Assembly: GCA_017472735.1 (NCBI GenBank)
Contig: JAFUOD010000002.1
Span: forward strand, 68,226-132,225
Length of the DNA: 64,000 bases
Direction: 5' to 3'
DNA from: Oscillospiraceae bacterium
GTDB lineage: Bacteria; Bacillota; Clostridia; Oscillospirales; Ruminococcaceae
The notes beneath the pieces are model-generated. The model was not told the origin of the DNA. It worked only from the letters and a program-made list of their open reading frames with translations, and did not search any database. The translations under genes were made by a program, and so were the position numbers. Positions 1-64,000 of the stretch are shown one piece after another. Positions within the stretch are counted from its first letter, which is position 1. Each line of letters begins with the position of its first letter.

Positions 1-1012
1 CGTTTGCAGTGTCAAGCTTGCCCATGTTTTCAAGAAGGGAAACGCTCTGATAAAGAATGTAGTACTTGTCTGCAAATTTATGCAAATGAGTATGATTGTT
101 CGAGAAAGGATAACCGTAAGTGTTGGGGTTGGTCAAATATTCTCCGCCGTATTTCCAGTCATCAGGGTTAAGGGGGTCGCCCGAGCAGAGCATATAGCAC
201 ATCGAGCAGGTCTTAGAGGGTGTGCCAAGGTCAGCGGTCCACTTGTCTCGCTCACCATAGTTCGAGCAGTATGTCAAAACATAGGTGCCGTTAATATAAT
301 TAAGCTCGTTAGCCTCGAAATGGTGAACAGCAGGCACCTTAATAAAGTCACTGTCTAAAGAAACCATGTCTGTACCAAGCTTAACTAAACGGCAGTTACC
401 TGTATACATCGAGGTCTCGCCTTCGTGCATGGGTCCGCCGCCGCCAAAAGCAAGCCAGCCCACACCATTGTCGTCTATTACAACGCCGGGGTCGAAGCAC
501 CAGCAAACAGGGTCGTCACCAAGCATGCCGTTGTGAACAAGAGCCTTGCCGATGGGGTCGCTCCAAGGTCCTGTGGGCGAGTCAGAGGTCAAAACACCAA
601 CGCCGCCGCCGGAGTTGCAGAAGTAAAGATAGAACTCAGTCTTGCCGTCAACCTCTCTGGAAACGATTGAAGGTGCCCACGAGCAGCCTGCCCATGTTGC
701 GATTTTTGTAACAGGAATGTCACCGTGATATGTCCAGTTGATAAGGTCTGCACTGGAATAGCAGAAAAGGGTATTGATTCCTCCATAGTGGTTTTCGCCT
801 TTTTCTCCGTTTACCTTAAACTGCTGAGAGTCGTTTGTGCCGTAAACATAAAGTCTGCCGTTGTATTCAACGCTTGTAGGGTCTGCAAAGAAAATGTTTG
901 AAGAAATAGGGTTGTTTTCTTCAGCAGGCTTGTAAGACTTTGAGAGCTTGCTGATTTTAAGCCCTAAGTCTTTGCAGGGTGTAAGTTTCTCGGAAATTGT
1001 GAAGTTTGTCAT
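1..1012 (-). CDS. Glycoside hydrolase family 43 (arabinofuranosidase/xylosidase-like); C-terminal part lies outside the window
   Basis: Absent from the ORF track because it is open at the window edge. My translation from the ATG (complement of 1010-1012, AGGAG RBS upstream) reads MTNFTISEKL..FFADPTSVEYNGRLYVYGTND..CSWAPSIV..FDPGVVIDDNG, which is GH43-like. Confidence 0.7.
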   Translation of the reverse strand, partial: MTNFTISEKLTPCKDLGLKISKLSKSYKPAEENNPISSNIFFADPTSVEYNGRLYVYGTNDSQQFKVNGEKGENHYGGINTLFCYSSADLINWTYHGDIPVTKIATWAGCSWAPSIVSREVDGKTEFYLYFCNSGGGVGVLTSDSPTGPWSDPIGKALVHNGMLGDDPVCWCFDPGVVIDDNGVGWLAFGGGGPMHEGETSMYTGNCRLVKLGTDMVSLDSDFIKVPAVHHFEANELNYINGTYVLTYCSNYGERDKWTADLGTPSKTCSMCYMLCSGDPLNPDDWKYGGEYLTNPNTYGYPFSNNHTHLHKFADKYYILYQSVSLLENMGKLDTAN

Positions 1013-1193
1013 TTTGGGTCTCCTGTCGGTTTATTGTTATATGGTGCTGAAAAAGCGATTCAGGCAATGCCGTCTGCACTCTTTGCAGTACTAATACAAT
1101 AAATATAGCATTTTGTTTACAGGAAGTAAATAACTTTGTTGTAAAAAGCAATAAATCCCCCTTAATTAAGAGGGATTTATCAATCTTTTTCAA

Positions 1194-2468
1194 CTATTTA
1201 TCGTCTGCTTTCGCTTTTTCCTGCGCCCAAAGGTTAATAAGTGTGCGATATGCCTCGTCGCCCATTCTCTCATAACCTGCGCTGTTAGGGTGCAGCCAGT
1301 CGCCCGTAGCATAAATCGCCTGCATCTGGTCAAGGTCTGTTTCCGAAGCCAGCGCCATCGACATATCTATAACTCCGTCAAATCCGCTTTCCTCCGAAAG
1401 TATATATTCGTTCACCTTGTCTCTTATAAGCTCATGCAGTTCCGAATAATATCCGGGGTGACCCTTTGTGGGCGCTAATGTGCAGGCATAGATCTTGATG
1501 CCTTTTTCACGGCACTTTTCAATCATAACTTTATATTCGTTAATAATATCCTCGGAAATATCAGCCTGTGCATAGCCAATGTCGTTAATGCCAATCATAA
1601 CAACAACATATCTTACGCCCGAAACATTCAAAACGTCTCGCTCAAATCTGTCCTTAGCCGCCTGACCTACTCCTCCGAAAACAGCGTTGCCGCTTATTGC
1701 GGTGTTGGCAATGCTAAGGTTTTGGGTTTCGGGGTTTTCCTGAAGCTTTTGTGCCAGAACCTCGGGCCAAGTGTCAAAGCCGTTATATGTTGCACCAACG
1801 CCATCGGTTATCGAGTCGCCAAAACAAACAATCGTTTTTGTTCCTGCCTCGGCATAGGTCTCAACTCGCGAGAGGAAGTACCAGCAGTTTTTAAAGCTCA
1901 TTGTGGTAAAGGTTTCGCTTGAAACCTGATCGCCCTCGGTTATCCACGAGGTACACAGTGATTCACGGTGAACAGTAAGGTCGCTCGGCACATATTTTCC
2001 GAATTTTATTGTAACTGCCAAAAGGTCTAAAGCATCAAAGCTAAAGTTGATTTCATCGGTGGTTAAAGTAGCTCCTGCCTCAATTTTGGCAGTAGTCTCT
2101 CCGCTGTTAAAGGTAACAACTGTGTCTGTCGAGGTGTCAATTGTCGGGTTGCCCTCGCTTACAAGCTTGGCGATGTGAATTGAATCTATTAAAACAGGCA
2201 AGTTGCCATATTCATTCGAGAATGTAAGCCTGATCTTATCTCCTCCGATGGAAACCTTTATTTGCTGTCTTAAAGTGTTTTCTTTAAGCTTTGGGTTAGT
2301 GGGCACAGCGTCATCAGTAGGGGATATTGACTGCGTTGCAGCCGCCCATGTTGTAAACCAGCCTGCTTCATCGGGTATAACAACTTCCTTTTCGCCGCAA
2401 GCGGTAAGTAACGAAAGGGCTGTTACCAATGCTAAAGCAAGGCTTATAAGTCTTTTCAATTCTAACAT
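1194..2468 (-). CDS. SGNH/GDSL-family hydrolase lipoprotein (probable carbohydrate esterase)
   Basis: Carries the FGDSITDG block and a GINDIG block. Lipobox LLTAC follows MLELKRL. An AAGGAG RBS precedes the internal ATG at 2468, so I trimmed the track ORF 1194-2522. Confidence 0.8.
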   Translation of the reverse strand: MLELKRLISLALALVTALSLLTACGEKEVVIPDEAGWFTTWAAATQSISPTDDAVPTNPKLKENTLRQQIKVSIGGDKIRLTFSNEYGNLPVLIDSIHIAKLVSEGNPTIDTSTDTVVTFNSGETTAKIEAGATLTTDEINFSFDALDLLAVTIKFGKYVPSDLTVHRESLCTSWITEGDQVSSETFTTMSFKNCWYFLSRVETYAEAGTKTIVCFGDSITDGVGATYNGFDTWPEVLAQKLQENPETQNLSIANTAISGNAVFGGVGQAAKDRFERDVLNVSGVRYVVVMIGINDIGYAQADISEDIINEYKVMIEKCREKGIKIYACTLAPTKGHPGYYSELHELIRDKVNEYILSEESGFDGVIDMSMALASETDLDQMQAIYATGDWLHPNSAGYERMGDEAYRTLINLWAQEKAKADDK

Positions 2469-2548
2469 ATAATTCGACTCCTTTCGAGCTGTTAATGCAA
2501 TTATATCAAAAGTTAAAGGCAAAGTAAAGCATTTAAGACGGCAAATTA

Positions 2549-2577
2549 TTGACTTAACCGTTTAATAAAGTTATAAT
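2549..2577 (+). promoter_or_regulatory. Sigma-70-type promoter candidate for the PHP/GT2/YfhO operon
   Basis: TTGACT (2549-2554), 17-nt spacer, TATAAT (2572-2577). Confidence 0.55.
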
Positions 2578-2648
2578 AAATATGTATAGCTTTATGCTGA
2601 TTAAATCAGCTGTTTAATCTGATAATGAATTTAAGAGGAGGACTAAGC

Positions 2649-3446
2649 ATGGAACTTTACAAATATGATACTCACGTACACACCTCACAGGGCTCGGCTT
2701 GCTCGACTTGGAAGGGCTCCTCTATTGTTGAAAGACTGCACGAGCTTGGCTATTCGGGCTGCTTTATAACCGACCATTTCTTTAACGGCAACTCGGCTGT
2801 TGACAGAAGCCTGCCGTGGGACGTTAAGATCCACCTTTTCTGTCAGGGTTATGAAGACGCGAAGAAAAGAGGCGACGAGCTTGGTTTTCAGGTGTTCTTC
2901 GGCTGGGAATTTGCAATGAACGGTACTGAGTTTTTGACATATGGATTGGATAAGCAGTTCCTTTTGGATAACCCCGAAATTATGCAGATGCCTTTGGAAA
3001 GATATGCCGACTTTGTTCACGAAAAGGGCGGTTTTATCGTTCATGCGCACCCCTTCCGCGAGGCTTGGTATATACCGCTTGTAAGACTTTATCCTAAAAG
3101 TGTTGATGGTATAGAGGGTATAAACTGCGGAAATTCGCCTGAGCAAAACGAACGTGCTCAATGGTACGGCAAATCATATAACCTTCCCATCGTGGGCGGA
3201 ACTGACGCTCATAACCTGTGGAACTATCATTCGGGCGGTATTGCGCTTGATGAAAAGCTTACCTGCGCTCACGATTATTTAGACAGACTAAGAAATTTCA
3301 GAATCACAAAGGTTTTAGAGCCTTCAAATGCGGCACACCTGCCTTGGCCCGAGGATGCAGGAAGCTATGCTGTCAGAAACAGCATTGAACTTTTGAATGA
3401 TGAAATGAAGCAAAAGGCAATTGATTTTTTGAACTCTCAGAAATAA
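2649..3446 (+). CDS. PHP-domain metal-dependent phosphoesterase
   Basis: N-terminal YDTHVHTSQGSAC motif and later HAHPFRE and GGTDAH motifs. GAGGAGG RBS precedes the ATG at 2649. Confidence 0.7.
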   Translation: MELYKYDTHVHTSQGSACSTWKGSSIVERLHELGYSGCFITDHFFNGNSAVDRSLPWDVKIHLFCQGYEDAKKRGDELGFQVFFGWEFAMNGTEFLTYGLDKQFLLDNPEIMQMPLERYADFVHEKGGFIVHAHPFREAWYIPLVRLYPKSVDGIEGINCGNSPEQNERAQWYGKSYNLPIVGGTDAHNLWNYHSGGIALDEKLTCAHDYLDRLRNFRITKVLEPSNAAHLPWPEDAGSYAVRNSIELLNDEMKQKAIDFLNSQK

Positions 3447-3468
3447 AAAGAATTTGAAAGAGGTAGCA

Positions 3469-4389
3469 ATGCTTTCGGTTATTTTACCCTCGTTTAACGA
3501 GGAGGACAATATTTCAAACACCGCCGCAGTTATAGGCGGCATGCTTGAAAAGAATAAAATTGAATATGAGCTGATTTTTGTTGACGACGGCTCGCGTGAT
3601 GCCTCGTGGAAAGCAATATGCGAGGAAGCCAAGAAAAGCCCGAATGTCAGAGGGCTTTGCTTTAGCCGCAACTTCGGCAAAGAGGGCGCAATTTTTGCAG
3701 GCCTTAAGGCGGCAAAGGGCGACTGCGCCGTTGTTATGGACTGCGACCTTCAGCACCCGCCTAAAACCGTTTTGGAAATGTATGAAAAATGGCTTAACGG
3801 TGCCGAGGTAGTTGAGGGCAAAAAGCGCTCACGCGGAAAAGAAAGCTCGGCTTACGGCGGTTTATCAAAGCTTTTTTATAAGCTGATAAAGTCGGCGTCG
3901 GGTATTGATATGATAGACACCTCGGACTTTAAGCTTTTGGACAGAAAGGTTATTAACGCACTTTTAGACCTGCCCGAAAGAATTACGTTCTTCAGAGCTT
4001 TGTCGGGCTGGGTAGGGTTTAAGACCGAGACCGTATGGTTCGACGTTGCACCCCGTGCTTACGGCGAAAGAAAATGGACGACCAAAATGCTTTTGGGCTA
4101 TGCAATAAGAAACCTTTCAAGCTTCACGGGTCTGCCGCTTTACATTTCGACAGCCTTGGGACTTTTAGTAATTTTAGCCGCTGTTGTAATGTGGATACTT
4201 TTGCTTTGCGGCGTGAGCCTTGGTTCGTTTAATGCGGCAAATGCGGCAATTTTGTTTGTTTTGGGCTTGATTTTAGAAACCGTTGGTATTTTAAGCTATT
4301 ACGTTTCACGGATCTACGAGGAGATCAAAAACCGCCCGAGATATATAATTTCCAAAACTACCGATGATTTAATAACCCCGGAGGATTAA
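3469..4389 (+). CDS. Family 2 glycosyltransferase, polyprenyl-phosphate sugar transferase type (CsbB/GtrB-like)
   Basis: LSVILPSFNEE..FVDDGSRD..DCDLQHPP motifs plus two C-terminal transmembrane helices. Confidence 0.8.
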   Translation: MLSVILPSFNEEDNISNTAAVIGGMLEKNKIEYELIFVDDGSRDASWKAICEEAKKSPNVRGLCFSRNFGKEGAIFAGLKAAKGDCAVVMDCDLQHPPKTVLEMYEKWLNGAEVVEGKKRSRGKESSAYGGLSKLFYKLIKSASGIDMIDTSDFKLLDRKVINALLDLPERITFFRALSGWVGFKTETVWFDVAPRAYGERKWTTKMLLGYAIRNLSSFTGLPLYISTALGLLVILAAVVMWILLLCGVSLGSFNAANAAILFVLGLILETVGILSYYVSRIYEEIKNRPRYIISKTTDDLITPED

Positions 4390-7200
4390 ATGACTGAAAA
4401 CGAGATAAATTTTAACGTGCAGGAGAAAGCGGCAGAGGCTGCCGAGCTTACTCCTCCCAAAAAGCAATGGTATGCAAGGTTTTTAGAGGATACACCTATA
4501 GGCAGGTTTATTTATCGCCATCGAATGGGACTTATGACCTTCTTTATCCCTGTCGCCATTATGTATTTGATCTATTCCTGCTTTGGCGTTCACCCTTACG
4601 GCGATATGTCGGCGCTGGTTTTAGACCTTAACGGGCAGTATGTTTCTTATTACGAAATGCTTCGTGACGCCATTTGGGGAGACGGAAGCTTAATTTACAG
4701 CTGGTCACGCAACCTAAGCGGCGAGACAATGGGCATTTTCGGTTATTATCTTGCAAGCCCGTTTATGTGGATAATTGTACTTTTGCCCCGAACCATGATG
4801 TGCGGTGCGATCGAGATCATGCAGCTTGCAAAGGTTGGCTGCTGCGGTCTGGCATTTGCTTATTATTTAAGAAAAAGCAAAAACGCAAGCGACTCCTCGC
4901 AGGTTATTTTCTCTGTAAGCTATGCTTTAATGACCTATATCGTAGTTGAGCTTATGAACCCCATGTGGATAGACGGCATGATTTGGCTGCCTGTTATTCT
5001 TTTGGGAATTGAGCGCTTGATTGACGAGGGCAAGATGCTTCCTTTCATTCTTCCGCTTTCTATCATGTTCATGTCGCACTTCTACATTGGCTACATGATA
5101 GGCTTTTTCTCGGCGCTTTACTTTGTATACTATATCTTCTCCCGCCCCGGGCATATTGTAGCCCCCGGCTTTATTAAAGCAGGCTTTAAGTTTGCGGCAA
5201 GCGCAATTGTTTCGGTGCTTTCAAGCTGTATAATCTTAATTCCGGTCTATTCGTCTTTAAGCCTTGGCAAGCTCGATTTTTCAGAGCCCAGCTTTGCGCT
5301 TAAAACACAGTTCAACATCTATGAATTTATAACAAAGCTGTTTGCAAACAGCTATGATACCGTTAAGCCCGAGGGCTTGCCAATGATAGCCTGCGGCACG
5401 ATAGTCCTTTTGCTTATTCCTTTGTTCTTCTTAAACACAAAAATAAGCGCAAAGGAGAAGATCTCAAGTGCGCTGCTTCTTTTGGCAGTGTTCGGCAGTA
5501 TGTATGTTTCCACCGTCGATATCGCTTGGCACGGTTTTCAGGTGCCAAACTGGCTGCCTTACCGCTATTCGTTCACATTCTCGTTCATCATGCTCATTAT
5601 GGCGTTCAGAGCGTTTGAGAACTTAGAGGGAGTATCCTTTAAAGAGATCTGCGTGACCTCGTTTGCCTGGGTTTGTGTTCTGGCAGTTTTGGCACAGCAG
5701 GAATATGAGCATATGTACCTTTGGGAAACAGTGTGGTACAGCGTTTTGGCAATCGCAATTTTTGCCGCACTCATCTTCTTGACAAAGAAGTATAACGAAG
5801 GCTGGATGAAGCTTATTGTTGCTGTCTTTGTCTGTATCGAGGTCTTCATTAACGGCTTATACACCGTCTGGTCGATAGATTACGATGTTGTTTACTCTAC
5901 TTATTCATCTTATCAGGATTACTTTATCGACGGCAGAGAGATAGTTTCTCAGGTTGAAGAGGCTGATGATGGACTATACCGAATGGAAAAGACCTTCCAC
6001 CGCACGGTTAACGACCCGATGGGAATGGGCTTTGCGGGAATCTCGCACTCAAGCTCGACAATGAACACCCCTGTTTTAAAAATGCTTAAGACTTTGGGCT
6101 ATGGAATGCAGGGGCATTATACCAAATATACGGGAGATACTGTAGTTACCGATTCGCTGTTTGGCATTAAATACATTATGTATAAGCCCGACAAGATCAC
6201 TCCCTCGCCCGACCCCAGAGAATTAAGCCGTCAGGAATATCAGAACGAGCTGAAAAAGCCTGCCGATGTTTACAGCGTTTACCTCACGCCCGAGGATACG
6301 GGTGTTGAGGACATAACCGTTTATGAAAACCCTTACGCCTTGTCGATCGGTTACATGGTCAACAGCGATATTTTAGAATGTGTTTTAGACTCGAATGACC
6401 CAATTACCAACCAGCAAAAGCTGTTAAAGGCAATGACAGGCAAGGGCTCGACAAGCGTATTCAAGCGTATTTACCCCTATTTCACCGATACGACCAACTG
6501 CACCACCGCAACAACGGGCGACCACATTATGTATACCACCACGGTCGAGGGCAAGGACAGTTATGTTGAATTTACGATCAAAGTAGATAACAGCTATCCG
6601 ATGTATGCATTCTTCCCGACGATTTATCAGCGTCAGTGCAATATGTGGATAAAAGCTGATTCGTGGGAAATTGTTAACTACGCTTTTTGCGATTACTTCT
6701 TTACAGGCGAGCATTACAGCATTTTAGACCTTGGTTCTTATGAAGAGGGCGAGACCGTTAAGCTTAGAATGACTCTTGCAAACGGCGAGGCTATCTTCTC
6801 GGACGTTCTTATCTATTATCTTGATACGGACGAGTATGCAAACGAGGTTTATACAAAGCTCGCAGACGAGCAGTGGGACATTACCGAGCACACTGACACA
6901 CATCTTTTGGGTACAGTTAATGTGCAAGAGGACGGCGTTTTGTTCACGACTATTCCTTATGAGCCCGGATGGACTATTTTAGTCGACGGCAAGGAGACCG
7001 AGCCTGTTAAGCTTTTAGATTCGCTTATTGGTTTAGAGCTTACGGCGGGTGAGCACACCGTTGAAATGACCTTCTGGCCCGATTACCTCACCCTTGCAAT
7101 AATTGTTGAGCTTGTCGGCTTGTCGTTTATCGGTATTATTGCTGTTTTTGAGGTTAAAAACGGAGCACTCATTAAAAAAATACTTGAAAAGACAAAGTGA
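4390..7200 (+). CDS. YfhO-family polytopic membrane glycosyltransferase
   Basis: 936 aa. The N-terminal half has many TM helices, followed by a large extracytoplasmic domain and a C-terminal TM. It is translationally coupled to the upstream GT2, as in CsbB-YfhO pairs. Confidence 0.75.
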   Translation: MTENEINFNVQEKAAEAAELTPPKKQWYARFLEDTPIGRFIYRHRMGLMTFFIPVAIMYLIYSCFGVHPYGDMSALVLDLNGQYVSYYEMLRDAIWGDGSLIYSWSRNLSGETMGIFGYYLASPFMWIIVLLPRTMMCGAIEIMQLAKVGCCGLAFAYYLRKSKNASDSSQVIFSVSYALMTYIVVELMNPMWIDGMIWLPVILLGIERLIDEGKMLPFILPLSIMFMSHFYIGYMIGFFSALYFVYYIFSRPGHIVAPGFIKAGFKFAASAIVSVLSSCIILIPVYSSLSLGKLDFSEPSFALKTQFNIYEFITKLFANSYDTVKPEGLPMIACGTIVLLLIPLFFLNTKISAKEKISSALLLLAVFGSMYVSTVDIAWHGFQVPNWLPYRYSFTFSFIMLIMAFRAFENLEGVSFKEICVTSFAWVCVLAVLAQQEYEHMYLWETVWYSVLAIAIFAALIFLTKKYNEGWMKLIVAVFVCIEVFINGLYTVWSIDYDVVYSTYSSYQDYFIDGREIVSQVEEADDGLYRMEKTFHRTVNDPMGMGFAGISHSSSTMNTPVLKMLKTLGYGMQGHYTKYTGDTVVTDSLFGIKYIMYKPDKITPSPDPRELSRQEYQNELKKPADVYSVYLTPEDTGVEDITVYENPYALSIGYMVNSDILECVLDSNDPITNQQKLLKAMTGKGSTSVFKRIYPYFTDTTNCTTATTGDHIMYTTTVEGKDSYVEFTIKVDNSYPMYAFFPTIYQRQCNMWIKADSWEIVNYAFCDYFFTGEHYSILDLGSYEEGETVKLRMTLANGEAIFSDVLIYYLDTDEYANEVYTKLADEQWDITEHTDTHLLGTVNVQEDGVLFTTIPYEPGWTILVDGKETEPVKLLDSLIGLELTAGEHTVEMTFWPDYLTLAIIVELVGLSFIGIIAVFEVKNGALIKKILEKTK

Positions 7201-7265
7201 CTTGACCAAAGTAAAAAATAGTAGTAAACTATATATAGCAAAAAACATATTTGGAGGACGTAACT

Positions 7266-7838
7266 ATGAAATTTATTGTTGAAACTTCTGCACGTCACGT
7301 GCACGTTAGCGAAGCTGACCTTGAGACTTTGTTCGGCAAGGGCGCTAAGCTTACCCACAAAAAGGATCTCTCTCAGCCCGGCCAGTTTGCCTGCGAAGAA
7401 AGAGTAACCGTTGTTGGCCCCAAGAAGGAGATCGCAGGTGTATCTATCCTTGGTCCTTGCAGAAAGGAAACTCAGGTTGAGCTTTCTGCTACCGATGCTC
7501 GTTCCATTGGCATTACCGCCCCTGTAAGAGAATCCGGCGACCTTGAAGGCTCGGCACCTTGCAAGCTTGTAGGCCCTTGCGGAGAAGTTGAGCTTGAAAA
7601 GGGCGTAATCGTTGCAAAGCGCCATATTCACCTCACCCCCGAAGATGCTGCTGAACTTGGCGTAACAGATAAGGAAGTTGTTTGGGTTAAGCTTGAAACC
7701 GAAGGCAGAAGCGCAGTTTTGGGCGATGTTGTTTGCCGTGTAAGCCCCAGCTATGCAACTGCTATGCATATTGACACCGACGAATCAAACGCTGTCGGCG
7801 CCGGCAGAAACCAGATGGGCGAGATCGTTAAGCTTTAA
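7266..7838 (+). CDS. pduL: Phosphate propanoyl/acetyl-transferase PduL
   Basis: MKFIVETSARHVHVSEADLETLFG, with a second RHIHLTPEDA repeat typical of PduL. GGAGG RBS precedes the ATG at 7266. Confidence 0.85.
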   Translation: MKFIVETSARHVHVSEADLETLFGKGAKLTHKKDLSQPGQFACEERVTVVGPKKEIAGVSILGPCRKETQVELSATDARSIGITAPVRESGDLEGSAPCKLVGPCGEVELEKGVIVAKRHIHLTPEDAAELGVTDKEVVWVKLETEGRSAVLGDVVCRVSPSYATAMHIDTDESNAVGAGRNQMGEIVKL

Positions 7839-7855
7839 TTGAATCTAATAAGAGA

Positions 7856-7886
7856 GCCGTTTCGGATTTTTCGAGGCGGCTTTTTT
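7856..7886 (+). terminator. Rho-independent terminator of pduL
   Basis: 9-bp stem GCCGTTTCG/CGAGGCGGC (two G-U pairs) followed by TTTTTT. Confidence 0.7.
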
Positions 7887-7897
7887 GTTTATTAAAA

Positions 7898-8124
7898 GGT
7901 GCGCTCGCTTCGCTCGCCTAATGCGGCACTCGCCCGGCACCCCCTTTTTTCAAAAGGGGACAGCCGTGCAACGCCGCGCCACCCCACCCCCGCCCCACGC
8001 AAAGCGTGCGGCGCCCCCTCCCCGCGGGGAGGGGGCTGTGCGGCGAAGCCGCGCAGGGGGTGGGGCAAGCGGCGTGGTTGCCCTAAGGCAACAAGTGCCG
8101 CATATGCCGCCGAAGGCGGCAACC
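7898..8124. repeat. GC-rich nested-hairpin intergenic element, copy A (largest)
   Basis: Outer stem 7921-7929/8095-8103. Inner stem 7982-7991/8056-8065 encloses three hairpins, including a perfect 22-nt palindrome at 8014-8035. Further hairpins lie at 7941-7959 and about 8078-8094. Confidence 0.8.
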
Positions 8125-8132
8125 TTTAAGCT

Positions 8133-8169
8133 ACAAAAAGCCGTACCGCTTTAAAAGCAGTACGGCTTT
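8133..8169 (-). terminator. Rho-independent terminator of the feo operon
   Basis: Stem AAGCCGTAC (8138-8146)/GTACGGCTT (8160-8168), with a T-run on the minus strand (complement of CAAAAAG). Confidence 0.7.
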
Positions 8170-8203
8170 AAGTGTCGTATTTTTAAGAAGATAACTATTT
8201 AAA

Positions 8204-8374
8204 TCAATGCCCGTGACAATTGCCACTGTTGGGGCATCCCTTACAGCCGCAGCCGCAAGAAGATTTGCCCTGTTTTTTGTCCTTAACCATTTTAAATATG
8301 ATTGCAAACAGAATTACTGCAACAACCAGCAAAACGATTATCGAAGTGAGATTTTCTGTAATAAAACCCAACAT
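8204..8374 (-). CDS. FeoB-associated Cys-rich small membrane protein (56 aa)
   Basis: Below the ORF-track length cut-off. My translation is MLGFITENLTSIIVLLVVAVILFAIIFKMVKDKKQGKSSCGCGCKGCPNSGNCHGH. It starts 14 nt downstream of the feoB stop. Confidence 0.7.
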   Translation of the reverse strand: MLGFITENLTSIIVLLVVAVILFAIIFKMVKDKKQGKSSCGCGCKGCPNSGNCHGH

Positions 8375-8387
8375 TTTAAACCTCCGT

Positions 8388-10619
8388 TTACTTTGTGCGA
8401 GCTTTGCTTACAAGATGGTTGCTTTCTTTATAAGGGCGAACAAGCAAGTAGATGATTGTTGCCAAAAGCAAAACTGCAACAATAACGCCAAAGATGTTTG
8501 CTGTACCTGTGAAGATAAGTCCCAGCTGATATACAATGAATGAGCAAACATATGCAAAAATTGTCATATAACCAACTGCGAACCAACTCCACTTGGGGTT
8601 GTTCATTTCACGCTTGATAGCACCGATTGCTGCGAAGCAAGGAGCGCACAAGAGGTTGAAGATCATAAAGCTGAAGCCTGCAAGCTTGCTGCCACCGAAT
8701 ATTTCCCGGCCGATAAGTGCAAGCTCGTTGCTGCCTTCTTCAACAAGGGCAAAGGCAAGGTCAGCGTCTGCCATAGAGGAGAGTGAACCGAATACACCAA
8801 CAACTTCTTCCTTAGCAACAAGACCCAAAACGGTGGCAACTGCTGCCTGCCAGTTACCAAAGCCCAAGGGCTTGAATATTACTGCAATTGCAGAGCCGAT
8901 CACGTTAAGAATAGATGCTTCGTCACCTGTGATATAGTGCAAACCGCCCTCAAAGGTGAGGCTGTTGAGAACCCAAATTACAACGCTTGCGGCAACGATA
9001 ACTGTACCTGCACGCTTAATGAAGGACCAACCGCGTTCCCATGTAGAGTGGAAGATGTTTCTTGCAACGGGGAAGTGGTAAGCAGGAAGCTCGATAACAA
9101 ATGGAGCAGGATCGCCTGCAAACTGCTTGGTTTTCTTTAAGATAATGCCCGAAACGATAACTGCGGCAATACCGATGAAGTAAGCGGCAGTTGCGATCCA
9201 AGCGCTGTTGCCAAAGAGGGCTGCAGCGATCAAACCAACTATAGGCATTTTAGCGCCGCAGGGGATAAAGCCGGTGGTGATGATAGTCATTCTTCTGTCA
9301 CGTTCCTGTTCGATCGTACGGGATGCCATGATACCGGGTACGCCGCAACCTGAAGCGATGAGCATGGGAATAAAGGACTTACCGGAAAGACCGAACTTTC
9401 TGAAGATTCTATCCATAATAAAAGCAACACGAGCCATGTAGCCGCAGTCTTCTAAAACAGAGAGAAGCAGGAAGAGGATAAGCATCTGAGGTACGAAGCC
9501 CAAAACAGCACCTACGCCACCAACAATACCGTCCTGAATAAGGGAGTAAAGCCATTCCCAAATAACAGGTGTGCCATCAGCGTTTAAAAGAACCATATCC
9601 AAAAGTTCGGGAATGCTTAACCAGCTTGCCATAAATGTATCGGGGTAGGTTTCTGCGAACGAACCGAACAAGCCGTCGTTCATAAATACAACTGTCCAGT
9701 CACCAATGGTGCCGATGGAAAGAGTATATACAAGCCACATTGCAAGTGCAAAAATGGGAAGTGCCAACCAGCGGTTGGTAACAATTCTGTCGATCTTATC
9801 GGAAACAGAAAGCGCGCCTGCGTTTTTCTTCTTGTAGCAAGCCTTGATAAGCGAGCCTATGTAAATGTAACGCTCGTTGGTGATGATGCTTTCAGAGTCA
9901 TCGTCCATTTCCTTTTCAGCTGCGGCAATGTCTTCCTCAATGTGAGACAAAACTTCAGCGTTAAGGCCTAAATCTGCCAAAACCTTTTCGTCTCGCTCGA
10001 AAATTTTAATAGCATACCAGCGTTGTTGTTCTGCAGGCATATCGTGAACTGCGGCTTCCTCAATGTGAGCCAAAGCGTGTTCAACTGCACCGTTAAAGGT
10101 GTGCATGGGCACAGTCTTGCCGTTCTTTGCAGCTTCGATAGCAGCTTCTGCAGCCTCCATAATACCATCGCCTTTAAGAGCCGAGATCTCAATGATCTTG
10201 CAGCCGAGCTGACGGGAAAGCTCGTCGGTATTTATCTTGTCGCCGTTCTTTCTTACAACGTCCATCATGTTGATAGCGATTACAACGGGAATACCAAGTT
10301 CGGTGAGCTGAGTTGTTAAGTAAAGGTTTCTTTCAAGGTTGGTGCCGTCAATGATGTTCAAAATAGCATCGGGACGTTCGCCAATGAGGTAGTTTCTTGC
10401 AACTACTTCTTCAAGAGTGTAGGGGGAAAGCGAGTAGATACCGGGAAGGTCGGTGATTACAACGCCGTCGTGCTTTTTAAGTTTACCTTCTTTGTATTCA
10501 ACGGTAACGCCGGGCCAGTTGCCAACAAACTGGTTAGAACCGGTGAGAGCGTTGAAAAGTGTTGTTTTGCCGCAGTTGGGGTTACCAGCCAGCGCAATTC
10601 TAATGCCCTTGTTGTCCAT
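8388..10619 (-). CDS. feoB: Ferrous iron transporter FeoB
   Basis: N-terminal G-domain IALAGNPNCGKTTLFNALTG..DLPGIYSL followed by a large polytopic permease; 743 aa. Confidence 0.95.
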   Translation of the reverse strand: MDNKGIRIALAGNPNCGKTTLFNALTGSNQFVGNWPGVTVEYKEGKLKKHDGVVITDLPGIYSLSPYTLEEVVARNYLIGERPDAILNIIDGTNLERNLYLTTQLTELGIPVVIAINMMDVVRKNGDKINTDELSRQLGCKIIEISALKGDGIMEAAEAAIEAAKNGKTVPMHTFNGAVEHALAHIEEAAVHDMPAEQQRWYAIKIFERDEKVLADLGLNAEVLSHIEEDIAAAEKEMDDDSESIITNERYIYIGSLIKACYKKKNAGALSVSDKIDRIVTNRWLALPIFALAMWLVYTLSIGTIGDWTVVFMNDGLFGSFAETYPDTFMASWLSIPELLDMVLLNADGTPVIWEWLYSLIQDGIVGGVGAVLGFVPQMLILFLLLSVLEDCGYMARVAFIMDRIFRKFGLSGKSFIPMLIASGCGVPGIMASRTIEQERDRRMTIITTGFIPCGAKMPIVGLIAAALFGNSAWIATAAYFIGIAAVIVSGIILKKTKQFAGDPAPFVIELPAYHFPVARNIFHSTWERGWSFIKRAGTVIVAASVVIWVLNSLTFEGGLHYITGDEASILNVIGSAIAVIFKPLGFGNWQAAVATVLGLVAKEEVVGVFGSLSSMADADLAFALVEEGSNELALIGREIFGGSKLAGFSFMIFNLLCAPCFAAIGAIKREMNNPKWSWFAVGYMTIFAYVCSFIVYQLGLIFTGTANIFGVIVAVLLLATIIYLLVRPYKESNHLVSKARTK

Positions 10620-10648
10620 ATTTATCTCCGTTTCTTTTAGATGATTTC

Positions 10649-10666
10649 GGTTAGCTTAGGCTAACC
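10649..10666. promoter_or_regulatory. Candidate DtxR-family operator (site 1, between feoA and feoB)
   Basis: GGTTAGC-TTAG-GCTAACC palindrome. Its 16-nt core is identical, as reverse complement, to site 3. Confidence 0.55.
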
Positions 10667-10713
10667 CTTGTGCCAATTTTTAAGGGCTTAATGCCCTTTT
10701 GCTGATTCAAAGG

Positions 10714-10932
10714 TTATTCAACCTCGATGTTATCAGCGTCAGCTTTTCTTAACGAAAGCTCATAGCCTCTAACGGTAACTTCAATAGGATCGCCTAAGGG
10801 TGCTACCTTGCGAACGTAAACAGAAACGCCCTTGGTAATGCCCATATCCATAATTCGGCGCTTTACAGCACCTTCGCCGTTAAGCTTTTTAACTGTAACG
10901 GTCTGTCCGATCTTAGCCTCTTTAAGAGTCAT
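10714..10932 (-). CDS. feoA: FeoA-family protein
   Basis: 72 aa SH3-like FeoA pattern: L..a..Gq.v.V..l.g....rRim.mGi..G..v.v. Confidence 0.85.
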   Translation of the reverse strand: MTLKEAKIGQTVTVKKLNGEGAVKRRIMDMGITKGVSVYVRKVAPLGDPIEVTVRGYELSLRKADADNIEVE

Positions 10933-10985
10933 CGCACTTCCTCCTCAAAAAAATTATATTGTAAAAACAGTTTATTAAAACTGAA

Positions 10986-11198
10986 CTATACCATAATTTT
11001 GCTTGCCATTTCCTCGCTTATAGCAATTCGTGACTCTTTAATGTTAACGATTATGTTGCCGCCGAGGCGCGAAATGATTCTAACTGCGGAGCCAGCAACA
11101 AATCCTAAATCTTCGAGGTGCTGTTTAACCTCGGGCTTACCGCTGATTTTCTTGATTATATTTTCATCTCCGGGTGTGGCAAATGTTAACGGCATCAT
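10986..11198 (-). CDS. feoA: FeoA-family protein (second copy)
   Basis: 70 aa; LEDLGFVAGSAVRIIS..GNIIVNIKESRIAISEEMASKI is a FeoA fold pattern. Confidence 0.8.
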   Translation of the reverse strand: MMPLTFATPGDENIIKKISGKPEVKQHLEDLGFVAGSAVRIISRLGGNIIVNIKESRIAISEEMASKIMV

Positions 11199-11251
11199 AA
11201 TAGCCCTCCATCAACTGTATAAAACGCCTTGAAAGACGGTAGATTTCATTA

Positions 11252-11269
11252 AGTTAGCGTTTGCTAACT
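11252..11269. promoter_or_regulatory. Candidate DtxR-family operator (site 2, upstream of the feoA operon)
   Basis: AGTTAGC-GTTT-GCTAACT palindrome about 55 nt upstream of the first feoA. Confidence 0.55.
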
Positions 11270-11348
11270 AATAGTATAATACATCATTCGAGGCTTGAAA
11301 GTCAACGAAAAAACCGTTAAAAAAGCAATTTTGTATGAATGACGATAT

Positions 11349-11364
11349 GTTAGCCTAAGCTAAC
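11349..11364. promoter_or_regulatory. Candidate DtxR-family operator (site 3, divergent feoA/regulator region)
   Basis: GTTAGC-CTAA-GCTAAC, the exact reverse complement of the site 1 core. Confidence 0.55.
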
Positions 11365-11497
11365 TGAACTTTTTGTTCACTTTGCATACAAACCGGGGGC
11401 AAGCAGATTTTTTATAGATAATATATTTCTTTTGCGCTTGAAAAATGTGCAAATTTGTGTTATTCTTATTAAAACAAAACTTTAAGGAGGATTTACC

Positions 11498-11863
11498 GTG
11501 GGATTGCAGGAATCGGGCGAGATGTATTTAGAAACTATATATATTCTTTCTAAAAAGCTTGGCGGCGTGCGTGCGATTGATGTTTCGGAGCATATGGGAT
11601 ATTCTAAGCCCAGTGTAAGCCGTGCTGTGGGAATCCTTAAAAAAGGCGGCTACTTAATTACCGATAATGACGGATACCTTGTCCTTACGGATGAGGGAAG
11701 GAAAATTGCCGAAAAGACTTATGAACGTCACAGCGTTTTGCTTGATCTGTTCAGAAGGATCGGTGTAAGCGAGCAAACAGCGGCAGACGATGCCTGCAAG
11801 ATCGAGCACGATATTTCGGACGAAACCTTTGAAGCGATTAAAAAATTCGTTAAGAATATGTAA
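11498..11863 (+). CDS. DtxR/MntR-family metal-dependent transcriptional repressor (short form, no SH3 domain)
   Basis: ESGEMYLETIYIL..RAIDVSEHMGYSKPSVSRAVGILKKGGYL winged helix plus a dimerisation helix. GTG start after a GGAGG RBS. Confidence 0.85.
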   Translation: MGLQESGEMYLETIYILSKKLGGVRAIDVSEHMGYSKPSVSRAVGILKKGGYLITDNDGYLVLTDEGRKIAEKTYERHSVLLDLFRRIGVSEQTAADDACKIEHDISDETFEAIKKFVKNM

Positions 11864-11867
11864 AAAC

Positions 11868-11901
11868 CAACCCACGCTTGAAAAATCGAGTGTGGGTTTT
11901 T
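11868..11901. terminator. Hairpin shared by the convergent regulator gene and small-protein operon
   Basis: AACCCAC/GTGGGTT 7-bp stem with flanking A-run and T-run. The loop is long, so this is weak. Confidence 0.45.
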
Positions 11902-12253
11902 ATATCAGCAAATATCCAAGTGCTAAAATAAGCTTAATGTCAGCATTGTTTTTGTAAAGAATAAACAGCAGGATAAGAATAAGCAGTTTTTCCGAGTCGA
12001 TGTTTGAACTGCCCGAAAAAAGCGAGCTTATTATATCGTTTTGCTTATGAATGGGCGGTGGGTTGTGATGCTGTTGTTTGTGCTGAGGCTTTGGTGCGGC
12101 GCTCGGCGCCGAGGTCGGGGCAGCGGCTTGGTCAGGCTCGGGCGGCGCATTTTGTTCAAACACAAGGCTTTTCGAGCGCTTTTGCATATCTCTCATGCGC
12201 TCCAAAGCCTCAAGCTGCATACGGCTAAAGCCCTGTTCATCATAATAAGCCAA
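11900..12253 (-). CDS. Hypothetical protein: Pro/Gln-rich middle, hydrophobic C-terminus
   Basis: 117 aa ORF whose start overlaps the end of the upstream ORF by 14 nt. No family recognised. Confidence 0.5.
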   Translation of the reverse strand: MAYYDEQGFSRMQLEALERMRDMQKRSKSLVFEQNAPPEPDQAAAPTSAPSAAPKPQHKQQHHNPPPIHKQNDIISSLFSGSSNIDSEKLLILILLFILYKNNADIKLILALGYLLI

Positions 12254-12620
12254 GCAAATCGCCTCCCGAATCTAAAAGTCCGCTTTCTTTAATAACAGGC
12301 CAAAGGTTTAAAAGCTTTATAAGCTTAATTGCCTTGTCAACGCGTTCGTGCTTTTCCTCGGCTAAAAGAGGCTTAAGCGCGCACAAAAAGTTAATGTTTT
12401 CGTCGTCCTTCGAGCATTCTTTAAACTTTGATAAAAGTCCCATTACCGTAACGATATCAAAGGGCATATCACTTGGCGATGGGTTAGCAGGCAGTTGGGG
12501 CGTTTCGGGCAAAGCAGGTGCTTCGCCCGTAAGCCCAAGCATGGAAGCAAGCTCTGAGAGCTGCTTTAAGCTTTGCTCGTCGGACAGTATCTCCGATATT
12601 TTTGAAGCTATGTCTTCCAT
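12240..12620 (-). CDS. Hypothetical protein (126 aa)
   Basis: ORF in an operon with its neighbours. Acidic N-terminal helix, Pro-rich linker, C-terminal LKPLLAEEKHERVDKAIKLIKL segment. No family recognised. Confidence 0.5.
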   Translation of the reverse strand: MEDIASKISEILSDEQSLKQLSELASMLGLTGEAPALPETPQLPANPSPSDMPFDIVTVMGLLSKFKECSKDDENINFLCALKPLLAEEKHERVDKAIKLIKLLNLWPVIKESGLLDSGGDLLGLL

Positions 12621-12645
12621 ACAGGTCCTCCGTTAAAATGTGCGT

Positions 12646-12882
12646 TTAGCCGAACAGCTTTTTCATAAGCTCCTTTGCCTGAGGGCTTGAAAGAATCGCA
12701 TTTGCGGTTACGGGGTTCGATAATGCTTTTGTCAGCTTTTGTGCGTCTGCTTGTGGCAGGGTTGAAAGCAAACGGTCGAAGGTGCCGTTTTTAAGCTCGG
12801 TTTTAAGCTGTGCTTCTGTTACGCCAAGCTTTTGAGATGCCGATTTTATAAGTGCCTCTTGCTGTGATTGCGATAAGTTCAT
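12646..12882 (-). CDS. Hypothetical small helical protein (78 aa)
   Basis: First ORF of the three-gene minus-strand cluster; GGAG-type RBS upstream. No family recognised. Confidence 0.5.
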   Translation of the reverse strand: MNLSQSQQEALIKSASQKLGVTEAQLKTELKNGTFDRLLSTLPQADAQKLTKALSNPVTANAILSSPQAKELMKKLFG

Positions 12883-12958
12883 AAGTGAGTCTCCTTGTAT
12901 TGAAATGTTTGAAAATATATGCTAAAATAAAAGAAATATTTGTGCGGAGGTAAAACGC

Positions 12959-13435
12959 TTGAAGATCGTTGCATTTTCCGATTCTCACCGCCGAAGCGAC
13001 AGGGTGGATAAGCTTTTTGAAAAAACTAATCTTTATACCGACTTATATATCTTCACGGGTGACGGACTTGATGATGTTGAAAATATGTTTTATATTTACC
13101 CCGATAAGAAGATTCTGTGCGTTTCGGGCAACTGCGATATTGCGGCAACCGAACCTTATGTGAGAGAGGTTGAGTGCTGCGGCAAAAAGGTTGTTTTTAC
13201 GCATGGGCACATGCAGCACGCAAAGTTTGGCATGGGCGGGCTTAAAAACCTCGCAAAGCAAACGGGTGCCGATGTTGTTATATTCGGCCACACCCACGAA
13301 AAAGTATGCAAATATGAAGACGGGATATATTACATCAACCCGGGCAGTCTCGGCATTCCTCATGACGGAACGCCTGCCTATGCCGTTATTGATATATCCG
13401 AAAAGGGCGTTTTGTGTTCGCACGTCGCTCTGTAA
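12959..13435 (+). CDS. YfcE/MJ0936-family metallophosphoesterase
   Basis: FSDSH..GDG..GNCD..THGH..GHTH motif series. TTG start after a GGAGG RBS. Confidence 0.8.
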   Translation: MKIVAFSDSHRRSDRVDKLFEKTNLYTDLYIFTGDGLDDVENMFYIYPDKKILCVSGNCDIAATEPYVREVECCGKKVVFTHGHMQHAKFGMGGLKNLAKQTGADVVIFGHTHEKVCKYEDGIYYINPGSLGIPHDGTPAYAVIDISEKGVLCSHVAL

Positions 13436-13506
13436 CAGTATATGATGCTATAAAGCTGAAGTTGCAGCTTTTGCAAAATAAATAAGAAAAAAGGAAGTAA
13501 TGACTG

Positions 13507-14229
13507 ATGTTAGAGCAGCTTAAAAAAGAAGTTTATGAAGCAAATATGCTTTTGCCCAAATATGGGCTTATCACATTTACATGGGGTAATGTTTCGGGCA
13601 TAGACCGTGAAAAGGGGCTTATCGTTATCAAGCCCTCGGGCGTTGAATATGACGTTATGAAGCCCGAGGATATGGTTGTTGTTGACCTTGAAGGCAACGT
13701 TGTTGAGGGCGATCTGAACCCCTCGAGCGACACCCCCACACATATCGAATTTTATAAGGCATTTCCAAATATCGGCGGCGTGACCCACACGCACTCCACT
13801 TTTGCTACCTCGTTTGCACAGGCAGGCTGCGGCATTTTGCCTCTTGGCACAACACACGGCGACTATTTCTATGGCAAAATTCCCTGCACCAGAAAAATGA
13901 AACCCGAAGAAATTGCAACCGAATATGAAAAGAACACAGGCCTTGTTATTGTTGAAACCTTTAAGAAGGAAAGAATCGACCCCGACGCTATTCCTGCAGT
14001 TCTTGTTCATTCTCACGGACCTTTCACATGGGGCAAAGATGCCGTTGATTCGGTTCATCACTCGGTTATTTTAGAGGAATGTGCTAAGATGGCGCTTTAT
14101 GCAAATTTGATAAAGACTTCTACATACGAAAACCGTGTGCCGCCGATGCAGCAGGAGCTTTTGGATAAGCACTATTTGCGTAAGCACGGTGCAAACGCTT
14201 ATTACGGCCAAAGCCGCCCCAAGAAGTGA
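13507..14229 (+). CDS. araD: L-ribulose-5-phosphate 4-epimerase
   Basis: [49 protein letters not shown] is a class II aldolase/AraD signature. Confidence 0.85.
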
Positions 14230-14267
14230 TAATAAGGTCAAATAATCAAGTCGGTTTACAAAAATTA

Positions 14268-14298
14268 AGCTCTCTCCAATGCAGGAGGGAGCTTTTTT
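14268..14298 (+). terminator. Rho-independent terminator of araD
   Basis: GCTCTCTCC/GGAGGGAGC stem (one mismatch) followed by TTTTTT. Confidence 0.7.
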
Positions 14299-14424
14299 GC
14301 GCGCCGACGTCGCGCGGTGCGCCTAAGCGAAGCGAGGGCTGTACGCGCGGTGGAGGCGCCGCCGGCCGCCGTTCCTCGCCGCTGCGCTTCGCGCAGCGCT
14401 CGGCTTCGCCGTCAGACGGCACCG
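14299..14424. repeat. GC-rich hairpin-mosaic intergenic element, copy B
   Basis: Contains modules CGCCGACGTCG (14302-14312), AGCGAAGCGAG (14326-14336), CGGTGGAGGCGC (14348-14359) and GCCGTC-A-GACGGCAC (14408-14422), plus hairpin CTGCGC-TTC-GCGCAG. Confidence 0.8.
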
Positions 14425-14465
14425 TTCAACGATTGACTTTATATTATCATGTGTTATAATAATTT

Positions 14466-14630
14466 CGTTATTTCAGGGAAACAGGTGAAACTCCTGTACT
14501 GGCACGCAGCCGTGTGGCGCACAAATTTATCCGTCTTACCCGTATCCGCAAAATCGGGGACAAAGCCATTGAGATCATTCTTGAGAAGGCGATGGATAAG
14601 CGCTTAGTCGAAATACCTGGATAGCAATTG
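14466..14630 (+). promoter_or_regulatory. Cobalamin (B12) riboswitch candidate
   Basis: AGGGAAACAGGTGAAACTCCTGTACTGGCACGCAGCCGTG core, with a B12-box-like AGTCGAAATACCTGG near 14607-14621. It lies upstream of a DUF4430 lipoprotein and an ECF S-component gene. Confidence 0.65.
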
Positions 14631-14700
14631 CCTTGTGAATGATCTGCGAGCGCCGGAAAAGCGAGGACAAGCTATATTAAAAAATAAAGGAGAAGCAAAA

Positions 14701-15147
14701 ATGTTAAAGACAAGATTATTGAAATCGTTGTCGTTTATCCTTTGTATTGTGCTAATTGCGGCTATGGCACTTTTTGCAACAGGCTGTAACGGCAACACAC
14801 AGGAGGACGGCGGAGAAAATCAGGCACAGCCAAACACCGAAGCTACAGTTTTGGGCGAGGGTGAAACTGTGTTCGATTTCGTTGTCGTCGATAAGGACGG
14901 AAACGAGACTAAGTTTGAGATCCACACAAACAAGACTGTTGTAGGTGAGGCTTTATTAGATCTCGAACTTATTGCAGGTGATGAGGGAGAATTCGGACTT
15001 TATGTGAAAACCGTAAACGGCATTACTGCCGATTATGAGGTTGACGGCACCTACTGGGCGTTCTATATCAACGGAGAGTATGCCATTACGGGTGTTGACT
15101 CAACACCTATTACCGATGGCGAAGTATACACCTTTAAGGTTGAGTAA
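14701..15147 (+). CDS. DUF4430-domain lipoprotein (transcobalamin-like fold; putative surface corrinoid-binding protein)
   Basis: Lipobox LFATGC. C-terminal YWAFYINGEYAITGVDSTPITDGEVYTFKVE is typical of DUF4430. AAGGAG RBS precedes the ATG at 14701. Confidence 0.7.
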   Translation: MLKTRLLKSLSFILCIVLIAAMALFATGCNGNTQEDGGENQAQPNTEATVLGEGETVFDFVVVDKDGNETKFEIHTNKTVVGEALLDLELIAGDEGEFGLYVKTVNGITADYEVDGTYWAFYINGEYAITGVDSTPITDGEVYTFKVE

Positions 15148-15149
15148 GC

Positions 15150-15668
15150 GTGAAGTTAAGCGTTAAAGAAATTGTCGTTTTCGGTATGCTCGGCGGCTTG
15201 ATGTATGCCTCTAAAGTAATAATGGAAGCGTTACCGAACGTTCATCTTCTTGGGGTGCTTACAATCGCGTTCACCGTGGTATATCGCAAAAAAGCACTTT
15301 ATCCGATATACATTTATGTTTTGCTGAACGGTTTGTTTGCAGGCTTCAACATGTGGTGGATACCGTACTTGTATATATGGACACTTCTTTGGGGTGCTGT
15401 AATGCTTTTGCCTAAAAACATGCCAAAGAGTGTGGCACCAATCGTATATATGTGCCTTTGTGCGGCTCACGGATTCCTGTTCGGCACACTTTATGCGCCT
15501 GCGCAGGCATTGATGTTCGGGCTCGATCTTGAACAAACAATTGCGTGGATAATAGCAGGCCTACCTTGGGATATAGTTCACGGTATCAGCAATTTTTTCT
15601 GCGGAATATTGATAATACCAATAGTTAAGCTTCTGCTGCGCGCCGAAAGCTATACCCGAAGTGCATAA
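15150..15668 (+). CDS. ECF-transporter S-component-like membrane protein (B12-related by context)
   Basis: 172 aa with about 6 TM helices. Translationally adjacent to the DUF4430 gene and under the same riboswitch. Confidence 0.6.
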   Translation: MKLSVKEIVVFGMLGGLMYASKVIMEALPNVHLLGVLTIAFTVVYRKKALYPIYIYVLLNGLFAGFNMWWIPYLYIWTLLWGAVMLLPKNMPKSVAPIVYMCLCAAHGFLFGTLYAPAQALMFGLDLEQTIAWIIAGLPWDIVHGISNFFCGILIIPIVKLLLRAESYTRSA

Positions 15669-15685
15669 CAGCTAACAAAACAATA

Positions 15686-15716
15686 AAGCTCCTCGTTAAA
15701 GAGGAGCTTTATTTTT
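15686..15716. terminator. Bidirectional Rho-independent terminator
   Basis: AAAGCTCCTC/GAGGAGCTTT 10-bp stem flanked by A- and T-runs, between convergent genes. Confidence 0.8.
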
Positions 15717-17220
15717 ATCCATGATAGAGATTCTTTGTTTGATAAACAGCCTCGCAGGTTACGTTAATGCCAAGCTTGTTAAAGGTTTTCATATCAACCG
15801 AGCTTAAAATTACCGTCGAGTGAACCTCGCAGCCCTTAAGCTTTTTAAGCTGTTCAAGCGCAAGTTGTGCGGTGGGGTTGGTTGCGGCGCAAATGCTTAA
15901 TGCCAGCAAAACTTCATCAGTATGAAGCCTTGGGTTTTCGTTGCCAAGGTGGTTTACCTTAAGCTTCTGAATAGGCTCGATAACAACCGGCGAAATAAGC
16001 AGAATGTCATCGGCAATGCCTGCAAGCTCTTTAAGTGCGTTTAACAAAAGTGCCGCAGAGGCGCCCAAAAGCGAGCTTGTCTTGCCTGTTATAATTCTTC
16101 CGTCCGGCAATTCCATTGCGGCGGCAGGGTTGCCTGTAGCCTCGGCTTTTTGAAGTGCCGGGGTAACAACAGCACGGCTTGTTTCGCTAATACCCGCTTT
16201 TTTCATCAAAAGCTCAATTTTTAAAACCTCGTCCTCAGTGGCATCGCCCTTGCGTGCCTTGCAAAGGGTGGTGTAATAACGGCGAATGATCTCCTGCTTC
16301 GAGGCTTCACAGCAAGCGTCATCATCAAAAATACAGAAGCCTGCCATGTTAACGCCCATGTCGGTAGGAGATTTATAAGGCGACTCGCCCAAAATCATTG
16401 TAAACATTGCGTCTAAAACAGGGAAAACTTCGATATCTCGGTTATAGTTAACTGCCAAATCGCCGTAAGCCTCAAGATGATAAGGATCGATCATGTTAAC
16501 ATCGTTAAGGTCGGCGGTTGCGGCTTCATAAGCTAAGTTAACGGGGTGATTTAGGGGTATGCTCCAAATAGGGAAGGTCTCGAATTTGGCATAGCCTGCT
16601 TTAATTCCACGCTTATGGTCGTGATAAAGCTGAGAAAGGCAGGTTGCCATTTTTCCGCTTCCGGGTCCGGGTGCAGTTATAACAATAAGCTCACGGGTGG
16701 TTTCAATATAATCGTTTTTGCCATATCCGTCGTCGCTTATTACTTTTTTAAGGTCGCTGGGGTAGCCCTCGATATGATAGTGGCGGTAAACGGTTATGCC
16801 CAAAGTCTCAAGCTTGCGCTTAAAAGCATCAGCCGCAGGCTGACCCGCATATCTTGATAACACAACGCTTCCCACATAAAGACCGGCTTTGCGATAAGCG
16901 TCAATAAGTCTTAAAACGTCTAAGTCATAGGTGATGCCGATATCGCCTCTTACCTTGTTTTGTTCAATGTCGGCAGCGTTGATAACAACAACGACCTCTG
17001 CCTGGTCCTTAAGCTGCAAAAGCATCTGAAGCTTCGAATCGGGCTTAAATCCGGGCAAAACGCGTGAAGCATGATAGTCGTCAAAAAGCTTACCGCCGAA
17101 TTCGAGGTATAGCTTGCCGCCGAAATATTGTATACGTTCCTTGATGTGAGCAGACTGAGTAGATAAATATTTGTCATTATCAAAACCAAGCTTTGTCACA
17201 AAAATCCCCCCAAAAAACAA
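15715..17220 (-). CDS. DUF1846 (UPF0371) family protein
   Basis: [42 protein letters not shown] is characteristic of UPF0371. The true start may be the internal GTG at 17199. Confidence 0.8.
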
Positions 17221-17398
17221 AATACACCTAAGTATAACATTATTTCAGGAAACTTTCAAGTTATACCTAACCGAAAACTCTCACATATTTAAGCCCTGCG
17301 ATTTATGCGTTTTGCCAAACGGCACGAAAAAGCGAAGTATTACATATATTGAACTATGAAAATTAAAGATTTCCCTAACCGAAAGGGGTAGCAAATAG

Positions 17399-18208
17399 AT
17401 GAATATTTATGTTCTGGGTTTAGATAAACGCACGGCTTATTGCGCCGCCGTGCTTAAAGAGAGTTTTAAAACAGGTGTTATTCTGTGCGATAACGCCCAG
17501 TGTATATATCAGCCCGATGTTGTGGTGCTTCCTTATGTATCTTTTAAAAAGGGCAGAGGAATTAACACCCTTGACGGGGTAGATATAAAGGATGTTATTG
17601 AAAAAATGCCTGCAGGCTCGAAGCTTTTTGCAGGCATGATATATGACGGCTTTAAAGAGGAATGTGAAGAAAAGGATATTAAGCTTTATGACTTTTTCGA
17701 GGACGAAGACCTGACCCTTAAAAACGCCGACCTTACCGCCGAGGGTGCTCTGGAGCTGATAATCAAAAACACCGATATTGCGTTAGAGGGCATGAATGTT
17801 GCAATAACCGGCTTTGGCAGAGTTGCACGCTCGTGTGCAAGAATTTTAAATGCTGTCGGCGCAAAGATCGCTGTTTTGGCTCGCAAGCCTTATGCCCGAA
17901 TGGAAGCAAAATCGCTCGGTTATAATTCTGCAAACATCAGCGATGAAAAGGCGATCGAAAGTGCCGATGTTATTATTAACACAGTGCCGTCGCTTGTTTT
18001 AACCTCGCAAATGATTAAAAACGCAAAAAACTGCCGATACATTCTCGATTTAGCATCAGCACCATACGGTACAGACTTTGAAGCAGCGGAAAAAGCAGGC
18101 ATAAAAGCCGAGACAGCACCCGGCCTTCCTGCAAGGTGTGCGCCCGAAACCGCAGGCAGAATGATTGCGAAGTACATTACAGATGAGCTTAAAAGGGGAG
18201 GTGAATGA
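17399..18208 (+). CDS. dpaA: Dipicolinate synthase subunit A
   Basis: 269 aa with a Rossmann motif ITGFGRVARSCARIL. It directly precedes the flavoprotein-type subunit B. Confidence 0.8.
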   Translation: MNIYVLGLDKRTAYCAAVLKESFKTGVILCDNAQCIYQPDVVVLPYVSFKKGRGINTLDGVDIKDVIEKMPAGSKLFAGMIYDGFKEECEEKDIKLYDFFEDEDLTLKNADLTAEGALELIIKNTDIALEGMNVAITGFGRVARSCARILNAVGAKIAVLARKPYARMEAKSLGYNSANISDEKAIESADVIINTVPSLVLTSQMIKNAKNCRYILDLASAPYGTDFEAAEKAGIKAETAPGLPARCAPETAGRMIAKYITDELKRGGE

Positions 18209-18209
18209 G

Positions 18210-18782
18210 GTGGACAGAATTCGCTTGGGATTTGCCTTAACAGGTTCGTTTTGCACGTTTGCCAAAGCCTTTGCGGCAATAAAATCTCTTACCGCCGAGG
18301 GCTTTGATGTTTACCCCATTATGTCTTTCAATTCTTATAACCTCTCGACCCGTTTTGGCAGCTGCGAGGATAACCGCAAAAAGCTGAGGGAATTAACAGG
18401 GCGAGAGATAATTGCCTCGATTGAAGACGCCGAACCCATCGGCCCTAAAAAAATGCTTGATGCCTTGGTGGTTGCTCCTTGTTCCTCGAACACTTTGGCA
18501 AAGCTTGCATGGGGTGTTAACGACACACCCGTTACCATGGCGGTTAAAAGCCATGTGAGAAATATCCGCCCTGTGATTATTGCGATCTCAACCAACGACG
18601 CACTTGCGGCGGCATCAAAAAATATTGGGCTTTTGCAAAGCCAAAAGAACTATTTCTTTGTGCCTTATTCGCAGGATGACCACGTTGCAAAGCCATACTC
18701 GGCGGTTGCCGACTTTTCAAAGATCGGTGAAACGGTTCGTTTAGCGCTCAAAGGCGAGCAGATCCAGCCGATGATATGTTAG
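18210..18782 (+). CDS. dpaB: Dipicolinate synthase subunit B
   Basis: IRLGFALTGSFCTF..VAPCSSNTLAKLA flavoprotein motif. GTG start 2 nt after the dpaA stop, with a GGGGAGG RBS. Confidence 0.85.
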   Translation: MDRIRLGFALTGSFCTFAKAFAAIKSLTAEGFDVYPIMSFNSYNLSTRFGSCEDNRKKLRELTGREIIASIEDAEPIGPKKMLDALVVAPCSSNTLAKLAWGVNDTPVTMAVKSHVRNIRPVIIAISTNDALAAASKNIGLLQSQKNYFFVPYSQDDHVAKPYSAVADFSKIGETVRLALKGEQIQPMIC

Positions 18783-18783
18783 T

Positions 18784-18820
18784 AAAAAACCCGAGAAGAT
18801 TTATCCTCTCGGGTAATTTA
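18784..18820. terminator. Bidirectional terminator hairpin
   Basis: CCCGAGA/TCTCGGG stem. The strong T-run is on the minus strand, serving the 18822-19325 gene. Confidence 0.6.
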
Positions 18821-18821
18821 T

Positions 18822-19325
18822 TTATAGCAGTTTTCTTAACAGAAATTTGGGAGCTCGACCGATAACCACAAAGTCGGTCACTTCGCTGACATCATATCCA
18901 TTCTCTTTATATTCTTTCAAAAAATCTTGTTCGCACGAATAGATGATTTCTTTGCCATACCAAGGCTTGGCAGATTGCGGAGTAAGCTCTAAATATACAG
19001 TTTTGCTCTCAGCCTCAAATGTAAGAACAGTATGAGCCTTGTTTTTCTCCTTGTTAAATAACAGCCATATTTTATTGCAAATATTGTGCTCATCAAGAAT
19101 TGATCTCATCACAACAACTGCGTCTATACATGTCCCTATTTTCTCTTTTATAGTGTCATGCGGATCTTGAACGCGGTAAATTGTATTTGATAGCTGATAG
19201 TATTCGCTGTCAAAGCCTATGCTCATGTTAGGTCTATACTTTTTCCCGTTTGCATAAAAGCCGTACTCATAACCGTTGTTGAACAATTCGCTTCTTAACA
19301 GATTGCATATCTTGGCGATCGTCAT
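18822..19325 (-). CDS. Hypothetical protein, possibly transglutaminase-like cysteine peptidase fold
   Basis: 167 aa. GTCIDAVVVMRSIL followed by a downstream AHTVLTFE suggests a Cys-His arrangement. This assignment is weak. Confidence 0.4.
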   Translation of the reverse strand: MTIAKICNLLRSELFNNGYEYGFYANGKKYRPNMSIGFDSEYYQLSNTIYRVQDPHDTIKEKIGTCIDAVVVMRSILDEHNICNKIWLLFNKEKNKAHTVLTFEAESKTVYLELTPQSAKPWYGKEIIYSCEQDFLKEYKENGYDVSEVTDFVVIGRAPKFLLRKLL

Positions 19326-19327
19326 AT

Positions 19328-20008
19328 TTATCTCCTCAAATATGCTTCCAGCCTATAGATCGGCTGACCCATTTCCGAAAATCGCTTTTCATATTCGGTC
19401 ATAATGTTGCCCTTAAAGTCGCTTGCGTGCAAGTCTAAGCTTACATTTTTAAGCGTGAAGCCGTAGCCCGAAAGCTCATTGAGCGAGAATTCGAAAAGCC
19501 CTTTGTTATCAGTCTTTTGGTGGATCTCTGCGCCCTCTTTTAAAAGCTTTTCATAAATTTTAAGGAAACGCGAGTGCGTTAATCTATGTATAGCATAGCT
19601 CTTTTTGGGGAACGGACAGGAGAAGTTGAGATAGATCCTTTCAATCGAGTGTTCGGGAATGAATTTCTCTAAATATTCTGCCTCGCAACGCAAAAGCATG
19701 AGGTTTGGAATATTCAAAGCAATAGCTTTTTCGGCAGCATCAACAATAACGTTCGAGGTCTTTTCGACTGCCAACACATTTATATCGGGGTATCGGGTCG
19801 CCAGATCGCAGGCAAACTGCCCCTTGCCGCAGCCGATTTCGAGATGAACGGGGTTATTGTTACCAAACATTTTTTCAAAATCAAAAAGTTCTTTAACCTT
19901 TACTGCTTCCTCGAAGTTCCTGTCCTCGCACCAAATTATTTTAAGCTTGCCCGTTTCCTCGCAAGCGGCAAGGCGCTCTTCAAGGTGGGTCTTTCTTCTC
20001 ATTCTCAT
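19328..20008 (-). CDS. trmB: tRNA (guanine46-N7)-methyltransferase
   Basis: LEIGCGKGQF..LAVE..YLNFSCPFPKK..HRLT motifs. Confidence 0.85.
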   Translation of the reverse strand: MRMRRKTHLEERLAACEETGKLKIIWCEDRNFEEAVKVKELFDFEKMFGNNNPVHLEIGCGKGQFACDLATRYPDINVLAVEKTSNVIVDAAEKAIALNIPNLMLLRCEAEYLEKFIPEHSIERIYLNFSCPFPKKSYAIHRLTHSRFLKIYEKLLKEGAEIHQKTDNKGLFEFSLNELSGYGFTLKNVSLDLHASDFKGNIMTEYEKRFSEMGQPIYRLEAYLRR

Positions 20009-20143
20009 AGACTTTCCTCCAAATCTCTTGTTGGCATTTGTTTAGGTTACATTTTTGTCAATGCCTAAAATGTAATTTTGAGAGAGCATATAATTCTCAA
20101 AAGAAACAAATGCGGGCGTGAAATAAGCAAAACGAACCTATTT

Positions 20144-21394
20144 TCAGTCTGCGAATTCCACGCGTGTGCCTCCATAGGACCTGATATTCAAAACATAACA
20201 GCTTCCCACGCCGAAAACAGCTTCGATTCCCGTCTTAAAGTCTGCAAGCTTATCGTTCGGCACAAACGCCTGAATAGTTCCTGCAAAGCCGCCGCCGTGA
20301 ACACGGCAAGCACCCTCGCCCTGCAAGAGGTTTTCGGCAATATAAAGCGCCAGCGAAACGCCTTGCTTGTCGGGCGCCACATTTGCATAAACATTCTGCA
20401 AATATTTATACGAGCTTGTGCCCGAGCGCTTGATAACATCTAAAAATGCGGCAAAATCGCCAGATTTAAGAGCCTTACTCATTTCATCAACTCTGTCGTT
20501 CTCGTCGAAAAAGTGAAGCGAGCGCAAAACTGCTCTGTCGCCAAACTTTTCACGCAGGGTAACAGCATTTGAAATTATATCGTTTTTATCAAGCTCACGC
20601 AAAACACTCGTGCCAAAGTGCGAAGCTACCGCCTTCATCTCGACAGGGATAGCGGCATATTCGGGTGTGAGGTCGGCATGGTTGCCCTTGGTGTCAATAA
20701 TGCAAAGACTGTGCCCGTTCTTTGCAAGGTCAAAGTTCATTGATTCGATAACAGGGTTTTCGGTGTCTGCAAAGTCGATAGAGATAAATCCGCCGACACT
20801 TGATGCCATCTGGTCCATAAGCCCCGAGGGCTTGCCGAAGTATACATTCTCGGCATACTGCGAAATTTGTGCAACTGCAACATCGCTTACCTTGCCGTCG
20901 TTGTAAAGGTGGTTGAGGATCGTGACGATAAGAACCTCGAACGCTGCCGAGGAGGAAAGCCCCGAGCCCTTTAAAACATCACTCATTGTATATGCCTTAA
21001 AGCCGCCGTAAGCGTAACCACGGTTTTTAAGGCCTGCACAAACGCCTCTTATAAGAGAAGCCGAGGTATTTTTTTCGTTTTCTTTAATTTCAAGGTCGCT
21101 TGAATCAATTTCATCAATAGGGTAGCTCTGAGACTTAACTGTGATAATACCGTTGTTAGTGGGTACTACTGCCGCAATTACATCAAGGTCAACAGCTGCT
21201 GCCAAAACCTTGCCGTGGTTATGGTCGGTGTGGTTGCCCACGACCTCGGTTCTGCCCGATGCCGAGAAGAAGTAAACAGGCTTTTCGCCAAAAAGCGCCT
21301 CAAACTCTTTGGAAAGCTCATAATATCTCTTTTTCATGGTGCCTGCCTTGTTGCCGTAAAGCGCTTCTAATGTTACAGTTCCGATTTTGCTCAT
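20144..21394 (-). CDS. GHMP-family sugar kinase of the galactokinase family (substrate uncertain)
   Basis: GRTEVVGNHTDHNHGKVL and GSGLSSSAAFEV motifs. The signature deviates from the canonical GRxNLIGEHxDY. Confidence 0.75.
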   Translation of the reverse strand: MSKIGTVTLEALYGNKAGTMKKRYYELSKEFEALFGEKPVYFFSASGRTEVVGNHTDHNHGKVLAAAVDLDVIAAVVPTNNGIITVKSQSYPIDEIDSSDLEIKENEKNTSASLIRGVCAGLKNRGYAYGGFKAYTMSDVLKGSGLSSSAAFEVLIVTILNHLYNDGKVSDVAVAQISQYAENVYFGKPSGLMDQMASSVGGFISIDFADTENPVIESMNFDLAKNGHSLCIIDTKGNHADLTPEYAAIPVEMKAVASHFGTSVLRELDKNDIISNAVTLREKFGDRAVLRSLHFFDENDRVDEMSKALKSGDFAAFLDVIKRSGTSSYKYLQNVYANVAPDKQGVSLALYIAENLLQGEGACRVHGGGFAGTIQAFVPNDKLADFKTGIEAVFGVGSCYVLNIRSYGGTRVEFAD

Positions 21395-21417
21395 AAAAAT
21401 ATCCGTCCTAACTGTTG

Positions 21418-22578
21418 TTATTTTTTGTTTTTAAATAAAGTTTTAAATCTTTCTGAATGGAAGTAGACCGACAGCACAAAGCCGATTGAAACGGTTGCCG
21501 TCAGCATTGCCGACCCTCCCGCCGAAATAAAAGGCAGAGGTATGCCGATAACAGGGGTAATGCCCATTACCATGCCAATGTTTAAAACGCAATGTGCAAA
21601 CAAATATGCGAAAACGCCAACGCAAATGTATTTGCCTAAATCGTCAGCTCTTAAGCCGTTATAGAGGATTCGTAAAAGCAGAAGCCCTAAAATAATAAGC
21701 ACTGCCAAGCAACCGATAAAGCCTAAAGTTTGCCCGATGTATGAGAAAATAAAGTCGTTGTGGCACACGGGAACATAGCTGTAATCTCCGCCGAAAAGTC
21801 CCTTGCCCTCGATCTGTCCCGAGCCGAGTGCTATTTTTGATAAGTTCGTTTGGTAAAGCAGGTCATCTGTCGCGTACTTTTCGGGGTTGATGATAGACAA
21901 TATCCTGTTTTTGTGAACAGGCTGCAGGTAATAGCTCCAGACAAAATATATACCTATCGGGGCGATTATTGCCGCACCCAAAATATATTTCCACGAGATT
22001 CCCGCAACAAATAAAACAGCCAAAAAGATAACAATAAATACAGCCGCCGTGCCGTCGTCGCCCTGAAGCATAACCAAAAGTATCGGCACGCCTGCGTGAA
22101 CGCACAGCGCCATGATGTTAAGCGGATTGTTGAAATAATCTTTAGATTTATAACAGTGGTAAGCAAACGAAAGGATAAATGCCAGCTTTAAAAACTCGGC
22201 AGGCTGAACTGTCATAAACCCAAGGTCTATCCATGCTTTGTCGTCGGCACCGTCTAACCCCGAAGTGCCAAGGCTTGTAAAAGTTAAAAGCGTAAACCCA
22301 AGCATTGCAGGTAAATATATAAACCACAGTTTGGTAAATTTGTGATAATCTAAAAGTGCAATAAACAGCGATATGCCAATGCCTAGCCCTGCCGCAACTA
22401 TCTGTGTTTTATAGGTCGAGGGCGAAAGCGTGGCGTTTGTTATTGTTTGGGTTTCACTGTTTATAACAAGCGAGTAAAGAATGAGCGCACTGAAGCCGCA
22501 TGCCAAAACAGTAAGCAAAATAGTGATAACGTCGAGCCGCCGCAGATATTGCCAAATATATTTAAAAATCTTTTTGAT
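21418..22578 (-). CDS. FtsW/RodA/SpoVE-family peptidoglycan glycosyltransferase (start codon uncertain)
   Basis: 10-TM SEDS-like protein ending GGSAMLTATVSIGFVLSV. The frame is open upstream of the track TTG (22518) to a stop at 22585-22587, with no ATG/GTG/TTG between them. Confidence 0.75.
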   Translation of the reverse strand: MKKIFKYIWQYLRRLDVITILLTVLACGFSALILYSLVINSETQTITNATLSPSTYKTQIVAAGLGIGISLFIALLDYHKFTKLWFIYLPAMLGFTLLTFTSLGTSGLDGADDKAWIDLGFMTVQPAEFLKLAFILSFAYHCYKSKDYFNNPLNIMALCVHAGVPILLVMLQGDDGTAAVFIVIFLAVLFVAGISWKYILGAAIIAPIGIYFVWSYYLQPVHKNRILSIINPEKYATDDLLYQTNLSKIALGSGQIEGKGLFGGDYSYVPVCHNDFIFSYIGQTLGFIGCLAVLIILGLLLLRILYNGLRADDLGKYICVGVFAYLFAHCVLNIGMVMGITPVIGIPLPFISAGGSAMLTATVSIGFVLSVYFHSERFKTLFKNKK

Positions 22579-22677
22579 CCTTGTTCACCGCCCTTTCTCG
22601 TTTTTTAGTGCATGAACAATTGTAGCACAAAGATGTGCTGTTTTCAATAATAATTAATAAATACCATTTAAAAATGC

Positions 22678-22705
22678 TTGCAATTTCGAAAATATGTGAT
22701 AAAAT
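22678..22705 (+). promoter_or_regulatory. Promoter candidate for the ferredoxin gene
   Basis: TTGCAA (22678-22683), 16-nt spacer, TAAAAT (22700-22705) with an upstream TGTG extended -10. Confidence 0.5.
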
Positions 22706-22750
22706 GTAGTTAGAGCTTTTACTCTAATTCTTTACAAGGAGGACTGAACA

Positions 22751-22921
22751 ATGGCTTTTAAGATTACTGACGAATGCATCAACTGTGGTGCTTGCGCTGC
22801 AGAGTGCCCTGTAAATGCTATTACCGAAGGCGCTGACAAGTATGAAATCGACGCTGATACCTGCATCGATTGCGGTAACTGCGCTGCTGTATGCCCTGTA
22901 GGCGCTCCTGTAGAGGACTAA
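22751..22921 (+). CDS. 2x[4Fe-4S] clostridial-type ferredoxin (56 aa)
   Basis: Below the ORF-track cut-off. My translation is MAFKITDECINCGACAAECPVNAITEGADKYEIDADTCIDCGNCAAVCPVGAPVED. AAGGAGG RBS. Confidence 0.9.
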   Translation: MAFKITDECINCGACAAECPVNAITEGADKYEIDADTCIDCGNCAAVCPVGAPVED

Positions 22922-22942
22922 TTGAATCTACATGAACCAAAA

Positions 22943-22967
22943 GCTCTCGCTTTGCGGGGGCTTTTTT
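22943..22967 (+). terminator. Rho-independent terminator of the ferredoxin gene
   Basis: GCTCTCGC/GCGGGGGC stem (with G-U pairs) followed by TTTTTT. Confidence 0.7.
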
Positions 22968-22984
22968 CATTTGTGCATTTTTAA

Positions 22985-23096
22985 GCTGTGGTGCGGGGCA
23001 CCGCCGCCGGCTCCTTCGGAGCCGGCTTTTTGCAAACGCCGCAGACGTTTGCAATCTCCGCCCGCGAAAGCGGGCGGAGTGGGCGGTGCCTGCAGC
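22985..23096. repeat. GC-rich nested-hairpin intergenic element, copy C (closed multi-helix junction)
   Basis: Closing stem GGCACCGCC (22997-23005)/GGCGGTGCC (23082-23090) encloses hairpins 23007-23025 (cUUCGg loop), 23030-23054 (9-bp stem) and 23056-23079 (10-bp stem, GAAA loop). Confidence 0.85.
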
Positions 23097-23230
23097 AAAC
23101 CATATCTCACAGATATTTCACTAAAAAATAAGCTAATTTTTACTTATGCCTATTGTAATTTGCACACGGTTTATGTTAATATATCAGTGTGTACTTTGAA
23201 GAAGCATTTTTTGTCGAAGGAGGGAGCTTG

Positions 23231-24037
23231 TTGGCAAAATACACATTCCAAAGATTTGAAAAGAAGTTCCTTCTCACGGTCGAGCAAATGGACAGGCTGA
23301 TCCCAAAGTTTATCGAGCATGGCATGGAATATGATAAATATTGCGTAGGCGGCAACATCTATACGATTTATAACATTTATTTCGATGATGTTACCTCGTC
23401 GGTAATCAGACGCTCGATTCGCAAGCCCAAGTTTAAAGAAAAATTCAGAATGCGAAGCTATGTTGTGCCGGTAACAGGTGAGGAAAAAGTCTTTTTAGAG
23501 ATTAAGCGCAAGGTTAAAAAAATCGTTCTAAAACGCAGAGCTGTTCTTACATATAACGAGGCGCTTGCTTATTTGAAGGACGGCACTCGCCCCGAAACAG
23601 ATGATTATAACAAAATTAGAATGTTTAACGAGTTAGACAACTACCTTTGCCGAAACAAGGTTAAACCTGCGATTTATTTAAGCTATGAGCGTATAGCGTT
23701 TTTTGATAAGGTCGATAAGAATTTCAGAATAACCTTCGACAGGAATATTACCACCCGCAGGCACGATTTAGACCTTGCAAAGGGTTCATACGGCGAGCAG
23801 CTGCTTCACGAAAATGAGCGCTTGATGGAGGTTAAAATAACTCACACCTTGCCCAAGTGGTTAAGCGATATTTTAACAGAAGAAAAAATATTCATGTCCG
23901 GCTTCTCTAAATACGGTAACGAATACCGCCGGATGAAGGGCTACGAGTTTACTCATTTGTGCGACAGACACCCCTTACCCGTGAAATATGAAAAAACAGA
24001 AAAACAAGAGCAAAAGGATGGTTTGAAAATATTATGA
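23231..24037 (+). CDS. VTC-domain (polyphosphate polymerase / triphosphate-tunnel) protein
   Basis: KYTFQRFEKKFLL..IYNIYFDD..FRMRSY..FLEIKRKV..RITFDRNI is the bacterial VTC-domain pattern. Start uncertain (TTG 23228/23231 after AAGGAGGG; track ORF begins at 23189). Confidence 0.75.
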   Translation: MAKYTFQRFEKKFLLTVEQMDRLIPKFIEHGMEYDKYCVGGNIYTIYNIYFDDVTSSVIRRSIRKPKFKEKFRMRSYVVPVTGEEKVFLEIKRKVKKIVLKRRAVLTYNEALAYLKDGTRPETDDYNKIRMFNELDNYLCRNKVKPAIYLSYERIAFFDKVDKNFRITFDRNITTRRHDLDLAKGSYGEQLLHENERLMEVKITHTLPKWLSDILTEEKIFMSGFSKYGNEYRRMKGYEFTHLCDRHPLPVKYEKTEKQEQKDGLKIL

Positions 24038-24723
24038 TGGAGTTTCTTTTCCCAGCAATAGGTGACGTTGATTTGACAGCTACAGGCACAATAGTTTCAA
24101 TGAGTCTGTCGCTTGTTTTAGGCATTATTATAAGCGTAGTTTACGTTATTACAAACAAAAAACGAGGATATATTTCAAGCTTTCCCGCTGCAATCGTTAT
24201 TTTGGCACCGCTTATGGCAGGCGTAACACTGGTTATTAACTCGAATGTGGCAACTGCGGTTTCTTTGGGCGGTGCATTAACCCTCTTAAGAATAAGAAGC
24301 TACCCCAAGGACACCAAGGATATTGTAAGCCTTTTGTTTGCAATTGTTATAGGTCTTGGCTGCGGCACCGGCTATTTTGGAATTTCGATAATTATTACCA
24401 TAATTGTCTGTGCAATAATGGTTATTCTTAACACAACCAGATTCGGCGTTCCCAAGCCCACAAACATGCTTTTAAAAATCACCATTCCCGAGGATTTGAA
24501 CTTTGAAGGTGTGTTCGATGAGGTTTTGGAAAAGTACACTGATGACTATGCGTTAAAAGAAATCCGCACGACAGATTTCGGCTCACTTTACGAGTTAAGA
24601 TACATAATCAACCTTCCCGTTGAATCTGACAGACGCGAGTTTGTTGATGAGATAAGATGCCGCAACGGTAACCTTGATGTAATTCTCACTCTTCGTGAAT
24701 TCGATACAAATTTATATAAATAA
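24034..24723 (+). CDS. DUF4956-domain membrane protein
   Basis: Four N-terminal TM helices plus a soluble C-terminal domain. ATGA overlap with the VTC gene, the usual VTC partner arrangement. Confidence 0.65.
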   Translation: MMEFLFPAIGDVDLTATGTIVSMSLSLVLGIIISVVYVITNKKRGYISSFPAAIVILAPLMAGVTLVINSNVATAVSLGGALTLLRIRSYPKDTKDIVSLLFAIVIGLGCGTGYFGISIIITIIVCAIMVILNTTRFGVPKPTNMLLKITIPEDLNFEGVFDEVLEKYTDDYALKEIRTTDFGSLYELRYIINLPVESDRREFVDEIRCRNGNLDVILTLREFDTNLYK

Positions 24724-24730
24724 AAAATAA

Positions 24731-24754
24731 AGAGGCTGTTAAGCCTCTTTTTTG
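24731..24754 (+). terminator. Rho-independent terminator
   Basis: AGAGGCT/AGCCTCT stem followed by TTTTTT. Confidence 0.75.
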
Positions 24755-24790
24755 TTATATCTTATATCTCAAGTTGCTGATTTGCTATAT

Positions 24791-24833
24791 CCCTCCGCCG
24801 TCTTCGACGGCACCTCCCTTTATAAAAGGGAGG
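24791..24833. repeat. GC-rich hairpin-mosaic element, short copy D
   Basis: GCCGTC-TTC-GACGGCAC (24797-24813, also in copy B) followed by CCTCCCTT-TATA-AAGGGAGG (compare copy A, 7941-7959). Confidence 0.7.
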
Positions 24834-24887
24834 CTATGCTTTAAAAATGCTTGATAATACAAGGGAAACCGTTTGGGTTTTCACTTA

Positions 24888-25589
24888 TTACTCGTGAATT
24901 CTGTAAGTATCAACAATAACGCCATATCCGACAGGGGTTACAATTGCTCTTAAGTTATAATTCTGCCAGTCCGAAAGCACAGCGCTGTCGGTAATAATGG
25001 TGGGCGTGCATTTGTCAAGCTCGTTACCGTTGTTTTCAATAAATATGCTGCAGCTCTGTCCTGCATAGTCCTTGCCCTTAAGCAAATATCTTGCCGAGAA
25101 AGCAGGGCTGCCAGCCACGCCGAACTTCTGGGTGTCATAACCCGTACCCACAATTTCGCCTTTAAAGTATGCTCCGTCCGTGCTTCCTGTAAACGGTATC
25201 ATGTTAATTGTTCCTTTTGATGAGCTTACACCTGCCGCAGCCGAGGTCTTTATGTCGATAGACATTAAGAACTCTAAGTAAACAACCTTTTCTCCTTCGT
25301 TAAGGGTGAGGGTCTCGCCGTGTTCTTTTGCCTTGCCGAGGGTTGCAAAGGGCGCCTCTTTCGAGCCGTTGCCTGTTTCATCATTTCCTGTTTTGGGCGA
25401 GAAGAATACATTTTTTAAAACTGTATCTTCGCTGTTCGAGGGAGTATCAGCCTCCTCGTTTTTCTCGGAAGCATTGGGAGTGCCGGGGTTAAGCGCTTCA
25501 GCGCCTTTTTCGGATGGGATAAACCAGCCTGCAGCAAACGAAGCCGCCATCAGCACGATTACACAAATAATAATAAGAACTTTTTTCAT
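24888..25589 (-). CDS. Membrane-anchored protein with a DUF3237-like beta-barrel C-terminal domain
   Basis: N-terminal TM/signal anchor. INMIPFTGSTDGAYFKGEIVGTGYDTQ..ARYLLKGKDYAGQSCSIFIENNG resembles DUF3237. Confidence 0.45.
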   Translation of the reverse strand: MKKVLIIICVIVLMAASFAAGWFIPSEKGAEALNPGTPNASEKNEEADTPSNSEDTVLKNVFFSPKTGNDETGNGSKEAPFATLGKAKEHGETLTLNEGEKVVYLEFLMSIDIKTSAAAGVSSSKGTINMIPFTGSTDGAYFKGEIVGTGYDTQKFGVAGSPAFSARYLLKGKDYAGQSCSIFIENNGNELDKCTPTIITDSAVLSDWQNYNLRAIVTPVGYGVIVDTYRIHE

Positions 25590-25751
25590 GTTAGTGTCTC
25601 CTTTTAGAAAATATCAATTTACAGTATAGCATAATGAAAGCTTAATTGAAATGAGCGATTATCACAAAAGATTTTTAAAATAATATAGAATTTAGCTAAT
25701 TTTTTCTTTTCGAGTGTCCCTTTTTGAGGTAAAATAAAGATATATAGACAA

Positions 25752-26270
25752 ATGATCATTTACAAGGCGGTGAAGCAGTTGACGCGCGAACAATCACAAA
25801 AAATTGAACAGCTTTACATAGCCATGTTTTCAAGGCTTTACTCGGTTGCCTTTGCAGTGTTAAAAGACAAAAGCTTTGCCGAAGAAGCCGTGCAGGATAC
25901 TTTTAGAATTGCCTGTGCTAAACCGAATTCGGTTTTAACAAGCCCTAATCCCGAAGGTTGGCTGATGAACACGTTAAAGCACATCCTTTTGAAGATCCGA
26001 TCTCAGCGTGCTCAGGACTCAGCACATATTCTGCCTCTGTTAAAAGAGCACGAAGATCTGCAATGCAACGGTATCGAACGGCAAGCAGATATTTTGGACC
26101 TTTTAAAAGAGGATGACAGACGTGTGCTTGTTTTAACCGTGTTAGAGGGTAAAACGATGCTTGAAGCCTCGCACGAATTGGGTATTGGGCTTGAAGCCTG
26201 CAAAAAGCGTGCTCAGCGCGCAAGAAAAAGATTAAAAACAGCACTTATTAAACTTGATGAAAAGGAGTGA
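25752..26270 (+). CDS. ECF-type RNA polymerase sigma-70 family factor
   Basis: Region 2 (AEEAVQDTFRIA) and a region 4 HTH (LVLTVLEGKTMLEASHELGIGLEACKKRAQRARKRL). Confidence 0.8.
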   Translation: MIIYKAVKQLTREQSQKIEQLYIAMFSRLYSVAFAVLKDKSFAEEAVQDTFRIACAKPNSVLTSPNPEGWLMNTLKHILLKIRSQRAQDSAHILPLLKEHEDLQCNGIERQADILDLLKEDDRRVLVLTVLEGKTMLEASHELGIGLEACKKRAQRARKRLKTALIKLDEKE

Positions 26271-26274
26271 TACC

Positions 26275-27381
26275 ATGAACAGATTTGAAAACGAAGCAGA
26301 AAAGTATATTTTTGAAAATATTGAAAGTTTAGATGAAAACGAGCTGTTAGAGCTGTCAAATGAACTCGATAACTCGTCGGCACCTTCTGCGCAGGCGGCA
26401 CTCGACACATTCAGGCGTGAATATTTGCCGAATGTTTCGGTTACATCGTTATATGAAGTGGGCAAAATAAAACAAATGCGGAATTTTAACATAAAGACCA
26501 TGCTTATTGTTGCGGTAATTGCTGTTGTTATGGTTGCAAGCTCGATGGTTTCGTTTGCGGCGGGCGTAGCATCAGGCGAGGAGAAAACCAATAACACCTC
26601 AACAGATGAACAAGACGACGGGCTGAAAACGAGAGTGGTTATTGACGGTATACCAAGAGAGCTGTTTATTGTAAAGCCTATTGAAGAATCGGATTTAGAA
26701 ACATATATACCAAGCAATAGGCTTGAAGATATCTGGGACGGTAAAAACACGAATCTTTCTTATTATTGCTTTACCTGCTTTGCAGACGAGCAGGCAAACA
26801 TTCTGAATTTCAAGCTGATCGAGCCATCGGAAGAAAGGCACGAACAAATTAACCAAAAGTCGATTGAAAAATTCGGTGAAAAGGCAGGAAGCTTTAAGAC
26901 CGGCGACGTTATCGAAGAAGCTGTATACTCGCAGAAATCAATACACATATATGAAGCCGGAGATTTTTACTTTGAAACTGTAAAGGGCCGCGCAAGCGAT
27001 AATTCAATGATTTTTGCATATTGCGATACTAATTTTCAAATAGAAACCTCGGTGTCTATTTATGCTTATTGCTATAATGCCGAGCGTGATATTTATCAGG
27101 AGTTTGTTATTTCACGCACATTCCTCGGAGGAATTGATCTGTGCTTTGAAGCTCCCGAGGGTTGGGAGATCGTCTACGGAAATATATGCGTTGAAAACGT
27201 GCTTATCCCCGGAATCGTTTATCGCTATGGCGAAAATTACTCTGTTAACGGAGACGAAAACGACCCCGAAAGCATAGAAGCCTTCCGCGACAGGATAAAT
27301 GAAGCGCTCGAAAAGCATCAGCAAGAAAAAGAACAGAAGAACGACATAATCAACAAGATAGAATCCAATCAAAGTAAGTGA
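26275..27381 (+). CDS. Putative anti-sigma factor: single-pass membrane protein with an unknown extracytoplasmic domain
   Basis: Lies immediately downstream of the ECF sigma gene. One TM helix (MLIVAVIAVVMVASSMVSFAAG) about 80 aa from the N-terminus. GGAG RBS precedes the ATG at 26275. Confidence 0.5.
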   Translation: MNRFENEAEKYIFENIESLDENELLELSNELDNSSAPSAQAALDTFRREYLPNVSVTSLYEVGKIKQMRNFNIKTMLIVAVIAVVMVASSMVSFAAGVASGEEKTNNTSTDEQDDGLKTRVVIDGIPRELFIVKPIEESDLETYIPSNRLEDIWDGKNTNLSYYCFTCFADEQANILNFKLIEPSEERHEQINQKSIEKFGEKAGSFKTGDVIEEAVYSQKSIHIYEAGDFYFETVKGRASDNSMIFAYCDTNFQIETSVSIYAYCYNAERDIYQEFVISRTFLGGIDLCFEAPEGWEIVYGNICVENVLIPGIVYRYGENYSVNGDENDPESIEAFRDRINEALEKHQQEKEQKNDIINKIESNQSK

Positions 27382-27400
27382 TTTTCTTTCGTTATATATT

Positions 27401-27437
27401 AAAAATCCGCCTCCGAATAAACGGAAGCGGATTTTTT
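27401..27437. terminator. Bidirectional Rho-independent terminator
   Basis: ATCCGCCTCCG/CGGAAGCGGAT stem flanked by AAAAA and TTTTTT, between convergent genes. Confidence 0.8.
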
Positions 27438-27456
27438 ATTTGATTTATTATTTATC

Positions 27457-29856
27457 TTATCCCAAAACAACGGTAACAGTGTTGTTTTCTTTAAGCTTGC
27501 AAGCAGGGATCAAGTAGCCTTCAAGCTTTTCGCCGTTAAGAACAAGCTCCTTAACGCCCGATTCAACGTGGTCGGGGTTGAGAATGTCGATAGAAAGCTG
27601 AGTTCCTCTGAAGCTCTTTTTAATCTTAAAGCCGTCCCATTCCGAGGGGATAGAGGGCGAAACGATCAGACCTTCAGCATTAGGTCTCATACCGCAAATA
27701 CCCTCAACACAGCCAACCATAACAGTCGAAGCCGTACCTGTAAGCCAGTGAACGTGTGCTCTGCCCTCGAACGGAGAAGCCTTTGATTCAACGAACTGAC
27801 CGTGAACGTAAGGCTCGATTACACGAATCTCAGCCTTGTCGTTCATAGAGGCAGGCGAGCTTTCAAGGAAGTATTCAAAAGCACGGTTGCCGTGACCCAA
27901 AAGCGATTCGGCGAGTATCGCCCAGCCCTGAGACTGCGAGAAGATGCCGCCGTTTTCCTTGGTGTCGGGGTTAAAGATGTGCATTAAAGCACCGCCGAAG
28001 AAGTGGTCAACATAAGGAGGTTCCAAAAGCTTAACGCCGTATTTGGTGTTAAGAATAGAGTGAACGCTTTCCATTGCCTTGTCAGCCTGCTCACGGGTCG
28101 CAAAGCCCGAAATTACCGACCAGCTCTGGGGGTTAAGCCACATGTTTGCTTCGGGGTCCTTCTTGGCACCAACAATAACGCCGTCTTCACGAATACCGCG
28201 AATGAATCTGTCTTCGTCCCAGCACTTTTCTAACGAGGCGCCAAGCTTTGCCTGAACTTCTTCAATATATTTAACATACTCAGCGTCGCCTCTTTCGGTA
28301 GCCAAGTCCTTCATCATGGTCATTGCATAATAAAGCTGGAAAGCAACAAATGTCGATTCGCCCTTTGCACCCATTCTTAAGCAGTCGTTCCAGTCAGCAT
28401 GCAAGCCTGCGGGCATATCGTGTGCGCCCAAACGCTCCATCGAGAAGTTGATAGCACGCTTGAGGTGGTCATAAACTGTGTCCTCACCCCCGTTAGCGTA
28501 AACAATAACTTCATCCAAGAATGCCTTGTTGCCCGATTCGCCGATATACTTTGCAACGGTGGGGAAGAGCCACAATGCGTCGTCAGCACGGTAAGAGGGG
28601 TGACCGGTTGCCTGAACATAGGATGCCTGATCGGGGGTGTCCTCGTGGCCTGCGTTGTGATTGAATTTAACAAGCGGCAAACCGCCGCCGTTATCAACTT
28701 GTGCCGAGATCATGAACTTGATCTTTTCAAGTGCCATTTCGGGGTCGAGGTGGATAATACCCTGAATGTCCTGAACAGTGTCACGATATCCATAGCCGTT
28801 TCTAAGTCCGCAATAGATAAGGGAAGCTGCACGGCTCCATGTAAATGTAATAAAGCACTGGTAAGCGTTCCAAACGTTTATCATGTTGTTAAATTCTTCG
28901 CTTGGGGTCTCAACGCTGAAGTTTTCAAGCTTGGCGTGCCAATAGTTCTTAAGCTCTTCAACTTCGCGGTCGACTCTGCCATCTTCGGTGTAAAGAGCCA
29001 AGATTTCATCGGCTGCCTTGGGTGTTTTCTGACCCAAAACGTAAATCAATTCCTTGGTCTCGCCTGCCGCCAAAGTAATATCAGACTGCAAAGCGCCGCA
29101 AGCGTTCGAGTTATAGTTCATCACGCCGTCGCACTTGCCCGACTCAACTGCAACAGGGTTAGAATATGTTCTGTACGAACCGATAAAGCTGTCCAAGTTA
29201 CCGTTTGCAGCGGCCACATCTGCCCCTACAAGGCCGAAGAAGCGCTCACGCCAGTTTGTGGTTCCTGTTGCGTCCTTGCCCGAGTTTTCGTTAATGTGCT
29301 GAACTATCTTGTTGCCCATAAGCTCGGTTCTTGTAATGAACAAGGTGTACTGTAAGTTAACCTGATCCTGTTCGTAGTTATTGTCATTTGTAAATTCAAT
29401 AAAGCCGTAAACCGAGAGCTTTCTTTCTTTATCAGAGGTGTTGGTTACCTTAGTTCTCCAAATCTCATAGGTTGCGTTCATGGGTACATAATATGTAGTC
29501 TCGGACTTGATTTGTGCATATTCCGAGGTGATAACGGTGTAAGCTGTGCCGTGGCGGCATTCCGACTTGTATTCGTCCAAGGGCTTGCCCACAGGCTGCC
29601 ACGAAGCAGACCAGTAATCAGCGGTGTCGTTATCGCGAATGTAAATGTATCTGCCCGGTAAAGCCATGTTAGAGTTGAAACGGTATCTGGCAATTCTGCC
29701 GTTAGCGCCCGACTGAACAAAGCTGTAGCCTGCGGCGTTGTTAGAAATAATTGCGCCGTAAGCAGGCGAGCCTAAATAGTTGCACCATGGTGCGGGAGTG
29801 TTGGGAGAAGTAATGACATACTCCTTGTTTTTTAAATCAAAATGGCCGTATTGCAT
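27457..29856 (-). CDS. GH94 cellobiose/cellodextrin phosphorylase
   Basis: MQYGHFDLKNKEYVITSPNTPAPWCNYLG N-terminus, 799 aa, glycosyl-hydrolase 94 architecture. Confidence 0.9.
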   Translation of the reverse strand: MQYGHFDLKNKEYVITSPNTPAPWCNYLGSPAYGAIISNNAAGYSFVQSGANGRIARYRFNSNMALPGRYIYIRDNDTADYWSASWQPVGKPLDEYKSECRHGTAYTVITSEYAQIKSETTYYVPMNATYEIWRTKVTNTSDKERKLSVYGFIEFTNDNNYEQDQVNLQYTLFITRTELMGNKIVQHINENSGKDATGTTNWRERFFGLVGADVAAANGNLDSFIGSYRTYSNPVAVESGKCDGVMNYNSNACGALQSDITLAAGETKELIYVLGQKTPKAADEILALYTEDGRVDREVEELKNYWHAKLENFSVETPSEEFNNMINVWNAYQCFITFTWSRAASLIYCGLRNGYGYRDTVQDIQGIIHLDPEMALEKIKFMISAQVDNGGGLPLVKFNHNAGHEDTPDQASYVQATGHPSYRADDALWLFPTVAKYIGESGNKAFLDEVIVYANGGEDTVYDHLKRAINFSMERLGAHDMPAGLHADWNDCLRMGAKGESTFVAFQLYYAMTMMKDLATERGDAEYVKYIEEVQAKLGASLEKCWDEDRFIRGIREDGVIVGAKKDPEANMWLNPQSWSVISGFATREQADKAMESVHSILNTKYGVKLLEPPYVDHFFGGALMHIFNPDTKENGGIFSQSQGWAILAESLLGHGNRAFEYFLESSPASMNDKAEIRVIEPYVHGQFVESKASPFEGRAHVHWLTGTASTVMVGCVEGICGMRPNAEGLIVSPSIPSEWDGFKIKKSFRGTQLSIDILNPDHVESGVKELVLNGEKLEGYLIPACKLKENNTVTVVLG

Positions 29857-29984
29857 TTGTTTTATCCTCCTAAGCTGTTAGAGATAGTTGCCGTAGCACG
29901 GTCAAAGTAATTTTACCACCATTTGGCTTGTTTTACAAGGGGGTAAGCCTAATTTTTTAGTTTAAAATTATAAAATTACAGCAC

Positions 29985-30013
29985 AAAAAAGCCTGCTTAA
30001 TTCCGGCAGGCTT
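29985..30013 (-). terminator. Rho-independent terminator of the MazG/GNAT/peptidase operon
   Basis: GCCTGC/GCAGGC stem with a T-run on the minus strand (complement of AAAAAA at 29985-29990). Confidence 0.6.
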
Positions 30014-30020
30014 TAATTTA

Positions 30021-30350
30021 TTATCTGTTTTCTGATTTGAACTTATCAAATCCTTCGGGGTAGCGCTTTTTAAGCTTTTCAATATTACCCGCAAAAACGT
30101 CTTCCAGATCAACGTCCAAAGCATAGGCAGTTTCAGCCAAATACCACGCAATGTCGCCAAGTTCTTCAATCAAATGGGCCTTGTCAAGCTCGTGACCCTG
30201 TGCCAAGTACTTTTTAACAATATCAATAGCCTCGCCCGATTCTCCGCAAAGGCTCATAACACCGTTGATCAAAATGTCTTTTTTATCAAGCTCGGGGTTT
30301 AAAGTCACCATTGCAAGCTTTTGAAATTCGTTGATTGTCATTTTATTCAC
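30021..30350 (-). CDS. MazG-like nucleotide pyrophosphohydrolase domain protein
   Basis: GESGEAIDIVKK..EELGDIAWYLA..NIEKLKKRYP all-alpha NTP-PPase motifs. Confidence 0.8.
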   Translation of the reverse strand: MNKMTINEFQKLAMVTLNPELDKKDILINGVMSLCGESGEAIDIVKKYLAQGHELDKAHLIEELGDIAWYLAETAYALDVDLEDVFAGNIEKLKKRYPEGFDKFKSENR

Positions 30351-30376
30351 CTTACGTCTAACACTGTTTAATATTT

Positions 30377-30793
30377 TTATATGTGCTTTGTCATTTTTAC
30401 ATGAGGGCAGCCTTCATCGAGGTATACATCACCCTCTGCTGCATAGCCGCAGGATTCATAGAATCCTTGCGCTCGGCACTGCGATGAAAGCTCGCACACC
30501 TTGCCACCCTTTTGCCTAATCATTTTCTCGGCTTCTTCCATAACCTCTTTACCCAAGCCCTTGCCTCGGTATTCTTTAATAACAGCCACACGCCCTATAT
30601 GCCAGCATTCGGGGTCGTCCTCATAAAAACAGCGGCAGGTGGCAACGGGCATATCGCCGTCATACATAACAAGGTGCAAAGCCCTTTCGTCAATGTCGTC
30701 AAACTCGTCTTTAAAGCCTTGTTCTTCAACAAAAACGGTTACTCTGATTTTAAGTGCGTCATCGCACAAACACTCATACGCTTTAATTTCCAT
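30377..30793 (-). CDS. GNAT-family N-acetyltransferase
   Basis: VAVIKEYRGKGLGKEVMEEAEKMIRQKG acetyl-CoA binding motif. Confidence 0.8.
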   Translation of the reverse strand: MEIKAYECLCDDALKIRVTVFVEEQGFKDEFDDIDERALHLVMYDGDMPVATCRCFYEDDPECWHIGRVAVIKEYRGKGLGKEVMEEAEKMIRQKGGKVCELSSQCRAQGFYESCGYAAEGDVYLDEGCPHVKMTKHI

Positions 30794-32016
30794 TACTTTC
30801 TGCGCTTTCTGGTAAGGTAGTAATCAAGCTCTTCCTTCATCTTTTCGGGGATCTCGCGCGAAACGGGGCAGCGAACAGCGTTTGCCATTCTTTCCGAGAA
30901 TGCATTGATAAAGTCGATGTCCTTAGCCATCTGCGAGGCTTTCATTACCGCCTTTGTGTCGTAGCTGTTGTGAATGGTTGCGGTGTTCGAGGGTGCAATT
31001 CTTGCAAACGAAAGTGCAGGCACGCCCTTATCGGCAAACGGGGTAGAGTCCGAGGAGTAAACATCCTGTTTTGCGCTAACACCAAAGCCAAGCTCATCGC
31101 TTAAATATTCAATATAGTTAACAAGCTTGTCTTCGGTTGTGCAGCACGCAATAAACTTGCCCATAATGCAGCCGATCATATCAAGGTTGATGTTTAAAAC
31201 AACATTTTTAAGTTCTTCTTCGTGTGATGAGCAGTAAGCCTTAGAGCCAAGCAAGCCTCTTTCTTCACTTCCGCACCAGATAAACTTAAGCGTGCGCTTG
31301 CAGGGATCAGCAAGGAAGTATTCGGCAATGCCCAAAAGCCCTATACTGCCCGACATATTATCGTAAGCGCCCTGAGAAAGGGAAGTGGAATCATAGTGCG
31401 CCGTAAACACAATAACCTCGTCCGATTCTCCCTTGATCTCGGCGACAACGTTTCTCGATTCACCTTTATATTCTTCCTGCTCAATAACTATCTTAGCAGT
31501 CTTAACCTCGTTATTAACAAGCTCAATAGCCTTCTTTGCGTTTATGTTAACGCCCAAGATCTTGTTTCCGTTTGAAACATAAGGCCTTAATTCGCGCTGG
31601 TCGATATCACAATCGGCATAGTTGGCATTTCCGTCGTAAGTAATAAAACCTACAGCACCGTTTTCCAAAAGGTCCTGATACATCCAGTAGCCCAAATAAC
31701 CGTCTATCATAACGATCTTGCCTTTGCACTGTGAAAGCGCATATTTCGAGGTGTTGTTAAGGTAATAAATAGGTGCTTCAACCTCGCCCGAGCCGCAAAG
31801 AAAATAGCCCTTGCAAACGATTTCTTCGCCGTCGCAGTAAAGATGTGCCTGCTTTATCGTTGCCATGTCAACCTCGAAAGGTTCAATGTCAGCATCAAGT
31901 CCGAGTTTTTTGCATTCGTCTACCAAATATTCGGCACACTTAAGTTCTTCTCCGCTGCCGCCCATTCTTACATAAGCGGTCTCGTTGAAAATTCTTTCAA
32001 TGTCACAAAGCTTCAT
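30793..32016 (-). CDS. M28-family metallo-aminopeptidase
   Basis: FTAHYDS..AYDNMSGS..WCGSEERGLLGSKAY zinc-ligand motifs. GGAGG RBS precedes the ATG at 32016. Confidence 0.75.
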   Translation of the reverse strand: MKLCDIERIFNETAYVRMGGSGEELKCAEYLVDECKKLGLDADIEPFEVDMATIKQAHLYCDGEEIVCKGYFLCGSGEVEAPIYYLNNTSKYALSQCKGKIVMIDGYLGYWMYQDLLENGAVGFITYDGNANYADCDIDQRELRPYVSNGNKILGVNINAKKAIELVNNEVKTAKIVIEQEEYKGESRNVVAEIKGESDEVIVFTAHYDSTSLSQGAYDNMSGSIGLLGIAEYFLADPCKRTLKFIWCGSEERGLLGSKAYCSSHEEELKNVVLNINLDMIGCIMGKFIACCTTEDKLVNYIEYLSDELGFGVSAKQDVYSSDSTPFADKGVPALSFARIAPSNTATIHNSYDTKAVMKASQMAKDIDFINAFSERMANAVRCPVSREIPEKMKEELDYYLTRKRRK

Positions 32017-32097
32017 AATATTCCTCCGCAAAAAATTAATTTTACACGTTTTATTATATCACATATTTAAATAAATGAAAGTGGTTTATGAGAAAAT

Positions 32098-32202
32098 CCG
32101 CGCCGACGTCGCGGCGCGCGTTTTCTTTAGAAACTGTGCGCGCGGTGGAGGCGCTCAAGGCGCACACTCCCACGCCGGGCTTCGCACCGCCGCGGGGCGC
32201 GC
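32098..32202. repeat. GC-rich hairpin-mosaic intergenic element, copy E
   Basis: Modules CGCCGACGTCG (32101-32111) and CGGTGGAGGCGC (32143-32154). Stem TGTGCGC/GCGCACA. It abuts the TraX stop codon (32203-32205). Confidence 0.8.
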
Positions 32203-32961
32203 TTATCTAAAAACTGCTATTAAATACAGCACCAGCATGTGCAAGGGGTAAAACACATAGCAAATGTATTTAAATGCCACGCTTGAATGACCTTTTCTTC
32301 CGTTGTAAAGCCATATCGGCAAAAGTGCAAGAAGGGCAAGCGCCTGCATATGTATAAAGAGATCAAGCCCAAAGAAGTTAAGCTCATATCCGTATCCGCC
32401 CAAGATTTCGGTGTTTATGTATAACAGAGCTGCAACTTGTCCCAAAAGGTTATACCATTTCTTTTCACGGAAGAAATAGAATACCAACACCGTCAGCACA
32501 CCGCCGCCGTAATAATCTGCCATAGTAATTATGCCTGCAATATACGACAGAAGCATAACGCACACGGTAGCAAGTGCATACACCCATTTTTGTTCTGCCT
32601 GCTTTGCACGTTCGAGCACCCACATTGCGCCAAGAGCCATTAAAAATGTCCACAAAACGTTTTGGTGCAGGGGATAAAACAACCCTCCGCCTGCCATAAG
32701 GTTAAACGGAATCTCGGAAATAACGGCAAACACCAAAAGCCTTACGGCATATTTTTTGAGGTTTTTGGTGCGATAGAACCCTTCAACCGTCATAAACGCA
32801 AAAATGGGAAAAGCTATTCGCCCAACACACCTTATCCAATCGTTATAAACAAGCCCGACAGCACCTATATGGTCTAAAAGCATACACACCATTGCAATAA
32901 TGTGCAGTCCTGCCGAGGATATATCAAAGTGCAGTTTTTTAGTTTCCATTACATTCTCCAA
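32203..32961 (-). CDS. TraX-family membrane protein
   Basis: LHIIAMVCMLLDHIG N-terminal motif; polytopic, 252 aa. Confidence 0.7.
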   Translation of the reverse strand: MENVMETKKLHFDISSAGLHIIAMVCMLLDHIGAVGLVYNDWIRCVGRIAFPIFAFMTVEGFYRTKNLKKYAVRLLVFAVISEIPFNLMAGGGLFYPLHQNVLWTFLMALGAMWVLERAKQAEQKWVYALATVCVMLLSYIAGIITMADYYGGGVLTVLVFYFFREKKWYNLLGQVAALLYINTEILGGYGYELNFFGLDLFIHMQALALLALLPIWLYNGRKGHSSVAFKYICYVFYPLHMLVLYLIAVFR

Positions 32962-32964
32962 AAA

Positions 32965-33453
32965 TCATAAATCTCGGCATATAAAATGATAAACCTCGTC
33001 GCTGCCGCTTAAAATGTGTTCTTTCATTTCCAATGGGTAAACAACCGCTTTTTTAAATTCTTCAAGAGGCACCCAGCAGAAGTCAAGGTCAATTCTTGTG
33101 TTGCCATAGTCGTCATATCCTGAAAAAACTCCGTCAAGAGGTATCTGCGATTCATCATTCAAGCTGACCTTATAATAAAGCGATAGCTGGTGGCACGGCT
33201 TTTTACCCCAGTTAAAAAAGATCTCGCCAACGCCGATAAGCGCCCCGACCGAAATATCAGCCCCGATCTCTTCTTTATATTCACGCTTAAGGGTGTCGGC
33301 AGTAGCCTCGAACACATTAACATGACCGCCGATAAGTGCGTAGTCGTCATCCTTCGGTTTTTTCAGCAGAATCTTTCCGTCACGGATTAAAACCCCTGCA
33401 ATGCGGTATGAAAATATGTAATCATCGTTAAAATAAAGAATATCGTTTGGCAT
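32965..33453 (-). CDS. NUDIX hydrolase
   Basis: Nudix box GGHVNVFEATADTLKREYKEEIG. Confidence 0.8.
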   Translation of the reverse strand: MPNDILYFNDDYIFSYRIAGVLIRDGKILLKKPKDDDYALIGGHVNVFEATADTLKREYKEEIGADISVGALIGVGEIFFNWGKKPCHQLSLYYKVSLNDESQIPLDGVFSGYDDYGNTRIDLDFCWVPLEEFKKAVVYPLEMKEHILSGSDEVYHFICRDL

Positions 33454-33570
33454 AACGCACTCTCCTTTAAAATCTTTGCCTTAATTATATATCCGAGTGT
33501 TTAGCTGTGTCAACTTTGCTTTTGGTGTTTTATACACTTATTTTATATTATTTTGTGCAGGTTGCAAGCC

Positions 33571-33599
33571 TTGCGAAAAGTGTCGAAAGGTTGTATAAT
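33571..33599 (+). promoter_or_regulatory. Promoter candidate for the deacetylase gene
   Basis: TTGCGA (33571-33576), 17-nt spacer, TATAAT (33594-33599) with a TG extended -10. Confidence 0.55.
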
Positions 33600-33635
33600 C
33601 AGTTGTATAAATTATCTGCTTAAGGAGAGATAACA

Positions 33636-34400
33636 ATGAAAAGATTAACAGCCATGCTTTTGGTATTTTTACTTTTGCTTTGCGGTTGCGGTGCACCTGC
33701 CGACCCTGCTGACAACGACGGCACGTTTGTTGATAACGGCGAAGCTTCTAAACCTGAAGAAGAACCCAAATACAGCGCAGATGATAAGCTTATTGCTTTA
33801 TCTTTTGATGACGGTCCCTGCCTTGGCGGAACCACTGCGCTTTTAGACTATTTTGAAGAAATGGATATTGTCGGCACATTTTTTGTTATCGGCAACAACA
33901 TTAACGATGAGACCGCCGAGGTTATGAAGCGTGCCTATGAAATGGGCTGTGAGATCGGCAACCACACAAAAAGCCACGAAGCAATGGGCGACAAGATCCC
34001 TCCCAAAATGAAAGAGGAGATCGACTACGTTCAGGAGCTTGTAAAGAGTCACATCGGTGTAGAACCCACGTTGTTCCGCCCGCCTTTTCTTAACGTAAGC
34101 CAAACAATGCACGAAAACATCGACCTTACCTTTATTTTCGGTCACGACTCGCTGGACTGGACAGGAATTCCTGCCGAGGAAAGAGCACAGAATGTTTTAA
34201 ACTTTGCCGATGACGGAGTTATCGTTTTAATGCACGACGGCTGGGACAACTATGAAACAGTTGAAGCGGTAAAAATTATTGTACCCGAGCTTTTGGAGCA
34301 GGGCTATAAGTTTGTTACCATAAGCGAGCTGTTCGAGGCTAAGGGCGTTAAGCCCGAAGCTAACAGCGGTGTTATCTATTCGGATACCGGCAGTAAATAA
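33636..34400 (+). CDS. Polysaccharide deacetylase (CE4/NodB) lipoprotein
   Basis: Lipobox LLLCGC. Carries the NodB motifs ALSFDDGP, GNHTKSH and FRPPF. Confidence 0.85.
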   Translation: MKRLTAMLLVFLLLLCGCGAPADPADNDGTFVDNGEASKPEEEPKYSADDKLIALSFDDGPCLGGTTALLDYFEEMDIVGTFFVIGNNINDETAEVMKRAYEMGCEIGNHTKSHEAMGDKIPPKMKEEIDYVQELVKSHIGVEPTLFRPPFLNVSQTMHENIDLTFIFGHDSLDWTGIPAEERAQNVLNFADDGVIVLMHDGWDNYETVEAVKIIVPELLEQGYKFVTISELFEAKGVKPEANSGVIYSDTGSK

Positions 34401-34569
34401 TTGTAAAACAAGCTAATATATTTACAGTGGAAATACGTATACTATATTGGTATTGACACCTAAAAAAGCATAATGCACTGATTTTGACAAAAATGAAGCA
34501 TTTTTTATTGACAGAATCGGTGCATTATTATATATTATTTATATATAATACTAATTTATCGGCGCAAAA

Positions 34570-34587
34570 TTGTTACAAAATTAACAA
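34570..34587. promoter_or_regulatory. Rex-type operator candidate upstream of rnfC
   Basis: TTGTTACAAAATTAACAA matches the clostridial Rex consensus TTGTTAANNNNTTAACAA at 17 of 18 defined/spaced positions. It lies 107 nt upstream of the rnfC ATG. Confidence 0.55.
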
Positions 34588-34693
34588 TTTTGGCGATAAA
34601 CAGTTGTTGTTCAAAAAAGTATTAAATTATATATTCCAAAACCTATTCAGGTCAGGAATAATTATAAAATTCGGAAAGGCAGGTCAAATTATA

Positions 34694-36016
34694 ATGGCTT
34701 TATCTCTCCATGGGGCACATGTGCCTCACAGAAAAAACACTGCAAATATGCCGGCTGTAAGAATTGACACCCCCAAATCTGTCAACATTCCCGTATTAAT
34801 GCACATCGGCAAGCCGTCGAGTCCTGTTGTAAAGGCAGGCGACCATGTCGATGTCGGCACCTTGATTGCCAAGCAGGAGGGTACGATTTCTGTTGATATT
34901 CATTCAAGCGTTTCGGGCACCGTGAAAAAGATTGACGAGACTCTTCTTTCAAACGGCTCGACCTGCAAGCTTATTGTCATTGAATCTGACGGCGAGATGA
35001 GAGTTGACGCAAATATTGCGCCTCCGTCAATCAACAGTAAAGACGAGCTTATCGAAGCTATCCGCGCAAGCGGTATTGTAGGTTTGGGCGGTGCAGGCTT
35101 CCCCACACACGTTAAGTTTAATGTTGACCCCTCACGAATTGAGGAGCTTATTATAAACGGCGCAGAGTGCGAGCCTTACATCACCAGCGACACCCGCACA
35201 ATGATCGACCGCGCAGACGACATGGCATATGCTATAGGTTTGTTTAAAAAGTTTTTAGGCGTTAAAAAGATAATCATCGGCATTGAAAACAACAAGCCCG
35301 AGGCTATTGAAAGCATGAAAAAGCTTGCCGAAAACGATTCCGAAATAACCGTAAGCGTTCTTCCCGCAATTTATCCTCAGGGCGGCGAAAAGGTCATGAT
35401 CTATCACACAACAGGCAAGATCGTGCCTTTGGGCAAGCTGCCCATTGATGTCGGCTGCATTGTGACAAACTGCACAACGGTTGCCGATATCGGCAGATAT
35501 GCAAAAACCGGTATGCCCTTGGTTGAAAAGTGCATAACCGTTGACGGCAGTGCTGTTAACGAGCCTAAGAATGTTATCGTCCCTGTGGGAACCTCGATGG
35601 AGGACGTATTCAACTTTTGCGGAGGTTTTAAGAGCGAGCCGCACAAAGTGTTCTACGGCGGACCTATGATGGGCGTTACCGTACCCGATATAGGACAGCC
35701 GATTCTTAAAAACACAAATGCCGTTATTGCTTTTAACGAGAAGGATTCGAAACTTGCTGAGTCCGAGGCTTGCATAAGATGCGGAAAGTGCATTAACATC
35801 TGCCCGTTTGGCATAAATCCCCCTGCTATTGAAAGAGCACTGCGTGAAAAAGACCCCGAAAGAATGATAAAGTATGGCGCAAGCGCCTGCATGGAATGTG
35901 GCTGCTGTTCATATGTTTGCCCTGCAAACCGTCCCTTGGTTCAGCGAAACAGACTTGCTAAAGGCGAAATTAAAGAACATTATGCCAGACAGGCAGCAAA
36001 GGAGGCGAAAAAATAA
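34694..36016 (+). CDS. rnfC: Rnf complex subunit C
   Basis: GLGGAGFPTHVK NADH/FMN site and two C-terminal CxxCxxCxxxCP clusters. The ATG at 34694 is preferred over the AT-rich upstream extension of the track ORF. Confidence 0.9.
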   Translation: MALSLHGAHVPHRKNTANMPAVRIDTPKSVNIPVLMHIGKPSSPVVKAGDHVDVGTLIAKQEGTISVDIHSSVSGTVKKIDETLLSNGSTCKLIVIESDGEMRVDANIAPPSINSKDELIEAIRASGIVGLGGAGFPTHVKFNVDPSRIEELIINGAECEPYITSDTRTMIDRADDMAYAIGLFKKFLGVKKIIIGIENNKPEAIESMKKLAENDSEITVSVLPAIYPQGGEKVMIYHTTGKIVPLGKLPIDVGCIVTNCTTVADIGRYAKTGMPLVEKCITVDGSAVNEPKNVIVPVGTSMEDVFNFCGGFKSEPHKVFYGGPMMGVTVPDIGQPILKNTNAVIAFNEKDSKLAESEACIRCGKCINICPFGINPPAIERALREKDPERMIKYGASACMECGCCSYVCPANRPLVQRNRLAKGEIKEHYARQAAKEAKK

Positions 36017-36936
36017 TGGCATCTAAGTTACGTCTTTCTGTATCACCTCATGTTCACACCCACGAAACCGTTACGGGAATTATGCTTGATGTCATCATTT
36101 CGCTTCTTCCCGCAACAATTGCAGGTACGATAATCTTCGGCTGGCGCGCATTGCTTGTTGTTGCAGCGTGTGTTATCACCTGCGTGCTTTCGGAATTTAT
36201 TTTTAACAAAATTGTAAAAGAAAAGCCCACCATCGGCGATCTGAGCGCTGCTGTTACAGGCTTGCTTTTGGGACTTAACCTTCCTGCAAACATTCCTATT
36301 TGGCAGGCAGTCATCGGTTCGGTATTTGCAATAATTATTGTCAAATGCTTCTTTGGAGGAATGGGCTGTAACCTTGTTAACCCCGCAATTACCGCGCGTG
36401 TATTCATGCTTGTTGCCTTTGGTTCAATGGCAACTGCCGCATTCCCTGTTGACGCTGTTTCATCTGCAACCCCTTTGTCTGCCGAGCAAATGCCTTCGTT
36501 AACCACCCTCTTTTTCGGCAACTACGGAGGCGCAATCGGTGAGACATGCACATTGGCGCTTATTATCGGATTTATTTATCTTTTAGTGCGTCAGGTAATT
36601 ACTTGGCATATCCCCGTGGCTTACATCGGCACAGTTTTCCTCTTTACCCTGGTTTTAGAGGGATTTGACTTCGTCGCCGCACTTTCTGCCATCATGGCAG
36701 GCGGCTTGTTCATAGGTGCTATCTTCATGGCTACCGACTATGTTACATCTCCCGAAACCCCTAACGGAAAGCTTATTTTCGGCTTGGGCGCCGGTATTAT
36801 AACTGTAATGATACGTCAGTGGGGCAACTACCCCGAGGGTGTATCCTTCGCAATTTTGCTTATGAACATTCTTGACCCCTACATTGGCATCTGGACAGCA
36901 AGAAAGGTGTTTGGAGGTGTTAAGGCTGATGATTAA
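36016..36936 (+). CDS. rnfD: Rnf complex subunit D
   Basis: NqrB/RnfD polytopic protein; SSATPL flavinylation-type motif (VDAVSSATPLS). Confidence 0.9.
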   Translation: MASKLRLSVSPHVHTHETVTGIMLDVIISLLPATIAGTIIFGWRALLVVAACVITCVLSEFIFNKIVKEKPTIGDLSAAVTGLLLGLNLPANIPIWQAVIGSVFAIIIVKCFFGGMGCNLVNPAITARVFMLVAFGSMATAAFPVDAVSSATPLSAEQMPSLTTLFFGNYGGAIGETCTLALIIGFIYLLVRQVITWHIPVAYIGTVFLFTLVLEGFDFVAALSAIMAGGLFIGAIFMATDYVTSPETPNGKLIFGLGAGIITVMIRQWGNYPEGVSFAILLMNILDPYIGIWTARKVFGGVKADD

Positions 36937-38104
36937 GATGATGAAAAGTGCGGTTGCTTTAACCGTTATCTGCGCTGTTGTTGCAGTGCTTTTGGCGGCA
37001 ACAAACTTTATTACCGCTCCTGTTATTCAGGCTAACGATGCCGCCGCCGCAAACGAAGCTTTGCTTGTTGTAATGCCCAATGGCACGGGCTTTGAAGCTG
37101 TTGACATTTCCTCTTACACATTGCCCTCAACTGTTAACGAGGTATTTAAGGAAGCAAACGGCGGTTATGTAGTAAAACTTACCACTGCGGGCTATTCAAC
37201 AGGCATGGTTATCATGGTCGGCGTTGATGCAAACGGTGCTGTTACAGGCGCTACCTGCTTATCAAGCGGTGAAACCTTGGGCTATGAAAAAACCTACGGC
37301 GAGACAACCGTTGGCGCAACACTTGAAACCGTTGACGGCTTGGACACCATTGCAGGCGCAACAAGAACCACCGATGGCTATAAAAACGCTGTGAAAGACG
37401 CTTTGAACACCGCAGTTATAATGGGCGGTGGAAGCGTTGACATAAGAAATCCCGAACAGATTTTGACTGATAACTTAAATACGGCATTGCCCGAGGGTGA
37501 GGGCGAGTTCACTTCGTTCTTCATTCAAGAAGTTCTTGACGTCACTGACGCTGTATATCACGCTGATAACGATGCAGGTTACGTATTTGTTTCGGGCGAA
37601 AGCTTTATTGGTGTTGACCGTTCCGGTAACGTAATATCTGAAGTAGAAGAAGCCCTTAAGGTTTCGATTGAAAGCGATGCCAAGACGTTCTTAGCGTCCG
37701 AGGTTGAGATGATCGACCTCTCGGCATACGAGAATATACCCTCTCAGATAGTTAATGCTTACAGAACCCTTACAGGCAACTATGTATTCGAGCTTAAGGC
37801 AGCAGGCTATGGCATTAACGGCGGCGATAAGTATCACCCCGCATCGGGCGAGTATATCGAGATCATGGTTTCGGCAACCAAGGAAGGTGTGATCATCGAC
37901 TGTGTTACCACCTATCAGGCTGAAACCGAAAACATCGGCTCGGTTTGTGCAGACCCCGAATTCTACTCTCAGTTCGACGGCAGAAGCGAATCGGATTATA
38001 ACGACATCGACGCTATAAGCGGTGCAACACTTACAACAAACGGTTATAAGGTTGCAGTCGGCAAGATATTTGACGTAATAAAAATTTTGGAAGGAGTGGC
38101 CTGA
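36929..38104 (+). CDS. rnfG: Rnf complex subunit G with two tandem FMN-binding domains
   Basis: N-terminal TM anchor. First FMN_bind motif IAGATRTTDGYKNAV (nt 37352-37369). A second complete domain ends in ISGATLTTNGYKVAV (nt 38018-38035). Confidence 0.8.
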   Translation: MIKMMKSAVALTVICAVVAVLLAATNFITAPVIQANDAAAANEALLVVMPNGTGFEAVDISSYTLPSTVNEVFKEANGGYVVKLTTAGYSTGMVIMVGVDANGAVTGATCLSSGETLGYEKTYGETTVGATLETVDGLDTIAGATRTTDGYKNAVKDALNTAVIMGGGSVDIRNPEQILTDNLNTALPEGEGEFTSFFIQEVLDVTDAVYHADNDAGYVFVSGESFIGVDRSGNVISEVEEALKVSIESDAKTFLASEVEMIDLSAYENIPSQIVNAYRTLTGNYVFELKAAGYGINGGDKYHPASGEYIEIMVSATKEGVIIDCVTTYQAETENIGSVCADPEFYSQFDGRSESDYNDIDAISGATLTTNGYKVAVGKIFDVIKILEGVA

Positions 38105-38107
38105 TTT

Positions 38108-38827
38108 ATGAAAAAAGACAGTAGCTTGTCAATACTTTTCAAGGGCTTGCTCCTTGAAAACCCTGTATTCGTTCTTATTTTGGGCACTTGCCCCACGCTT
38201 GCAACAACAAACACCGTTATCGGTGCGCTGGCAATGGGTCTTGCCGCAACTGCGGTTTTGATCTGCTCTAACGTGGTTATCTCGCTGTTAAGAAAGGTGA
38301 TACCCGAAACGGTAAGAATCCCTTGCTATATCGTAATTATTGCAGGCTTTGTAACCATTGTTCAAATGTTTATGCACGCATACCTGCCCGAGCTTTATGA
38401 GCTTTTGGGCGTGTATCTGGCGCTTATCACAGTTAACTGCATTATTTTGGGCAGAGCTGAAATGTTTGCTTCCAAAAACAACGTCGGCAAGTCGGCGCTC
38501 GACGGCGTGGGCATGGGCCTTGGCTTTACCATTGCGCTTTTGGCAATGGCAACCATTCGTGAGGTTTTTGGTGCAGGCACATTTGCAGGTATCGAGATCC
38601 CGTTCCTTATCGACCACACCGTAAATTATCTTACAAAGGCGCCCGGCGGTATGCTTGTTTACGGCATTTTAATTGCTGTTGTTTCAGTTATTACCAAAGG
38701 CAAATATCCTAAGAAAAAGAGCTTTGGCTGTGCAGGCTGTCCTTCGGCAGGCTTGTGCAAATCCTGCTCCTCTTGCGAAAACAATATTGAAGAAGCAGTA
38801 GATAACATTTTAAAGGAGGGCAACTAA
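38108..38827 (+). CDS. rnfE: Rnf complex subunit E with a C-terminal Cys-rich extension
   Basis: NqrD/RnfE core (LGTCPTLA..NCIILGRAE) plus the tail KKKSFGCAGCPSAGLCKSCSSCENN. Confidence 0.9.
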   Translation: MKKDSSLSILFKGLLLENPVFVLILGTCPTLATTNTVIGALAMGLAATAVLICSNVVISLLRKVIPETVRIPCYIVIIAGFVTIVQMFMHAYLPELYELLGVYLALITVNCIILGRAEMFASKNNVGKSALDGVGMGLGFTIALLAMATIREVFGAGTFAGIEIPFLIDHTVNYLTKAPGGMLVYGILIAVVSVITKGKYPKKKSFGCAGCPSAGLCKSCSSCENNIEEAVDNILKEGN

Positions 38828-39427
38828 ATGGAAACTGTTAAGAGTTTAATTGTCATTTTAATGTCCTCGGTGCTTGTTAATAACTATGTTTTAAGCCAGT
38901 TCTTAGGCATCTGCCCCTTCTTGGGCGTTTCCAAAAAGCTTGATCAGGCAACAGGCATGGGCGTTGCCGTAACCTTTGTAATGTTAATGGCAACCGCCGT
39001 AACATGGCCTATTCAGACCTATATTTTAAATAATACAGGTTTAGAATATATGCAAACTATCGTCTTTATTTTGGTTATTGCGGCACTTGTTCAGTTTACC
39101 GAAATTTTCTTAAAAAAGTATATTCCTGCACTTCACAAAAGCTTGGGTGTATATCTTCCTCTTATAACAACCAACTGCGCTGTTTTGGGCGTTACCATTA
39201 ACAACATGACCGACGGCTACGGCTTTGTTGAATCGCTCGTAAGCTCTTTGGGCTGTGGCTTGGGCTTTTTGCTTGCAATGGTTCTGTTCTCGGGTATCCG
39301 TTCAAGAATCGATGAAATGAACATTCCCAAGGCTTTGCGCGGCTTGCCCGTAACCTTAATTGCGGCTTCATTCCTTTCTTTGGCGTTCTTCGGATTCGCA
39401 GGAATCATTGATAACTTGTTTGCTTAA
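38828..39427 (+). CDS. rnfA: Rnf complex subunit A
   Basis: NqrE/RnfA pattern LGICPFLGVS..ITTNCAVLGV. Confidence 0.9.
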   Translation: METVKSLIVILMSSVLVNNYVLSQFLGICPFLGVSKKLDQATGMGVAVTFVMLMATAVTWPIQTYILNNTGLEYMQTIVFILVIAALVQFTEIFLKKYIPALHKSLGVYLPLITTNCAVLGVTINNMTDGYGFVESLVSSLGCGLGFLLAMVLFSGIRSRIDEMNIPKALRGLPVTLIAASFLSLAFFGFAGIIDNLFA

Positions 39428-39442
39428 GGAGGGTATAAGAGT

Positions 39443-40267
39443 ATGTTTGATATTTTAATTGCCCTTTTGGTTGTCGGCGCTGTCGGCTTGGTTGCAGGTA
39501 TTTTGCTTGTTTTGGCATCTTACTTCTTCAGAATTGAGGAAGAAGAAAAAACAAAGCTCATTCGTGAATGTCTGCCCGGCTCGAACTGCGGTGCTTGCGG
39601 ATATACAGGCTGTGACGGTTATGCAAAAGCCTTGGCATTGGGCGAGGCTGAGCCTCACCTTTGTGTGCCGGGCGCAATTGCCGTTGCCGAAAAGCTTTCA
39701 GAGATTTTGGGTGTAGAGGTTAAGGCAAGCGACCCGATAGTTGCCTTTGTCGGCTGCAACGGCACCTGCGAAGCTACCTCGAAAAAAGCGGATTACGACG
39801 GCATTGATTCTTGTTTAGCTGCTTCAATGCTTTATGGCGGACCTAATGCCTGCCGCTTTGGCTGCATTGGTTGCGGCGACTGTTCAAAAGTCTGTCCTGT
39901 TGACGCTATCTGCTTCGAGGACGGTATCGCCCGTGTTGACTCACGCATATGCATCGGTTGCGGCATGTGCGCTAAGGAATGTCCCAAGAACATTATCGCA
40001 ATCATTCCCCGTGACGCAAGAGTTGCTGTTATGTGCAACTCGAACGACAAGGGCGCTGTTGCACGCAAAAACTGCAAAAACGCTTGTATCGGCTGCAAAA
40101 AGTGCGAGGTCAATTGCCCAACAAATGCAATCACTGTTATTGATAATCTCTCGGTTATTGATTACGGCAAGTGCATTGCCTGCGGCAAGTGTGCCGAGGT
40201 TTGCCCCACACACTGCATTAAACTTACCGACTTTGCCGCACACAGCATAATTGATTATGGAAAATAA
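39443..40267 (+). CDS. rnfB: Rnf complex subunit B
   Basis: N-terminal TM, CLPGSNCGACGYTGC cluster, and multiple CxxCxxCxxxCP ferredoxin repeats. Confidence 0.9.
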   Translation: MFDILIALLVVGAVGLVAGILLVLASYFFRIEEEEKTKLIRECLPGSNCGACGYTGCDGYAKALALGEAEPHLCVPGAIAVAEKLSEILGVEVKASDPIVAFVGCNGTCEATSKKADYDGIDSCLAASMLYGGPNACRFGCIGCGDCSKVCPVDAICFEDGIARVDSRICIGCGMCAKECPKNIIAIIPRDARVAVMCNSNDKGAVARKNCKNACIGCKKCEVNCPTNAITVIDNLSVIDYGKCIACGKCAEVCPTHCIKLTDFAAHSIIDYGK

Positions 40268-40634
40268 TAAACGAAAATTTAAAAACGACTTAATTCTTGT
40301 CGCCGCCCTGCTTGTTTTGGCGGCGGCAGGATTTATGTTATTCAATGCCTTTAAACAGGCAGGCGATTACGTTGTCGTTTCCGTTAACGGCGAGGAGGTT
40401 GCCCGTTACCCTCTTGACAAAGATTTTGAAACCGATATAATTACCCAAGATGGGGTTAACACCTTGACTGTTAAAGAGGGAAAAGCTTATGTTTCTTACG
40501 CTTCCTGCCCCGATTTGATATGTGTCGGTCACCGCGCCGTTTCAAACGTTGGTGAAACGATTGTTTGCCTGCCGAATAAAGTTGTAATAAGCATTGAAAA
40601 ACAAGAAAACAACGATTTAGACCTTGCGGTTTGA
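40257..40634 (+). CDS. NusG domain II-containing membrane-anchored protein
   Basis: TM anchor, then YVVVSVNGEEVARYPL..CPDLICV..IVCLPNKVVISIE, the NusG-II/DUF1312 pattern. Confidence 0.7.
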   Translation: MENNKRKFKNDLILVAALLVLAAAGFMLFNAFKQAGDYVVVSVNGEEVARYPLDKDFETDIITQDGVNTLTVKEGKAYVSYASCPDLICVGHRAVSNVGETIVCLPNKVVISIEKQENNDLDLAV

Positions 40635-40648
40635 CGGAGAAAGATTTA

Positions 40649-41152
40649 ATGAACAACCGAACCAAAAAAATTGCATATTTAGGTTTGATGACGGCATTAG
40701 CGCTCATCCTGTCTTATGTCGAATCGCTGTTTCCGCCGATATGGGCGGCTGTGCCCGGCATTAAAATGGGCTTGCCCAATATTGTTATAATATTTTTGCT
40801 TTACCGCTTTGGGTTTAAAGAGGCACTCGGGGTCTCACTGGTACGAGTGTTTATAGTCTCACTTTTGTTCGGCAACGTAATGTCCTTGGCTTACAGCTTA
40901 ACAGGTGCGGCATTAAGCCTTGCGCTTATGGTCGTTCTTAAAAGGACAGACCTTTTTTCGACAGTCGGCGTAAGCGTTGCCGGCGGTGTTGCTCATAACT
41001 TGGGGCAAATTATTGTTGCTATGCTTATAATGGAAACCGCAGAAATCGGGTATTATATGATTGTGCTTGCTGTGACGGGAACCTTGGCAGGTGCATTTAT
41101 TGGTCTGGCAGGCTCAATTTTACTGAAATACATGAAAAATGTGAAAATATGA
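40649..41152 (+). CDS. Gx transporter family membrane protein (formerly annotated as heptaprenyl diphosphate synthase component I-like)
   Basis: About 5 TM helices, LALILSYVESLFP..PGIKMGLPNIVIIFLLY. GGAGA RBS precedes the ATG at 40649. Confidence 0.65.
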   Translation: MNNRTKKIAYLGLMTALALILSYVESLFPPIWAAVPGIKMGLPNIVIIFLLYRFGFKEALGVSLVRVFIVSLLFGNVMSLAYSLTGAALSLALMVVLKRTDLFSTVGVSVAGGVAHNLGQIIVAMLIMETAEIGYYMIVLAVTGTLAGAFIGLAGSILLKYMKNVKI

Positions 41153-41263
41153 AATGAAAAAAGTTTGTTAAATACTTGACAAGACTATTGACCTATGGCA
41201 TAATTAACACAATTAATAAATGTAATAAGTTTATTAAAATTTTTTAATAAGGAGAATAGTAAT

Positions 41264-42289
41264 ATGAAAAAGTTGTTAAGCATTGTTTTAGCCGTTGTTA
41301 TGACTGCTGTTTTGTTTGCAGGCTGCGGCGCTGCAAAGACTGTTAAGTTTGGTGTGGGTGTTTATTCTTACTATGAAGCCGGCACAAACGCTACCGAAGA
41401 AGCTGAAGGCACAGGCGAAGTGGTTTCGACTGCAGCTGCTGTTATGTTAGACGCTGACGGCAAGATCGTTAAGTGCGTTATCGACACGGTTGATTACACA
41501 GCTCACTGGACTTTGGCAGGCGAAGATATCACTTATGAAAACGACGAAGATATCAAGACCAAGTACGAACTCGGCACCAACTACGGCATGGCCGCTTACG
41601 GCAACGACGTTAACGGCGACGGCAAGGTCTTGGAATGGAATGAACAGATCGACGCTTTCTGCTCTGTAGTTGAAGGCAAGACCATTGACGAAGTTAAAGC
41701 TTTGGTAGTAGACGGTTATCAGGGAAACGAAGAGGTTATGAATGCCGGCTGTACCATTGGCATTGCAGATTATGTTAAGGCTTTGGAAAAGGCTGTTGCA
41801 AACGTTCAAGATTCGGGTGCTACTGCTAACGACACCTTGAAGCTTGCATTTGTTTCGACTGACGAAGGCAAGGGCGCAACCGAAGAAGCTGACGGCAGCG
41901 TTGAATTGGAAGTTACTATCGTTGGTGCGGCTGTTAATGCCGACGGCAAGGTTTCGGCAATGGTTACCGATGCTGTTCAGGCCGCATTCGGCTTCAACAC
42001 TGTAGGCGCTGCAACTTATGATGCCGCTGCTGAGATCAAGACCAAGCTTGAAAAGGGTGACAGCTATAATATGGCTGCTTACGGCACCGACCTTAACGGT
42101 GACGGCAAGGTTTTGGAATGGTATGATCAGGCTGCTGCGTTTAATGCTGAATGCTTGGGCAAGACCGCAAGCGAGATCTCGGCACTTGTTGTTGACGGTT
42201 ACGGCGTTGAATCCTTGCAGACCGCAGGCTGCACCATCGGTATCTCCGATATGGTAAAGGCTGCTGTTAAGGCTGCAACTGTTGCTTAA
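41264..42289 (+). CDS. Lipoprotein with two internal repeats of an FMN_bind-like module (uncharacterised)
   Basis: Lipobox LFAGC. Repeat 1 is about aa 27-180 and repeat 2 about aa 192-341. Each ends ..NGDGKVLEW..VVDGY....AGCTIGI.D.VKA..KA. Confidence 0.5.
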   Translation: MKKLLSIVLAVVMTAVLFAGCGAAKTVKFGVGVYSYYEAGTNATEEAEGTGEVVSTAAAVMLDADGKIVKCVIDTVDYTAHWTLAGEDITYENDEDIKTKYELGTNYGMAAYGNDVNGDGKVLEWNEQIDAFCSVVEGKTIDEVKALVVDGYQGNEEVMNAGCTIGIADYVKALEKAVANVQDSGATANDTLKLAFVSTDEGKGATEEADGSVELEVTIVGAAVNADGKVSAMVTDAVQAAFGFNTVGAATYDAAAEIKTKLEKGDSYNMAAYGTDLNGDGKVLEWYDQAAAFNAECLGKTASEISALVVDGYGVESLQTAGCTIGISDMVKAAVKAATVA

Positions 42290-42361
42290 TTTAAGCTGAC
42301 AAATTTAAGGGATGCCGTGTTTTGCGGCATCCCTTTTATGCTTTTGCAGGAGGGAAGAGGC

Positions 42362-43414
42362 ATGAAAAAAATAATTTTGCTTGTTTTGGCATTTGCTTTG
42401 TTAATGGCTCTTTGCGCCTGCACAAAAGGGGACGAGCCGCAAAAATTCACGGCATATTATTTTGATTATTTCGATACGGCTACCACGATCGTCGGTTATG
42501 AAAACAGCCAAGAGGATTTTGACGAGGTTTGTGCCAAAATAACCTCGCTGTTAAATGAATACCACAAGCTATACACGATCTATAACAGATATGATGGGTT
42601 GAACAATCTGTGCGAGGTCAATCGAAGCGAGAATACCCCCTTGGTGGTTGATGAAAAGATTATCGACCTGATTTTATATGCCAAGGAAATGTATTATGAA
42701 ACCGATGGCATGATGAATGTTGCCATGGGAAGCGTGCTTTCCATATGGCATGACTACCGTCAAAGAGGGTTAAATCACCCGGACGAAGCTGCCCTCCCCC
42801 CAATAGACGAGCTTTTGGAAGCGGCTAAGCACGTAAATATTGATGACGTTGTTGTTGATGCCGAAAACAGAACGGTGTATCTTGCAGACCCCGAAATGAG
42901 CCTTGACGTTGGTGCGATTGCTAAAGGTTATGCTGTTGAGGCCGTTGCCAAAGAGCTTGAAGCCGACGGAATTACAGGCTACATTTTAAACGTCGGCGGA
43001 AACGTGCGAACCATCGGCACAAGAGGGGATGGCACCCCATGGCAGGTGGGCATTGAGAACCCCGATACTTCGGACGGGGATAAGCCATATATCGAGTATT
43101 TGAAGCTTTCGGGGCAGTCGCTTGTTACAAGCGGCTCTTACCAGCGTTACTATGTTGTCGATGGCGTGAATTATCACCACATCATCGACCCCGAAACGCT
43201 TATGCCGGGCGAAAAGTACCTTTCGGTTTCGGTTTTGTGCCTCGATTCGGGGCTTGCCGATGCGCTTTCGACGGCGCTCTTCAACATGGATCATGCTGAC
43301 GGATTGGCATTGGTTGAAAGGCTTGAAAATGTTGAAGCTATGTGGGTAATGCCAAACGGCGAGCAAAGATATTCCTCGGGCTTTGAAAAGTATACGTTTG
43401 AATATAAAGAGTAA
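42362..43414 (+). CDS. apbE: FAD:protein FMN transferase (ApbE) lipoprotein
   Basis: Lipobox LMALCAC; DVGAIAKGYA and HHIIDPETLMP ApbE motifs. GGAGGG RBS precedes the ATG at 42362. Confidence 0.85.
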   Translation: MKKIILLVLAFALLMALCACTKGDEPQKFTAYYFDYFDTATTIVGYENSQEDFDEVCAKITSLLNEYHKLYTIYNRYDGLNNLCEVNRSENTPLVVDEKIIDLILYAKEMYYETDGMMNVAMGSVLSIWHDYRQRGLNHPDEAALPPIDELLEAAKHVNIDDVVVDAENRTVYLADPEMSLDVGAIAKGYAVEAVAKELEADGITGYILNVGGNVRTIGTRGDGTPWQVGIENPDTSDGDKPYIEYLKLSGQSLVTSGSYQRYYVVDGVNYHHIIDPETLMPGEKYLSVSVLCLDSGLADALSTALFNMDHADGLALVERLENVEAMWVMPNGEQRYSSGFEKYTFEYKE

Positions 43415-43419
43415 AGAAT

Positions 43420-43450
43420 AAACCACCTGTGTTTGATACAGGTGGTTTTA
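43420..43450. terminator. Bidirectional Rho-independent terminator
   Basis: AAACCACCTGT/ACAGGTGGTTT 11-bp stem between convergent genes. Confidence 0.8.
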
Positions 43451-43476
43451 ATGCTTTTGATTGTAAAAATCAAAGA

Positions 43477-44010
43477 CTACGTTATTCCGTTTCTTTTGGC
43501 AAAGTCGGTAATGATATTTATCCAATGTTCATGTTTAAATTCACGTCTGACATCAGAAATATCAATGTAAGTTCCGCTTTGAATACACTGAATAATCGCT
43601 TCAGCCATAAGGGCCTCACGGGTGTAATCGTCCGTCAGATATTCCTCAACGTCAATGTTCATTTTTGTATTGATGCCTTCGATAATGCCAAGGTAAAAAT
43701 AATTATCACGCCCCAAAACCGTACCTGCTTTTTCAATTAGTGCAAAAATCTCAACAACCTGCTTCACCGTGATTTTCTTATTATATGAAGCAAGCAATGA
43801 ACCCGCTGTCAAAATGTTGTCAGTTGTGGTTTCAAGGGCTGCAGCAAGTGAGGAAAGTAATGAGATATCAGGCATACTTTCGCCGCGCTCCCATTTTGAA
43901 ACTGCTTGCGTGGAAACATTCAAACGCTCACCAAGCTGAGTTTGCGTCAGCTTTTTATTGCGCCTTAATGAAGCTATCTGTTCGCCGACTTTATTAGCGT
44001 TAAATTCCAT
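43477..44010 (-). CDS. XRE-family helix-turn-helix transcriptional regulator
   Basis: IASLRRNKKLTQTQLGERLNVSTQAVSKWERGESMPD. AAGGAG RBS precedes the ATG at 44010. Confidence 0.75.
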   Translation of the reverse strand: MEFNANKVGEQIASLRRNKKLTQTQLGERLNVSTQAVSKWERGESMPDISLLSSLAAALETTTDNILTAGSLLASYNKKITVKQVVEIFALIEKAGTVLGRDNYFYLGIIEGINTKMNIDVEEYLTDDYTREALMAEAIIQCIQSGTYIDISDVRREFKHEHWINIITDFAKRNGIT

Positions 44011-44150
44011 TTTATCAACTCCTTCAGTGTGATGTGAACTGTTCACTGCTGATATTGTAACACCTCGTATAGCAAAAAGCTATGACGAGGTGGTTTCATT
44101 TTTTGTCGATTAATTAAACTGCGATATTAAAAAACGCGTGAGAGTGAAAA

Positions 44151-44238
44151 CGGAAGGCGAGTGCCGAGCTGTGCCGCCGCGCCTCCACCGCCGGCACTGT
44201 TCGCCCCTTCGGGGCAAACGCGCCCGCCGACGTCGGCG
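44151..44238. repeat. GC-rich hairpin-mosaic intergenic element, copy F (inverted relative to B and E)
   Basis: GCGCCTCCACCG (44179-44190) is the reverse complement of the B/E module. CGCCGACGTCG lies at 44225-44235 inside a 14-nt palindrome. GCCCC-TTC-GGGGC hairpin. The element abuts the YitT stop codon. Confidence 0.8.
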
Positions 44239-45108
44239 CTAAATCTGCTGTTCGCCGTGAATCTTGTAACCTTCACCGAAAACCTCATTAGCGGTGGTTA
44301 CAATAGCAAACGATGCCTCGTCCTCACTTTTTATAATTTTAAGCGCTTTTGCTGCCAAACGCTTTTTAATAACGCACAAAACGACCTTTTTTTCTGCGCC
44401 CGAGTATGCACCCACGCCCTCCAAGAAAGTGGCACCTGCGTCAAGCTCGTTCAAAAGGCGGTCGGTAATCGCTTCATATTTATCCGAGATGATATAAATA
44501 ATCTTCGCTTCATCGCGGTTATAAAGAATCATATCAATAACGGTCGAATAAACAATAATGCAAATAACAGCATAAAGTGCAATCTCAATATCTTTGAAAA
44601 CAAGTGCAGACAAAGCAACAATAATGCCGTCGGTTATAACAAAAAGCTTGCCTGCGGAAAGATGCTTGAACTTTCTTCTTAAGAGCTTAACAATAACATC
44701 TGTGCCGCCTGTTGTAGCTCCCTCTCGAAGAATGATCTCAAGGCTTACCGCCATTGTAAAGCCGCCTGCAAGCGCTGCAAGCATAAGGTTTTCGGTAATA
44801 GGGTCAAACTGTGCAAAAATATCTATAAGCACTGAGGACAAAGCAACAGCGTAGATCGTTGGTGCCAAAAACCTAAACCCGAAAACAAAAATAGCCGCAA
44901 TAATTAAAGGAATGTTAAGGATAAGAATGATCGTGCCTGTTCCAAGCGAGGGGATAAAGTGGCTTATGATCATTGCAACACCTGTGAAACCGCCGGGCAC
45001 AATTCCGTTAGGTTCAATAAACAAGCTTACACCAATGGCATAAATCACCGTTGCAACGGTTATCATAAAATATTTTCTTAAAATGTTGCTAATCTTTGGG
45101 ATCTTCAT
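44239..45108 (-). CDS. YitT-family membrane protein (DUF2179 C-terminal domain)
   Basis: Polytopic N-terminus with repeated GG(F/T)TG motifs and a C-terminal soluble domain; 289 aa. Confidence 0.8.
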   Translation of the reverse strand: MKIPKISNILRKYFMITVATVIYAIGVSLFIEPNGIVPGGFTGVAMIISHFIPSLGTGTIILILNIPLIIAAIFVFGFRFLAPTIYAVALSSVLIDIFAQFDPITENLMLAALAGGFTMAVSLEIILREGATTGGTDVIVKLLRRKFKHLSAGKLFVITDGIIVALSALVFKDIEIALYAVICIIVYSTVIDMILYNRDEAKIIYIISDKYEAITDRLLNELDAGATFLEGVGAYSGAEKKVVLCVIKKRLAAKALKIIKSEDEASFAIVTTANEVFGEGYKIHGEQQI

Positions 45109-45181
45109 TTTCTAAATTCCTTTCAATTAGTTGTTTTGTTTCACATATCTACATTTAATTATAAAAAATGTTTATTTAATT

Positions 45182-45210
45182 ATTGAAAACGATCGCACAA
45201 TATAGTATAA
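45182..45210 (+). promoter_or_regulatory. Promoter candidate for the CotH-family gene
   Basis: TTGAAA (45182-45187), 17-nt spacer, TATAAT (45205-45210). Confidence 0.55.
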
Positions 45211-45258
45211 TTATTTTAAGTGTAAAAATTACCGACTCGCCTGAAAGGAGAGCTGTAT

Positions 45259-48000
45259 ATGATAAAAAGAGTGTTATCATTAATTTTAGCAGTTGTAATC
45301 GGTTTGTCAACCCTTTGTGCCTGCGCCCGGCACGAGGATGTCAAGAAGGACGATGTTCCTTCGGTAACATCTTCACCCGAACAAACCGAGGGCGAGGTTA
45401 CTTCGACTACTCAGGCGACTGCGACCGAAGAAACTACGACCGAAGCGACAACTACGCCCGAGGTTACAACGACCGAAGAAACCACAACAGCTGCAACCAC
45501 TACGACCGAGGCGGCTACTACCGAAGCTACGACTACGACAGTTACAACAACGACCGAGGCAACCACAACAACTGTCACCACCACTACTGAAGCCACAACG
45601 ACCACAGCCGCACCCAAGCCTGTTGAGCTTGGCGTTTTGGGCTATGATTTAAGCGAAAAGGTCTCGACCGATAAATCTCTTGCTAAGGGTAAGGTAACAA
45701 GCCTTGTTATTAACGAGGTCTGCCCGTCGAACAAAAACACTCTTGACGATAAAGACGGCGAATCAAAGGATTGGATCGAAATCTATAATCCTACCGACAG
45801 CGTTATCAATCTTGAGGGCGTTGGACTTTCGGATGATAAAAACGACCCGTTCAAGTGGACTTTCCCGAGCGTAAACATTCAAGCAAAGGGCTATATTATT
45901 GTATTCGCTTCCGATAAAGATATTAAGACCCCCGAGCTTCACACAAATTATAAGATTTCGGGTGGAAACGAAGAAATCGTTCTTACCTCATCCGACGGTA
46001 AGACCATCGATTCATTCATCATTTCTGCTACTGAAGAAGACCAGACCTATGGCAGATATCCCGATGGAAGCGATGGGTTGAGACTTCTCAGCGCAACTCC
46101 GGGCAAGTCGAATGACAAAGCCAAGGAGGTTGTCGAAGCAGGAACTCTTAAACCTCTGTTTTCTAACGAAAGCGGATTCTACAGCCAGCAGTTCAGCTTA
46201 AAAATCACCGCCGAACCGGGCTGCACAATTTATTACACCACGGATGGAAGCGTTCCCACGACAAAATCCAATAAATACACCCAGTCTATAACGATCAAGG
46301 ACCGTTCGAGCGACAAGGCGATTTTAACCTATAAACGTGATCTTACGGTTGCTGACGATTCGTTCTATCCTAACAAGGAATTTGAAAAGGCAACGATCAT
46401 TCGTGCAATTGCCGTTGATAAAAACGGTGTTGTCAGCGATGTTACTACTGCTACATATTTCGTAAGCTCGAGCATTGCAAATAAATATAAAGATGTTGAC
46501 CTTATCTCGGTAGTTATTGACCCCGATGACCTTTATGACCACGAAACAGGCATTTATGTTGCAGGTAAGGTGTTTGAGGATTGGCGTGCAGAGCACCCCA
46601 ACGATCCGCTTGACGGCAACTCTCAGGCAAACTTTAACCAGCGAGGAAGAGAATGGGAGCGTGACGCTCACATTGATTACTTCAGCTCAGCAAATCTCGA
46701 GTTCAGCTCTGATGTCGGCGTGAGAATTCACGGCGGCTGGTCGCGTAACAGCGCACAAAAGAGCCTTAGGTTCTACTTCCGCGACGAATATGGCGAAAGC
46801 AAGCTTGATTACGAGCTGTTTGAAGGCAATTATTCTGAAGATACAAACAAGAAAATTACTTCATATAAGCGTTTCCTTATCCGAAACGGCGGCAACGACT
46901 CGTATATTATGACCTTTAAAGACCCGTGGACACAGTCGCTGTTTAGCGAGTTCAATTTCGGCACACAGGCAACCAACCTTGTAATCTGCTTCCTCGACGG
47001 CGAATATTGGGGAGTCTATACGGCATGTGAATCACTTGACAAGCATTATGTCGAAGAAAAATACGGTGTGCCCGACGAAGACGTTGTTGTAATGAAGAAC
47101 AATTCTCTTGAAGACGGTGACGAACCCGGTGACGAAGAACTTTGGAATATAACCAGACGCTATATCCGTGACCACGACATGTCGAACCCCGACAATTACG
47201 CAAAGGCATGCGAAATGATGGATATGGATTCGTTTGCACAGTATATCGCTGCTGAAATTTATATCGGCAACGAGGACTGGATTTGGAACAATGCCGCATG
47301 GTGGCGTTCACGCTCGACCGATAAAGCAGACAGCCCTTATCAGGACGGTAAGTGGAGATTCTTGATGTTCGACGTTGAGTTTTCTATGAACCTTTACGGC
47401 AACGGCAAAGACGTTCAGTATGACATTTTAGATGATCTTCTTAGAAAAGATGGTTATTTCGGCCCCATTCTTTCTTCCCTCTTAAAGAACGATACATTCA
47501 AGCACAAGTTCGTTGTTGCATGTGAAGATGTTATGAACATCGCCTTCAACAAGAACTATGCCTCCAACAAGCTTAACTCTTACTTGCAGGAGTATTCGCC
47601 TTATCTTGAACAGCATTTTGACAGATATGTCGGCTGGCAATCGCTTAACGGCGTAAGAAATAATGTTGAGGACTGGAAGAAATGGGTTGCCAACAGGCAG
47701 AGCGCGTTCTTATCCATTCTTAAACAGGACCTTGGCATTGACGGTACAAACAACAAGGTCACTGTTGAATTAAGCGATACATCCGGAGGAATTGTCAGGG
47801 TGAACGGACACAAAGTACCCACAAGCGGCGGTTCGTGGAGCGGAACATATATGTCGGGATATAAAATCGTTATCGAGGCTGTTCCTGCAAAGGGCTATGA
47901 ATTCGTCGGCTGGTCGGGAAGCTATGACGGCGATGCAGCATCAATTACGGTTAATCCAGCAAAGGCATTGACCCTGAAAGCAAACTTTAAAAAGAAGTAG
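45259..48000 (+). CDS. CotH kinase-family surface lipoprotein with a Thr-rich stalk, lamin-tail (LTD) domain and C-terminal Listeria-Bacteroides-type repeat
   Basis: Lipobox LSTLCAC. LTD motif VINEVCPSN..DWIEIYNP. CotH core RIHGGWSR..LRNGGND. C-terminal GYEFVGWSGSY. Confidence 0.8.
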   Translation: MIKRVLSLILAVVIGLSTLCACARHEDVKKDDVPSVTSSPEQTEGEVTSTTQATATEETTTEATTTPEVTTTEETTTAATTTTEAATTEATTTTVTTTTEATTTTVTTTTEATTTTAAPKPVELGVLGYDLSEKVSTDKSLAKGKVTSLVINEVCPSNKNTLDDKDGESKDWIEIYNPTDSVINLEGVGLSDDKNDPFKWTFPSVNIQAKGYIIVFASDKDIKTPELHTNYKISGGNEEIVLTSSDGKTIDSFIISATEEDQTYGRYPDGSDGLRLLSATPGKSNDKAKEVVEAGTLKPLFSNESGFYSQQFSLKITAEPGCTIYYTTDGSVPTTKSNKYTQSITIKDRSSDKAILTYKRDLTVADDSFYPNKEFEKATIIRAIAVDKNGVVSDVTTATYFVSSSIANKYKDVDLISVVIDPDDLYDHETGIYVAGKVFEDWRAEHPNDPLDGNSQANFNQRGREWERDAHIDYFSSANLEFSSDVGVRIHGGWSRNSAQKSLRFYFRDEYGESKLDYELFEGNYSEDTNKKITSYKRFLIRNGGNDSYIMTFKDPWTQSLFSEFNFGTQATNLVICFLDGEYWGVYTACESLDKHYVEEKYGVPDEDVVVMKNNSLEDGDEPGDEELWNITRRYIRDHDMSNPDNYAKACEMMDMDSFAQYIAAEIYIGNEDWIWNNAAWWRSRSTDKADSPYQDGKWRFLMFDVEFSMNLYGNGKDVQYDILDDLLRKDGYFGPILSSLLKNDTFKHKFVVACEDVMNIAFNKNYASNKLNSYLQEYSPYLEQHFDRYVGWQSLNGVRNNVEDWKKWVANRQSAFLSILKQDLGIDGTNNKVTVELSDTSGGIVRVNGHKVPTSGGSWSGTYMSGYKIVIEAVPAKGYEFVGWSGSYDGDAASITVNPAKALTLKANFKKK
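45400..45609 (+). repeat. Low-complexity Thr/Glu/Ala-rich coding repeats inside the CotH-family gene
   Basis: Translated TTTEATTT(P/T)(E/V)VTTTE-type units repeated about 8 times. The nucleotide units are imperfect. Confidence 0.8.
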
Positions 48001-48022
48001 TTAAAAATCAGGTAAACTCGTT

Positions 48023-48049
48023 CAGCCCGCCTTTACCACAGACGGGCTG
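48023..48049 (+). terminator. Terminator-like hairpin after the CotH-family gene
   Basis: CAGCCCG/CGGGCTG stem. The following T-run is weak (ATAATTTT). Confidence 0.45.
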
Positions 48050-48055
48050 ATAATT

Positions 48056-50077
48056 TTGCAAAGAAAAGCAGGTATAAAATTGATTAAAACAGCAAATTTC
48101 GAAATTATAAAACTAAAAGAGAGAAAACCGTTGATAACAGGACTTTGCATAAGTGCGGCAATGCTTGTTTTGGTTTTGTTTAACATTAAAGAATTTTGGG
48201 CAAACGATGTATTCAATTGGGCAGGCGCAATTAAGTGTCTGGCGTTATTTGCAATTATGACAGCCTTTTTGATTATAAAAATCAAACTTCCCAAATGGGT
48301 CGAGTTCGGTGTGTCGATTGCAATGCTGTTTGCAGGGCCTTATTTGATTTTTGAAATGGTAAGGCTTTTGGTCGGTGCGCCCGAATACACCTCTTACATT
48401 TACGAGATGAATTTAATTTTTTATGTGGCTTTGCAGTTTTTAGTGTTCATCTTCACCCAGTCGCCGCGTGTTGCAATCGTTTCGGGCTTGGTAATAAGCT
48501 GGGGCGTTCATATTGCTAACGAGCTTGTTTTGCTTATAAGAGGAACACCTTTGGTGCCTACCGACTTATATGCAATTACAACCGCAATGACAGTAACCAC
48601 CCCGCAAAGCTGGCATTTTAATGTTTCAATGCTTTTGGGCACACTTTGCTGTGTTGCAATGATAGCTTTTGTTTGGCAGTTCAAGCTTGTTTACCCCAAG
48701 TGGTGGGCAAGAATACCAGCGGTTATTGTTGGCATTGCAATAACGGCAAACTGCATTTATGAAATTGCAATACTTGATTACGAGTCTTTCTCGACAAGCA
48801 CCTTCGACCAGGAATCGACAAACAATGTAAACGGAATTGCATTAGGATTTTATATTAACTGCCGTAAAATGCAGTTTGATGAGCCTGTAGGCTACAGCGA
48901 AGCGGCTATTGAGGAATTCCTTTCGCAATATACCGACGAAACCTTGGAAGAGGGAGAAGAACTTCCCAACATTATTGTTGTAATGAACGAGAGCTTTGCA
49001 GACCTTTCTTATGTCGGCAAGTTAAGAACCGATAACCCATATATGGAATACTTCAACAGCCTTACCCGTAAGTACCCTCACGGAAAGCTTTTAGTTTCGG
49101 TTTTGGGCGGAGGAACCTGCAACACCGAGTTTGAGTTCTTAACAAGTCTTTCAATGCTTAACATGCCAAATAACTGCTATGCATATATGCAGCATATCAC
49201 CGGCGAGACACCTTCGCTTGCGTCGTATCTTAACGGCTTTGGCTATCGTTCGATTGCAATGCACCCGTTCTATGAAATCTGCTGGAAACGTAATTCGATT
49301 TATCCCTTTATGGGCTTTGAGGATTACATCAGCGGCGAGGATATGTCGGACGACCACGGTATTTATGTAAGCGCAGACCGCTGGGAAAAAGGCTTTGGCG
49401 ATGATGTTGAATATATAAGAACGCTTATAAGCGACAGCTTCTTCTATAAAGAGCTTATTAAGGAGTTTGAAAGCAAGGGCGAGGATGAAAAAATGTTCAT
49501 CTTTGCTGTAACCGTTCAAAACCACAGCTCTTATGAATATGACGGTGAGGATTTTGAAACCGACGTTCATATTACAAACTATGAGGGTGAATACCCCAGA
49601 GCCGAGCAGTATTTGTCACTTGTCAAAGACTCGAACGAAGCACTTGAAGAACTTATAACATATTTTGAAGGCGTTGATGAAAAGACCATGATAGTCTTCT
49701 TTGGTGACCATCAGCCAAACGTTGAACATCAGCTCATCAATCAAATGGCACCTTACCGCAATCTTATTGTTAACAGCTATTTGTCGAGATATATGACACC
49801 GTTTGTTATTTGGGCAAATTATGATATCGGTGAGGCTGAGGATTTGGGCGTTATGAGCGCAAATTATCTTGGCTTAACTGCTCTGGAATATGCAGGCGTG
49901 CCTCTTTCGAGAGAATATCAGATGATAATGGACACGCGTGAGGTATCTATCGCTCAGAATGCTTGGGGTTATTACGACAAATTCCACGCATGGTATGACC
50001 GTGAGGACGAAGCCTATAAAGATGAGATTTTGAACATTTATAACTATTATACATATTGGATGCTAAACGACAGATAA
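48056..50077 (+). CDS. LTA synthase (LtaS)-family sulfatase-fold phosphoglycerol transferase
   Basis: Multi-TM N-terminus plus an extracellular domain with VVMNESFAD and GGGTCNTEFEFLT motifs. The start codon is uncertain (TTG at 48056 is very close to the upstream hairpin). Confidence 0.8.
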   Translation: MQRKAGIKLIKTANFEIIKLKERKPLITGLCISAAMLVLVLFNIKEFWANDVFNWAGAIKCLALFAIMTAFLIIKIKLPKWVEFGVSIAMLFAGPYLIFEMVRLLVGAPEYTSYIYEMNLIFYVALQFLVFIFTQSPRVAIVSGLVISWGVHIANELVLLIRGTPLVPTDLYAITTAMTVTTPQSWHFNVSMLLGTLCCVAMIAFVWQFKLVYPKWWARIPAVIVGIAITANCIYEIAILDYESFSTSTFDQESTNNVNGIALGFYINCRKMQFDEPVGYSEAAIEEFLSQYTDETLEEGEELPNIIVVMNESFADLSYVGKLRTDNPYMEYFNSLTRKYPHGKLLVSVLGGGTCNTEFEFLTSLSMLNMPNNCYAYMQHITGETPSLASYLNGFGYRSIAMHPFYEICWKRNSIYPFMGFEDYISGEDMSDDHGIYVSADRWEKGFGDDVEYIRTLISDSFFYKELIKEFESKGEDEKMFIFAVTVQNHSSYEYDGEDFETDVHITNYEGEYPRAEQYLSLVKDSNEALEELITYFEGVDEKTMIVFFGDHQPNVEHQLINQMAPYRNLIVNSYLSRYMTPFVIWANYDIGEAEDLGVMSANYLGLTALEYAGVPLSREYQMIMDTREVSIAQNAWGYYDKFHAWYDREDEAYKDEILNIYNYYTYWMLNDR

Positions 50078-50082
50078 TGTGC

Positions 50083-50118
50083 ATTCTCCGCTTTGCTTTT
50101 GCAGGGCGGAGAATTTTT
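50083..50118 (+). terminator. Rho-independent terminator of the LtaS-family gene
   Basis: ATTCTCCGC/GCGGAGAAT 9-bp stem followed by TTTTTG. Confidence 0.75.
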
Positions 50119-50128
50119 GTGTGTTTTT

Positions 50129-50268
50129 GCCGCACTGCCTGCCAAGCGCCCCCGCACCGCCGCTTTCAGCGGCGGCTTTCTTCGCCGTTTAGGCGAAGCC
50201 CCCGCTTGCAGCCCCAAGGGGATGCAAGCGGGCAGGGGGCGCCGGCACTCGCACTTGCCCTGCACCGA
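50129..50268. repeat. GC-rich nested-hairpin intergenic element, copy G
   Basis: Closing stem GCGCCCCC (50146-50153)/GGGGGCGC (50235-50242) encloses three hairpins: CCGCCGCT-TTC-AGCGGCGG, CTTCGCC-GTTTA-GGCGAAG, and a 10-bp stem CCCGCTTGCA/TGCAAGCGGG with an inner CCCC-AA-GGGG. Confidence 0.85.
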
Positions 50269-50382
50269 CATTAAAATGACGCATTTTTTATGCTATCTTG
50301 CAAAAAACGCACGCTCAAACCGATAAAATGCGTTAAAATGCGACAAAAAATGAATTTTTCGCCTTTAAGCTATGCAAAATGA

Positions 50383-50411
50383 TTGACAACACTTTTATTT
50401 TGTCTTATAAT
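50383..50411 (+). promoter_or_regulatory. Consensus sigma-70-type promoter for citrate synthase
   Basis: TTGACA (50383-50388), 17-nt spacer, TATAAT (50406-50411). Confidence 0.65.
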
Positions 50412-50453
50412 GAGCTTATATTTATTTTAAATTGACAGAAAGGGGATAACACC

Positions 50454-51812
50454 ATGAAACTTAACATTGACGAAAACATGAAAGCAGCATTTAATGAAGA
50501 GTTTATTGCTGCCAACAAGATCGATCCCTCATATTACAAAAAGTTCGACGTTAAACGCGGACTCAGAAACTCAGACGGCACAGGTGTTATGGCAGGACTT
50601 ACAAACATCTGTAACGTTCACGGCTATGTAATGAACGAGGGCGAAAAGCAAAACATCCCCGGTGAGCTTTATTTCAGAGGCTACAGTATTTATGACTTGG
50701 TAGAAAACGCTCAGAAAGAGGACCGCTACGGATTTGAAGAGATCGCTTATCTTCTTTTGCTCGGCAAGCTTCCCACCGCCGAAAGACTCAACTATTTCAA
50801 TAAGCTTCTTTCTTACAACCGCGAGCTTCCCAACGGCTTTTTCGAGGATATGATTTTAAAAGCACCCTCGAAAAACATTATGAACAAGCTTGAACGTTCG
50901 ATCCTTGCTCTTTATTCTTACGAGGAAAACCCCGAAGCTAAAACCCCTGTCGAGGAGCTTTACACAGCAATCTCCATTATTGCAAAACTTCCTGTAATAA
51001 TGACAGCGGCTTATCAGGTAAAACGCCGTGCTTACGACGGAAAGAGCATGTATATGCATCAGATCCGTCCCGAAGAGTCAACAGCCGAAACCATTCTTTC
51101 CATGATTCGCAAGGATAGGTTCTATACATATGAAGAGGCAAAGCTTTTAGACCTCATCTTAATGCTTCATGCCGAGCATGGCGGCGGTAACAACTCAACC
51201 TTCACCTGCCGAGTGCTTTCTTCCTCGGGTACAGATGCTTATTCGGCATATGCTGCCGCAGTCGGCTCTCTTAAGGGACCTAAGCACGGAGGCGCAAACT
51301 TGAAGGTTTTAGAGCAGCTCGACTATATGAAAGCCAATATCAGAGATTGGTCTGACGAAGAAGAAGTTAAGGAAATGCTCAGAAAGATCCTTAAAAAAGA
51401 GGCAAGCGACCGCACAGGCCTGGTTTACGGCATGGGTCACGCTGTTTATACAATGTCCGATCCCAGAGCTCAGATATTAAAGAAAGAGACAGAAAGAATG
51501 GCAAAGGGCACTGAGTTTGAAGATGACTTCAGACTTTTGGATGCTATTGAGCGCAACACCCCCAAGGTGTTCTTTGAAACAACCGGAATTGAAAAGGCAA
51601 TGTGTGCAAACATTGATATGTACTCGGGCCTTTGCTACAGAATGTTAAAGGTGCCCGAAGAATTGGCAACAGCCTTGTTTGCCTGCGCAAGAATCACCGG
51701 TTGGTCGGCACACCGATTCGAAGAACTCGTAACCGGTCAGCGCATTATCCGACCCGCTTATAAAGCACTTCGCGGTAAAAAGGAATATGAGCCGATCGCT
51801 GACAGAACATAA
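50454..51812 (+). CDS. Citrate synthase (citrate/2-methylcitrate synthase family)
   Basis: LMLHAEHGGGNNSTF and GLVYGMGHAVYTMSDPRA catalytic motifs; 452 aa. Confidence 0.9.
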   Translation: MKLNIDENMKAAFNEEFIAANKIDPSYYKKFDVKRGLRNSDGTGVMAGLTNICNVHGYVMNEGEKQNIPGELYFRGYSIYDLVENAQKEDRYGFEEIAYLLLLGKLPTAERLNYFNKLLSYNRELPNGFFEDMILKAPSKNIMNKLERSILALYSYEENPEAKTPVEELYTAISIIAKLPVIMTAAYQVKRRAYDGKSMYMHQIRPEESTAETILSMIRKDRFYTYEEAKLLDLILMLHAEHGGGNNSTFTCRVLSSSGTDAYSAYAAAVGSLKGPKHGGANLKVLEQLDYMKANIRDWSDEEEVKEMLRKILKKEASDRTGLVYGMGHAVYTMSDPRAQILKKETERMAKGTEFEDDFRLLDAIERNTPKVFFETTGIEKAMCANIDMYSGLCYRMLKVPEELATALFACARITGWSAHRFEELVTGQRIIRPAYKALRGKKEYEPIADRT

Positions 51813-51846
51813 GTTCATATTTTCACAAGAATATTATAACAATTGC

Positions 51847-51875
51847 TTGCAACCAACACACTTTTGTGATAAAAT
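51847..51875 (+). promoter_or_regulatory. Promoter candidate for the downstream lipoprotein/two-component genes
   Basis: TTGCAA (51847-51852), 17-nt spacer, TAAAAT (51870-51875) with a TGTG extended -10. Confidence 0.45.
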
Positions 51876-51908
51876 GAGATAAGGCGTATTATGCCTTGTC
51901 TCATTTTT
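51872..51908 (+). terminator. Rho-independent terminator of citrate synthase (overlaps the next promoter's -10)
   Basis: 13-bp stem AATGAGATAAGGC/GCCTTGTCTCATT (one G-U pair) followed by TTTTG. Confidence 0.7.
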
Positions 51909-51924
51909 GTTAGGTGGTGAAAAC

Positions 51925-53229
51925 GTGAAAAAAATTCTTGCACTTGTTCTTTGTTGCCTTCTGCTCACAGGCTGTCAGGGTATCACGTTTTCGGTTGAGG
52001 ATTTACTGACATCACCCGTAATTGCAGACGAGCAGACCTCGATTTTTCAGGCACTTACTCAAGGCATCGGCAAAAGCATAACGCTTCAATATCCATACTC
52101 GGGTGATTACCGTTCGGCAATTGTGCTTGAGGATATTGACGGAAGCGAAGGACAGGAAGCACTTGCGTTTTATTCCGAGGCCTTAAACGAATCGGTAACG
52201 GGTGTTGCCGTGCTTGATAAACAAAATGACGGCGAGTGGAAGCTGGAAACAACAGTTACAGGTGTGGGTACAGCGATTGATAGAGTAATAATCCACCCTA
52301 TCGGACAGACTGTTGACATAATCATTGGTTATCGCACAAGCGCTTTAGACGAAAGCCAGGTGCGTATGTACCGTTATATCAACGGCAATCTTGCAACAAT
52401 TTATGAAAACACCTATACCGTATTAGAAAAATACGATATTGACGGCTGTGGTGTTGATGAGATCGTTCTTGCCAGAAAAGCAGGCGATTACGTCACGGTA
52501 AGCGTTATCAAATCGTTTGACGGCGTTAACTATATACCTTATGAGCTGCTACTTACTCATCCTGTAACAAGCATTGCCGAACATAACTTTGGAAAAATCA
52601 GCGAGAGCAACAGCGCTCTTTACCTCGACCTTTTAAACGAGGGCGGCGCGTTAAGCACAGAAATAATTTATCTTTACGATGAAGGCATTTCAAGCCCGAC
52701 CAACACTGTTTTGGGAATGCGAGAGTATACGCGCCGACCCAGCGGATATCTTTGTCTTGACTATGACGGCGACGGAGTTGTTGAAGTTCCTGTCGTTTCT
52801 AACTTTACAGGTTATCCCGCAGGCATCGGAACCTCGAACGAATATATGACAATGTGGCACACATTCAACTCGCAAAGCTCAATGCTCGAGCTTAAATCAA
52901 ACTCCTACTATTCACTTACGGGCGGATTTGTGTTAACCATTCCAAACCGTTGGTTGGGTCTTGTAACCGTTAAAACCAATTCCGAAACAGGCGAGGCAAC
53001 CTTCTATAAGTATGATACCGAAATTGCAAGCATTGATGAAATGCACCCTATAATGAGCATAGTATCGACTTATGACCAGGATGCCGGAAAATACTCGGAA
53101 GAAGACGGTTACAGACTTGTGGCGCAGACGGAAAGACGGCAATATTTTGTTAAAACAATGGCTCAGGACGGCGAACAGCTTGTTTTGACAAACGATGAAA
53201 TACTTGACAATCTATATTGTCTTGACTGA
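51925..53229 (+). CDS. Hypothetical lipoprotein with FG-GAP/VCBS-like Asp-Gly motifs
   Basis: GTG start; lipobox LLLTGC. Motifs EDIDGSEGQEA, DIDGCGVDEIV and DYDGDGVVEVP. Confidence 0.5.
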   Translation: MKKILALVLCCLLLTGCQGITFSVEDLLTSPVIADEQTSIFQALTQGIGKSITLQYPYSGDYRSAIVLEDIDGSEGQEALAFYSEALNESVTGVAVLDKQNDGEWKLETTVTGVGTAIDRVIIHPIGQTVDIIIGYRTSALDESQVRMYRYINGNLATIYENTYTVLEKYDIDGCGVDEIVLARKAGDYVTVSVIKSFDGVNYIPYELLLTHPVTSIAEHNFGKISESNSALYLDLLNEGGALSTEIIYLYDEGISSPTNTVLGMREYTRRPSGYLCLDYDGDGVVEVPVVSNFTGYPAGIGTSNEYMTMWHTFNSQSSMLELKSNSYYSLTGGFVLTIPNRWLGLVTVKTNSETGEATFYKYDTEIASIDEMHPIMSIVSTYDQDAGKYSEEDGYRLVAQTERRQYFVKTMAQDGEQLVLTNDEILDNLYCLD

Positions 53230-53247
53230 TAACAAATGAGGTATTTT

Positions 53248-53955
53248 ATGAAAAGAATTTTAGTTTGCGAAGATGAAGATTCCATTCGCGAGTTTGTGGT
53301 TTTAAACCTTAAGCGCAGCGGCTATGACGTTGTTGACGTGAACTGCGGTGAGGATGCCGTTAAAGCATTTGATGATGCAGGCGGAAACTTTGAAGTTGCA
53401 CTTTTGGATATTATGATGCCGGGTATTGACGGCTTTACCGTTTGTAAAATGCTTCGTGAAAGAAGCGATACAGTCGGCATAATCATGTTAAGCGCAAAAT
53501 CTCAGGAGATGGACAAGGTCTCATCGTTAATGATAGGCGCTGATGACTATATAACAAAACCGTTTTCGATTTCTGAGCTTGTGGCAAGAGTTGACGCTGT
53601 GTGCCGCCGTGTCAGCCTTTCAAGCCAGCAGCGAACCGAGGTACAGACAACCATAACCTCGGGTCCCTTTTCTATCAACCTTAAAAGCCGCGTTTTATAT
53701 AAAAACGGCGAGCCGATCGACCTGACACAGGTCGAATATCAGATAATGGAATATTTCTTGAAGAATCAGAACACGGCACTCGACAGAATCAGTATTCTGC
53801 ACCACATATGGGGCGAAAACTATTATGGAGAGGAAAAGATAGTTGACGTCAACATCAGACGCATAAGAATGAAGATCGAGGACGAACCCTCGAACCCCAA
53901 GTACATAATGACTATCTGGGGATATGGTTATAAGTGGAACCCCGAAGATAAATAA
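53248..53955 (+). CDS. OmpR-family two-component response regulator
   Basis: Receiver ILVCEDED..LLDIMMPGIDG..LSAK plus a winged-helix C-terminus (TIWGYGYKW). Confidence 0.9.
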   Translation: MKRILVCEDEDSIREFVVLNLKRSGYDVVDVNCGEDAVKAFDDAGGNFEVALLDIMMPGIDGFTVCKMLRERSDTVGIIMLSAKSQEMDKVSSLMIGADDYITKPFSISELVARVDAVCRRVSLSSQQRTEVQTTITSGPFSINLKSRVLYKNGEPIDLTQVEYQIMEYFLKNQNTALDRISILHHIWGENYYGEEKIVDVNIRRIRMKIEDEPSNPKYIMTIWGYGYKWNPEDK

Positions 53956-53979
53956 AGTTTTAAACTAACCAAAAGGGCG

Positions 53980-55392
53980 GTGAGCGAGGTGGCAGCTTTT
54001 AAAATTAAACACAGCATTACAAAGCGCTGGCTGCTTAATTCGCTTGGAATCGTTGTATTGGTTTTGCTTATTGTGGTTGTTGTGGCTGTAATAATTGCCA
54101 ACAGCTATTACAGCACGACCGCGCGCCGCTACCTCGATTCGAGAATGGAAAACATCACCCTTGACCTTTCAAAATATACCACAGCCTCGGGCTATCGAGC
54201 CGAGGTGCGAAACATTATTGAAAGCTTTACCGACAAGGATAAGTACGAGCTTATGGCAATCAGCTCCACGGGCGAGATTACTTTGACAAGCTCGGGCTTC
54301 CAACCCTCAAGCAGCCTTAACATGAGCGACTATGAGGCTGCCAAGACTTCAAAAGAGGGTTATGCGTGGGCTGAATTTACTCTTCCCTCAGGCGAAAAAG
54401 TTTTAAGCTACACTGTTATGCTTTCGGGCATAGCACCCGAATACAGCGCAATGCGAATTATGACAACCATAAATGCCATTGATATTCAGCTTTTAGAGCT
54501 TGGCGTGTTACTTTCGCTGATCGCGCTTGCCATTGTGGCACTAATGCTGTTCTCGGGACTTTACTTTGTTAAATCAATAGTTATTCCGGTGCGTCAGATT
54601 TCCGAGACTGCCCGCAGTTATGCCGAGGGCGACTTCTCGGAGAGAATTGAAAAGGTTAAAGACGACGAGCTTGGCGAGCTTTGCGATGCTATTAACTACA
54701 TGGCGACCGAGCTTGAAAACACCGACAAAATTAAAAACGAATTTATTTCAAGCGTTTCTCACGAGTTAAGAACTCCTCTTACCGCAATAAAGGGCTGGAG
54801 CGAAACGCTTTGCGATATGGATAACGACCCCGAAACCTTCCAAAAGGGAATGAGGGTCATAAGCGGTGAGACTCAAAGACTTTCTCAGATGGTTGAAGAG
54901 CTTTTGGACTTCTCGCGAATTCAGGACGGCAGATTTACCCTGCACAAGGAGACTATGGACATTTTGGCGGAGCTTGAGGATGCTGTGCTTATTTATACCG
55001 AGCGCGCAAAATCTTTGGGCATCGAAATGGTTTATAACGGCCCCGAAATGCTGCCGTTTGTATACGGTGACCGTTCAAGATTAAGACAGGTGTTTATTAA
55101 CATAATTGATAACGCTGTTAAATATTCAAATGCGGGCGGCAGGGTAACTGTTGAAGCCTTGCAGGTTAAGTCTGATGTTGTGATACTCATTTCCGATACA
55201 GGCGTGGGCATAGCGGCGGAAGACCTACCCAAGATCAAAACAAAATTTTATAAAGCAAATCACACTCGCCGAGGCTCGGGCATTGGTTTGGCGGTTGCAA
55301 ACGAGATCGTCGAGATGCACGGCGGCAGTATTATTATAAACAGCGAGATTGGCAAGGGTACAACGGTGCAGATTTCTTTGCCAAGCCTTTAA
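53980..55392 (+). CDS. Sensor histidine kinase (2 TM, HAMP, HisKA, HATPase_c)
   Basis: H-box FISSVSHELRTPLTAIKGW, N-box IIDNAVKYS, G-boxes DTGVGI and GSGIGLA. The start codon (GTG) is uncertain. Confidence 0.9.
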   Translation: MSEVAAFKIKHSITKRWLLNSLGIVVLVLLIVVVVAVIIANSYYSTTARRYLDSRMENITLDLSKYTTASGYRAEVRNIIESFTDKDKYELMAISSTGEITLTSSGFQPSSSLNMSDYEAAKTSKEGYAWAEFTLPSGEKVLSYTVMLSGIAPEYSAMRIMTTINAIDIQLLELGVLLSLIALAIVALMLFSGLYFVKSIVIPVRQISETARSYAEGDFSERIEKVKDDELGELCDAINYMATELENTDKIKNEFISSVSHELRTPLTAIKGWSETLCDMDNDPETFQKGMRVISGETQRLSQMVEELLDFSRIQDGRFTLHKETMDILAELEDAVLIYTERAKSLGIEMVYNGPEMLPFVYGDRSRLRQVFINIIDNAVKYSNAGGRVTVEALQVKSDVVILISDTGVGIAAEDLPKIKTKFYKANHTRRGSGIGLAVANEIVEMHGGSIIINSEIGKGTTVQISLPSL

Positions 55393-55434
55393 AAAAGTTA
55401 TTAACTGAATTTATTCAGAGATTGGAGAAACAAA

Positions 55435-56412
55435 ATGAGCAAAACTGAAAAGGGCTGTGAAAACGGCTGCAAATTTAAAACACAGATCGGCGGTCAGGCA
55501 CTTTTAGAGGGTGTTATGATGCGCGGACCCGAGGTTGAGGCGATGGCTGTAAGAATGCCCGACGGAAGCATAGACGTTGAACAGTGGAACTTGCCCAAAG
55601 CAAAGTGGTATAAAAAAGTCCCCTTTTTAAGAGGGCCTGTTAACTTTGTATCCTCGATGATTGACGGCTATAAGTGCTTAACCAAATCTGCCGACAAGGC
55701 AATGACAGGTATCGAGGAGGAAGAACCCTCGAAATTTGAAAAATGGCTTACCGAAAAGCTTGGCGATAAGCTTATGGGAATAGTCATGGTTATTGCGGGT
55801 GTTTTGGGCGTTGCGCTGGCACTGCTTTTGTTCATGCTTTTGCCTGCCGCAATCACCAAGGGAATTGAATTCTTATTCGGGCTTGGCGGAATTGCCCTTA
55901 ACATGGTGGTTAAAAACATTATCGAGGGTGTAATTAAAATCGGCATTTTTATTTCTTACATTGCGCTTACCGCATTAATGAAGGATATAAAGCGCACCTA
56001 TGAATATCACGGCGCCGAGCACAAGACCATCGCGTGCTATGAAGCAGGCGAGGAGCTTACCGTTGAAAATGTTAAAAAGCATCGTCGTTTCCATCCTCGT
56101 TGCGGCACCTCGTTCATGTTCTTGGTTTTGTTCATCAGCATAATCGTTTTCAGCGTGTTCCAGGTTCCGTGGGACGTTTTGTGGTTAAGAGTATTAATAA
56201 AGCTTGCAGTTTTGCCCATTATTGTTGCCATTGCTTATGAATGTATTAAGCTTGCAGGCAGATATGACAACTGGTTTACCAAAATTATTTCAGCACCAGG
56301 CCTTTTAATTCAGCGATTAACCACCCGTGAGCCTGACGAAAGCCAGATCGAGTGTGCAATTGCAGCATTTATTCCCTGCATACCCGACGAAAAAGGCTCG
56401 GATAAATGGTAA
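55435..56412 (+). CDS. DUF1385-domain membrane protein
   Basis: IGGQALLEGVMMRG..YHGAEHKTI..HPRCGTSF motifs. Its position upstream of prmC is typical. Confidence 0.8.
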   Translation: MSKTEKGCENGCKFKTQIGGQALLEGVMMRGPEVEAMAVRMPDGSIDVEQWNLPKAKWYKKVPFLRGPVNFVSSMIDGYKCLTKSADKAMTGIEEEEPSKFEKWLTEKLGDKLMGIVMVIAGVLGVALALLLFMLLPAAITKGIEFLFGLGGIALNMVVKNIIEGVIKIGIFISYIALTALMKDIKRTYEYHGAEHKTIACYEAGEELTVENVKKHRRFHPRCGTSFMFLVLFISIIVFSVFQVPWDVLWLRVLIKLAVLPIIVAIAYECIKLAGRYDNWFTKIISAPGLLIQRLTTREPDESQIECAIAAFIPCIPDEKGSDKW

Positions 56413-57557
56413 ATTCGTTAAACCTTTTTAAAGAGGTCGTTAACATACTTAAAAATGCCGAAATTGACGACGCTGACTTTGAAGCAAGAATTCTTTTAGA
56501 GTGTGTTTTCGGTGAAAACGCTCATATTAAGCTTATTACCGATAGGTTAGAGGTGAACGAAACCTCTTGCGAAAGAATAATTCAAATGGCAAACAGGCGT
56601 GCTTTGGGCGAGCCTTTGCAATATATAATCGGCGAGTGGGAGTTTTACGGACTTAGTTTTAAGGTGGGCGAGGGTGTGCTCATTCCAAGGCAGGACACTG
56701 AAACCTTGGTTGAAACCTCGCTTAAGCTGATTAAAGATATTGAAAGTCCTAAAATCCTTGACCTTTGCTCGGGTACGGGTTGCATACCGATAACCATGTG
56801 CGTTAAAAGGACTGACGCATATGCCACAGCGATCGAGCTTTATGACAAGGCTTATAGCTATCTGTGTGAAAATATTTCAATTCACGGTGTAAGCGTTAAG
56901 CCCCTAAAGGCTGATGCTTTAGACCCTCAAACAGCAGGAGAGTTTAACGAGCTCGACCTTATAACTGCAAATCCCCCTTATTTGACCAAAGAGGATATGT
57001 TAAATCTTCAGCAAGAGGTTAAGCATGAGCCCGAAACTGCCTTGTTTGGCGACGATGACGGCTTGCATTATTACCGTGAAATTGCACGGCTGTGGAAACC
57101 CTCGCTTAAAAACGGCGGGTATCTGGCGTTTGAAATCGGTATTACGCAGGCAGACGATGTGTGCGAGATTTTAATAATCAACGGATATAAAAATATAAGA
57201 GTAATAAACGATTTAACAAACCGCCCAAGGGTGGTTGCGGCGCAGAAGTTGGTTAACATCGGCGAAACTGTTGCAAGGGTTAAGCGAATGGAACAGTGCT
57301 TAGACGATGTTTTAAGTGCAATGAACAATTGTCCTCGGCAGGTGCCGCAAGATAAAGCTGTGCAGGAAAAGATAAAAGAGCTTGCGGACTATATAAGAAC
57401 CGGGCTCTGGATGCACGATTATGAATGTGATGAAAAAGGCTTGTTGCCCAAAGATTTAAAGCGAGGTGTATTGTCTCAGGATGCGCTTTATAACCTTTTG
57501 TGCGAGATTGACGAGCTTGCAAAGAGTACGGATTTTTGGACAGTTGACCTGTTATAA
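56406..57557 (+). CDS. prmC: Release-factor glutamine N5-methyltransferase PrmC fused to a C-terminal DUF4298-like domain
   Basis: EPLQYIIGEWEF, DLCSGTGCI and NPPY motifs within aa 1-281. An extra ~100 aa (nt 57258-57557) contains RMEQCLDD..LPKDLKRGVLSQDALYNLL. Confidence 0.85.
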   Translation: MVNSLNLFKEVVNILKNAEIDDADFEARILLECVFGENAHIKLITDRLEVNETSCERIIQMANRRALGEPLQYIIGEWEFYGLSFKVGEGVLIPRQDTETLVETSLKLIKDIESPKILDLCSGTGCIPITMCVKRTDAYATAIELYDKAYSYLCENISIHGVSVKPLKADALDPQTAGEFNELDLITANPPYLTKEDMLNLQQEVKHEPETALFGDDDGLHYYREIARLWKPSLKNGGYLAFEIGITQADDVCEILIINGYKNIRVINDLTNRPRVVAAQKLVNIGETVARVKRMEQCLDDVLSAMNNCPRQVPQDKAVQEKIKELADYIRTGLWMHDYECDEKGLLPKDLKRGVLSQDALYNLLCEIDELAKSTDFWTVDLL

Positions 57558-57623
57558 TACTATCGCCGAAGGTTCGGCAGCTGACAAAGTTAAAAAATCA
57601 TTTTAGATACGGAGGCAACAACT

Positions 57624-58802
57624 ATGGCAATGAAGAAACCTGCAGAAAAAAAGGCTTCGCCCGTTTCGGCGCAGTCTAAAGAAGAAAAAAGAAAGGCTTT
57701 GGACACAGCTATTGCCCAGCTTGAAAAAACTTACGGTGCAGGCGCTGTAATGCGCTTGGGTCAGAACTCGAACATGAATGTCGAGGCTATTCCCACAGGC
57801 TCGCTTACCTTGGATATGGCGTTAGGTATCGGCGGTGTACCCAGAGGAAGAATAGTTGAGATCTACGGCCCCGAAAGCTCGGGTAAAACAACTGTTGCAT
57901 TGCAAATTGTTGCCGAAGCGCAAAAGCTTGGCGGCGAAGTTGCATTTATCGACGTTGAGCATGCTTTAGACCCCGTTTATGCCGAGGCTTTGGGAGTTGA
58001 CATCAACTCGATGCTCGTTTCTCAGCCCGACTCGGGTGAGCAGGCACTTGAGATCGCCGAGGCTTTGGTGCGCTCGGGCGCTATTGATTGCATTGTTTTA
58101 GACTCTGTAGCCGCAATGGTAACAAAGGCTGAGATCGACGGCGAAATGGGCGACACTCATGTCGGTCAGCTTGCACGTTTAATGTCTCAGGCAATGAGAA
58201 AGCTTACAGGCGTTATTTCAAAGTCGAACTGCGTTGCTGTTTTCATCAATCAGGTTCGTGAAAAGATAGGCGTTATTTACGGCAACCCCGAAACCACCCC
58301 CGGCGGCAGAGCTTTAAAGTTCTATTCCTCGGTTAGAATTGAGGTTAGAAAAGGCGAGGCTATTAAAAACGGCGCCGAAATAATCGGCAACCGCACAAGG
58401 GCAAAGGTTGTTAAAAACAAGGTCGCACCCCCGTTTAAAGAGGCTGAATTCGACATTCTTTACGGCAAGGGCATTTCACGAATCGGCGAGCTTGTTGATA
58501 TTGCTACCGAGCTTGATATAATTCATAAGGCAGGCGCATGGTTCAGTTATGAGGGAAACAAGATAGGCCAAGGCAGAGAGAACACCAAGGAATTTGTTTT
58601 AAACAATCCCGAGCTTTATGCCGAAATTGAAAAGAAGGTTATTGAGGCTAAGGCAAACCTTGTAATGGCCTCTAAAAAAGATAAAAAGGCAGCAGCCTTA
58701 AGTGCGGCTTCAGCGGCTGCGGCATTGGTTGCAGAGAATACCTCGGTAATTGTTGACGCAGAGGACGATTTTGAAGAGTTTACCCCTGCTACCGAGAAGT
58801 AA
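57624..58802 (+). CDS. recA: Recombinase RecA
   Basis: GPESSGKTT Walker [11 protein letters not shown] and VLDSVAA motifs; 392 aa with Lys-rich N- and Ala/acidic C-terminal tails. Confidence 0.97.
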
Positions 58803-58806
58803 TTGA

Positions 58807-59415
58807 ATGTTTAAGATAGAAAAAGTCTCGCAGTTTAAAGGCAAGACTCTGCAGATAGATTTTGACGGCAGAGAACCTATCTTCATTCATGCTGATATTG
58901 TGTTTGACTATCACATTTCGGCAGGCGTTGTTATGAGCGAGAACGCTATTGAAGAAGTCATTCGCGCTAACGATGCAAGACGTGCAAAAGAGCGTGCTTT
59001 GTATTTACTTGACGAGCGGGATTATTCATATGTTGAGCTGTTTAAAAAGCTTGAAAAGAATTACGACGAGGACATTTGCTTTGAAGTTTTAAACCGCCTT
59101 GTCGAGCTTGGCTGCATTAACGACAGACGTTACAGCAAAAAGCTTGCCGAGCATTTGTGCGTCACAAAAAAATACGGATATTACCGTGCCCGCGAGGAAA
59201 TGAGGGCAAGGGGCTTGCCAAACGAGCTTATTGACGAAGCATTGGCAGAGTTCGAGGACGACACGCACGAAAGGCTTATGTTACTTATCGAAAAGAAATA
59301 TGCAAGATATCTTTGTGACGAAAAAGGCGTTAACAAGGTTAAATCTGCGCTTGTCAGGCTGGGTTATTCTTACTCTCAGGTAAACAGCGCAATTGCAGAA
59401 TTTTGCGAAGAATAA
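58807..59415 (+). CDS. recX: RecA regulator RecX
   Basis: Three-repeat helical protein directly downstream of recA (RALYLLDERDYSYVELFKKL..). Confidence 0.8.
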   Translation: MFKIEKVSQFKGKTLQIDFDGREPIFIHADIVFDYHISAGVVMSENAIEEVIRANDARRAKERALYLLDERDYSYVELFKKLEKNYDEDICFEVLNRLVELGCINDRRYSKKLAEHLCVTKKYGYYRAREEMRARGLPNELIDEALAEFEDDTHERLMLLIEKKYARYLCDEKGVNKVKSALVRLGYSYSQVNSAIAEFCEE

Positions 59416-59437
59416 ATTTAGTTTTGGAGATTTTTAA

Positions 59438-60766
59438 ATGTCAATCAGAGTTGGAATGGTTTCACTCGGCTGCCCTAAAAACCAGGTCGATGCCGAGCAT
59501 ATGCTCTATAACCTCAGAGAAGCGGGATATGAAATAATTGCCGATGCCGCACTTGCCGATGTTGTGGTTGTTAACACCTGCGGTTTTATCGACAGTGCCA
59601 AGCAGGAGGCTATTGAGACGATCTTGGAGTTTTGTACCCTTAAAGGGGAGGGCAGGATTAAAGCCGTTATCGTAACAGGCTGCCTGGCAGAACGTTACCG
59701 TGAAGAAATTAAAACCGAAATGCCCGAGGTGGATGCTGTTATCGGCATCGGCTCGAATGAGCTTTTGGGCACGGTAATTAAAAAGGTCTTATCGGGCGAG
59801 GGCGATATTTGCACCTTCGGCGATAAGTATTCACTTATCATCGGCGGCAGAAGAATTATCTCGACCGAAAATTATGCTTATTTAAAAATTGCCGAGGGCT
59901 GCGACAACTGTTGTACATACTGCGCTATCCCCTCGATAAGAGGGCGCTTTAGAAGCCGCAAGATGGAAAGCGTTATTGACGAAGCCAAGTGGCTTGCAAG
60001 TGTCGGATTTAAAGAGATCGTTCTTGTCGCTCAGGACACTACCCGTTACGGCGAAGATATTTACGGCAAGCCGATGCTGGCTGAGCTTATGCGTGAGATC
60101 TCTAAAATCGACGGACTTAAGTGGATAAGGACGCTTTATGCTTATCCCGAAAGGATAACCGACGAGCTTATTGACGTTATTGCGACCGAAGAAAAGTGCG
60201 TTAAGTATTTAGATATTCCCATTCAGCATTGCGATGGTGAGGTCTTGCGCCGAATGAACCGCATGGGCGATGAAGCCTCTTTAAGAGAGCTTGTTAAAAA
60301 GCTTCGCAAGCGTGTGCCCGGCATTATTTTAAGAACCACGCTTATTGCAGGCTTCCCCGGAGAGACCGAGGAGCAGTTTGAACGCCTTTGCGAATTTGTG
60401 AAGGACGTTAAGTTCGACAGGCTTGGCTGCTTTGCCTACTCGGCAGAGGAGGGAACACCCGCTGCTGATTTTGAAGACCAGATCGACGAAGAAACAAAGC
60501 TTAAGCGTGCCGATATTATTATGCAGGAGCAAATGCTTATTTCTGATGAACTCAATCAGAATTATATCGGCAAGACTATTGAGGTGGTGACCGAAGGCTT
60601 TGACAGATATGCCGAGTGCTATTTCGGAAGAAGTGCGATGGACGCACCTGAAATTGACGGCAAGATCTTCTTCTCGTCGCCTGTGCCAAGAACTATGGGC
60701 GAATATGTAAACGTGTTTATCGACGATGTTATGGATTATGACCTTATTGGCAGCGTTATAGATTAA
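59438..60766 (+). CDS. rimO: Ribosomal protein S12 methylthiotransferase RimO
   Basis: N-terminal VSLGCPKNQVD..VNTCGFI cluster, radical-SAM CDNCCTYC, C-terminal TRAM domain. Confidence 0.9.
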   Translation: MSIRVGMVSLGCPKNQVDAEHMLYNLREAGYEIIADAALADVVVVNTCGFIDSAKQEAIETILEFCTLKGEGRIKAVIVTGCLAERYREEIKTEMPEVDAVIGIGSNELLGTVIKKVLSGEGDICTFGDKYSLIIGGRRIISTENYAYLKIAEGCDNCCTYCAIPSIRGRFRSRKMESVIDEAKWLASVGFKEIVLVAQDTTRYGEDIYGKPMLAELMREISKIDGLKWIRTLYAYPERITDELIDVIATEEKCVKYLDIPIQHCDGEVLRRMNRMGDEASLRELVKKLRKRVPGIILRTTLIAGFPGETEEQFERLCEFVKDVKFDRLGCFAYSAEEGTPAADFEDQIDEETKLKRADIIMQEQMLISDELNQNYIGKTIEVVTEGFDRYAECYFGRSAMDAPEIDGKIFFSSPVPRTMGEYVNVFIDDVMDYDLIGSVID

Positions 60767-60780
60767 GGTGGAGGATAATT

Positions 60781-61350
60781 ATGAATTTAGCGAACAAACT
60801 TACTTTGTTAAGAGTATTTCTTATACCGATATTTGTGTTATTTCTCCTTTGGCAGTTTACAAGCTTTAACATTTTAATTTCGCTTTTGATCTTTGCCATA
60901 GCTTCAATTACCGATGCACTTGACGGCAACTATGCCAGAAAACACAACCTTGTTACCGATTTCGGCAAGTTTTTAGACCCGTTGGCAGATAAAGCACTTG
61001 TAATGGCAGCACTTGTTTGCTTTGTTCAGCTTGGCTGGGCAGGCGCTGTGCCTGTAATGATAATCCTGTTCCGAGAGTTCATGGTTTCGGCATTAAGGCT
61101 TGTTGTCAGCTCGGGCGAGGGAACAGTCGTTGCCGCAGGTTGGTCGGGCAAGCTAAAAACCGCCTTCACCATGATCGCAATTATTGCAATTCTGTTTTTG
61201 CAGGGGTTGGTTGCAATCGGCGTTGCTGTACCTGCACTTTTGATCACCATAGTTTCACAGGTGCTGGTATGGATAGCGACTGCCTTAACCGTTTACTCGG
61301 GTGCTGAATATTTAAAAGCTTATTGGCACGTAATTGATACAAATAAATGA
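60781..61350 (+). CDS. pgsA: CDP-diacylglycerol--glycerol-3-phosphate 3-phosphatidyltransferase
   Basis: CDP-alcohol phosphatidyltransferase motif DALDGNYARKHNLVTDFGKFLDPLADK. Confidence 0.9.
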   Translation: MNLANKLTLLRVFLIPIFVLFLLWQFTSFNILISLLIFAIASITDALDGNYARKHNLVTDFGKFLDPLADKALVMAALVCFVQLGWAGAVPVMIILFREFMVSALRLVVSSGEGTVVAAGWSGKLKTAFTMIAIIAILFLQGLVAIGVAVPALLITIVSQVLVWIATALTVYSGAEYLKAYWHVIDTNK

Positions 61351-61360
61351 AACTTTTATA

Positions 61361-61389
61361 TTGACACATTAAGTGCGCTGGGTTATAAT
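61361..61389 (+). promoter_or_regulatory. Consensus promoter for the secreted GH5 gene
   Basis: TTGACA (61361-61366), 17-nt spacer, TATAAT (61384-61389). Overlaps a TGCGCTG/CAGCGCA hairpin. Confidence 0.6.
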
Positions 61390-61447
61390 TAACTCAGCGC
61401 ATTTATTCTATATTATGTAATTATTTTAAACTTTTTGGGAGGCAAAA

Positions 61448-62614
61448 ATGAAAAAATTCCTATCAGTTTTTCTTGCAGCGTTTATTTTGGTGCTTTCGCT
61501 TGCCGGCTGTGCGAAAGAACCTGTTTTGCACGAGCATAATAACCCCGAGGTTGAGGGAACCGAATATAAAACCCAGGCAGAACTTATTGAGGCAATGGGC
61601 ATGGGCTGGAATTTGGGTAACACGTTAGATGCTCCCGACGGCGAAACCTCTTGGGGCCAGCCCGTTACCACAAAGGATATGATGCTTAAGCTTAAAGAGC
61701 TTGGCTTTAATTCTGTAAGAATTCCTGTTTCGTGGGGTAAGCACGTTTCCTCTGCCCCCGAATATATAATCGACGATAAATGGATGGCAAGAGTGAGAGA
61801 GGTTGTTGATTACGCTTTGGAAGCCGACCTTATCGTTATAATCAATTCGCACCACGATAACGATATATACGAGCCCAGAAAGAACAACGGCGATGAGGCT
61901 GTTCAATATTTATCCGCTATTTGGGCACAGATTGCCCAAGAATTTAAAGACTATGACCAGCGCCTTATTTTCGAGGCGATGAACGAGCCCAGACTTGTAG
62001 GTACAAAGTATGAATGGTGGCTTGATATGAACGCAAAGGACTGCCAGTATGCTGCTGAGATCGTAAACACCTGCAATCAGGCGTTTGTTGACGTTGTCAG
62101 AGCAGCCTCGGGCAAAAACACCGACAGATATTTGCTTTCAAGCGTTTATTGCGGTGCGCCCGACAGTGCAATGATAGACGAATATATATTGCCTGCCGAC
62201 ACCGCCGAAAACAAGATCATGCTTGCCGTTCATGCCTACACCCCTTATGACCTTGCCATGGGTGACGACATGAGCATAAACAGCTTTGGCACCAACGAAA
62301 AGAACTCTATCAACTGGTTTATAGACAGACTTTATAACAAGTTTGTCAAAAACGGCGTTCACGTTGTTATTGATGAAATGGGTATCATCAACAAAAATAA
62401 CCCTCTTGCACGTTACGAGTGGGCTAAGTATTATGTTTCAAAGGCCAAGGAAAACGGCATGGCATGCATGGTTTGGGATAACGGAAACGATGCGACAGGC
62501 CACGAATCATATGCTTTGTTCGACAGACGCAACCTTAAAATCTTCGACTCGTGCGAGCCTGTTTACAAGGGCTTTATGGACGGCATAAACGGCACGGACT
62601 CGATGGGCGGATAA
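61448..62614 (+). CDS. GH5 endo-beta-1,4-glycanase lipoprotein (cellulase family)
   Basis: Lipobox LSLAGC. Carries GWNLGNTLDA, FEAMNEPR (acid/base Glu) and IDEMG (nucleophile Glu). Confidence 0.85.
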   Translation: MKKFLSVFLAAFILVLSLAGCAKEPVLHEHNNPEVEGTEYKTQAELIEAMGMGWNLGNTLDAPDGETSWGQPVTTKDMMLKLKELGFNSVRIPVSWGKHVSSAPEYIIDDKWMARVREVVDYALEADLIVIINSHHDNDIYEPRKNNGDEAVQYLSAIWAQIAQEFKDYDQRLIFEAMNEPRLVGTKYEWWLDMNAKDCQYAAEIVNTCNQAFVDVVRAASGKNTDRYLLSSVYCGAPDSAMIDEYILPADTAENKIMLAVHAYTPYDLAMGDDMSINSFGTNEKNSINWFIDRLYNKFVKNGVHVVIDEMGIINKNNPLARYEWAKYYVSKAKENGMACMVWDNGNDATGHESYALFDRRNLKIFDSCEPVYKGFMDGINGTDSMGG

Positions 62615-62650
62615 ACTAAGTATTTCTCTTTTTAAAAGGAGGGCATGCAC

Positions 62651-63676
62651 ATGGAAAGAAAGTTTTCATCATCAAAAGAGCTTTTGCAGTTTATGAAGTT
62701 AGGCTGGAACCTTGGCAACACCTTAGATGCCCCAATGGGTGAAACCAGCTGGCATAACCCGGTTACCACCAAGGAAATGATCGACGAGATTAAAAAAGCG
62801 GGCTTTAACGTTTTGCGTGTGCCTGTTTCGTGGCATTGCCACACCTCGGAATATCCAGATTACATAATCGAAAAAGATTTTTTAGACAGAGTGCAGGAGG
62901 TCGTTGATTACGGAATTGACAACGACATGGCAGTAATCATTAACATTCATCACGATGACAGACGTGTTCTGCCTACAGATGAAGGACACGAGGAAAGCCG
63001 CATTTATATTAAGGCGATATGGTCGCAGGTTGCCGAGCGTTTCGGTGATTATGATGAGCGCTTGGTGTTTGAATCGTTGAACGAACCCAGAATGATAAGA
63101 ACTCCTTATGAATGGCACCTTGATATGAGACAGGAGCAGTCGCAAAAGGCCGTTGAATATTTAAATCAGTTCAGTCAGCTGTTTGTCGATACTGTTCGTG
63201 CCTCGGGCAAAAAGAATGCAGAACGTTACTTGATGGTTTCACCATATGCCGCAAATCCGATGTATGCTTGCTTCGACGCTTACAGATTCCCTGCTGACCC
63301 GTCTAAACGTCTTATCCAGTCTGTGCACTCATATTCGCCTTATAACCTCTGCCTTAACGGAAAGAGCGAGATTGCAAAATTCACCGAAAAGGACAGGATT
63401 GAAGTAAGGCGCATTATGGAACGTCTTGACGCAAGATTCTGCTCGCAGGGTATCGATGTTATCATCGGCGAAATGGGCATTTTGAACAAGAACAACCCCG
63501 AAGCCAGATATGAATGGGCAAAATATTTTGTGGGCGAGGCTGAAAAGCGCGGTATCGTTTGCGTTTGGTGGGATAACCACAACGACCGTTCCTTCGGTAT
63601 TTTTAACCGCTATACCTGTAAATTCCACGAAAGTGCACAAAGCGTGTTAAAGGGCCTCTTCGACGGATTGGAATAA
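62651..63676 (+). CDS. GH5 glycanase paralog without a signal peptide (predicted cytoplasmic)
   Basis: GWNLGNTLDA, FESLNEPR and IGEMG motifs. No N-terminal hydrophobic segment. The ATG at 62651 is better spaced from the AAGGAGGG RBS than 62645. Confidence 0.85.
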   Translation: MERKFSSSKELLQFMKLGWNLGNTLDAPMGETSWHNPVTTKEMIDEIKKAGFNVLRVPVSWHCHTSEYPDYIIEKDFLDRVQEVVDYGIDNDMAVIINIHHDDRRVLPTDEGHEESRIYIKAIWSQVAERFGDYDERLVFESLNEPRMIRTPYEWHLDMRQEQSQKAVEYLNQFSQLFVDTVRASGKKNAERYLMVSPYAANPMYACFDAYRFPADPSKRLIQSVHSYSPYNLCLNGKSEIAKFTEKDRIEVRRIMERLDARFCSQGIDVIIGEMGILNKNNPEARYEWAKYFVGEAEKRGIVCVWWDNHNDRSFGIFNRYTCKFHESAQSVLKGLFDGLE

Positions 63677-63693
63677 CCTGATAAACAACGTGT

Positions 63694-63729
63694 ATACACC
63701 CATTGGTAAATTCTGTGGGTGTATTTTTA
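63694..63729 (+). terminator. Rho-independent terminator of the GH5 pair
   Basis: ATACACCCA/TGGGTGTAT 9-bp stem followed by TTTTT. Confidence 0.75.
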
Positions 63730-63873
63730 TACAAAAAAACACAACAAAATTATGCAACCATACAAAGTTAAATATTAAGAGCGTTTTAAGAAAAAATTAA
63801 TAAAAAAATGCAATATTTTGCTTGTTGAAAGTGTATAATTAATATATAATAGCATAAATTGGGAGGTGAGAGC

Positions 63874-64000
63874 TTGGCAATCATCGAGATCAAAGATTTA
63901 AGAAAAACGTACAAGCTTGGTAACGAGCGTGTACATGCCCTTAAAAGAATTAATTTGACAATTGAAAAAGGCGAAATCTGCTGTGTTCTGGGTACTTCGG
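63874..64000 (+). CDS. ABC transporter ATP-binding protein, N-terminal fragment (continues beyond the window)
   Basis: TTG start after GGGAGG. (L)AIIEIKDLRKTYKLGNERVHALKRINLTIEKGEICCVLGTS leads into Walker A. Confidence 0.7.
   Translation, partial: MAIIEIKDLRKTYKLGNERVHALKRINLTIEKGEICCVLGTS

Follow-up and report, generated by a model that had tools for sequence, protein, structure and literature searches.

REP-type repeats are best known from Proteobacteria, and binding of gyrase, IHF or Pol I has been proposed for BIMEs. The ERIC, Neisseria Correia/NEMIS, pneumococcal BOX/RUP and Bacillus Bcr1 repeats are MITE-like and fold as long RNA/DNA hairpins. Repeats of this MITE-like kind measure 50–150 nt, have paired ends, lie in intergenic regions or 3'-UTRs and may be co-transcribed, with a possible effect on mRNA stability. 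In parvovirus/AAV inverted terminal repeats and in Streptomyces telomere palindromes, DNA folds back into several arms with trinucleotide loops, a design that works in single-stranded DNA.

A REP is about 20–40 nt long, with a 5–13-bp stem and, at one end, a conserved GTAG or CGTC tag that stays unpaired; REP/REPIN sequences are extragenic, present in many copies per genome, commonly arranged as inverted dimers and served by a cognate Y1 (HUH) transposase that is typically repeat-flanked, and the REP survey lists none in Firmicutes (PMC3733652). The GC clusters and double-hairpin elements of fungal mitochondria are short GC-rich palindromic spacer modules in an AT-richer genome (PMC4478555).

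Here we analysed seven GC-rich blocks (A to G) in a 64 kb stretch of DNA (the window, W) from an uncultured gut Oscillospiraceae group related to 'Candidatus Faeciplasma', together with about 320 kb of fetched lineage DNA, whose loci carry L-numbers. We lean towards regarding the blocks as a lineage-restricted, REP/BIME-like family of non-autonomous palindromic DNA.

Composition and folding of the GC-rich blocks

The G+C content of the blocks ranges from 60.5 to 77.8% (A 72, B 78, C 70.5, D 60.5, E 74, F 77 and G 72%), against 44.4% for the whole window. This bears out the initial annotation, which had described GC-rich blocks in AT-richer surroundings and had counted about 70% by hand for copy C. 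A scan for 40-nt islands recovered six of the seven blocks; D, the smallest and the lowest in G+C, was missed at that setting, and the remaining islands were coding sequence without hairpin folding. The blocks generate spurious open reading frames; the Pro/Gly/Ala/Arg-rich ones had already been taken for artefacts, and a codon-usage gene caller picks none across the blocks.

The blocks also have sequence in common. Sixteen canonical k-mers (k = 11) are common to blocks, compared with 2.0 ± 1.9 in dinucleotide shuffles, and none of 300 shuffles attained the observed sharing. All five shared modules reported previously are present as described. The words GCGCCGACGTCG and CGGTGGAGGCGC are confined to B, E and F (chance expectation about 0.14 matches), GCCGTC..GACGGCACC is common to D and the B tail, GGCACC.CC..TTT..AAAGGG to D and A, and CGGCACTCGC to the F tail, A and G.

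The claimed hairpin density held for A, C, D and G, whose minimum free energies (MFE) have z-scores of −5.9 to −8.8 relative to shuffles, but not for the whole blocks B, E and F (z = +0.2 to −1.3). Despite these unremarkable values, the cores of B, E and F (55–61 nt) each fold as a single rod. The seven blocks, presented earlier as copies of one family, instead comprise two different unit types and fragments: B, E and F contain rods (R); C and G are cloverleaves (C), with another inside A; and D is a two-hairpin fragment. Their features are as follows.

7898–8124, unstranded: block A, composite nested element (MFE −156 kcal/mol, z = −8.8)
7921–7930/8094–8103: A, outer stem (ATGCGGCACT/AGTGCCGCAT) enclosing three units
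7935–7966: A, first enclosed unit, a hairpin
7971–8075: A, second enclosed unit, the inner cloverleaf, with closing stems 7971–7977/8069–8075 and 7982–7991/8056–8065
7996–8008, 8013–8036 and 8037–8055: A, hairpins of the inner cloverleaf
8077–8092: A, third enclosed unit, a hairpin
8105–8121: A, trailing hairpin
14301–14359, plus strand: block B, rod with a single-rod fold (71.3 bits with covariance model R1)
14360–14424, unstranded: block B, GC-rich tail containing GGCTTCGCCGTCAGACGGCACCG
22985–23096, unstranded: block C, cloverleaf (MFE z = −6.8; strict scanner match)
22985–22989/23092–23096 and 22996–23005/23082–23091: C, closing stems
23006–23026 (TTC loop), 23030–23054 and 23056–23079 (GAAA loop): C, hairpins
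24791–24833, unstranded: block D, two-hairpin fragment without closing stem (MFE z = −5.9)
24797–24811 (GCCGTC-TTC-GACGGC) and 24813–24833 (CCTCCCTTT-ATA-AAAGGGAGG): D, hairpins
32100–32154, plus strand: block E, rod (R1 66.2 bits)
32155–32202, unstranded: block E, GC-rich tail (weak model match, E = 0.078)
44151–44178, minus strand: block F, tail (GGCGGCACAGCTCGGCACTCGCC on the minus strand)
44179–44239, minus strand: block F, rod (R1 73 bits)
50129–50268, unstranded: block G, cloverleaf with GC-rich flanks on both sides (MFE z = −6.0)
50146–50153/50235–50242: G, closing stem (GCGCCCCC/GGGGGCGC)
50157–50175, 50180–50198 and 50201–50232: G, hairpins

Placement relative to genes

All seven blocks are intergenic and none interrupts a gene. 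Five begin shortly after the T-run of an upstream terminator-like hairpin, at distances of 12 nt (A), 0–2 nt (B, whose rod follows terminator 14270–14298), 16 nt (C), 38 nt (D) and 12 nt (G, after terminator 50083–50117); the hairpins before B, C, D and G came from a scan and the one before A was read by eye. E and F adjoin the stop codons at 32203 and 44239; the blocks do lie just past a stop codon or terminator, as first proposed. Block A sits between the convergent terminator-like hairpins of a PTAC gene and a feoB-associated gene, and the B tail ends 8 nt short of the −35 box of a cobalamin-riboswitch promoter (14433–14460). Block E abuts the stop of a TraX-like gene (32203–32961), and its rod is antisense to both minus-strand neighbours, this gene and the one at 30793–32031. 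The F rod is sense to a YitT-like gene (44239–45108, minus strand), and its first base overlaps the TAG stop of that gene.

Based on the gene calls of a home-made caller, GC-rich islands are found in 28 of 109 tandem or convergent intergenic regions against 2 of 29 divergent ones (p = 0.04), and in tandem regions 15 of 18 islands are closer to the upstream stop codon (p = 0.008). These figures support the bias towards gene 3' ends noticed in the initial annotation. Every rod or cloverleaf copy found is extragenic, with no constant spacing or orientation relative to genes.

The rod unit

The rod is typically about 55 nt long (48–62 nt), with the consensus GCGCC-GA-CGTCG...variable tip...CGGTG-GA-GGCGC, which in block B carries a tip of the GCGAAGC type. 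Its base consists of a 5-bp stem, a GA/GA internal loop and a second 5-bp stem with tandem G.T(U) wobbles; it is conserved in sequence and strand-asymmetric, and the tip is free to vary. Covariance model R1 detects 22 rods, divergent ones included, in the window and in related Oscillospiraceae ("Candidatus Faeciplasma"-like) assemblies. Across the rods 96.4% of the cells are paired, all 22 copies adopt the single-rod fold, 14% of the pairs are G.T, and five pairs show double-sided (compensatory) changes, a number reached by none of 500 shuffles. Two G.U wobbles are invariant across the rods. Because many loci were retrieved by matching the exact rod pattern, the constancy of the base is built into the search for 16 of the 22 copies; orthologous copies are not mutually independent.

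Exact rod-core matches recur beyond the window: at least 11 in JAZSPX01 (a 'Ca. Faeciplasma sp.' MAG) and 3 in CAYWXA01 (another Oscillospiraceae MAG), compared with 3 rods and 3–4 cloverleaf blocks in the 64 kb window. Multi-copy matches are limited to low-GC Oscillospiraceae MAGs; all others are single and located in high-GC genomes, as chance predicts.

Rods occur alone, many copies being monomeric, or with a degenerate inverted partner. One clear tail-to-tail pair was found, in L013 (1861–1919 plus strand with 1929–1997 minus strand). In B, E, F and L062 the tail resembles a degenerate inverted partner, although the model match is barely detectable. The B tail probably is such a partner (weak covariance match, E about 0.1), and it has words in common with the tails in L013, L037, L053, L054 and L062. 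The E tail is possibly another, and the F tail is probably a truncated one; at the F site of L062 the tail terminates in GCGACGTCGCC.

Rods are sense to the upstream gene at about 11 loci and antisense at 3 (p = 0.057), which hints at an RNA-level role, and the conserved base with its invariant G.U pairs is as compatible with selection on an RNA or protein-binding site as with a selfish element. Possibly the rod, and the cloverleaf perhaps too, is a structured RNA, transcribed with the upstream gene or within operons, that would stabilise 3' ends or intercistronic regions, be processed by an RNase III-type enzyme or be bound by an RNA-binding protein, an explanation that we consider unlikely. 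The compensatory changes, the invariant tandem G.U/U.G wobbles and the GA/GA loop do make the rod fold strand-specific, but the cloverleaf stems contain only 2.7% G.U and mostly 3-nt loops, of a type that stabilises DNA rather than RNA hairpins, and Rfam holds no matching family. About 11 of 14 independent rod loci are sense to the upstream gene, yet the E-site rod is kept in three genomes although antisense to both neighbours. Copies in L022, L027, L046 and L009 lie between co-directional genes or directly before a ribosome-binding site, and in L023 and L061 the F-site rod is placed between the stop codon and the terminator; most blocks of the window, however, follow a terminator-like hairpin and T-run, and since this holds for five of the seven, a 3' stabiliser would need read-through. 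The base is 88–100% conserved at orthologous sites where the flanks diverge, whereas inner hairpins are swapped wholesale between orthologues.

The cloverleaf unit

The cloverleaf is typically about 100 nt long (about 95–115 nt) and consists of a closing stem around three near-perfect Watson-Crick hairpins with loops of 3–4 nt; the number of hairpin loops is exactly three in 12 of 14 units. Most inner hairpins are unique in sequence, with perfect arms and minimal loops, and cloverleaves can nest, as in block A, which holds one inside another. G.T accounts for no more than 17 of 637 pairs (2.7%), compared with 14% in rods. Among 26 triloops, 17 have the sequence GNA or the complementary TNC (p = 4e-10), and GNA-type triloops give extra-stable DNA mini-hairpins (PMC13037366, PMC3201870). 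With a strict scanner, 301 kb of lineage DNA yielded six three-hairpin units and 484 kb of control DNA yielded none, and literature searches returned nothing resembling the three-hairpin cloverleaf.

Dispersal and turnover in related genomes

C, G, A and B are each present in some relatives and missing in others at orthologous sites, which is the polymorphism that the initial annotation had envisaged. The A site is full in W, is reduced in L106 to its 3' third, where two 3' stem arms are left without partners, and has nothing in L105; at the B site there is a rod with a tail in W, a rod alone in L106 and neither in L105, the tail being a cleanly bounded indel. Orthologous cloverleaves with the same frame and different inner hairpins occupy the C site in L058, L059 and L060, and no unit is found there in L053 and L054. 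D is missing from the same two loci, the interval in L054 being a bidirectional terminator only. The E rod has orthologues in L040 (8–61) and L054 (16727–16779), both without the E tail; in L054 pairs 1 and 5 of stem 2 are both compensatorily changed and the wobbles are kept. Orthologues of the F rod in L023, L061 and L062 retain a 17-nt base with 88–100% identity next to a downstream flank that is effectively unalignable (about 46–52% identity), and L063 carries at this site a lower-GC cloverleaf and no rod. The G site has a unit in W, L061 (12068–12165), L062 and L023 (60–160) and none in L063; the L061 and L023 copies keep the closing stem and have hairpins 2 and 3 replaced. Between orthologous units, closing stems persist and inner hairpins are replaced. 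Units are kept at orthologous sites across 80–87% protein identity, and terminators are retained in relatives while the units are optional.

Related copies were also detected at different loci. L030 carries two identical rods at a distance of 2.3 kb, the rods of L022 and L049 are one compensatory pair apart, L030a and L030b are paralogous cloverleaves (z = 24), and block C is related to L046 6115–6212, a non-orthologous locus (z = 10.8). An explanation by chance composition or faulty assembly is next to impossible: although the sequence of L062 breaks off in an Illumina adapter within the G-site block and that of L009 is interrupted by an N gap at this site, the same units with conserved flanks appear in independent assemblies (ENA, Logan and NCBI), which effectively refutes it, and the statistics lie far outside the shuffles.

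The identity of the 24-nt rod base at many unrelated loci in several species, and the relatedness of whole cloverleaves at non-orthologous loci (L030a/L030b; W_C/L046), speak against a local, non-mobile origin, in which template switching (snap-back synthesis) near terminator hairpins would build palindromes in place and biased correction would then drive them towards G+C. Such a process would account for the unique, perfect-armed inner hairpins with 3–4-nt loops, the symmetric arm changes, the hairpins that differ wholly between orthologues, the recursive nesting in block A and the units that abut terminator T-runs; it leaves unexplained the fixed design of a closing stem plus three hairpins, and L105 and L056 have the same terminators without blocks. 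We regard it as quite improbable.

Persistence at orthologous sites across 80–87% protein identity, the strongly conserved rod base, a CGACGTCG/GCGCCGAC-GTCGGCGC palindrome in some subtypes and the fixed cloverleaf design would also be expected if the units were chromosomal sites selected for protein binding or DNA structure, in the manner of priming signals, cruciform sites or the gyrase, IHF or Pol I binding suggested for BIMEs. This explanation is very improbable, given that the units are patchy in close relatives (no blocks in 20.5 kb of L105 against two in the same region of W), vary in spacing and orientation to genes and tolerate truncation (L106), and no candidate binding protein was found.

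Searches against described classes

Rfam gave no match on any block over the whole window, at the gathering threshold or at E ≤ 1; one cobalamin riboswitch and two sub-threshold matches all lie off the blocks. ARAGORN found no tRNA or tmRNA, and the units matched no phage, plasmid, viral or unrelated metagenome sequence. No described REP family was found to fit (PMC3733652), in agreement with the first reading of the sequence, which recognised none. No transposase gene, of RAYT/IS200 type or other, was seen among the Pfam-scanned ORFs of the window or the Pfam labels of the fetched loci, and a tblastn search of 322 kb of lineage DNA, a weak search, gave no RAYT/IS200-type gene either. The fetched lineage DNA contains no parent insertion sequence with the same ends.

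The units do not fit the definitions of several classes. A canonical REP does not accommodate a 48–62 nt rod with three stem segments, internal loops and no unpaired tag, in which CGTC is paired in stem 2. A MITE would have terminal inverted repeats and a target-site duplication; here closing stems do pair the ends, but no duplication recurs in the flanks of about 20 rods. An Rfam RNA family was set aside for want of a covariance match on the blocks at E ≤ 1. An intrinsic terminator is contradicted by a T-run after only 3 of about 25 unit hairpins and by the genes' own terminators upstream of the blocks, and an integron attC site, which would flank promoterless cassettes arrayed in one orientation beside an integrase, by housekeeping neighbours in both orientations with their own promoters and by the absence of an integrase.

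Proposed explanation

The REP/BIME-like family of non-autonomous palindromic DNA, the reading that we lean to, corresponds in behaviour to the mosaic intergenic palindromes invoked at the outset (intergenic position, 3'-end bias, recurrence and patchy presence). Units have spread to new intergenic locations by copying, and they are retained at orthologous sites in different species. They are lost, truncated or extended, and hairpin arms change jointly or are swapped whole. The compared relatives offered no filled-versus-empty site pair with identical flanks; as no mobilising enzyme, duplication or clean pair of this kind was found, we infer mobility from dispersal alone.

The active form is probably a hairpin in single-stranded DNA, whose arms would be kept perfect by intrastrand templated correction or replacement rather than by selection at the RNA level. 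Units probably survive only in the dead zone that runs from a terminator or stop codon to the next promoter or convergent terminator, and the T-run end of terminators may be favoured in addition. Read-through transcripts might carry them as stable 3' or intercistronic structures.

It is conceivable, though doubtful, that rod and cloverleaf form a class of self-propagating elements in Clostridia that are structured as single-stranded DNA and have so far gone unrecognised. A non-RAYT enzyme or a self-templating process would then insert, exchange and nest whole hairpins, with the cloverleaf, a four-way DNA junction, as the recognised substrate, and such elements would parallel, in bacteria, the mitochondrial GC clusters, which still lack an explanation.

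The GC-rich hairpin repeat set of this lineage is apparently undescribed. If the census holds genome-wide, REP-like biology extends to a gut Clostridia lineage, and arms that stay perfect while their sequence is replaced would offer a clean natural system in which to study how palindromic DNA arises, is corrected and moves. Short-read assemblies also break at the blocks, and knowing the blocks would help the assembly and annotation of MAGs from this group.

Comparison with known systems

Like intrinsic terminators, the blocks are GC-rich hairpins at gene 3' ends, and a terminator-like T-run follows 23006–23026, 50157–50175 and the E rod read on the minus strand; unlike them, they mostly have no T-run, are located after separate conserved terminators and are optional between relatives. 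The cloverleaf resembles AAV inverted terminal repeats and Streptomyces telomeres in its closing stem round short, perfect GC-rich hairpins with 3-nt loops (GNA or AAA/TTT), but it is an internal chromosomal repeat with three arms instead of two and shows no sign of a nicking or priming function.

With ERIC, Correia, BOX, RUP and Bcr1 the units have in common their size, paired ends and dispersed intergenic or 3'-UTR positions, and they too may be co-transcribed and influence mRNA stability. They differ in having no detectable target-site duplication or known parent insertion sequence, in the turnover of their internal hairpins and in their unrelated sequences, which have no Rfam, plasmid or phage match. 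Mitochondrial GC clusters are likewise optional between close relatives and comprise several families whose mobilising mechanism is not known (PMC4478555), whereas the blocks reside in a bacterial chromosome that is only moderately AT-rich (44% G+C), have a rod/cloverleaf architecture and show no sequence relationship to them.

The units depart from REPs in having no unpaired GTAG/CGTC tag, in a rod of 48–62 nt with internal loops instead of 20–40 nt, in a cloverleaf without REP counterpart, and in their Firmicute host, and no RAYT was seen in the lineage DNA searched. Compared with E. coli REP/BIME, their sequence and shape are different and their behaviour is alike. As in REP, BIME and REPIN systems, they are GC-rich imperfect palindromes located between genes, mostly at gene 3' ends, they occur as single and mosaic-cluster forms and at least once as an inverted dimer, with a conserved stem base and variable tips, and their orthologous sites are kept while their number varies among relatives.

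Composition, shared words and folding of the blocks

The seven intergenic blocks contain 60.5–77.8% G+C in a window of 44.4% G+C. A GC-island scan of the whole window (40-nt stretches with at least 70% G+C) recovered six of them, D being missed because it is short and less GC-rich. Further islands at 406–466, 12078–12155, 18106–18159 and 38478–38530 lie within genes and were ruled out as extra blocks, as they are coding and show no fold. The blocks and the units found in them are as follows:

A, 7898–8124: nested block with a cloverleaf unit inside
B, 14299–14424: rod hairpin unit followed by a tail
C, 22985–23096: cloverleaf unit
D, 24791–24833: two hairpins without a closing stem
E, 32098–32202: rod followed by a tail
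F, 44151–44238: rod (as reverse complement) followed by a tail
G, 50129–50268: cloverleaf unit

In a repeat search of the window, the blocks had no long direct repeats in common; short modules are all that they share. Words of 11 nt common to the blocks on either strand numbered 16, against 2.0 ± 1.9 in dinucleotide shuffles, none of 300 of which reached 16. The 12-mers GCGCCGACGTCG and CGGTGGAGGCGC are confined within the window to B, E and F, where 0.14 matches were expected by chance. The initial annotation was thus accurate in its observations on GC content, word sharing and placement, and all five modules that it named were found in their places. Its description of the blocks as hairpin-dense agrees with the folding of A, C, D and G (z = −5.9 to −8.8 against shuffles), but not with that of B, E and F, which taken whole show no excess (z = +0.2 to −1.3). 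Its reading as a REP/BIME-like mosaic stands, whereas the single family of seven does not, since there are two types of unit, the rod and the cloverleaf. ORFs across the blocks had been regarded as artefacts of composition, and those through C and F are indeed skipped by a codon-usage gene caller; mechanical ORFs of 122 aa (22932–23300, + strand) and 173 aa (44161–44682, + strand) cross these two blocks.

The rod unit

Alignment of the copies from B, E, the reverse complement of F and metagenome-assembled genomes (MAGs) revealed a single element of 48–62 nt. Its consensus fold, obtained with RNAalifold, has the following parts from base to tip:

Outermost part: 5-bp base stem GCGCC/GGCGC
Second part: symmetric GA/GA internal loop
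Third part: 5-bp stem CGUCG/CGGUG with tandem G·U and U·G pairs
Fourth part: variable region
Tip: apical hairpin, with a GAA-type loop in many copies

A covariance model trained on 16 copies recovered these and further divergent ones. All 22 rods fold as one rod, with 96.4% of cells paired and double-sided changes at five pairs; because 16 of the 22 were fetched by the exact base pattern, invariance of the base in these is by construction, and the case for pairing is made by the model-found copies and the variable region. None of 500 column shuffles reached the observed values, and the signal was lost when the 3' partners were slid by 1–3 columns. Among loci fetched from related assemblies (L numbers), the rod at the orthologous E site of L054 (16727–16779) has GGUCU/AGGUC as stem 2, with two pairs altered on both sides and the wobbles retained. 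That of L013 (1861–1919), in which both stem 1 and stem 2 have changed in a compensatory way, forms an inverted dimer, tail to tail, with a second rod.

In B, E and F, the rod is followed by a GC-rich tail, and words such as GGCTTCGCCG...GACG[GT]C[AG]CCG occur both in these tails and in the clearer inverted partners of L013, L037, L053 and L062. With filters off, the tails of B and E gave weak matches to the rod model (E = 0.08–0.12). All three tails are probably degenerate inverted copies of the rod.

The fold of the rod is strand-specific because of its wobbles, with a G·T share of 14%, and its GA/GA loop. This is compatible with a cis-acting structured RNA, an explanation that would apply mainly to the rod, and equally with a strand-specific single-stranded-DNA substrate, of the kind used by HUH transposases. 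Rods tend to be sense to the upstream gene (about 11 independent loci, with 3 in the other orientation; p = 0.057), and the E-site rod, kept in the window, L040 and L054, runs antisense to both adjacent genes. An Rfam search of the window, a check proposed by the initial annotation, gave no match over any block at the gathering threshold or at E ≤ 1, and a tRNA/tmRNA search found none. We consider a structured RNA unlikely, if the most serious of the alternatives.

The cloverleaf unit

In C, G and the core of A, a closing stem of 8–12 bp surrounds three adjacent near-perfect hairpins with stems of 5–14 bp. The same design was found in C-site orthologs (L058 and L060), in G-site orthologs (L061 and L023), in two paralogs of L030, and in L009, L013 and L046, and in the minimum-free-energy fold the number of hairpin loops is exactly three for 12 of 14 units. 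A deliberately strict scanner, which accepted hairpin stems and closing stems only if perfect and 6 bp or longer, was run on 301 kb of lineage DNA and on 484 kb of control DNA, most of it high in GC. Units with three hairpins numbered six in the former; the latter had none of these and only four cases with two hairpins. Block A is recursive: an outer stem (7921–7930/8094–8103) encloses a hairpin, a complete cloverleaf (7971–8075) and a second hairpin. The two hairpins of D share words with A and with the tail of B.

A lower-GC version of the cloverleaf occurs in L063, a more distant relative, which indicates that the design reaches beyond the GC-rich versions and escapes GC-island scans. This unit (6070–6149) has about 53% G+C and stands at the F site, where the window carries a rod; L063 itself has 43% G+C and 74% LTA-synthase identity.

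The stems of the cloverleaves contain 510 G-C, 110 A-T and only 17 G·T pairs (2.7%). Among 46 loops, 26 are of 3 nt and 14 of 4 nt, and 17 of the 26 triloops have the sequence GNA or the complementary TNC, for which 12.5% would be expected (p = 4e-10). Loops of the GNA type are not those usually favoured by selection on RNA. In DNA, C-GNA-G loops form extraordinarily stable mini-hairpins (PMC13037366, PMC3201870). The near-pure Watson-Crick stems, together with these loops, point to palindromy maintained at the DNA level, with hairpins forming in single-stranded DNA.

Placement relative to genes

Blocks A, B, C, D and G start 0–38 nt past the T-run of the upstream gene's terminator-like hairpin, and E and F adjoin the stop codons at 32203 and 44239, so that all seven lie after a stop codon or terminator, as first described. 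Block B ends 8 nt ahead of a promoter, TTGACT-16-TATAAT, which matches at 11 of 12 positions. With gene calls from our own codon-usage caller, 15.9% of intergenic bases and 4.9% of coding bases fall in GC islands, which are present in 7 of 25 convergent, 21 of 84 tandem and 2 of 29 divergent regions. The deficit in divergent regions relative to all others (p = 0.04) and the proximity of 15 of 18 tandem-region islands to the upstream stop codon (p = 0.008) have rough p-values, as orthologous sites are non-independent and many loci were chosen for containing a rod; the direction of the proposed 3'-end bias is solid. Tandem-region islands typically lie 28–59 nt past the stop, just beyond the terminator. 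Inspection of about 20 rod flanks showed no consistent target-site duplication or fixed target word, and a T-run adjoins the 5' edge in roughly half.

Other features of the window

A cobalamin riboswitch (RF00174, 14439–14638, + strand, 43.7 bits) precedes a DUF4430 gene and has its own promoter, TTGACT-16-TATAAT, at 14433–14460; its operon is entirely absent in L105, and other genes take its place in L053. A sub-threshold Rfam match to STnc50 (24678–24759, + strand, 36 bits, gathering score 55) coincides with the bidirectional terminator ahead of block D and is almost certainly due to chance. The 913-aa ORF at 45259–48000 contains Thr/Glu-rich tandem repeats (45370–45612, periods of 15 and 18 nt), and the 341-aa ORF at 41264–42289 has internal 117-nt repeats (41374–42130) with three GTTAACGGCGACGGCAAGGT-like words, which may be a calcium-binding or dockerin-like repeat.

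Persistence, loss and replacement at orthologous sites

Orthologous regions of relatives were fetched via homologues of three window proteins, and presence/absence differences, which the initial annotation had proposed to look for, were seen at A, B, C, D and G. The C site runs from the ferredoxin terminator to the VTC promoter. It holds cloverleaves in the window, L058, L059 and L060; their closing stems (GGGGCACCGCC/GGCGGTGCC) are related, their flanks are conserved and their inner hairpins differ. No unit is present there in L053, L054 or L056. At the G site, the stem GCGCCCCC/GGGGGCGC is common to the window, L061 and L023; the hairpins of the last two are recognisably related and hairpins 2 and 3 of the window are different. 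The G-site block of L062 is cut by the contig end, and L063 is empty there.

The F-site rod is retained in the window, L023, L061 and L062, with 17-nt base halves 88–100% identical and symmetric changes at the tips, between upstream coding flanks 70–83% identical and downstream flanks that are effectively unalignable (46–52%); in L063 a cloverleaf replaces it. Selected protein-binding or structural DNA sites would offer another account of such retention, and one that we regard as improbable. At the A site, the full block of the window corresponds to the 3' third alone in L106, a deletion derivative to judge from its two orphan 3' stem arms, and to nothing in L105. At the B site, the window has rod and tail, L106 the rod without the tail, the difference being an indel of about 60 nt with clean ends, and L105 neither. 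Block D is absent from L053 and L054. Overall, the window, L061 and L106 have many blocks, and L105, L056 and L063 few.

Relatives have gained or lost genes at the sites of blocks C, D and B. The position of a 167-aa window gene with a weak transglutaminase-like match (18822–19325, − strand) is occupied in L054 (2391–2549) and L060 (1765–1854) by a GC-rich hairpin block, between flavoprotein and methyltransferase genes. The public contig of L062 ends in an Illumina adapter (AGATCGGAAGAGCGTCGTGTAGGG..., 12108–12141) inside the G-site block, and in L009 (7313–7410) a GC-rich 54-mer, present twice, flanks an N gap; these blocks seem to be places where short-read assemblies break. Window proteins were found with identical sequence on metagenome contigs (e.g. 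ENA ERZ27256818 k141_597403), and the species is present in samples ERZ27256818, SRR12529332 and SRR12529365. We give almost no credence to the blocks being an artefact.

Dispersal and distribution

Units also occur at unrelated loci. L030 carries two identical rods at a distance of 2.3 kb, and its cloverleaves are paralogs (alignment z = 24); a single compensatory pair separates the rods of L022 and L049; L046 has, in another gene context, a cloverleaf related to that of the C site (z = 10.8); and a block resembling B stands in L053 among other neighbouring genes. Together with the orthologous sites, these data indicate that units have been copied from locus to locus, have persisted in different species, and undergo loss or truncation. 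That the units arise purely locally, by template switching, is a doubtful alternative beside these related units at non-orthologous loci.

Scanning one genome per species for the rod pattern (GCGCCGACGTCG-N19-49-CGGTGGAGGCGC) gave 49 loci. Multi-copy matches in low-GC DNA came from two assemblies only, with 11 copies in JAZSPX01 (a 'Candidatus Faeciplasma sp.' MAG) and 3 in CAYWXA01 (an uncultured Oscillospiraceae MAG); the others were single matches in genomes of 56–77% G+C, as chance predicts. Viral contigs gave no match, and the 41 matches in JGI metagenome contigs, nearly all of high GC, were chance or coding, seven of them within one conserved coding region. No match was obtained by blastn for block B against plasmids or for block C against phages. 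The window genes are ordinary housekeeping genes, with no transposase seen among them, and a weak tblastn search of 322 kb, with approximate IS200/IS608/RAYT queries, gave no credible match. Literature searches, with most subscription journals outside their coverage, returned nothing on a Clostridia/Faeciplasma family or on cloverleaf or nested palindromic repeats, and novelty is not proven.

Origin of the blocks and comparison with known systems

From a small amount of lineage DNA, we lean towards the blocks being palindromic DNA repeats with REP/BIME-like behaviour, non-autonomous and restricted to the lineage. Hairpins would form in single-stranded DNA, and perfect arms may be kept by hairpin replacement or by intrastrand templated correction, the idea behind quasipalindrome correction. 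Units would survive only where they disrupt neither gene nor promoter, and the T-run adjoining about half of the rod 5' edges suggests that they may prefer the T-run end of terminators.

In shape, the closest structures are probably multi-arm DNA foldbacks with trinucleotide loops, namely AAV inverted terminal repeats and Streptomyces telomeres. The word GCCGTC..GACGGC resembles what we take to be the Neisseria uptake sequence, and we treat this as coincidence. The units match no Rfam family, and differ from MITEs in missing the expected target-site duplication. The likeness to REP, BIME and REPIN lies in behaviour: the blocks have no unpaired GTAG or CGTC tag, no RAYT was seen by the weak search, and the rod and cloverleaf differ in size and shape from REPs, which are 20–40 nt with 5–13-bp stems (PMC3733652). 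The closest analogy in behaviour is with mitochondrial GC clusters (PMC4478555). What takes the blocks beyond a routine repeat is the fixed three-hairpin cloverleaf, its nesting and the turnover of hairpins with perfect arms.

What the first reader, a model, noticed from the sequence alone, without database searches (positions are those of the whole stretch)
7898..8124. Copy A: about 230 nt, doubly nested architecture containing a perfect 22-nt palindrome
ATGCGGCAC (7921-7929) pairs with GTGCCGCAT (8095-8103). Inside that, CCCCACCCCC (7982-7991) pairs with GGGGGTGGGG (8056-8065), and ACGCC/GGCGT extends the helix.

That inner helix encloses three hairpins:
- CACGC-AAA-GCGTG
- the perfect palindrome CCCCCTCCCCGCGGGGAGGGGG (8014-8035)
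- CTGTGCGGC-GAA-GCCGCGCAG

Additional hairpins also lie within or beside the outer helix: CCCCTTTT-TTC-AAAAGGGG (7941-7959), GTTGCC-CTAA-GGCAAC, and GCCGCC-GAA-GGCGGC.

The layout of an outer helix plus three internal hairpins is the same as in copies C and G, although the primary sequences differ. That points to a conserved architecture rather than a conserved sequence.

Copy A lies in the convergent gap between the pduL and feo-operon terminators.
Basis: seen in the sequence. Interest (0 to 1): 0.65.

Follow-up and report, generated by a model that had tools for sequence, protein, structure and literature searches.

The report
GC-rich nested-palindrome repeat between two terminators
Copy A is a real, extremely hairpin-rich 234-base non-coding block that belongs to a family of GC-rich palindromic repeats scattered behind gene ends in one group of uncultured gut Clostridia; it resembles the REP/BIME repeats of proteobacteria, is inherited vertically rather than freshly inserted, and is moderately interesting rather than revolutionary.

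Summary
The block (7894-8127, 70-84% GC in a 44% GC window) folds far better than shuffles on both strands (z about -9.5 as RNA or DNA). It sits exactly between the pduL and feo terminators.

- It matches no Rfam family and no tRNA, and no promoter was found.
- It is one of six non-coding GC islands in the 64 kb window, which fall into at least two sequence families.
- Orthologous copies exist in species with 92% and 86% FeoB identity. They diverge gradually (67-73% identity, similar to the flanks).
- Stems stay perfect through compensatory changes, and some hairpins are replaced outright.
- One relative keeps only the right 60 nt, and more distant relatives have nothing.
- A full-length paralogue lies at another convergent gap in a sister genome.
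- Terminal loops are mostly GAA or TTC triloops, in equal numbers on both strands.
- The DNA mini-hairpin GCGAAGC is enriched about 11-fold.

Best reading: a REP/BIME-like palindromic DNA repeat, maintained at the DNA level and tolerated in transcriptionally dead space.

Not testable here: transcription, genome-wide copy number, and the mobilising enzyme.

The parts
7853..7886 (+). Intrinsic terminator of pduL: GC stem followed by TTTTTT. It forms the left border of the gap.
   Evidence: Read directly in the sequence and folded. PduL was identified by Pfam PF06130.
7894..8127 (.). Copy A: a type I GC-rich nested-palindrome element of 234 nt.
   Evidence: Folds (z about -9.5 on both strands). 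Orthologues and a paralogue. Boundaries computed.
7894..7904 (.). Left end, AAAAGGTGCGC. It is inverted relative to the right end GGCAACCTTT (8118-8127). It can be read as a terminal inverted repeat or as an A-tract plus closing helix.
   Evidence: Conserved as AAAAGGTGG / AAAAGGTTGCC in L001, L188 and the L001 paralogue. The closing helix is predicted.
7921..7930 (.). 5' arm of the outer helix (ATGCGGCACT). It contains the shared motif CGGCACTCG (7924-7932).
   Evidence: The helix is shifted but kept perfect in L001 (CGGCACTTGC/GCAAGTGCCG) and in L188.
7941..7959 (.). Hairpin CCCCTTTT-TTC-AAAAGGGG.
   Evidence: L001 has CCGC-TTAC-GCGG in its place, and L188 has no hairpin there.
7971..7991 (.). 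5' arms of the inner helices: ACGCCGC (7971-7977) and CCCCACCCCC (7982-7991).
7996..8008 (.). Hairpin 1: CACGC-AAA-GCGTG.
   Evidence: Homologous hairpins are GCCGCAC-TTC-GTGCGGC (L188) and GCCGCCC-TTC-GGGCGGC (L001), with an A-T to C-G compensatory change.
8014..8035 (.). Perfect 22-nt palindrome CCCCCTCCCCGCGGGGAGGGGG.
   Evidence: It is 92% identical in all three orthologues and differs only in the loop: GC, GAG or GAC.
8036..8056 (.). Hairpin 2: CTGTGCGGC-GAA-GCCGCGCAG. It contains the mini-hairpin GCGAAGC.
   Evidence: L188 has a longer version, and L001 has a different T-rich hairpin in its place.
8056..8075 (.). 3' arms of the inner helices: GGGGGTGGGG (8056-8065) and GCGGCGT (8069-8075).
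8077..8092 (.). Hairpin GTTGCC-CTAA-GGCAAC.
   Evidence: Kept in L188 (loop GTCA) and L002 (loop GCA). Replaced by GCGC-GAA-GCGC in L001.
8094..8103 (.). 3' arm of the outer helix (AGTGCCGCAT).
8105..8121 (.). Terminal hairpin TGCCGCC-GAA-GGCGGCA, followed by ACCTTT.
   Evidence: L188 has ATCCGCC-GCA-GGCGGAT, which carries two compensatory pairs. Part of the right-hand segment 8087-8127, which overlaps this hairpin, is also found in another contig of the same metagenomes.
8133..8169 (-). Intrinsic terminator of the feoAAB / FeoB-associated operon. It forms the right border of the gap.
14298..14425 (+). Island C: a type II element (core 14300-14361) plus extra GC-rich modules. It lies directly after the aldolase terminator and before the promoter of the cobalamin riboswitch.
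22992..23094 (.). Island D: an outer helix enclosing three perfect hairpins, located after the terminator of a small ferredoxin gene.
32097..32212 (+). Island E: a type II element (core 32099-32156) plus a second hairpin. It is antisense to both neighbouring genes.
44130..44240 (-). Island F: a type II element (core 44177-44240) that starts at the TAG stop codon of the YitT-family gene.
50128..50272 (.). Island G: an outer helix (GCGCCCCC/GGGGGCGC plus the CGGCACTCG motif) enclosing three hairpins, located after the sulfatase/LTA-synthase terminator.

Best explanation
Copy A is a member of a lineage-restricted family of GC-rich, nested-palindrome, non-coding DNA repeats. It works like the REP/BIME and MITE-type repeats of other bacteria.

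Shown:
- It occupies the only 'free' DNA between two convergent terminators.
- It has been inherited vertically since before the split of species whose FeoB proteins are 86% identical.
- Its sequence drifts at about the rate of the flanks, while its stems stay perfectly paired.
- A full-length paralogue sits in another convergent gap of a sister genome, and related islands sit behind other terminators.

Inferred:
- The unit acts as DNA, not as a dedicated RNA. When a strand is single (lagging-strand template, cruciform, repair intermediate), it snaps into a multi-branched fold nucleated by d(C-GAA-G)/GCGAAGC mini-hairpins.
- Hairpin-templated repair (template switching, or quasi-palindrome correction) keeps the arms identical and occasionally writes a new palindrome at a tip.
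- Copies spread rarely to new sites, by an enzyme not seen here or by recombination.
- Copies persist only where they do no harm, just beyond terminators.
- Any benefit is secondary, for example a bidirectional back-up barrier to read-through (A-tract, closing helix, T-tract) or protection of 3' ends where a copy lies inside a 3'UTR.
For: - Structure far beyond chance, and equal on both strands, as RNA and as DNA. In 13 elements G-U pairs are rare and show no strand bias.
- No Rfam family, no tRNA or tmRNA, and no promoter-like site. The block is enclosed by terminators pointing at it.
- Six non-coding GC islands in 64 kb, all within about 25 nt of a terminator T-run or at a stop codon, in both orientations relative to neighbouring genes.
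- Shared modules between loci. A paralogue with the same module order lies at a different locus in L001. There are three type II paralogues in the window.
- Orthologues in L001 and L188 are 67% and 73% identical overall, against 55-72% for the flanks. The central palindrome is 92% identical. Several hairpins are replaced, yet every stem is perfect. Compensatory pairs are seen.
- L002 keeps only the right 60 nt plus an inverted scrap. L003, L187, L004 and about 350 kb of other Oscillospiraceae loci have no such islands.
- Of 48 terminal loops, 18 are GAA or TTC (10 and 8), and triloops dominate. GCGAAGC/GCTTCGC occurs 14 times against 1.3 +/- 1.1 in shuffles, with 0 of 1000 shuffles reaching 14.
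- The DNA form of this mini-hairpin is much more stable than the RNA form (PMC13037366).
- The placement between convergent and co-directional genes, close to 3' ends and sometimes supplying the stop codon, matches what is described for REPs (PMC3733652).
Against: - No transposase, no target-site duplication and no empty-site allele were found, so mobility is inferred from a single paralogue and from family structure only.
- The copy number of type I is known for only about 130 kb of the lineage's DNA.
- Compensatory changes and conservation above flank level (A versus L188) are also what a functional RNA would show.
- The type II relatives have two invariant G-U pairs and a tandem G-A at their base. 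At the F locus they lie inside a 3'UTR, which favours one strand.
- Transcription could not be tested, because no RNA run holds this species.
- The template-switch maintenance step is inference, not observation.
Confidence: 0.55

Rival explanations
1. It is a structured RNA element. It would be either a stand-alone non-coding RNA or, more plausibly, an RNA made by read-through that acts as a very strong bidirectional terminator/insulator or as a 3'-end protector, as REP RNAs do in E. coli.
For: - Very stable fold.
- Stems kept by compensatory changes.
- A and L188 are more alike than their flanks.
- The element begins with an A-tract and ends with CCTTT(T) on both strands, like a bidirectional terminator.
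- Type II relatives carry invariant G-U pairs and sit in the YitT 3'UTR upstream of the real terminator in L185 and L186.
- A 96-nt contig of a 'transcriptomic' faecal run covers the right-hand module of a relative.
Against: - No promoter-like site was found, and canonical terminators shield the block from both sides.
- No Rfam match.
- Both strands fold equally and G-U pairs are rare.
- Loops are GAA/TTC triloops in equal numbers on both strands, rather than the GNRA/UNCG tetraloops typical of RNA.
- Family members lie in either orientation relative to transcription, and E is antisense.
- The T-tracts are only 3-4 long.
- The transcriptomic contig is at depth 2.7 and could be DNA carry-over.
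Confidence: 0.2
2. It is not a dispersed element at all but an overgrown bidirectional terminator. A GC-rich terminator hairpin in the convergent gap would have been enlarged in place by repeated fold-back or template-switch replication errors. Similar islands would then arise independently behind other terminators.
For: - There is a graded series at this locus. L003 has a 40-nt nested terminator hairpin, GGGCGCC-GAGT-GCCGCC-GAAA-GGCGGC-GTG-GGCGCCC-T6. L002 has a 60-nt module. The window, L001 and L188 have 224-240 nt.
- The ends look like A-tract / stem / T-tract.
- Hairpin tips change by insertion of short palindromes, for example CAC-TTC-GTG becoming CAC-GC-AAA-GC-GTG.
- Every island abuts a terminator.
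Against: - A full-length paralogue with the same order of about ten modules at an unrelated locus in L001 cannot arise independently.
- Three type II copies share invariant 12-nt ends.
- Islands are absent from about 350 kb of related genomes that have ordinary terminators.
Confidence: 0.15
3. It is an assembly artefact, such as a chimeric or palindromic mis-join in a metagenome assembly.
For: - Five independent assemblies break inside the block, between 7877 and 8067.
- The stretch 7995-8007 is covered by no Logan contig of X1-X3.
Against: - Both halves are reproduced base for base in three metagenomes and two other assemblies.
- Three other species carry uninterrupted homologous blocks at the same locus.
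- Breaks are the expected behaviour of short-read assemblers in GC-rich hairpins.
Confidence: 0.03

Closest known systems
REP sequences and their clusters (BIMEs, REPINs) of Proteobacteria and other phyla, i.e. the GTAG- and CGTC-tagged families (PMC3733652)
   Same: - Short GC-rich palindromic units, dispersed in many copies.
- Located between convergent or co-directional genes, close to 3' ends, sometimes providing the stop codon.
- Units combine into larger foldable clusters and inverted dimers.
- Several families coexist in one genome.
- Abundance varies between related species.
   Different: - No GTAG or CGTC unpaired tag on type I.
- The unit is a 224-240 nt multi-branched block, not a 20-40 bp hairpin or a simple dimer.
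- Stems are perfect, and loops are mostly 3 nt (GAA/TTC) rather than 4-5 nt.
- There is a 30-40 point GC excess over the host genome.
- The host is a member of Oscillospiraceae (Bacillota), a phylum not among those listed in that survey.
- No RAYT gene was seen, although whole genomes were not available.
MITEs with terminal inverted repeats, such as Correia/NEMIS, RUP and ERIC (own knowledge)
   Same: - Non-coding, 100-300 nt, intergenic.
- Inverted ends (AAAAGGTTGCC ... GGCAACCTTTT).
- Able to fold as one large structure.
- Often co-transcribed with neighbouring genes.
   Different: - No target-site duplication and no parent insertion sequence were found.
- The interior is a nest of unrelated perfect hairpins rather than a decayed transposase gene remnant.
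- Copies are orthologously conserved rather than polymorphic.
GC clusters of yeast mitochondrial DNA (own knowledge)
   Same: Short GC-rich palindromic elements scattered in an AT-richer genome. They fold as hairpins, sit in intergenic DNA, can lie nested or adjacent, and are thought to be mobile or to promote recombination.
   Different: A different domain of life with no sequence relation. Yeast clusters are 30-60 bp with defined classes and target sites. This is an analogy only.
Extraordinarily stable DNA mini-hairpins d(GCGAAGC)/d(GCGAAAGC) and the single-strand initiation or hairpin-promoter sites that contain them (PMC13037366)
   Same: The elements are strongly enriched in GCGAAGC and in C-GAA-G triloops. 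These are the motifs that make unusually stable, SSB-resistant hairpins in single-stranded DNA.
   Different: Those sites are single functional hairpins at phage or plasmid origins and N4 promoters. Here the motif is a building block of large chromosomal palindrome clusters, with no link to replication genes.
Clusters of hairpins proposed to cause intrinsic termination (PMC8355165, abstract only)
   Same: Several adjacent stable hairpins in inter-operon regions downstream of stop codons.
   Different: Copy A lies beyond two canonical terminators. It is far more GC-rich and more nested, and it belongs to a sequence family.

Membership tests
REP / BIME (GTAG or CGTC superfamilies) | The unit is a 20-40 bp imperfect palindrome. 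| tested here: inconclusive
   Copy A is 234 nt and multi-branched. It is, however, composed of 13-29 nt palindromic units.
REP / BIME (GTAG or CGTC superfamilies) | A conserved unpaired GTAG or CGTC tetranucleotide at one end of each unit. | tested here: not met
   There is no GTAG or CTAC inside copy A. Type II relatives contain CGTC only inside the paired, palindromic GACGTC, and their stems lack the A-T first pairs described for CGTC families.
REP / BIME (GTAG or CGTC superfamilies) | Many dispersed copies, lying between convergent or co-directional genes near 3' ends. | tested here: met
   There are six non-coding islands in 64 kb, all at terminators or stop codons. Type I has a paralogue in L001 and type II has three copies in the window. 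Genome-wide numbers are unknown.
REP / BIME (GTAG or CGTC superfamilies) | Association with a RAYT (IS200/IS605-type Y1 transposase) gene. | not testable with these tools
   Only about 130 kb of the lineage's DNA could be fetched. No transposase was seen in the annotated parts.
MITE | Terminal inverted repeats. | tested here: inconclusive
   AAAAGGTG(C/G)G on the left and GGCAACCTTT(T) on the right are present in the window, L001 and L188. The left end is also present in the L001 paralogue, and L002 keeps the right end. The inverted match is only 6-10 nt and doubles as an A-tract/T-tract.
MITE | Target-site duplication and empty sites in relatives. | tested here: not met
   There is no direct repeat at the borders. 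The only relative lacking most of the block (L002) shows a replacement or rearrangement, not a clean empty site.
Curated RNA families (Rfam 15), tRNA and tmRNA | A covariance-model match at or near the gathering score, or an ARAGORN call. | tested here: not met
   Only the cobalamin riboswitch passes the threshold in the window. The best hit in 7700-8300 scores 23 bits against a 40-bit threshold for a 34-nt plant-virus hairpin. ARAGORN calls no gene.
Intrinsic (bidirectional) terminator | A GC-rich stem immediately followed by a U-tract of at least 5, with an A-tract upstream for the opposite direction. | tested here: not met
   The terminator scan reports nothing in 7700-8450. It also misses the two flanking terminators, whose stems carry interruptions or loops larger than it allows. 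The T-tracts at the element's ends are 3-4 long, and function was not tested.
Protein-coding gene | An open frame conserved in relatives. | tested here: not met
   ORFs of 76-89 codons overlap the block on both strands. However, orthologues differ by indels that are not multiples of three in almost every module.

The most novel reading that the evidence does not exclude
The islands may be the visible product of a hairpin-directed DNA process specific to this lineage. One form would be a new single-strand-DNA transposition system, a REP-like superfamily in Bacillota whose unit is a cloverleaf-like four-way fold. Another would be a self-reinforcing 'palindrome nursery', in which GCGAAGC mini-hairpins prime fold-back synthesis and template-switch repair, so that palindromes are written, perfected and made GC-richer in place. 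That process might be permitted by loss or change of a hairpin nuclease such as SbcCD. The same C4AC5 / C5TC4 module grammar in high-GC soil metagenome contigs would then mark a widespread, undescribed class.
Probability: 0.2. Interest if true: 0.65.

Novelty: new variant of a known kind. Interest (0 to 1): 0.45.

Why it matters
- **Reach of this repeat class.** REP-type repeats would then extend to uncultured gut Oscillospiraceae, in an unusually elaborate form. That form is about 230 nt, multi-branched, 30-40 GC points above the genome, and occurs roughly once per 10 kb.
- **Palindrome evolution.** The orthologous series offers a natural experiment. It runs from a 40-nt hairpin, through a 60-nt module, to blocks of 224-240 nt. 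Perfect stems, compensatory changes and wholesale hairpin replacement are all visible in it.
- **DNA versus RNA selection.** The strong excess of the d(GCGAAGC) mini-hairpin points to selection or mutation acting on single-stranded DNA rather than RNA. That is testable.
- **Practical consequences.** These blocks systematically break short-read metagenome assemblies, which affects the contiguity of MAGs from this lineage. They also generate spurious ORFs.

Tried and rejected
- **Rfam.** Searched at gathering and at permissive thresholds; only noise.
- **ARAGORN.** No tRNA-like gene despite the cloverleaf-like core.
- **Promoter and terminator scan.** Nothing reported.
- **Protein-coding reading.** Rejected. 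ORFs exist only because GC-rich DNA lacks stop codons, and the indels are not in frame.
- **Island B (12065-12162).** Rejected as a family member. It encodes a Pro/Ala-rich linker of a conserved 117-aa protein.
- **RNA evidence.** No RNA run holds the species. Two 'transcriptomic' runs held only fragments from relatives.
- **Exact-protein look-ups.** Those with the ORF-derived PduL and with the last gene of the window failed, probably because the start codons were wrong.
- **GTDB-representative scan with PduL.** It gave only relatives of 83% identity or less, which lack the block.
- **Viral scan for CCCCCTCCCC..GGGGAGGGGG.** This is a generic strong hairpin of high-GC phage contigs and is not specific.
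- **Viral scan for the type II ends.** It returned 20 hits, none with the hairpin features; they appear to be chance matches inside high-GC phage sequence.
- **Plasmid BLAST.** No match.
- **Covariance model of type II.** It found no further copies in 222 kb of lineage DNA.
- **Strand-bias test (G-U versus A-C).** No strand preference for type I.
- **'Tips evolve faster than neutral'.** This idea had to be softened. A and L188 share most hairpins, and only L001 replaced several.
Full report
**1. Observation**

- The outer helix is ATGCGGCAC(T)/(A)GTGCCGCAT.
- The inner helices are ACGCCGC/GCGGCGT and CCCCACCCCC/GGGGGTGGGG.
- The enclosed hairpins are CACGC-AAA-GCGTG, the perfect 22-nt palindrome at 8014-8035, and CTGTGCGGC-GAA-GCCGCGCAG.
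- The flanking hairpins are CCCCTTTT-TTC-AAAAGGGG, GTTGCC-CTAA-GGCAAC and GCCGCC-GAA-GGCGGC.

The minimum-free-energy fold is exactly this nest.
- As RNA it scores -156 kcal/mol, against -110.6 +/- 4.8 for shuffles (z = -9.5). The reverse strand gives z = -8.6.
- With DNA parameters the two strands give -93 and -96 kcal/mol, z = -9.7 and -9.3. A further AAAGGT/ACCTTT helix closes the whole block at 7894-8127.
- Local GC reaches 0.84 in a window of 0.444.

**2. Context**

- Upstream on the + strand lie a YfhO-family gene and pduL (PF06130).
- Downstream on the - strand lie feoA, feoA, feoB and the FeoB-associated Cys-rich small gene.
- pduL ends with a canonical terminator (7853-7886), and the feo operon ends with another (about 8133-8169, - strand).
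- The block fills the space between them.
- The organism is an uncultured gut member of Oscillospiraceae. Its best named relatives are Candidatus Faeciplasma species, at 81-83% PduL identity.

**3. What it is not**

- Rfam finds only a cobalamin riboswitch elsewhere in the window. A permissive scan of 7700-8300 gives only noise.
- ARAGORN finds no tRNA or tmRNA.
- No promoter-like site is reported.
- The overlapping ORFs are not conserved, because orthologues differ by out-of-frame indels in nearly every module.
- No plasmid record resembles it.

**4. It is one of a set**

The window holds seven GC islands. One of them, B, is a Pro/Ala-rich coding linker and is set aside. The other six are non-coding and hairpin-dense. 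All lie within about 25 nt of a terminator T-run or at a stop codon.
- **Type II (C, E and F reversed).** This is a sequence family: a long hairpin with invariant ends GCGCC-GA-CGTCG ... CGGTG-GA-GGCGC. Those ends pair with each other through a tandem G-A and two G-U pairs, and 9 of 22 pairs show compensatory change. A covariance model finds just these copies and their orthologues.
- **A, D and G.** These share the plan 'outer helix enclosing three hairpins'. A, G and F also share the motif CGGCACTCG.

**5. Orthologues of copy A**

FeoB homologues led to the same locus in relatives.
- **L001 (FeoB 92% identical).** It has a 240-nt block with the same scaffold, but several different hairpins.
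- **L188 and L189 (86%).** They have a 224-nt block that shares most hairpins with A.
- **L002 (86%, and 85% to L188).** It keeps only the right 60 nt (GGCGGCGTG-GTTGCC-GCA-GGCAAC-GAGTGCCGCAT-ATGCCGCC-GAA-GGCGG-TAACCTTTT). An inverted scrap, GGGCGAGTG, sits in otherwise AT-rich DNA.
- **L003 (84%).** It has a different neighbour and only a 40-nt nested terminator hairpin containing GAGTGCCGCC-GAAA-GGCGGC.
- **L187 (82%), L004 and more distant genomes.** They have ordinary terminators.

| Comparison | Whole block | Flanking intergenic DNA |
|---|---|---|
| A versus L001 | 67% | 70-72% |
| A versus L188 | 73% | 55-65% |

The central palindrome is 92% identical throughout.

So the block is old and vertically inherited. 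It diverges gradually and is not an all-or-none recent insertion. Yet each version has perfect stems. Examples of compensation:
- GCCGCAC/GTGCGGC versus GCCGCCC/GGGCGGC in hairpin 1.
- TGCCGCC/GGCGGCA versus ATCCGCC/GGCGGAT in the terminal hairpin.
- The outer helix slid from ATGCGGCACT/AGTGCCGCAT to CGGCACTTGC/GCAAGTGCCG.

**6. Dispersal**

- L001 carries a second, full-length type I copy at an unrelated locus, the convergent gap between the aldolase and DUF1846 terminators.
- Its module order is the same: AAAAGGTTGCC, CGGCACTCG, a hairpin, CCACGCCTCGC, C5AC5GCC, hairpin 1, GGCGC5TC5-GA-G5AG5GC, hairpin 2 with GGCGAAGCC, G5TG5, and so on.
- In the window that same position holds the type II island C, and L002 has a short type II copy there.
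- In the palindrome loop and the bases that follow it, the two L001 copies resemble each other (GAG...GGGGGCTT) more than either resembles the orthologous copy A.
- This points to duplication, transposition or gene conversion within a genome.

**7. Other loci behave alike**

Homologues of the sulfatase/LTA-synthase gene gave the F and G loci in L185 (87%) and L186 (82%).
- **At G.** The outer helix (CACTGCCTGC..GCGCCCCC / GGGGGCGC(C)GGCACT) is conserved. Of the three inner hairpins, hp2 and hp3 are replaced by other perfect hairpins, and hp1 stays similar (GCCGCC...GGCGGC).
- **At F.** The type II core is conserved in three species. Only the hairpin tip varies (CCCC-GAA-GGGG, CC-GCGG-GG, TGAAA).
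  - The element begins at the TAG stop of the YitT-family gene.
  - In L185 and L186 it lies upstream of the true terminator, that is, inside a 3'UTR.
- **E** is antisense to both neighbours.

Islands of this strength are absent from about 350 kb of other Oscillospiraceae loci, so the phenomenon is restricted to this lineage.

**8. DNA or RNA?**

- Across 13 elements the two strands fold equally well. G-U pairs are few (0-7 per strand and element, about 5% of all pairs) and show no strand bias.
- Of 48 terminal loops, 10 are GAA and 8 are TTC, and triloops dominate.
- GCGAAGC or its complement occurs 14 times in 1.9 kb, against 1.3 +/- 1.1 in dinucleotide shuffles (0 of 1000). C-GAA-G and its complement occur 23 times against 6.1 +/- 2.4.
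- d(GCGAAGC) and d(GCGAAAGC) are the 'extraordinarily stable' DNA mini-hairpins. The RNA versions are much weaker, and the motif is known from single-strand DNA priming sites and N4 hairpin promoters (PMC13037366).
- Equal use of both orientations, 3-nt loops, and perfect Watson-Crick stems on both strands fit a DNA palindrome better than a strand-specific RNA.
- The type II base helix, with invariant G-U, U-G and tandem G-A, is the one strand-asymmetric feature. It keeps an RNA or single-strand reading open for that family.
- Transcription could not be tested, because no RNA run holds the species.

**9. Interpretation**

Shown:
- A real block, structured well beyond chance, sits in a convergent gap.
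- It has family relatives in the same genome and a paralogue in a sister genome.
- It is vertically inherited with gradual divergence, and its stems are kept perfect.
- It is enriched in the DNA mini-hairpin.

Inferred:
- It is a REP/BIME- or MITE-like palindromic DNA repeat.
- It is tolerated in transcriptionally dead space.
- Its pairing is maintained by hairpin-templated repair and/or by selection.
- Dispersal is rare and uses an unidentified mechanism.
- The ends (A-tract, closing helix, T-tract) suggest either descent from a bidirectional terminator or a secondary role as a back-up barrier.
- REPs show the same placement rules (PMC3733652), but the defining GTAG or CGTC tag is absent. The element therefore works like a REP cluster without being a member of those families.

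**10. Outside the lineage**

- A metagenome scan for CCCCACCCCCGCC-N6-30-GGCGCCCCCTCCCC returned eight contigs of 63-71% GC.
- At least seven of them carry palindromic elements built from the same C4AC5 and C5TC4 modules. One (L174) shows no palindromic structure.
- Some are inverted pairs, and one has a GCGAAGC hairpin as spacer. Several carry TCGCTCCGCTC, which also occurs in the left arm of L188.
- Whether this reflects common descent or convergence of strong C-run/G-run hairpins is open.
- The viral scans were either non-specific or false positives.

**11. Technical note**

- Five independent short-read assemblies end inside copy A, between 7877 and 8067. Others end inside island G. One such contig (L186) terminates in Illumina adapter sequence.
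- The two halves of A are reproduced exactly. The 13 nt at 7995-8007 rest on the window's own assembly, supported by analogy with the orthologues.

**12. Verdict**

The element is a new variant of a known kind, the small palindromic intergenic repeats. It has unusual features: its size, its branching, its GC contrast, its GAA mini-hairpins and its host phylum. Interest is moderate.

Noticed in passing
window 14439-14638 (+): A cobalamin riboswitch (Rfam RF00174, 43.7 bits) lies upstream of a DUF4430 gene. Its promoter-like TTGACT-17-TATAAT follows directly after GC island C.
   Followed up: partly
window 14300-14361 (+), 32099-32156 (+), 44177-44240 (-); L002 536-605, L185 6113-6181, L186 6104-6169: A type II element family. 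It is a hairpin of about 60 nt with invariant ends GCGCC-GA-CGTCG / CGGTG-GA-GGCGC. Those ends include a tandem G-A and two invariant G-U pairs. The tip is variable. At the F locus it overlaps the TAG stop of the YitT-family gene and lies in the 3'UTR.
   Followed up: yes
window 12065-12162 (-): GC island B is not an element. It encodes a Pro/Ala-rich, poorly conserved linker in a small (117 aa) conserved membrane-anchored protein next to the DtxR-like iron repressor.
   Followed up: yes
window 7877-8067; 50190-50270; loci L084, L183, L186, L190: Short-read metagenome assemblies repeatedly end inside the GC islands. The L186 contig ends in Illumina adapter sequence (AGATCGGAAGAGC...). Positions 7995-8007 are covered by no Logan contig of runs X1-X3.
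   Followed up: partly
L190 20560-20880; L191 20560-21100; L192 12690-13220 (about 6.5 kb beyond the right end of the window): A unit of about 228 bp next to a phage-type integrase gene is present in different copy numbers in three assemblies of the same species. It begins with TGGCGGAGAAAGAGGGAATTGAA, which looks like the reverse complement of a tRNA or tmRNA 3' end, although ARAGORN and Rfam call nothing. It contains GCGAAGC-type mini-hairpins (GTTGC-TTC-GCAAC, GTGC-TTC-GCAC) and GC-rich hairpins.
   Followed up: partly
L173-L180 (JGI metagenome contigs, 63-71% GC): At least seven of these eight contigs carry palindromic elements with the same C4AC5GCC ... GGCGC5TC4-loop-G4AG4 ... G5TG4 module grammar as copy A; L174 shows no palindromic structure. 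Some are inverted pairs (L180). Several carry TCGCTCCGCTC, which is also found in the L188 copy.
   Followed up: partly
L085-L172 (IMG/VR contigs): In high-GC phage contigs the hairpin CCCCCTCCCC-loop-GGGGAGGGGG is common after gene ends. It is often followed directly by GGGGGTGGGG, or preceded by CCCCACCCCC.
   Followed up: no
window 8026-8065 (+) and 7982-8023 (+): There are four G-runs (G4 A G5 ... G5 T G4) and, just upstream, five C-runs on the same strand. If the hairpins were melted, the sequence could in principle form a G-quadruplex or an i-motif.
   Followed up: no
window 45370-45612 (+): Imperfect 15/18-nt tandem repeats encode a Thr/Glu/Ala-rich linker inside the 913-aa LTD/CotH-domain protein. 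The gene is split into two ORFs in relative L185.
   Followed up: no
window 8087-8127; a contig of about 2.8 kb in runs X1 and X2 (1,036 nt in X3): A second contig in the same three metagenomes carries an 85% identical copy of part of the right end of copy A. Its flanks differ (…GGTGGGGTGAGGTGGCGTGGTTGACCCATG / TAACAAATTATTTTGCAAAACGCCC…). It is unresolved whether this is a paralogue or the orthologue of a co-occurring relative.
   Followed up: partly

Follow-up and report, generated by a model that had tools for sequence, protein, structure and literature searches.

REP sequences are single imperfect hairpins of 20 to 40 nt that have a conserved consensus and a 5′ GTAG foot, occur in hundreds of alike copies, and are linked to RAYT transposases. 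Pneumococcal BOX elements contain zero to eight boxB units, and the modules at their two ends base pair with one another, enclosing internal stem-loop modules. BOX modules are sequence conserved, AT rich, variable in number, and demonstrably cotranscribed. MITEs such as Correia elements and Nezha are AT rich, carry target-site duplications, and have termini matching a resident IS, and short repeats are overrepresented downstream of coding sequences, at sites tolerant of insertion (PMC3049150). Mitochondrial GC clusters are organellar and are mostly single hairpins of 30 to 60 nt that form sequence families with proposed target-site duplications; the enzyme that mobilizes them is unknown (PMC4478555).

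Element C is a GC-rich palindromic element found in the spacer between a ferredoxin gene and a VTC-domain gene. The DNA analyzed is a stretch of 64 kb, here called the window, and the closest named genomes to it are Candidatus Faeciplasma and uncultured Oscillospiraceae MAGs. Our main reading, to which we give about even odds (a probability of roughly 0.5), is that element C is a structure-defined palindromic DNA element resembling REP/BIME sequences or mitochondrial GC clusters.

Fold and insertion of element C

Element C is ~110 bp long overall, of which the closing arms and everything between them make up ~94 bp, and its GC content is 71%, compared to 44% for the window. An outer stem (P0) and a closing helix (P1) enclose three hairpins, H1, H2, and H3 (Table 1). 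A sequence-only reading of the window had placed these helices, and its coordinates all proved correct, including closing 9-mers that are exact reverse complements. It had also expected flanking GCTG/CAGC sequences to lengthen the closing helix, and GCTG(T)/(G)CAGC indeed pairs in the MFE fold. The 9-mer GGCACCGCC (22997-23005) and its complement (23082-23090) have no further occurrence in the 64-kb window. One assignment had to be corrected, as the cUUCGg tetraloop proposed for H1 is out of register. The register of H1 is set by the palindrome TCC-TTC-GGA, i.e., a UUC triloop closed by a C-G pair, and reading UUCG as the loop would leave a C/A mismatch in the next pair. The GAAA loop of H3 is the sole genuine GNRA tetraloop of the element, and neither UUC nor GAAA is kept in orthologs. 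With UUCG out of register and loops that differ in every ortholog, the argument that ultrastable tetraloops mark a selected structure fails.

To compare the fold with chance, dinucleotide shuffles were folded alongside the element. RNA folding of positions 22980 to 23100 gave an MFE of −81.6 kcal/mol for the + strand (z = −8.2) and −80.6 kcal/mol for the − strand (z = −8.4), and single-stranded DNA (ssDNA) folding of positions 22985 to 23096 gave −50.4 kcal/mol (+ strand; z = −7.4) and −50.2 kcal/mol (− strand; z = −8.6). None of 200 shuffles was as stable as element C in any of the four folds, such that the structure survived, at z values of about −7 to −9 in both orientations, the control by which the sequence-only reading was to be judged. 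Moreover, an ENA metagenome contig and a Logan assembly from a separate run both carry element C without a single base change. We conclude that element C is real sequence and not a one-off assembly artifact.

The ferredoxin gene (22751-22921) is followed by a terminator (22939-22965), element C, and the VTC-domain gene, an arrangement that the sequence-only reading had described accurately. No promoter was found upstream of element C, where the strong terminator lies instead. The spacer is occupied in the window and in four closer relatives, L010 and L014 (VTC protein 88% identical to that of the window), L015 (85%), and L016 (83%), and it is empty in five relatives, L004, L005, and L006 (71 to 76%), L011 (85%), and L012 (80%). 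In L004, L005, and L006, the ferredoxin terminator directly abuts a conserved AT-rich promoter region, and the alignment shows a clean gap of ~125 bp where element C stands; in L011, 13 unrelated bases are found in place of the element. Neither a target-site duplication nor a sharp excision footprint was found in comparisons of occupied and empty sites. We conclude that element C is a lineage-specific insertion and not a conserved feature of the locus. The element may have entered the spacer in the ancestor of the subclade, and it could have persisted because insertions are tolerated in the stretch separating a terminator from the promoter that follows.

GC-rich islands of this kind generate long spurious open reading frames (ORFs), which overlap element C on both strands. 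A coding reading of the two ORFs concerned, 22932-23300 (+) and 22821-23054 (−), was rejected because indels among the orthologs are not multiples of three and because the element is absent from relatives.

Table 1. Positions of the parts of element C and of the other GC-rich islands in the window
Feature	Position	Strand	Basis or remark
Element C, outer stem P0, 5′ arm GCTGT	22985-22989	+	MFE structure; partner is 23092-23096
Element C, closing helix P1, 5′ arm G-GGCACCGCC	22996-23005	+	9-nt exact complement is 23082-23090
Element C, hairpin H1, GCCGGCTCC-TTC-GGAGCCGGC, 9 bp, UUC triloop	23006-23026	+	MFE fold
Element C, hairpin H2, TTGCAAACG-CCGCAGA-CGTTTGCAA, 9 bp, 7-nt loop	23030-23054	+	MFE fold
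Element C, hairpin H3, CTCCGCCCGC-GAAA-GCGGGCGGAG, 10 bp, GNRA loop	23056-23079	+	MFE fold
Element C, closing helix P1, 3′ arm GGCGGTGCC-T	23082-23091	+	Complement of 5′ arm
Element C, outer stem P0, 3′ arm GCAGC	23092-23096	+	MFE structure
Island A, whole	7895-8130		Fold z = −9.6 and −8.0
Island A, inner closed three-hairpin unit	7976-8075	−	R1 full length, 19.9 bits, filters off
Island B, B-type, boxes GCGCCGACGTCG and GCGGTGGAGGCGC	14295-14435	+	81% identical to L011 2822-2969
Island D, B-type 5′ module	32095-32212	+	
Island E, B-type 5′ module and GGCACTCGCC word	44125-44262	−	
Island F, structural paralog of C, closing helix GCGCCCCC/GGGGGCGC at 50146-50242, three perfect hairpins	50134-50249	+	R1 and descriptor

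Kept architecture and turnover of sequence

All four orthologs of element C fold as closed junctions (+ strand z = −3.0 to −9.2) with an outer stem and a closing helix, and all contain three hairpins except L016, which contains two. Because MAFFT misaligned the helices of the orthologous islands, the orthologs were instead aligned with Infernal to R1, a covariance model built from the window copy of element C alone, an approach that leans towards structure. Relative to the window, pairs with both partners changed, with one partner changed, and with a mismatch numbered 5, 0, and 3 in L014; 15, 2, and 3 in L015; and 9, 2, and 5 in L016. Double-sided changes therefore dominate and one-sided changes are scarce. 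The alignment is fitted to the structure and the interiors are partly nonhomologous, however, and thus the pair counts fall short of strict covariation. We conclude that the counts show an architecture that is kept, not strict position-by-position covariation.

Individual helices were altered to different extents. P1 is the best-conserved part across the orthologs (78 to 89% per arm), with 5 of its 10 pairs altered on both sides in L015 in the Infernal alignment, and P0 covaries in all four orthologs. H2 of L010 and L014 reads CTCCAAACGCCC-TTT-GGGCGTTTGGAG, in which TTGC/GCAA has become CTCC/GGAG with two pairs changed on both sides, and H2 of L015 has been replaced by an unrelated hairpin, ACCGCCGCAAGCGGCGGT. 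The apex of H1 is rewritten in L010 and L014, and H3 of the orthologs combines a conserved stem base with an altered apex and loop. Moreover, H1 reads GCCGGCCTCCTGTCGGGGGCCGGC in L010 and GCCGGCCCCCGACAGGGGGCCGGC in L014; apart from 1 nt, each is the reverse complement of the other, and only one further difference was seen between the two elements. We conclude that a hairpin has been flipped within an otherwise nearly constant element.

Element C is not alone, as the window contains six GC-rich intergenic islands (A to F), all of them at the 3′ ends of housekeeping genes and none flanked by mobile-element or transposase-like genes. The label "Copy C" used in the sequence-only reading hinted at such a family without characterizing it. 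We define islands A, C, and F as C-type, consisting of nested palindromes with z values of −4.6 to −9.6 on both strands. Island F aligned to R1 over its full length with 35.5 bits (E ~ 9e-6; z = −4.6 to −6.2), its ortholog in L162 matched with 32.8 bits, and an element of unrelated sequence downstream of YitT in L164 and L165 matched with 17.6 bits (z = −6.0) at a borderline E of 0.08, all E values of the R1 model being rough. A descriptor calling for a Watson-Crick-only closing helix (6 bp or longer) with two to four perfect hairpins directly inside it found 8 junctions with at least three hairpins in 277 kb of Oscillospiraceae sequence (the 64-kb window and ~213 kb from relatives). All 8 had exactly three hairpins, measured 80 to 97 nt, and came from three independent loci. 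By comparison, 60 block-shuffled replicates of the 277 kb yielded 2 junctions in total (~0.03 per replicate), 12,000 shuffles of the islands themselves yielded none, and 921 kb of natural DNA at 68% GC (metagenome matches, serving as a high-GC background) yielded 3 weak ones. We conclude that closed three-hairpin junctions form a family, on the evidence of three independent loci and the inner core of island A with four to five orthologs per site. Element C would be one copy of this GC-rich family in the intergenic DNA of gene 3′ ends, and the host clade would be uncultured Oscillospiraceae, namely, Candidatus Faeciplasma and its relatives.

Family members were alike in shape rather than in sequence. 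No near-identical copies at different loci were seen in the 64-kb window and ~213 kb from relatives, and blastn and repeat searches found no sequence-alike copy of element C within the 64 kb, islands A and F having only the architecture in common with it. In distant-mode blastn, element C matched no plasmid or phage and island B matched no plasmid. No candidate mobilizing enzyme was identified, and there is no IS within the 64-kb window.

The F site offers a comparison of a second locus between genomes. Between the window and L162, the neighboring citrate synthase is 93% identical, the noncoding flanks of F are 69 to 75% identical, and the closing arms are 100% identical. The three-hairpin interior is 58% identical, where shuffles gave a mean of 52% and a maximum of 60.5%, and the L162 interior nevertheless still consists of three perfect hairpins (z = −6.2). 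We conclude that the frame of the F site is conserved and that its interior has been rewritten at chance identity. Elsewhere, the F site holds just a 16-nt mini-palindrome, GCGGCACAAGTGCTGC, in L163 and is empty in L164 and L165, and the L166 contig starts inside an island at this site. In several assemblies, contig breaks fall at islands. The post-YitT site carries a conserved ortholog of island E in L162, with most of the differences at the variable hairpin's apex, an unrelated island in L163, and the closed three-hairpin element in L164. Like the post-DpaB site, it is occupied, empty, or otherwise occupied depending on the relative.

The remaining islands, B, D, and E, are here called B-type. 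Their folds are not significant (z between ~0, for B, and −1.7), and their boxes are ordered as GCGCCGACGTCG, a variable hairpin, and GCGGTGGAGGCGC. The 5′ module of island B is also present in D, E, and L006, and its 3′ module is also present after DpaB in L012 and L015, a different locus that carries no island in either the window or L011. Because B-type modules recur at nonorthologous loci, we conclude that modules have been copied between sites. The words GGCAC(C/T)CGCC and GCACCGCCGC link B-type and C-type islands. A GGCRCCG core is common to the B-type ends and the closing helix of element C, a likeness of 8 nt with one mismatch that is suggestive only. When metagenome and viral collections were searched for GCCGACGTCG-N20-50-GCGGTGGAGG, there was no GC island in a low-GC context among the matches listed, which were chance matches in contigs of 50 to 68% GC. 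Exchange between islands was not argued from common short hairpins, such as GCGGCGAAGCCGC in island A and L163, since 5- to 6-bp G/C stems with GAA loops may recur by chance.

DNA or RNA, selection or mutation

One way in which the family could be explained is if its members work as RNA, each being a superstable four-way-junction module on read-through transcripts or at the end of a 3′ untranslated region (UTR). Such a module might block 3′-to-5′ exonucleases, act as a fail-safe terminator or insulator before the next promoter, or be a protein-binding small RNA. We regard an RNA role as unlikely. The elements are found at gene 3′ ends, where hairpin clusters and repeats affect termination and mRNA stability (PMC8355165; PMC3049150), and the post-DpaB islands of L012 and L015, lying between stop codon and terminator, are certainly transcribed; at C, F, A, and L164, however, the element is downstream of a canonical U-run terminator and lacks an upstream promoter. 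H1 and the U-run that follows it resemble a terminator in the window copy of C and, by eye, in F and L162, but the U-run is gone in L010, L014, L015, and L164. A terminator reading of element C itself was rejected because the T-run after H1 is absent from L010, L014, and L015 and a canonical terminator is already present upstream; the window copy is the only copy of element C in which H1 and TTTTT received a terminator-like score. At each of three loci (C, F, and L164), the strand that R1 scored best was the sense strand of the upstream gene, which is not significant, and B-type islands are found pointing either way with respect to the gene upstream.

Strand and pairing statistics likewise bear on whether the fold belongs to RNA or DNA. 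In all four C-site orthologs, the + strand is 1.3 to 7.9 kcal/mol more stable than the − strand, which would fit weak RNA-level selection. Element C itself folds with near-equal energies on both strands, G·U pairs make up 2 to 5% of the pairs in A, C, F, and their orthologs, compared to 17% in the cobalamin riboswitch of the window, and none of the loops is conserved, not even the "special" ones. Strand symmetry, rare G·U pairs, scarce one-sided changes, and the hairpin flip all point to palindromy at the DNA level. The claim that element C is "a selected RNA or ssDNA structure" and not random GC-rich sequence was a fair one, in that the fold is far beyond chance, is kept in shape among orthologs, and recurs at other loci, but RNA is not favored over DNA.

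Searches for known RNAs were negative. No Rfam 15 family matched element C at its gathering threshold, and the sole gathering-level match in the window was the cobalamin riboswitch (14439-14638). A permissive Rfam scan of positions 22900 to 23200 gave only 10.8 to 19.8 bits, compared to gathering scores of 47 to 80, and a permissive scan of the whole window gave no match on any island. ARAGORN found 0 tRNA or transfer-messenger RNA (tmRNA) genes in the window, and the arms and loops of element C measure 9 to 10 bp and 3 to 7 nt, respectively. A tRNA-like or ribozyme reading was rejected on these Rfam and ARAGORN negatives. A group II intron fragment, which might be suggested by GTGCG close to the 5′ end and by a 10-bp hairpin with a GAAA cap, was rejected by reasoning, as 112 nt is too short, H3 lacks the domain V bulge, and the features are absent in the orthologs.

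A second alternative is that the elements are a pure by-product of mutation, in which nested palindromes grow in place beside terminators by fold-back or template-switch synthesis or by break repair, and neither selection for shape nor mobility is involved. A single template-switch event can create perfect hairpins, and template switching can make or maintain perfect stems and introduce multibase compensatory changes in one step (PMC8794818). Arm homogenization and spacer inversion are signatures of template switching between inverted repeats (PMC8604942). The hairpin flip between L010 and L014 and the replacement of interiors inside a fixed frame at the F site are consistent with such a process, the mini-palindrome of L163 could be its seed or scar, and neither a target-site duplication nor a transposase was found. 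An unselected process, however, should not preserve a design through turnover of the interior, and one design (three hairpins, a closing helix of 7 to 10 bp, and 80 to 97 nt) has outlasted full interior turnover at at least three loci. Moreover, the occurrence of B-type modules with conserved boxes of 12 to 15 nt at nonorthologous loci and in different genomes indicates copying between sites rather than growth in place, and ~70% GC in a genome of 44% GC requires a bias that mutation of this kind does not supply. We consider the by-product explanation quite improbable.

Third, the host might have recruited the elements, whatever their origin, as BIME-like structural sites in DNA, e.g., to buffer supercoiling, to bind a protein, or to form a domain boundary separating transcription units. 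Some Escherichia coli BIMEs bind DNA gyrase and integration host factor (IHF), and the location of the elements in gaps that follow a terminator and precede a promoter, or that separate convergent genes, the strand symmetry of the palindromes, and their persistence across lineages in which the flanking VTC proteins are just 83 to 88% identical are all in keeping with host use. Presence and absence vary freely between close relatives, however, which argues against an essential local role, and C-type elements contain no conserved binding motif, so that we give host recruitment only a slim chance. Finally, a chance feature due to the general folding tendency of GC-rich sequence, or an artifact of assembly, is refuted by the shuffle controls (z ≤ −7 with 0 of 200 shuffles as good, and no junction in 12,000 island shuffles), by identity in independent assemblies, and by orthologs in four other assemblies.

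We return to the reading of element C as a structure-defined palindromic DNA element. What is inherited would be a shape, consisting of inverted termini that pair as an outer stem and as a closing helix of 7 to 10 bp, and of exactly three tight hairpins, inside which the sequence appears to turn over fast. Intrastrand template switching at replication may copy one arm from the other, such that the arms stay Watson-Crick paired, and could also flip a hairpin. It counts against this reading that template switching, although able to preserve the perfect pairing of single hairpins, does not alone explain their constant number and size. Selection, either for the element's own propagation or for host use, would keep the closed three-hairpin geometry, and the likeliest way for this geometry to be read is by a putative structure-specific protein acting on single-stranded or extruded DNA. 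The fixed number of three hairpins, the size of ~90 nt, and the GC bias point to such a putative reader of the fold. The insertion, the family, the kept architecture with turnover of sequence, the strand symmetry, and the hairpin flip are observed, and template switching, the way in which copies disperse, and the protein reader are inferred.

A bolder version of the same reading, which we consider possible but less likely than not, is that the family represents a new class of dispersed element defined by shape, i.e., a GC-rich, closed four-way junction of ~90 nt with inverted termini, exactly three capped arms of ~6 to 13 bp, an interior continually rewritten by template switching or exchange between copies, and a putative junction-specific protein reader. 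The candidate reader could be a recombinase, a resolvase, or an HU- or gyrase-like factor that acts on single-stranded or extruded DNA and either moves the element or uses it as a chromosomal landmark.

If the structure-defined reading is true, every 64 kb or so of an abundant, uncultured lineage of gut Oscillospiraceae contains several such elements, and these have escaped annotation, being invisible to sequence-based repeat finders and to Rfam. The elements are a natural case of conserved secondary structure with interior sequence at chance identity, and they show signs of one-step, arm-copying mutation. As such, they bear on the old question of whether it is selection or template switching that makes and maintains perfect stems.

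Comparison with described repeats

Element C resembles REP/BIME sequences, MITEs, and BOX repeats in its niche and its noncoding nature and yet, by our comparison, appears to fail the defining tests of each. Like REP/BIME sequences, the elements are GC-rich extragenic palindromes of mosaic structure without coding capacity, found at gene 3′ ends or between convergent genes, and all six islands of the window are extragenic and at gene 3′ ends. Unlike REPs, the family consists of closed three-hairpin junctions of ~90 nt whose copies are alike in shape and have almost no sequence in common, the GTAG/CTAC foot is absent from 22985-23096, and no RAYT gene was seen among the genes flanking the islands. 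Like MITEs, element C is small, noncoding, strongly folded, and intergenic, and it has inverted termini (GCTGT...GGCACCGCC and GGCGGTGCC...GCAGC), but it is GC rich where MITEs are AT rich, and neither the target-site duplications nor, within the window, an IS for its termini to match was found.

Folded nucleic acids of other kinds offer further parallels. Integron attC sites are recognized as folded single-stranded DNA, conserve structure over sequence, and lie at gene 3′ ends. They differ in being one long bulged hairpin with R/L core sites (GTTRRRY) that is arranged in cassette arrays beside an integrase; when the attC core (RYYYAAC...GTTRRRY) was looked for, no GTTRRRY was present at the ends of element C, and the neighbors are housekeeping genes. 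In four-way-junction RNAs, such as the tRNA cloverleaf and the hairpin and twister-sister ribozymes, a closing helix likewise surrounds three helices. In such RNAs, loops are conserved, helices are interrupted by internal loops or bulges, and tertiary contacts are made, whereas the helices of element C are all perfect and its loops are minimal and variable.

BOX, RUP, and SPRITE repeats are also found in Firmicutes, are overrepresented downstream of coding sequences, and are modular and highly base paired (PMC3049150). In contrast to BOX, hairpin number in the present family is fixed at three, GC content is ~70%, and sequence is not conserved. Mitochondrial GC clusters are likewise GC-rich palindromes in AT-richer spacers that are sporadic, fast diversifying, and prone to merging (PMC4478555), the last of which may be compared to the nested island A and the B-type modules, and the lack of a known mobilizing enzyme is common to both. 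The elements described here differ in being three-hairpin junctions of a bacterial chromosome at which no duplication was seen, and the features in common would amount to resemblance and not membership. If the tentative shape-defined class is real, it would be a bacterial counterpart of the mitochondrial GC clusters with a geometry of its own.

A second type of GC island

Beside element C, the GC-rich closed three-hairpin insert between the ferredoxin terminator and the VTC-domain gene, there is a second, B-type GC island that is modular and conserved in sequence (boxes GCGCCGACGTCG and GCGGTGGAGGCGC), with the 3′ end ...GACGGCRCC. B-type islands are present at non-orthologous loci in several genomes; their folding was not significant, and no Rfam match was found for them. 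A cobalamin riboswitch lies directly 3′ of island B and 5′ of a DUF4430 gene; it matches Rfam RF00174 at 43.7 bits, which exceeds the gathering score.

Coordinates of islands, neighboring features, and contig starts
Feature	Sequence	Position	Strand	Remark
B-type island B	window	14295-14435
B-type island D	window	32095-32212
B-type island E	window	44125-44262
B-type island	L011	2822-2969
B-type island	L012	2471-2552
B-type island	L015	1780-1855
B-type island	L006	1398-1455
Cobalamin riboswitch	window	14439-14638	+
ORF across element C	window	22932-23300	+	122 aa, spurious
ORF across element C	window	22821-23054	-	77 aa, spurious
Contig start	L166	1		inside a GC-rich island
Contig start	L014	1		at terminator, ~40 nt upstream of island
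Contig start	L003	1		few codons into VTC gene
Five-gene block	L012	6262-9861
Mini-palindrome	L163	9745-9765
AT-rich structure	window	20034-20113
Periodic repeat	window	45370-45612
CotH/LTD-domain gene	window	45259-48000
Internal duplication	window	41374-42130

Assembly breaks and gene calls

Three contigs, each from an independent assembly, start in or beside a GC-rich hairpin island or the site of one. The location of these starts suggests that such islands break short-read assemblies. False gene calls are a likely product of GC-rich islands such as element C, which is crossed on both strands by long, spurious ORFs.

Other structures and repeats

An AT-rich (29% GC) closed structure lies in the spacer that separates the methyltransferase gene from the galactokinase gene. 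In this structure a perfect 10-bp closing helix encloses two hairpins, of 9 and 8 bp, that are also perfect; its folding energy was not significant (z = -1.5). Within the CotH/LTD-domain gene, an ACN/CCG/GAA-rich repeat with a 15/18-nt period occurs in nine overlapping copies and probably encodes a Thr/Pro/Glu-rich linker. Another coding region is internally duplicated at a period of ~483-486 nt, and GTTAACGGCGACGGCAAGGT occurs three times in the duplication.

Gene content at island sites

In L012, and likewise in L013, five genes (~3.7 kb) without Pfam hits lie between ferredoxin and VTC, the latter being 80% identical to the window VTC protein in L012, and the L012 block occupies the exact position of element C in other relatives. 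Gene content adjoining island B also varies: its homolog in L011 is adjoined by genes other than those in the window, and the L011 aldolase-to-DUF1846 interval is without the riboswitch and two-gene block of the window. Together, the L012 block and the variable genes beside island B hint that hotspots for the gain and loss of genes fall at island sites. In L163, the site corresponding to island F, a strongly folded GC-rich island of the window, holds only a 16-nt mini-palindrome, GCGGCACAAGTGCTGC. The arms of the palindrome are similar to the outer closing helix (GCGGCACT/AGTGCCGC) of island A, which is also strongly folded, and the palindrome could be either the seed of an element or the scar left by excision of one.
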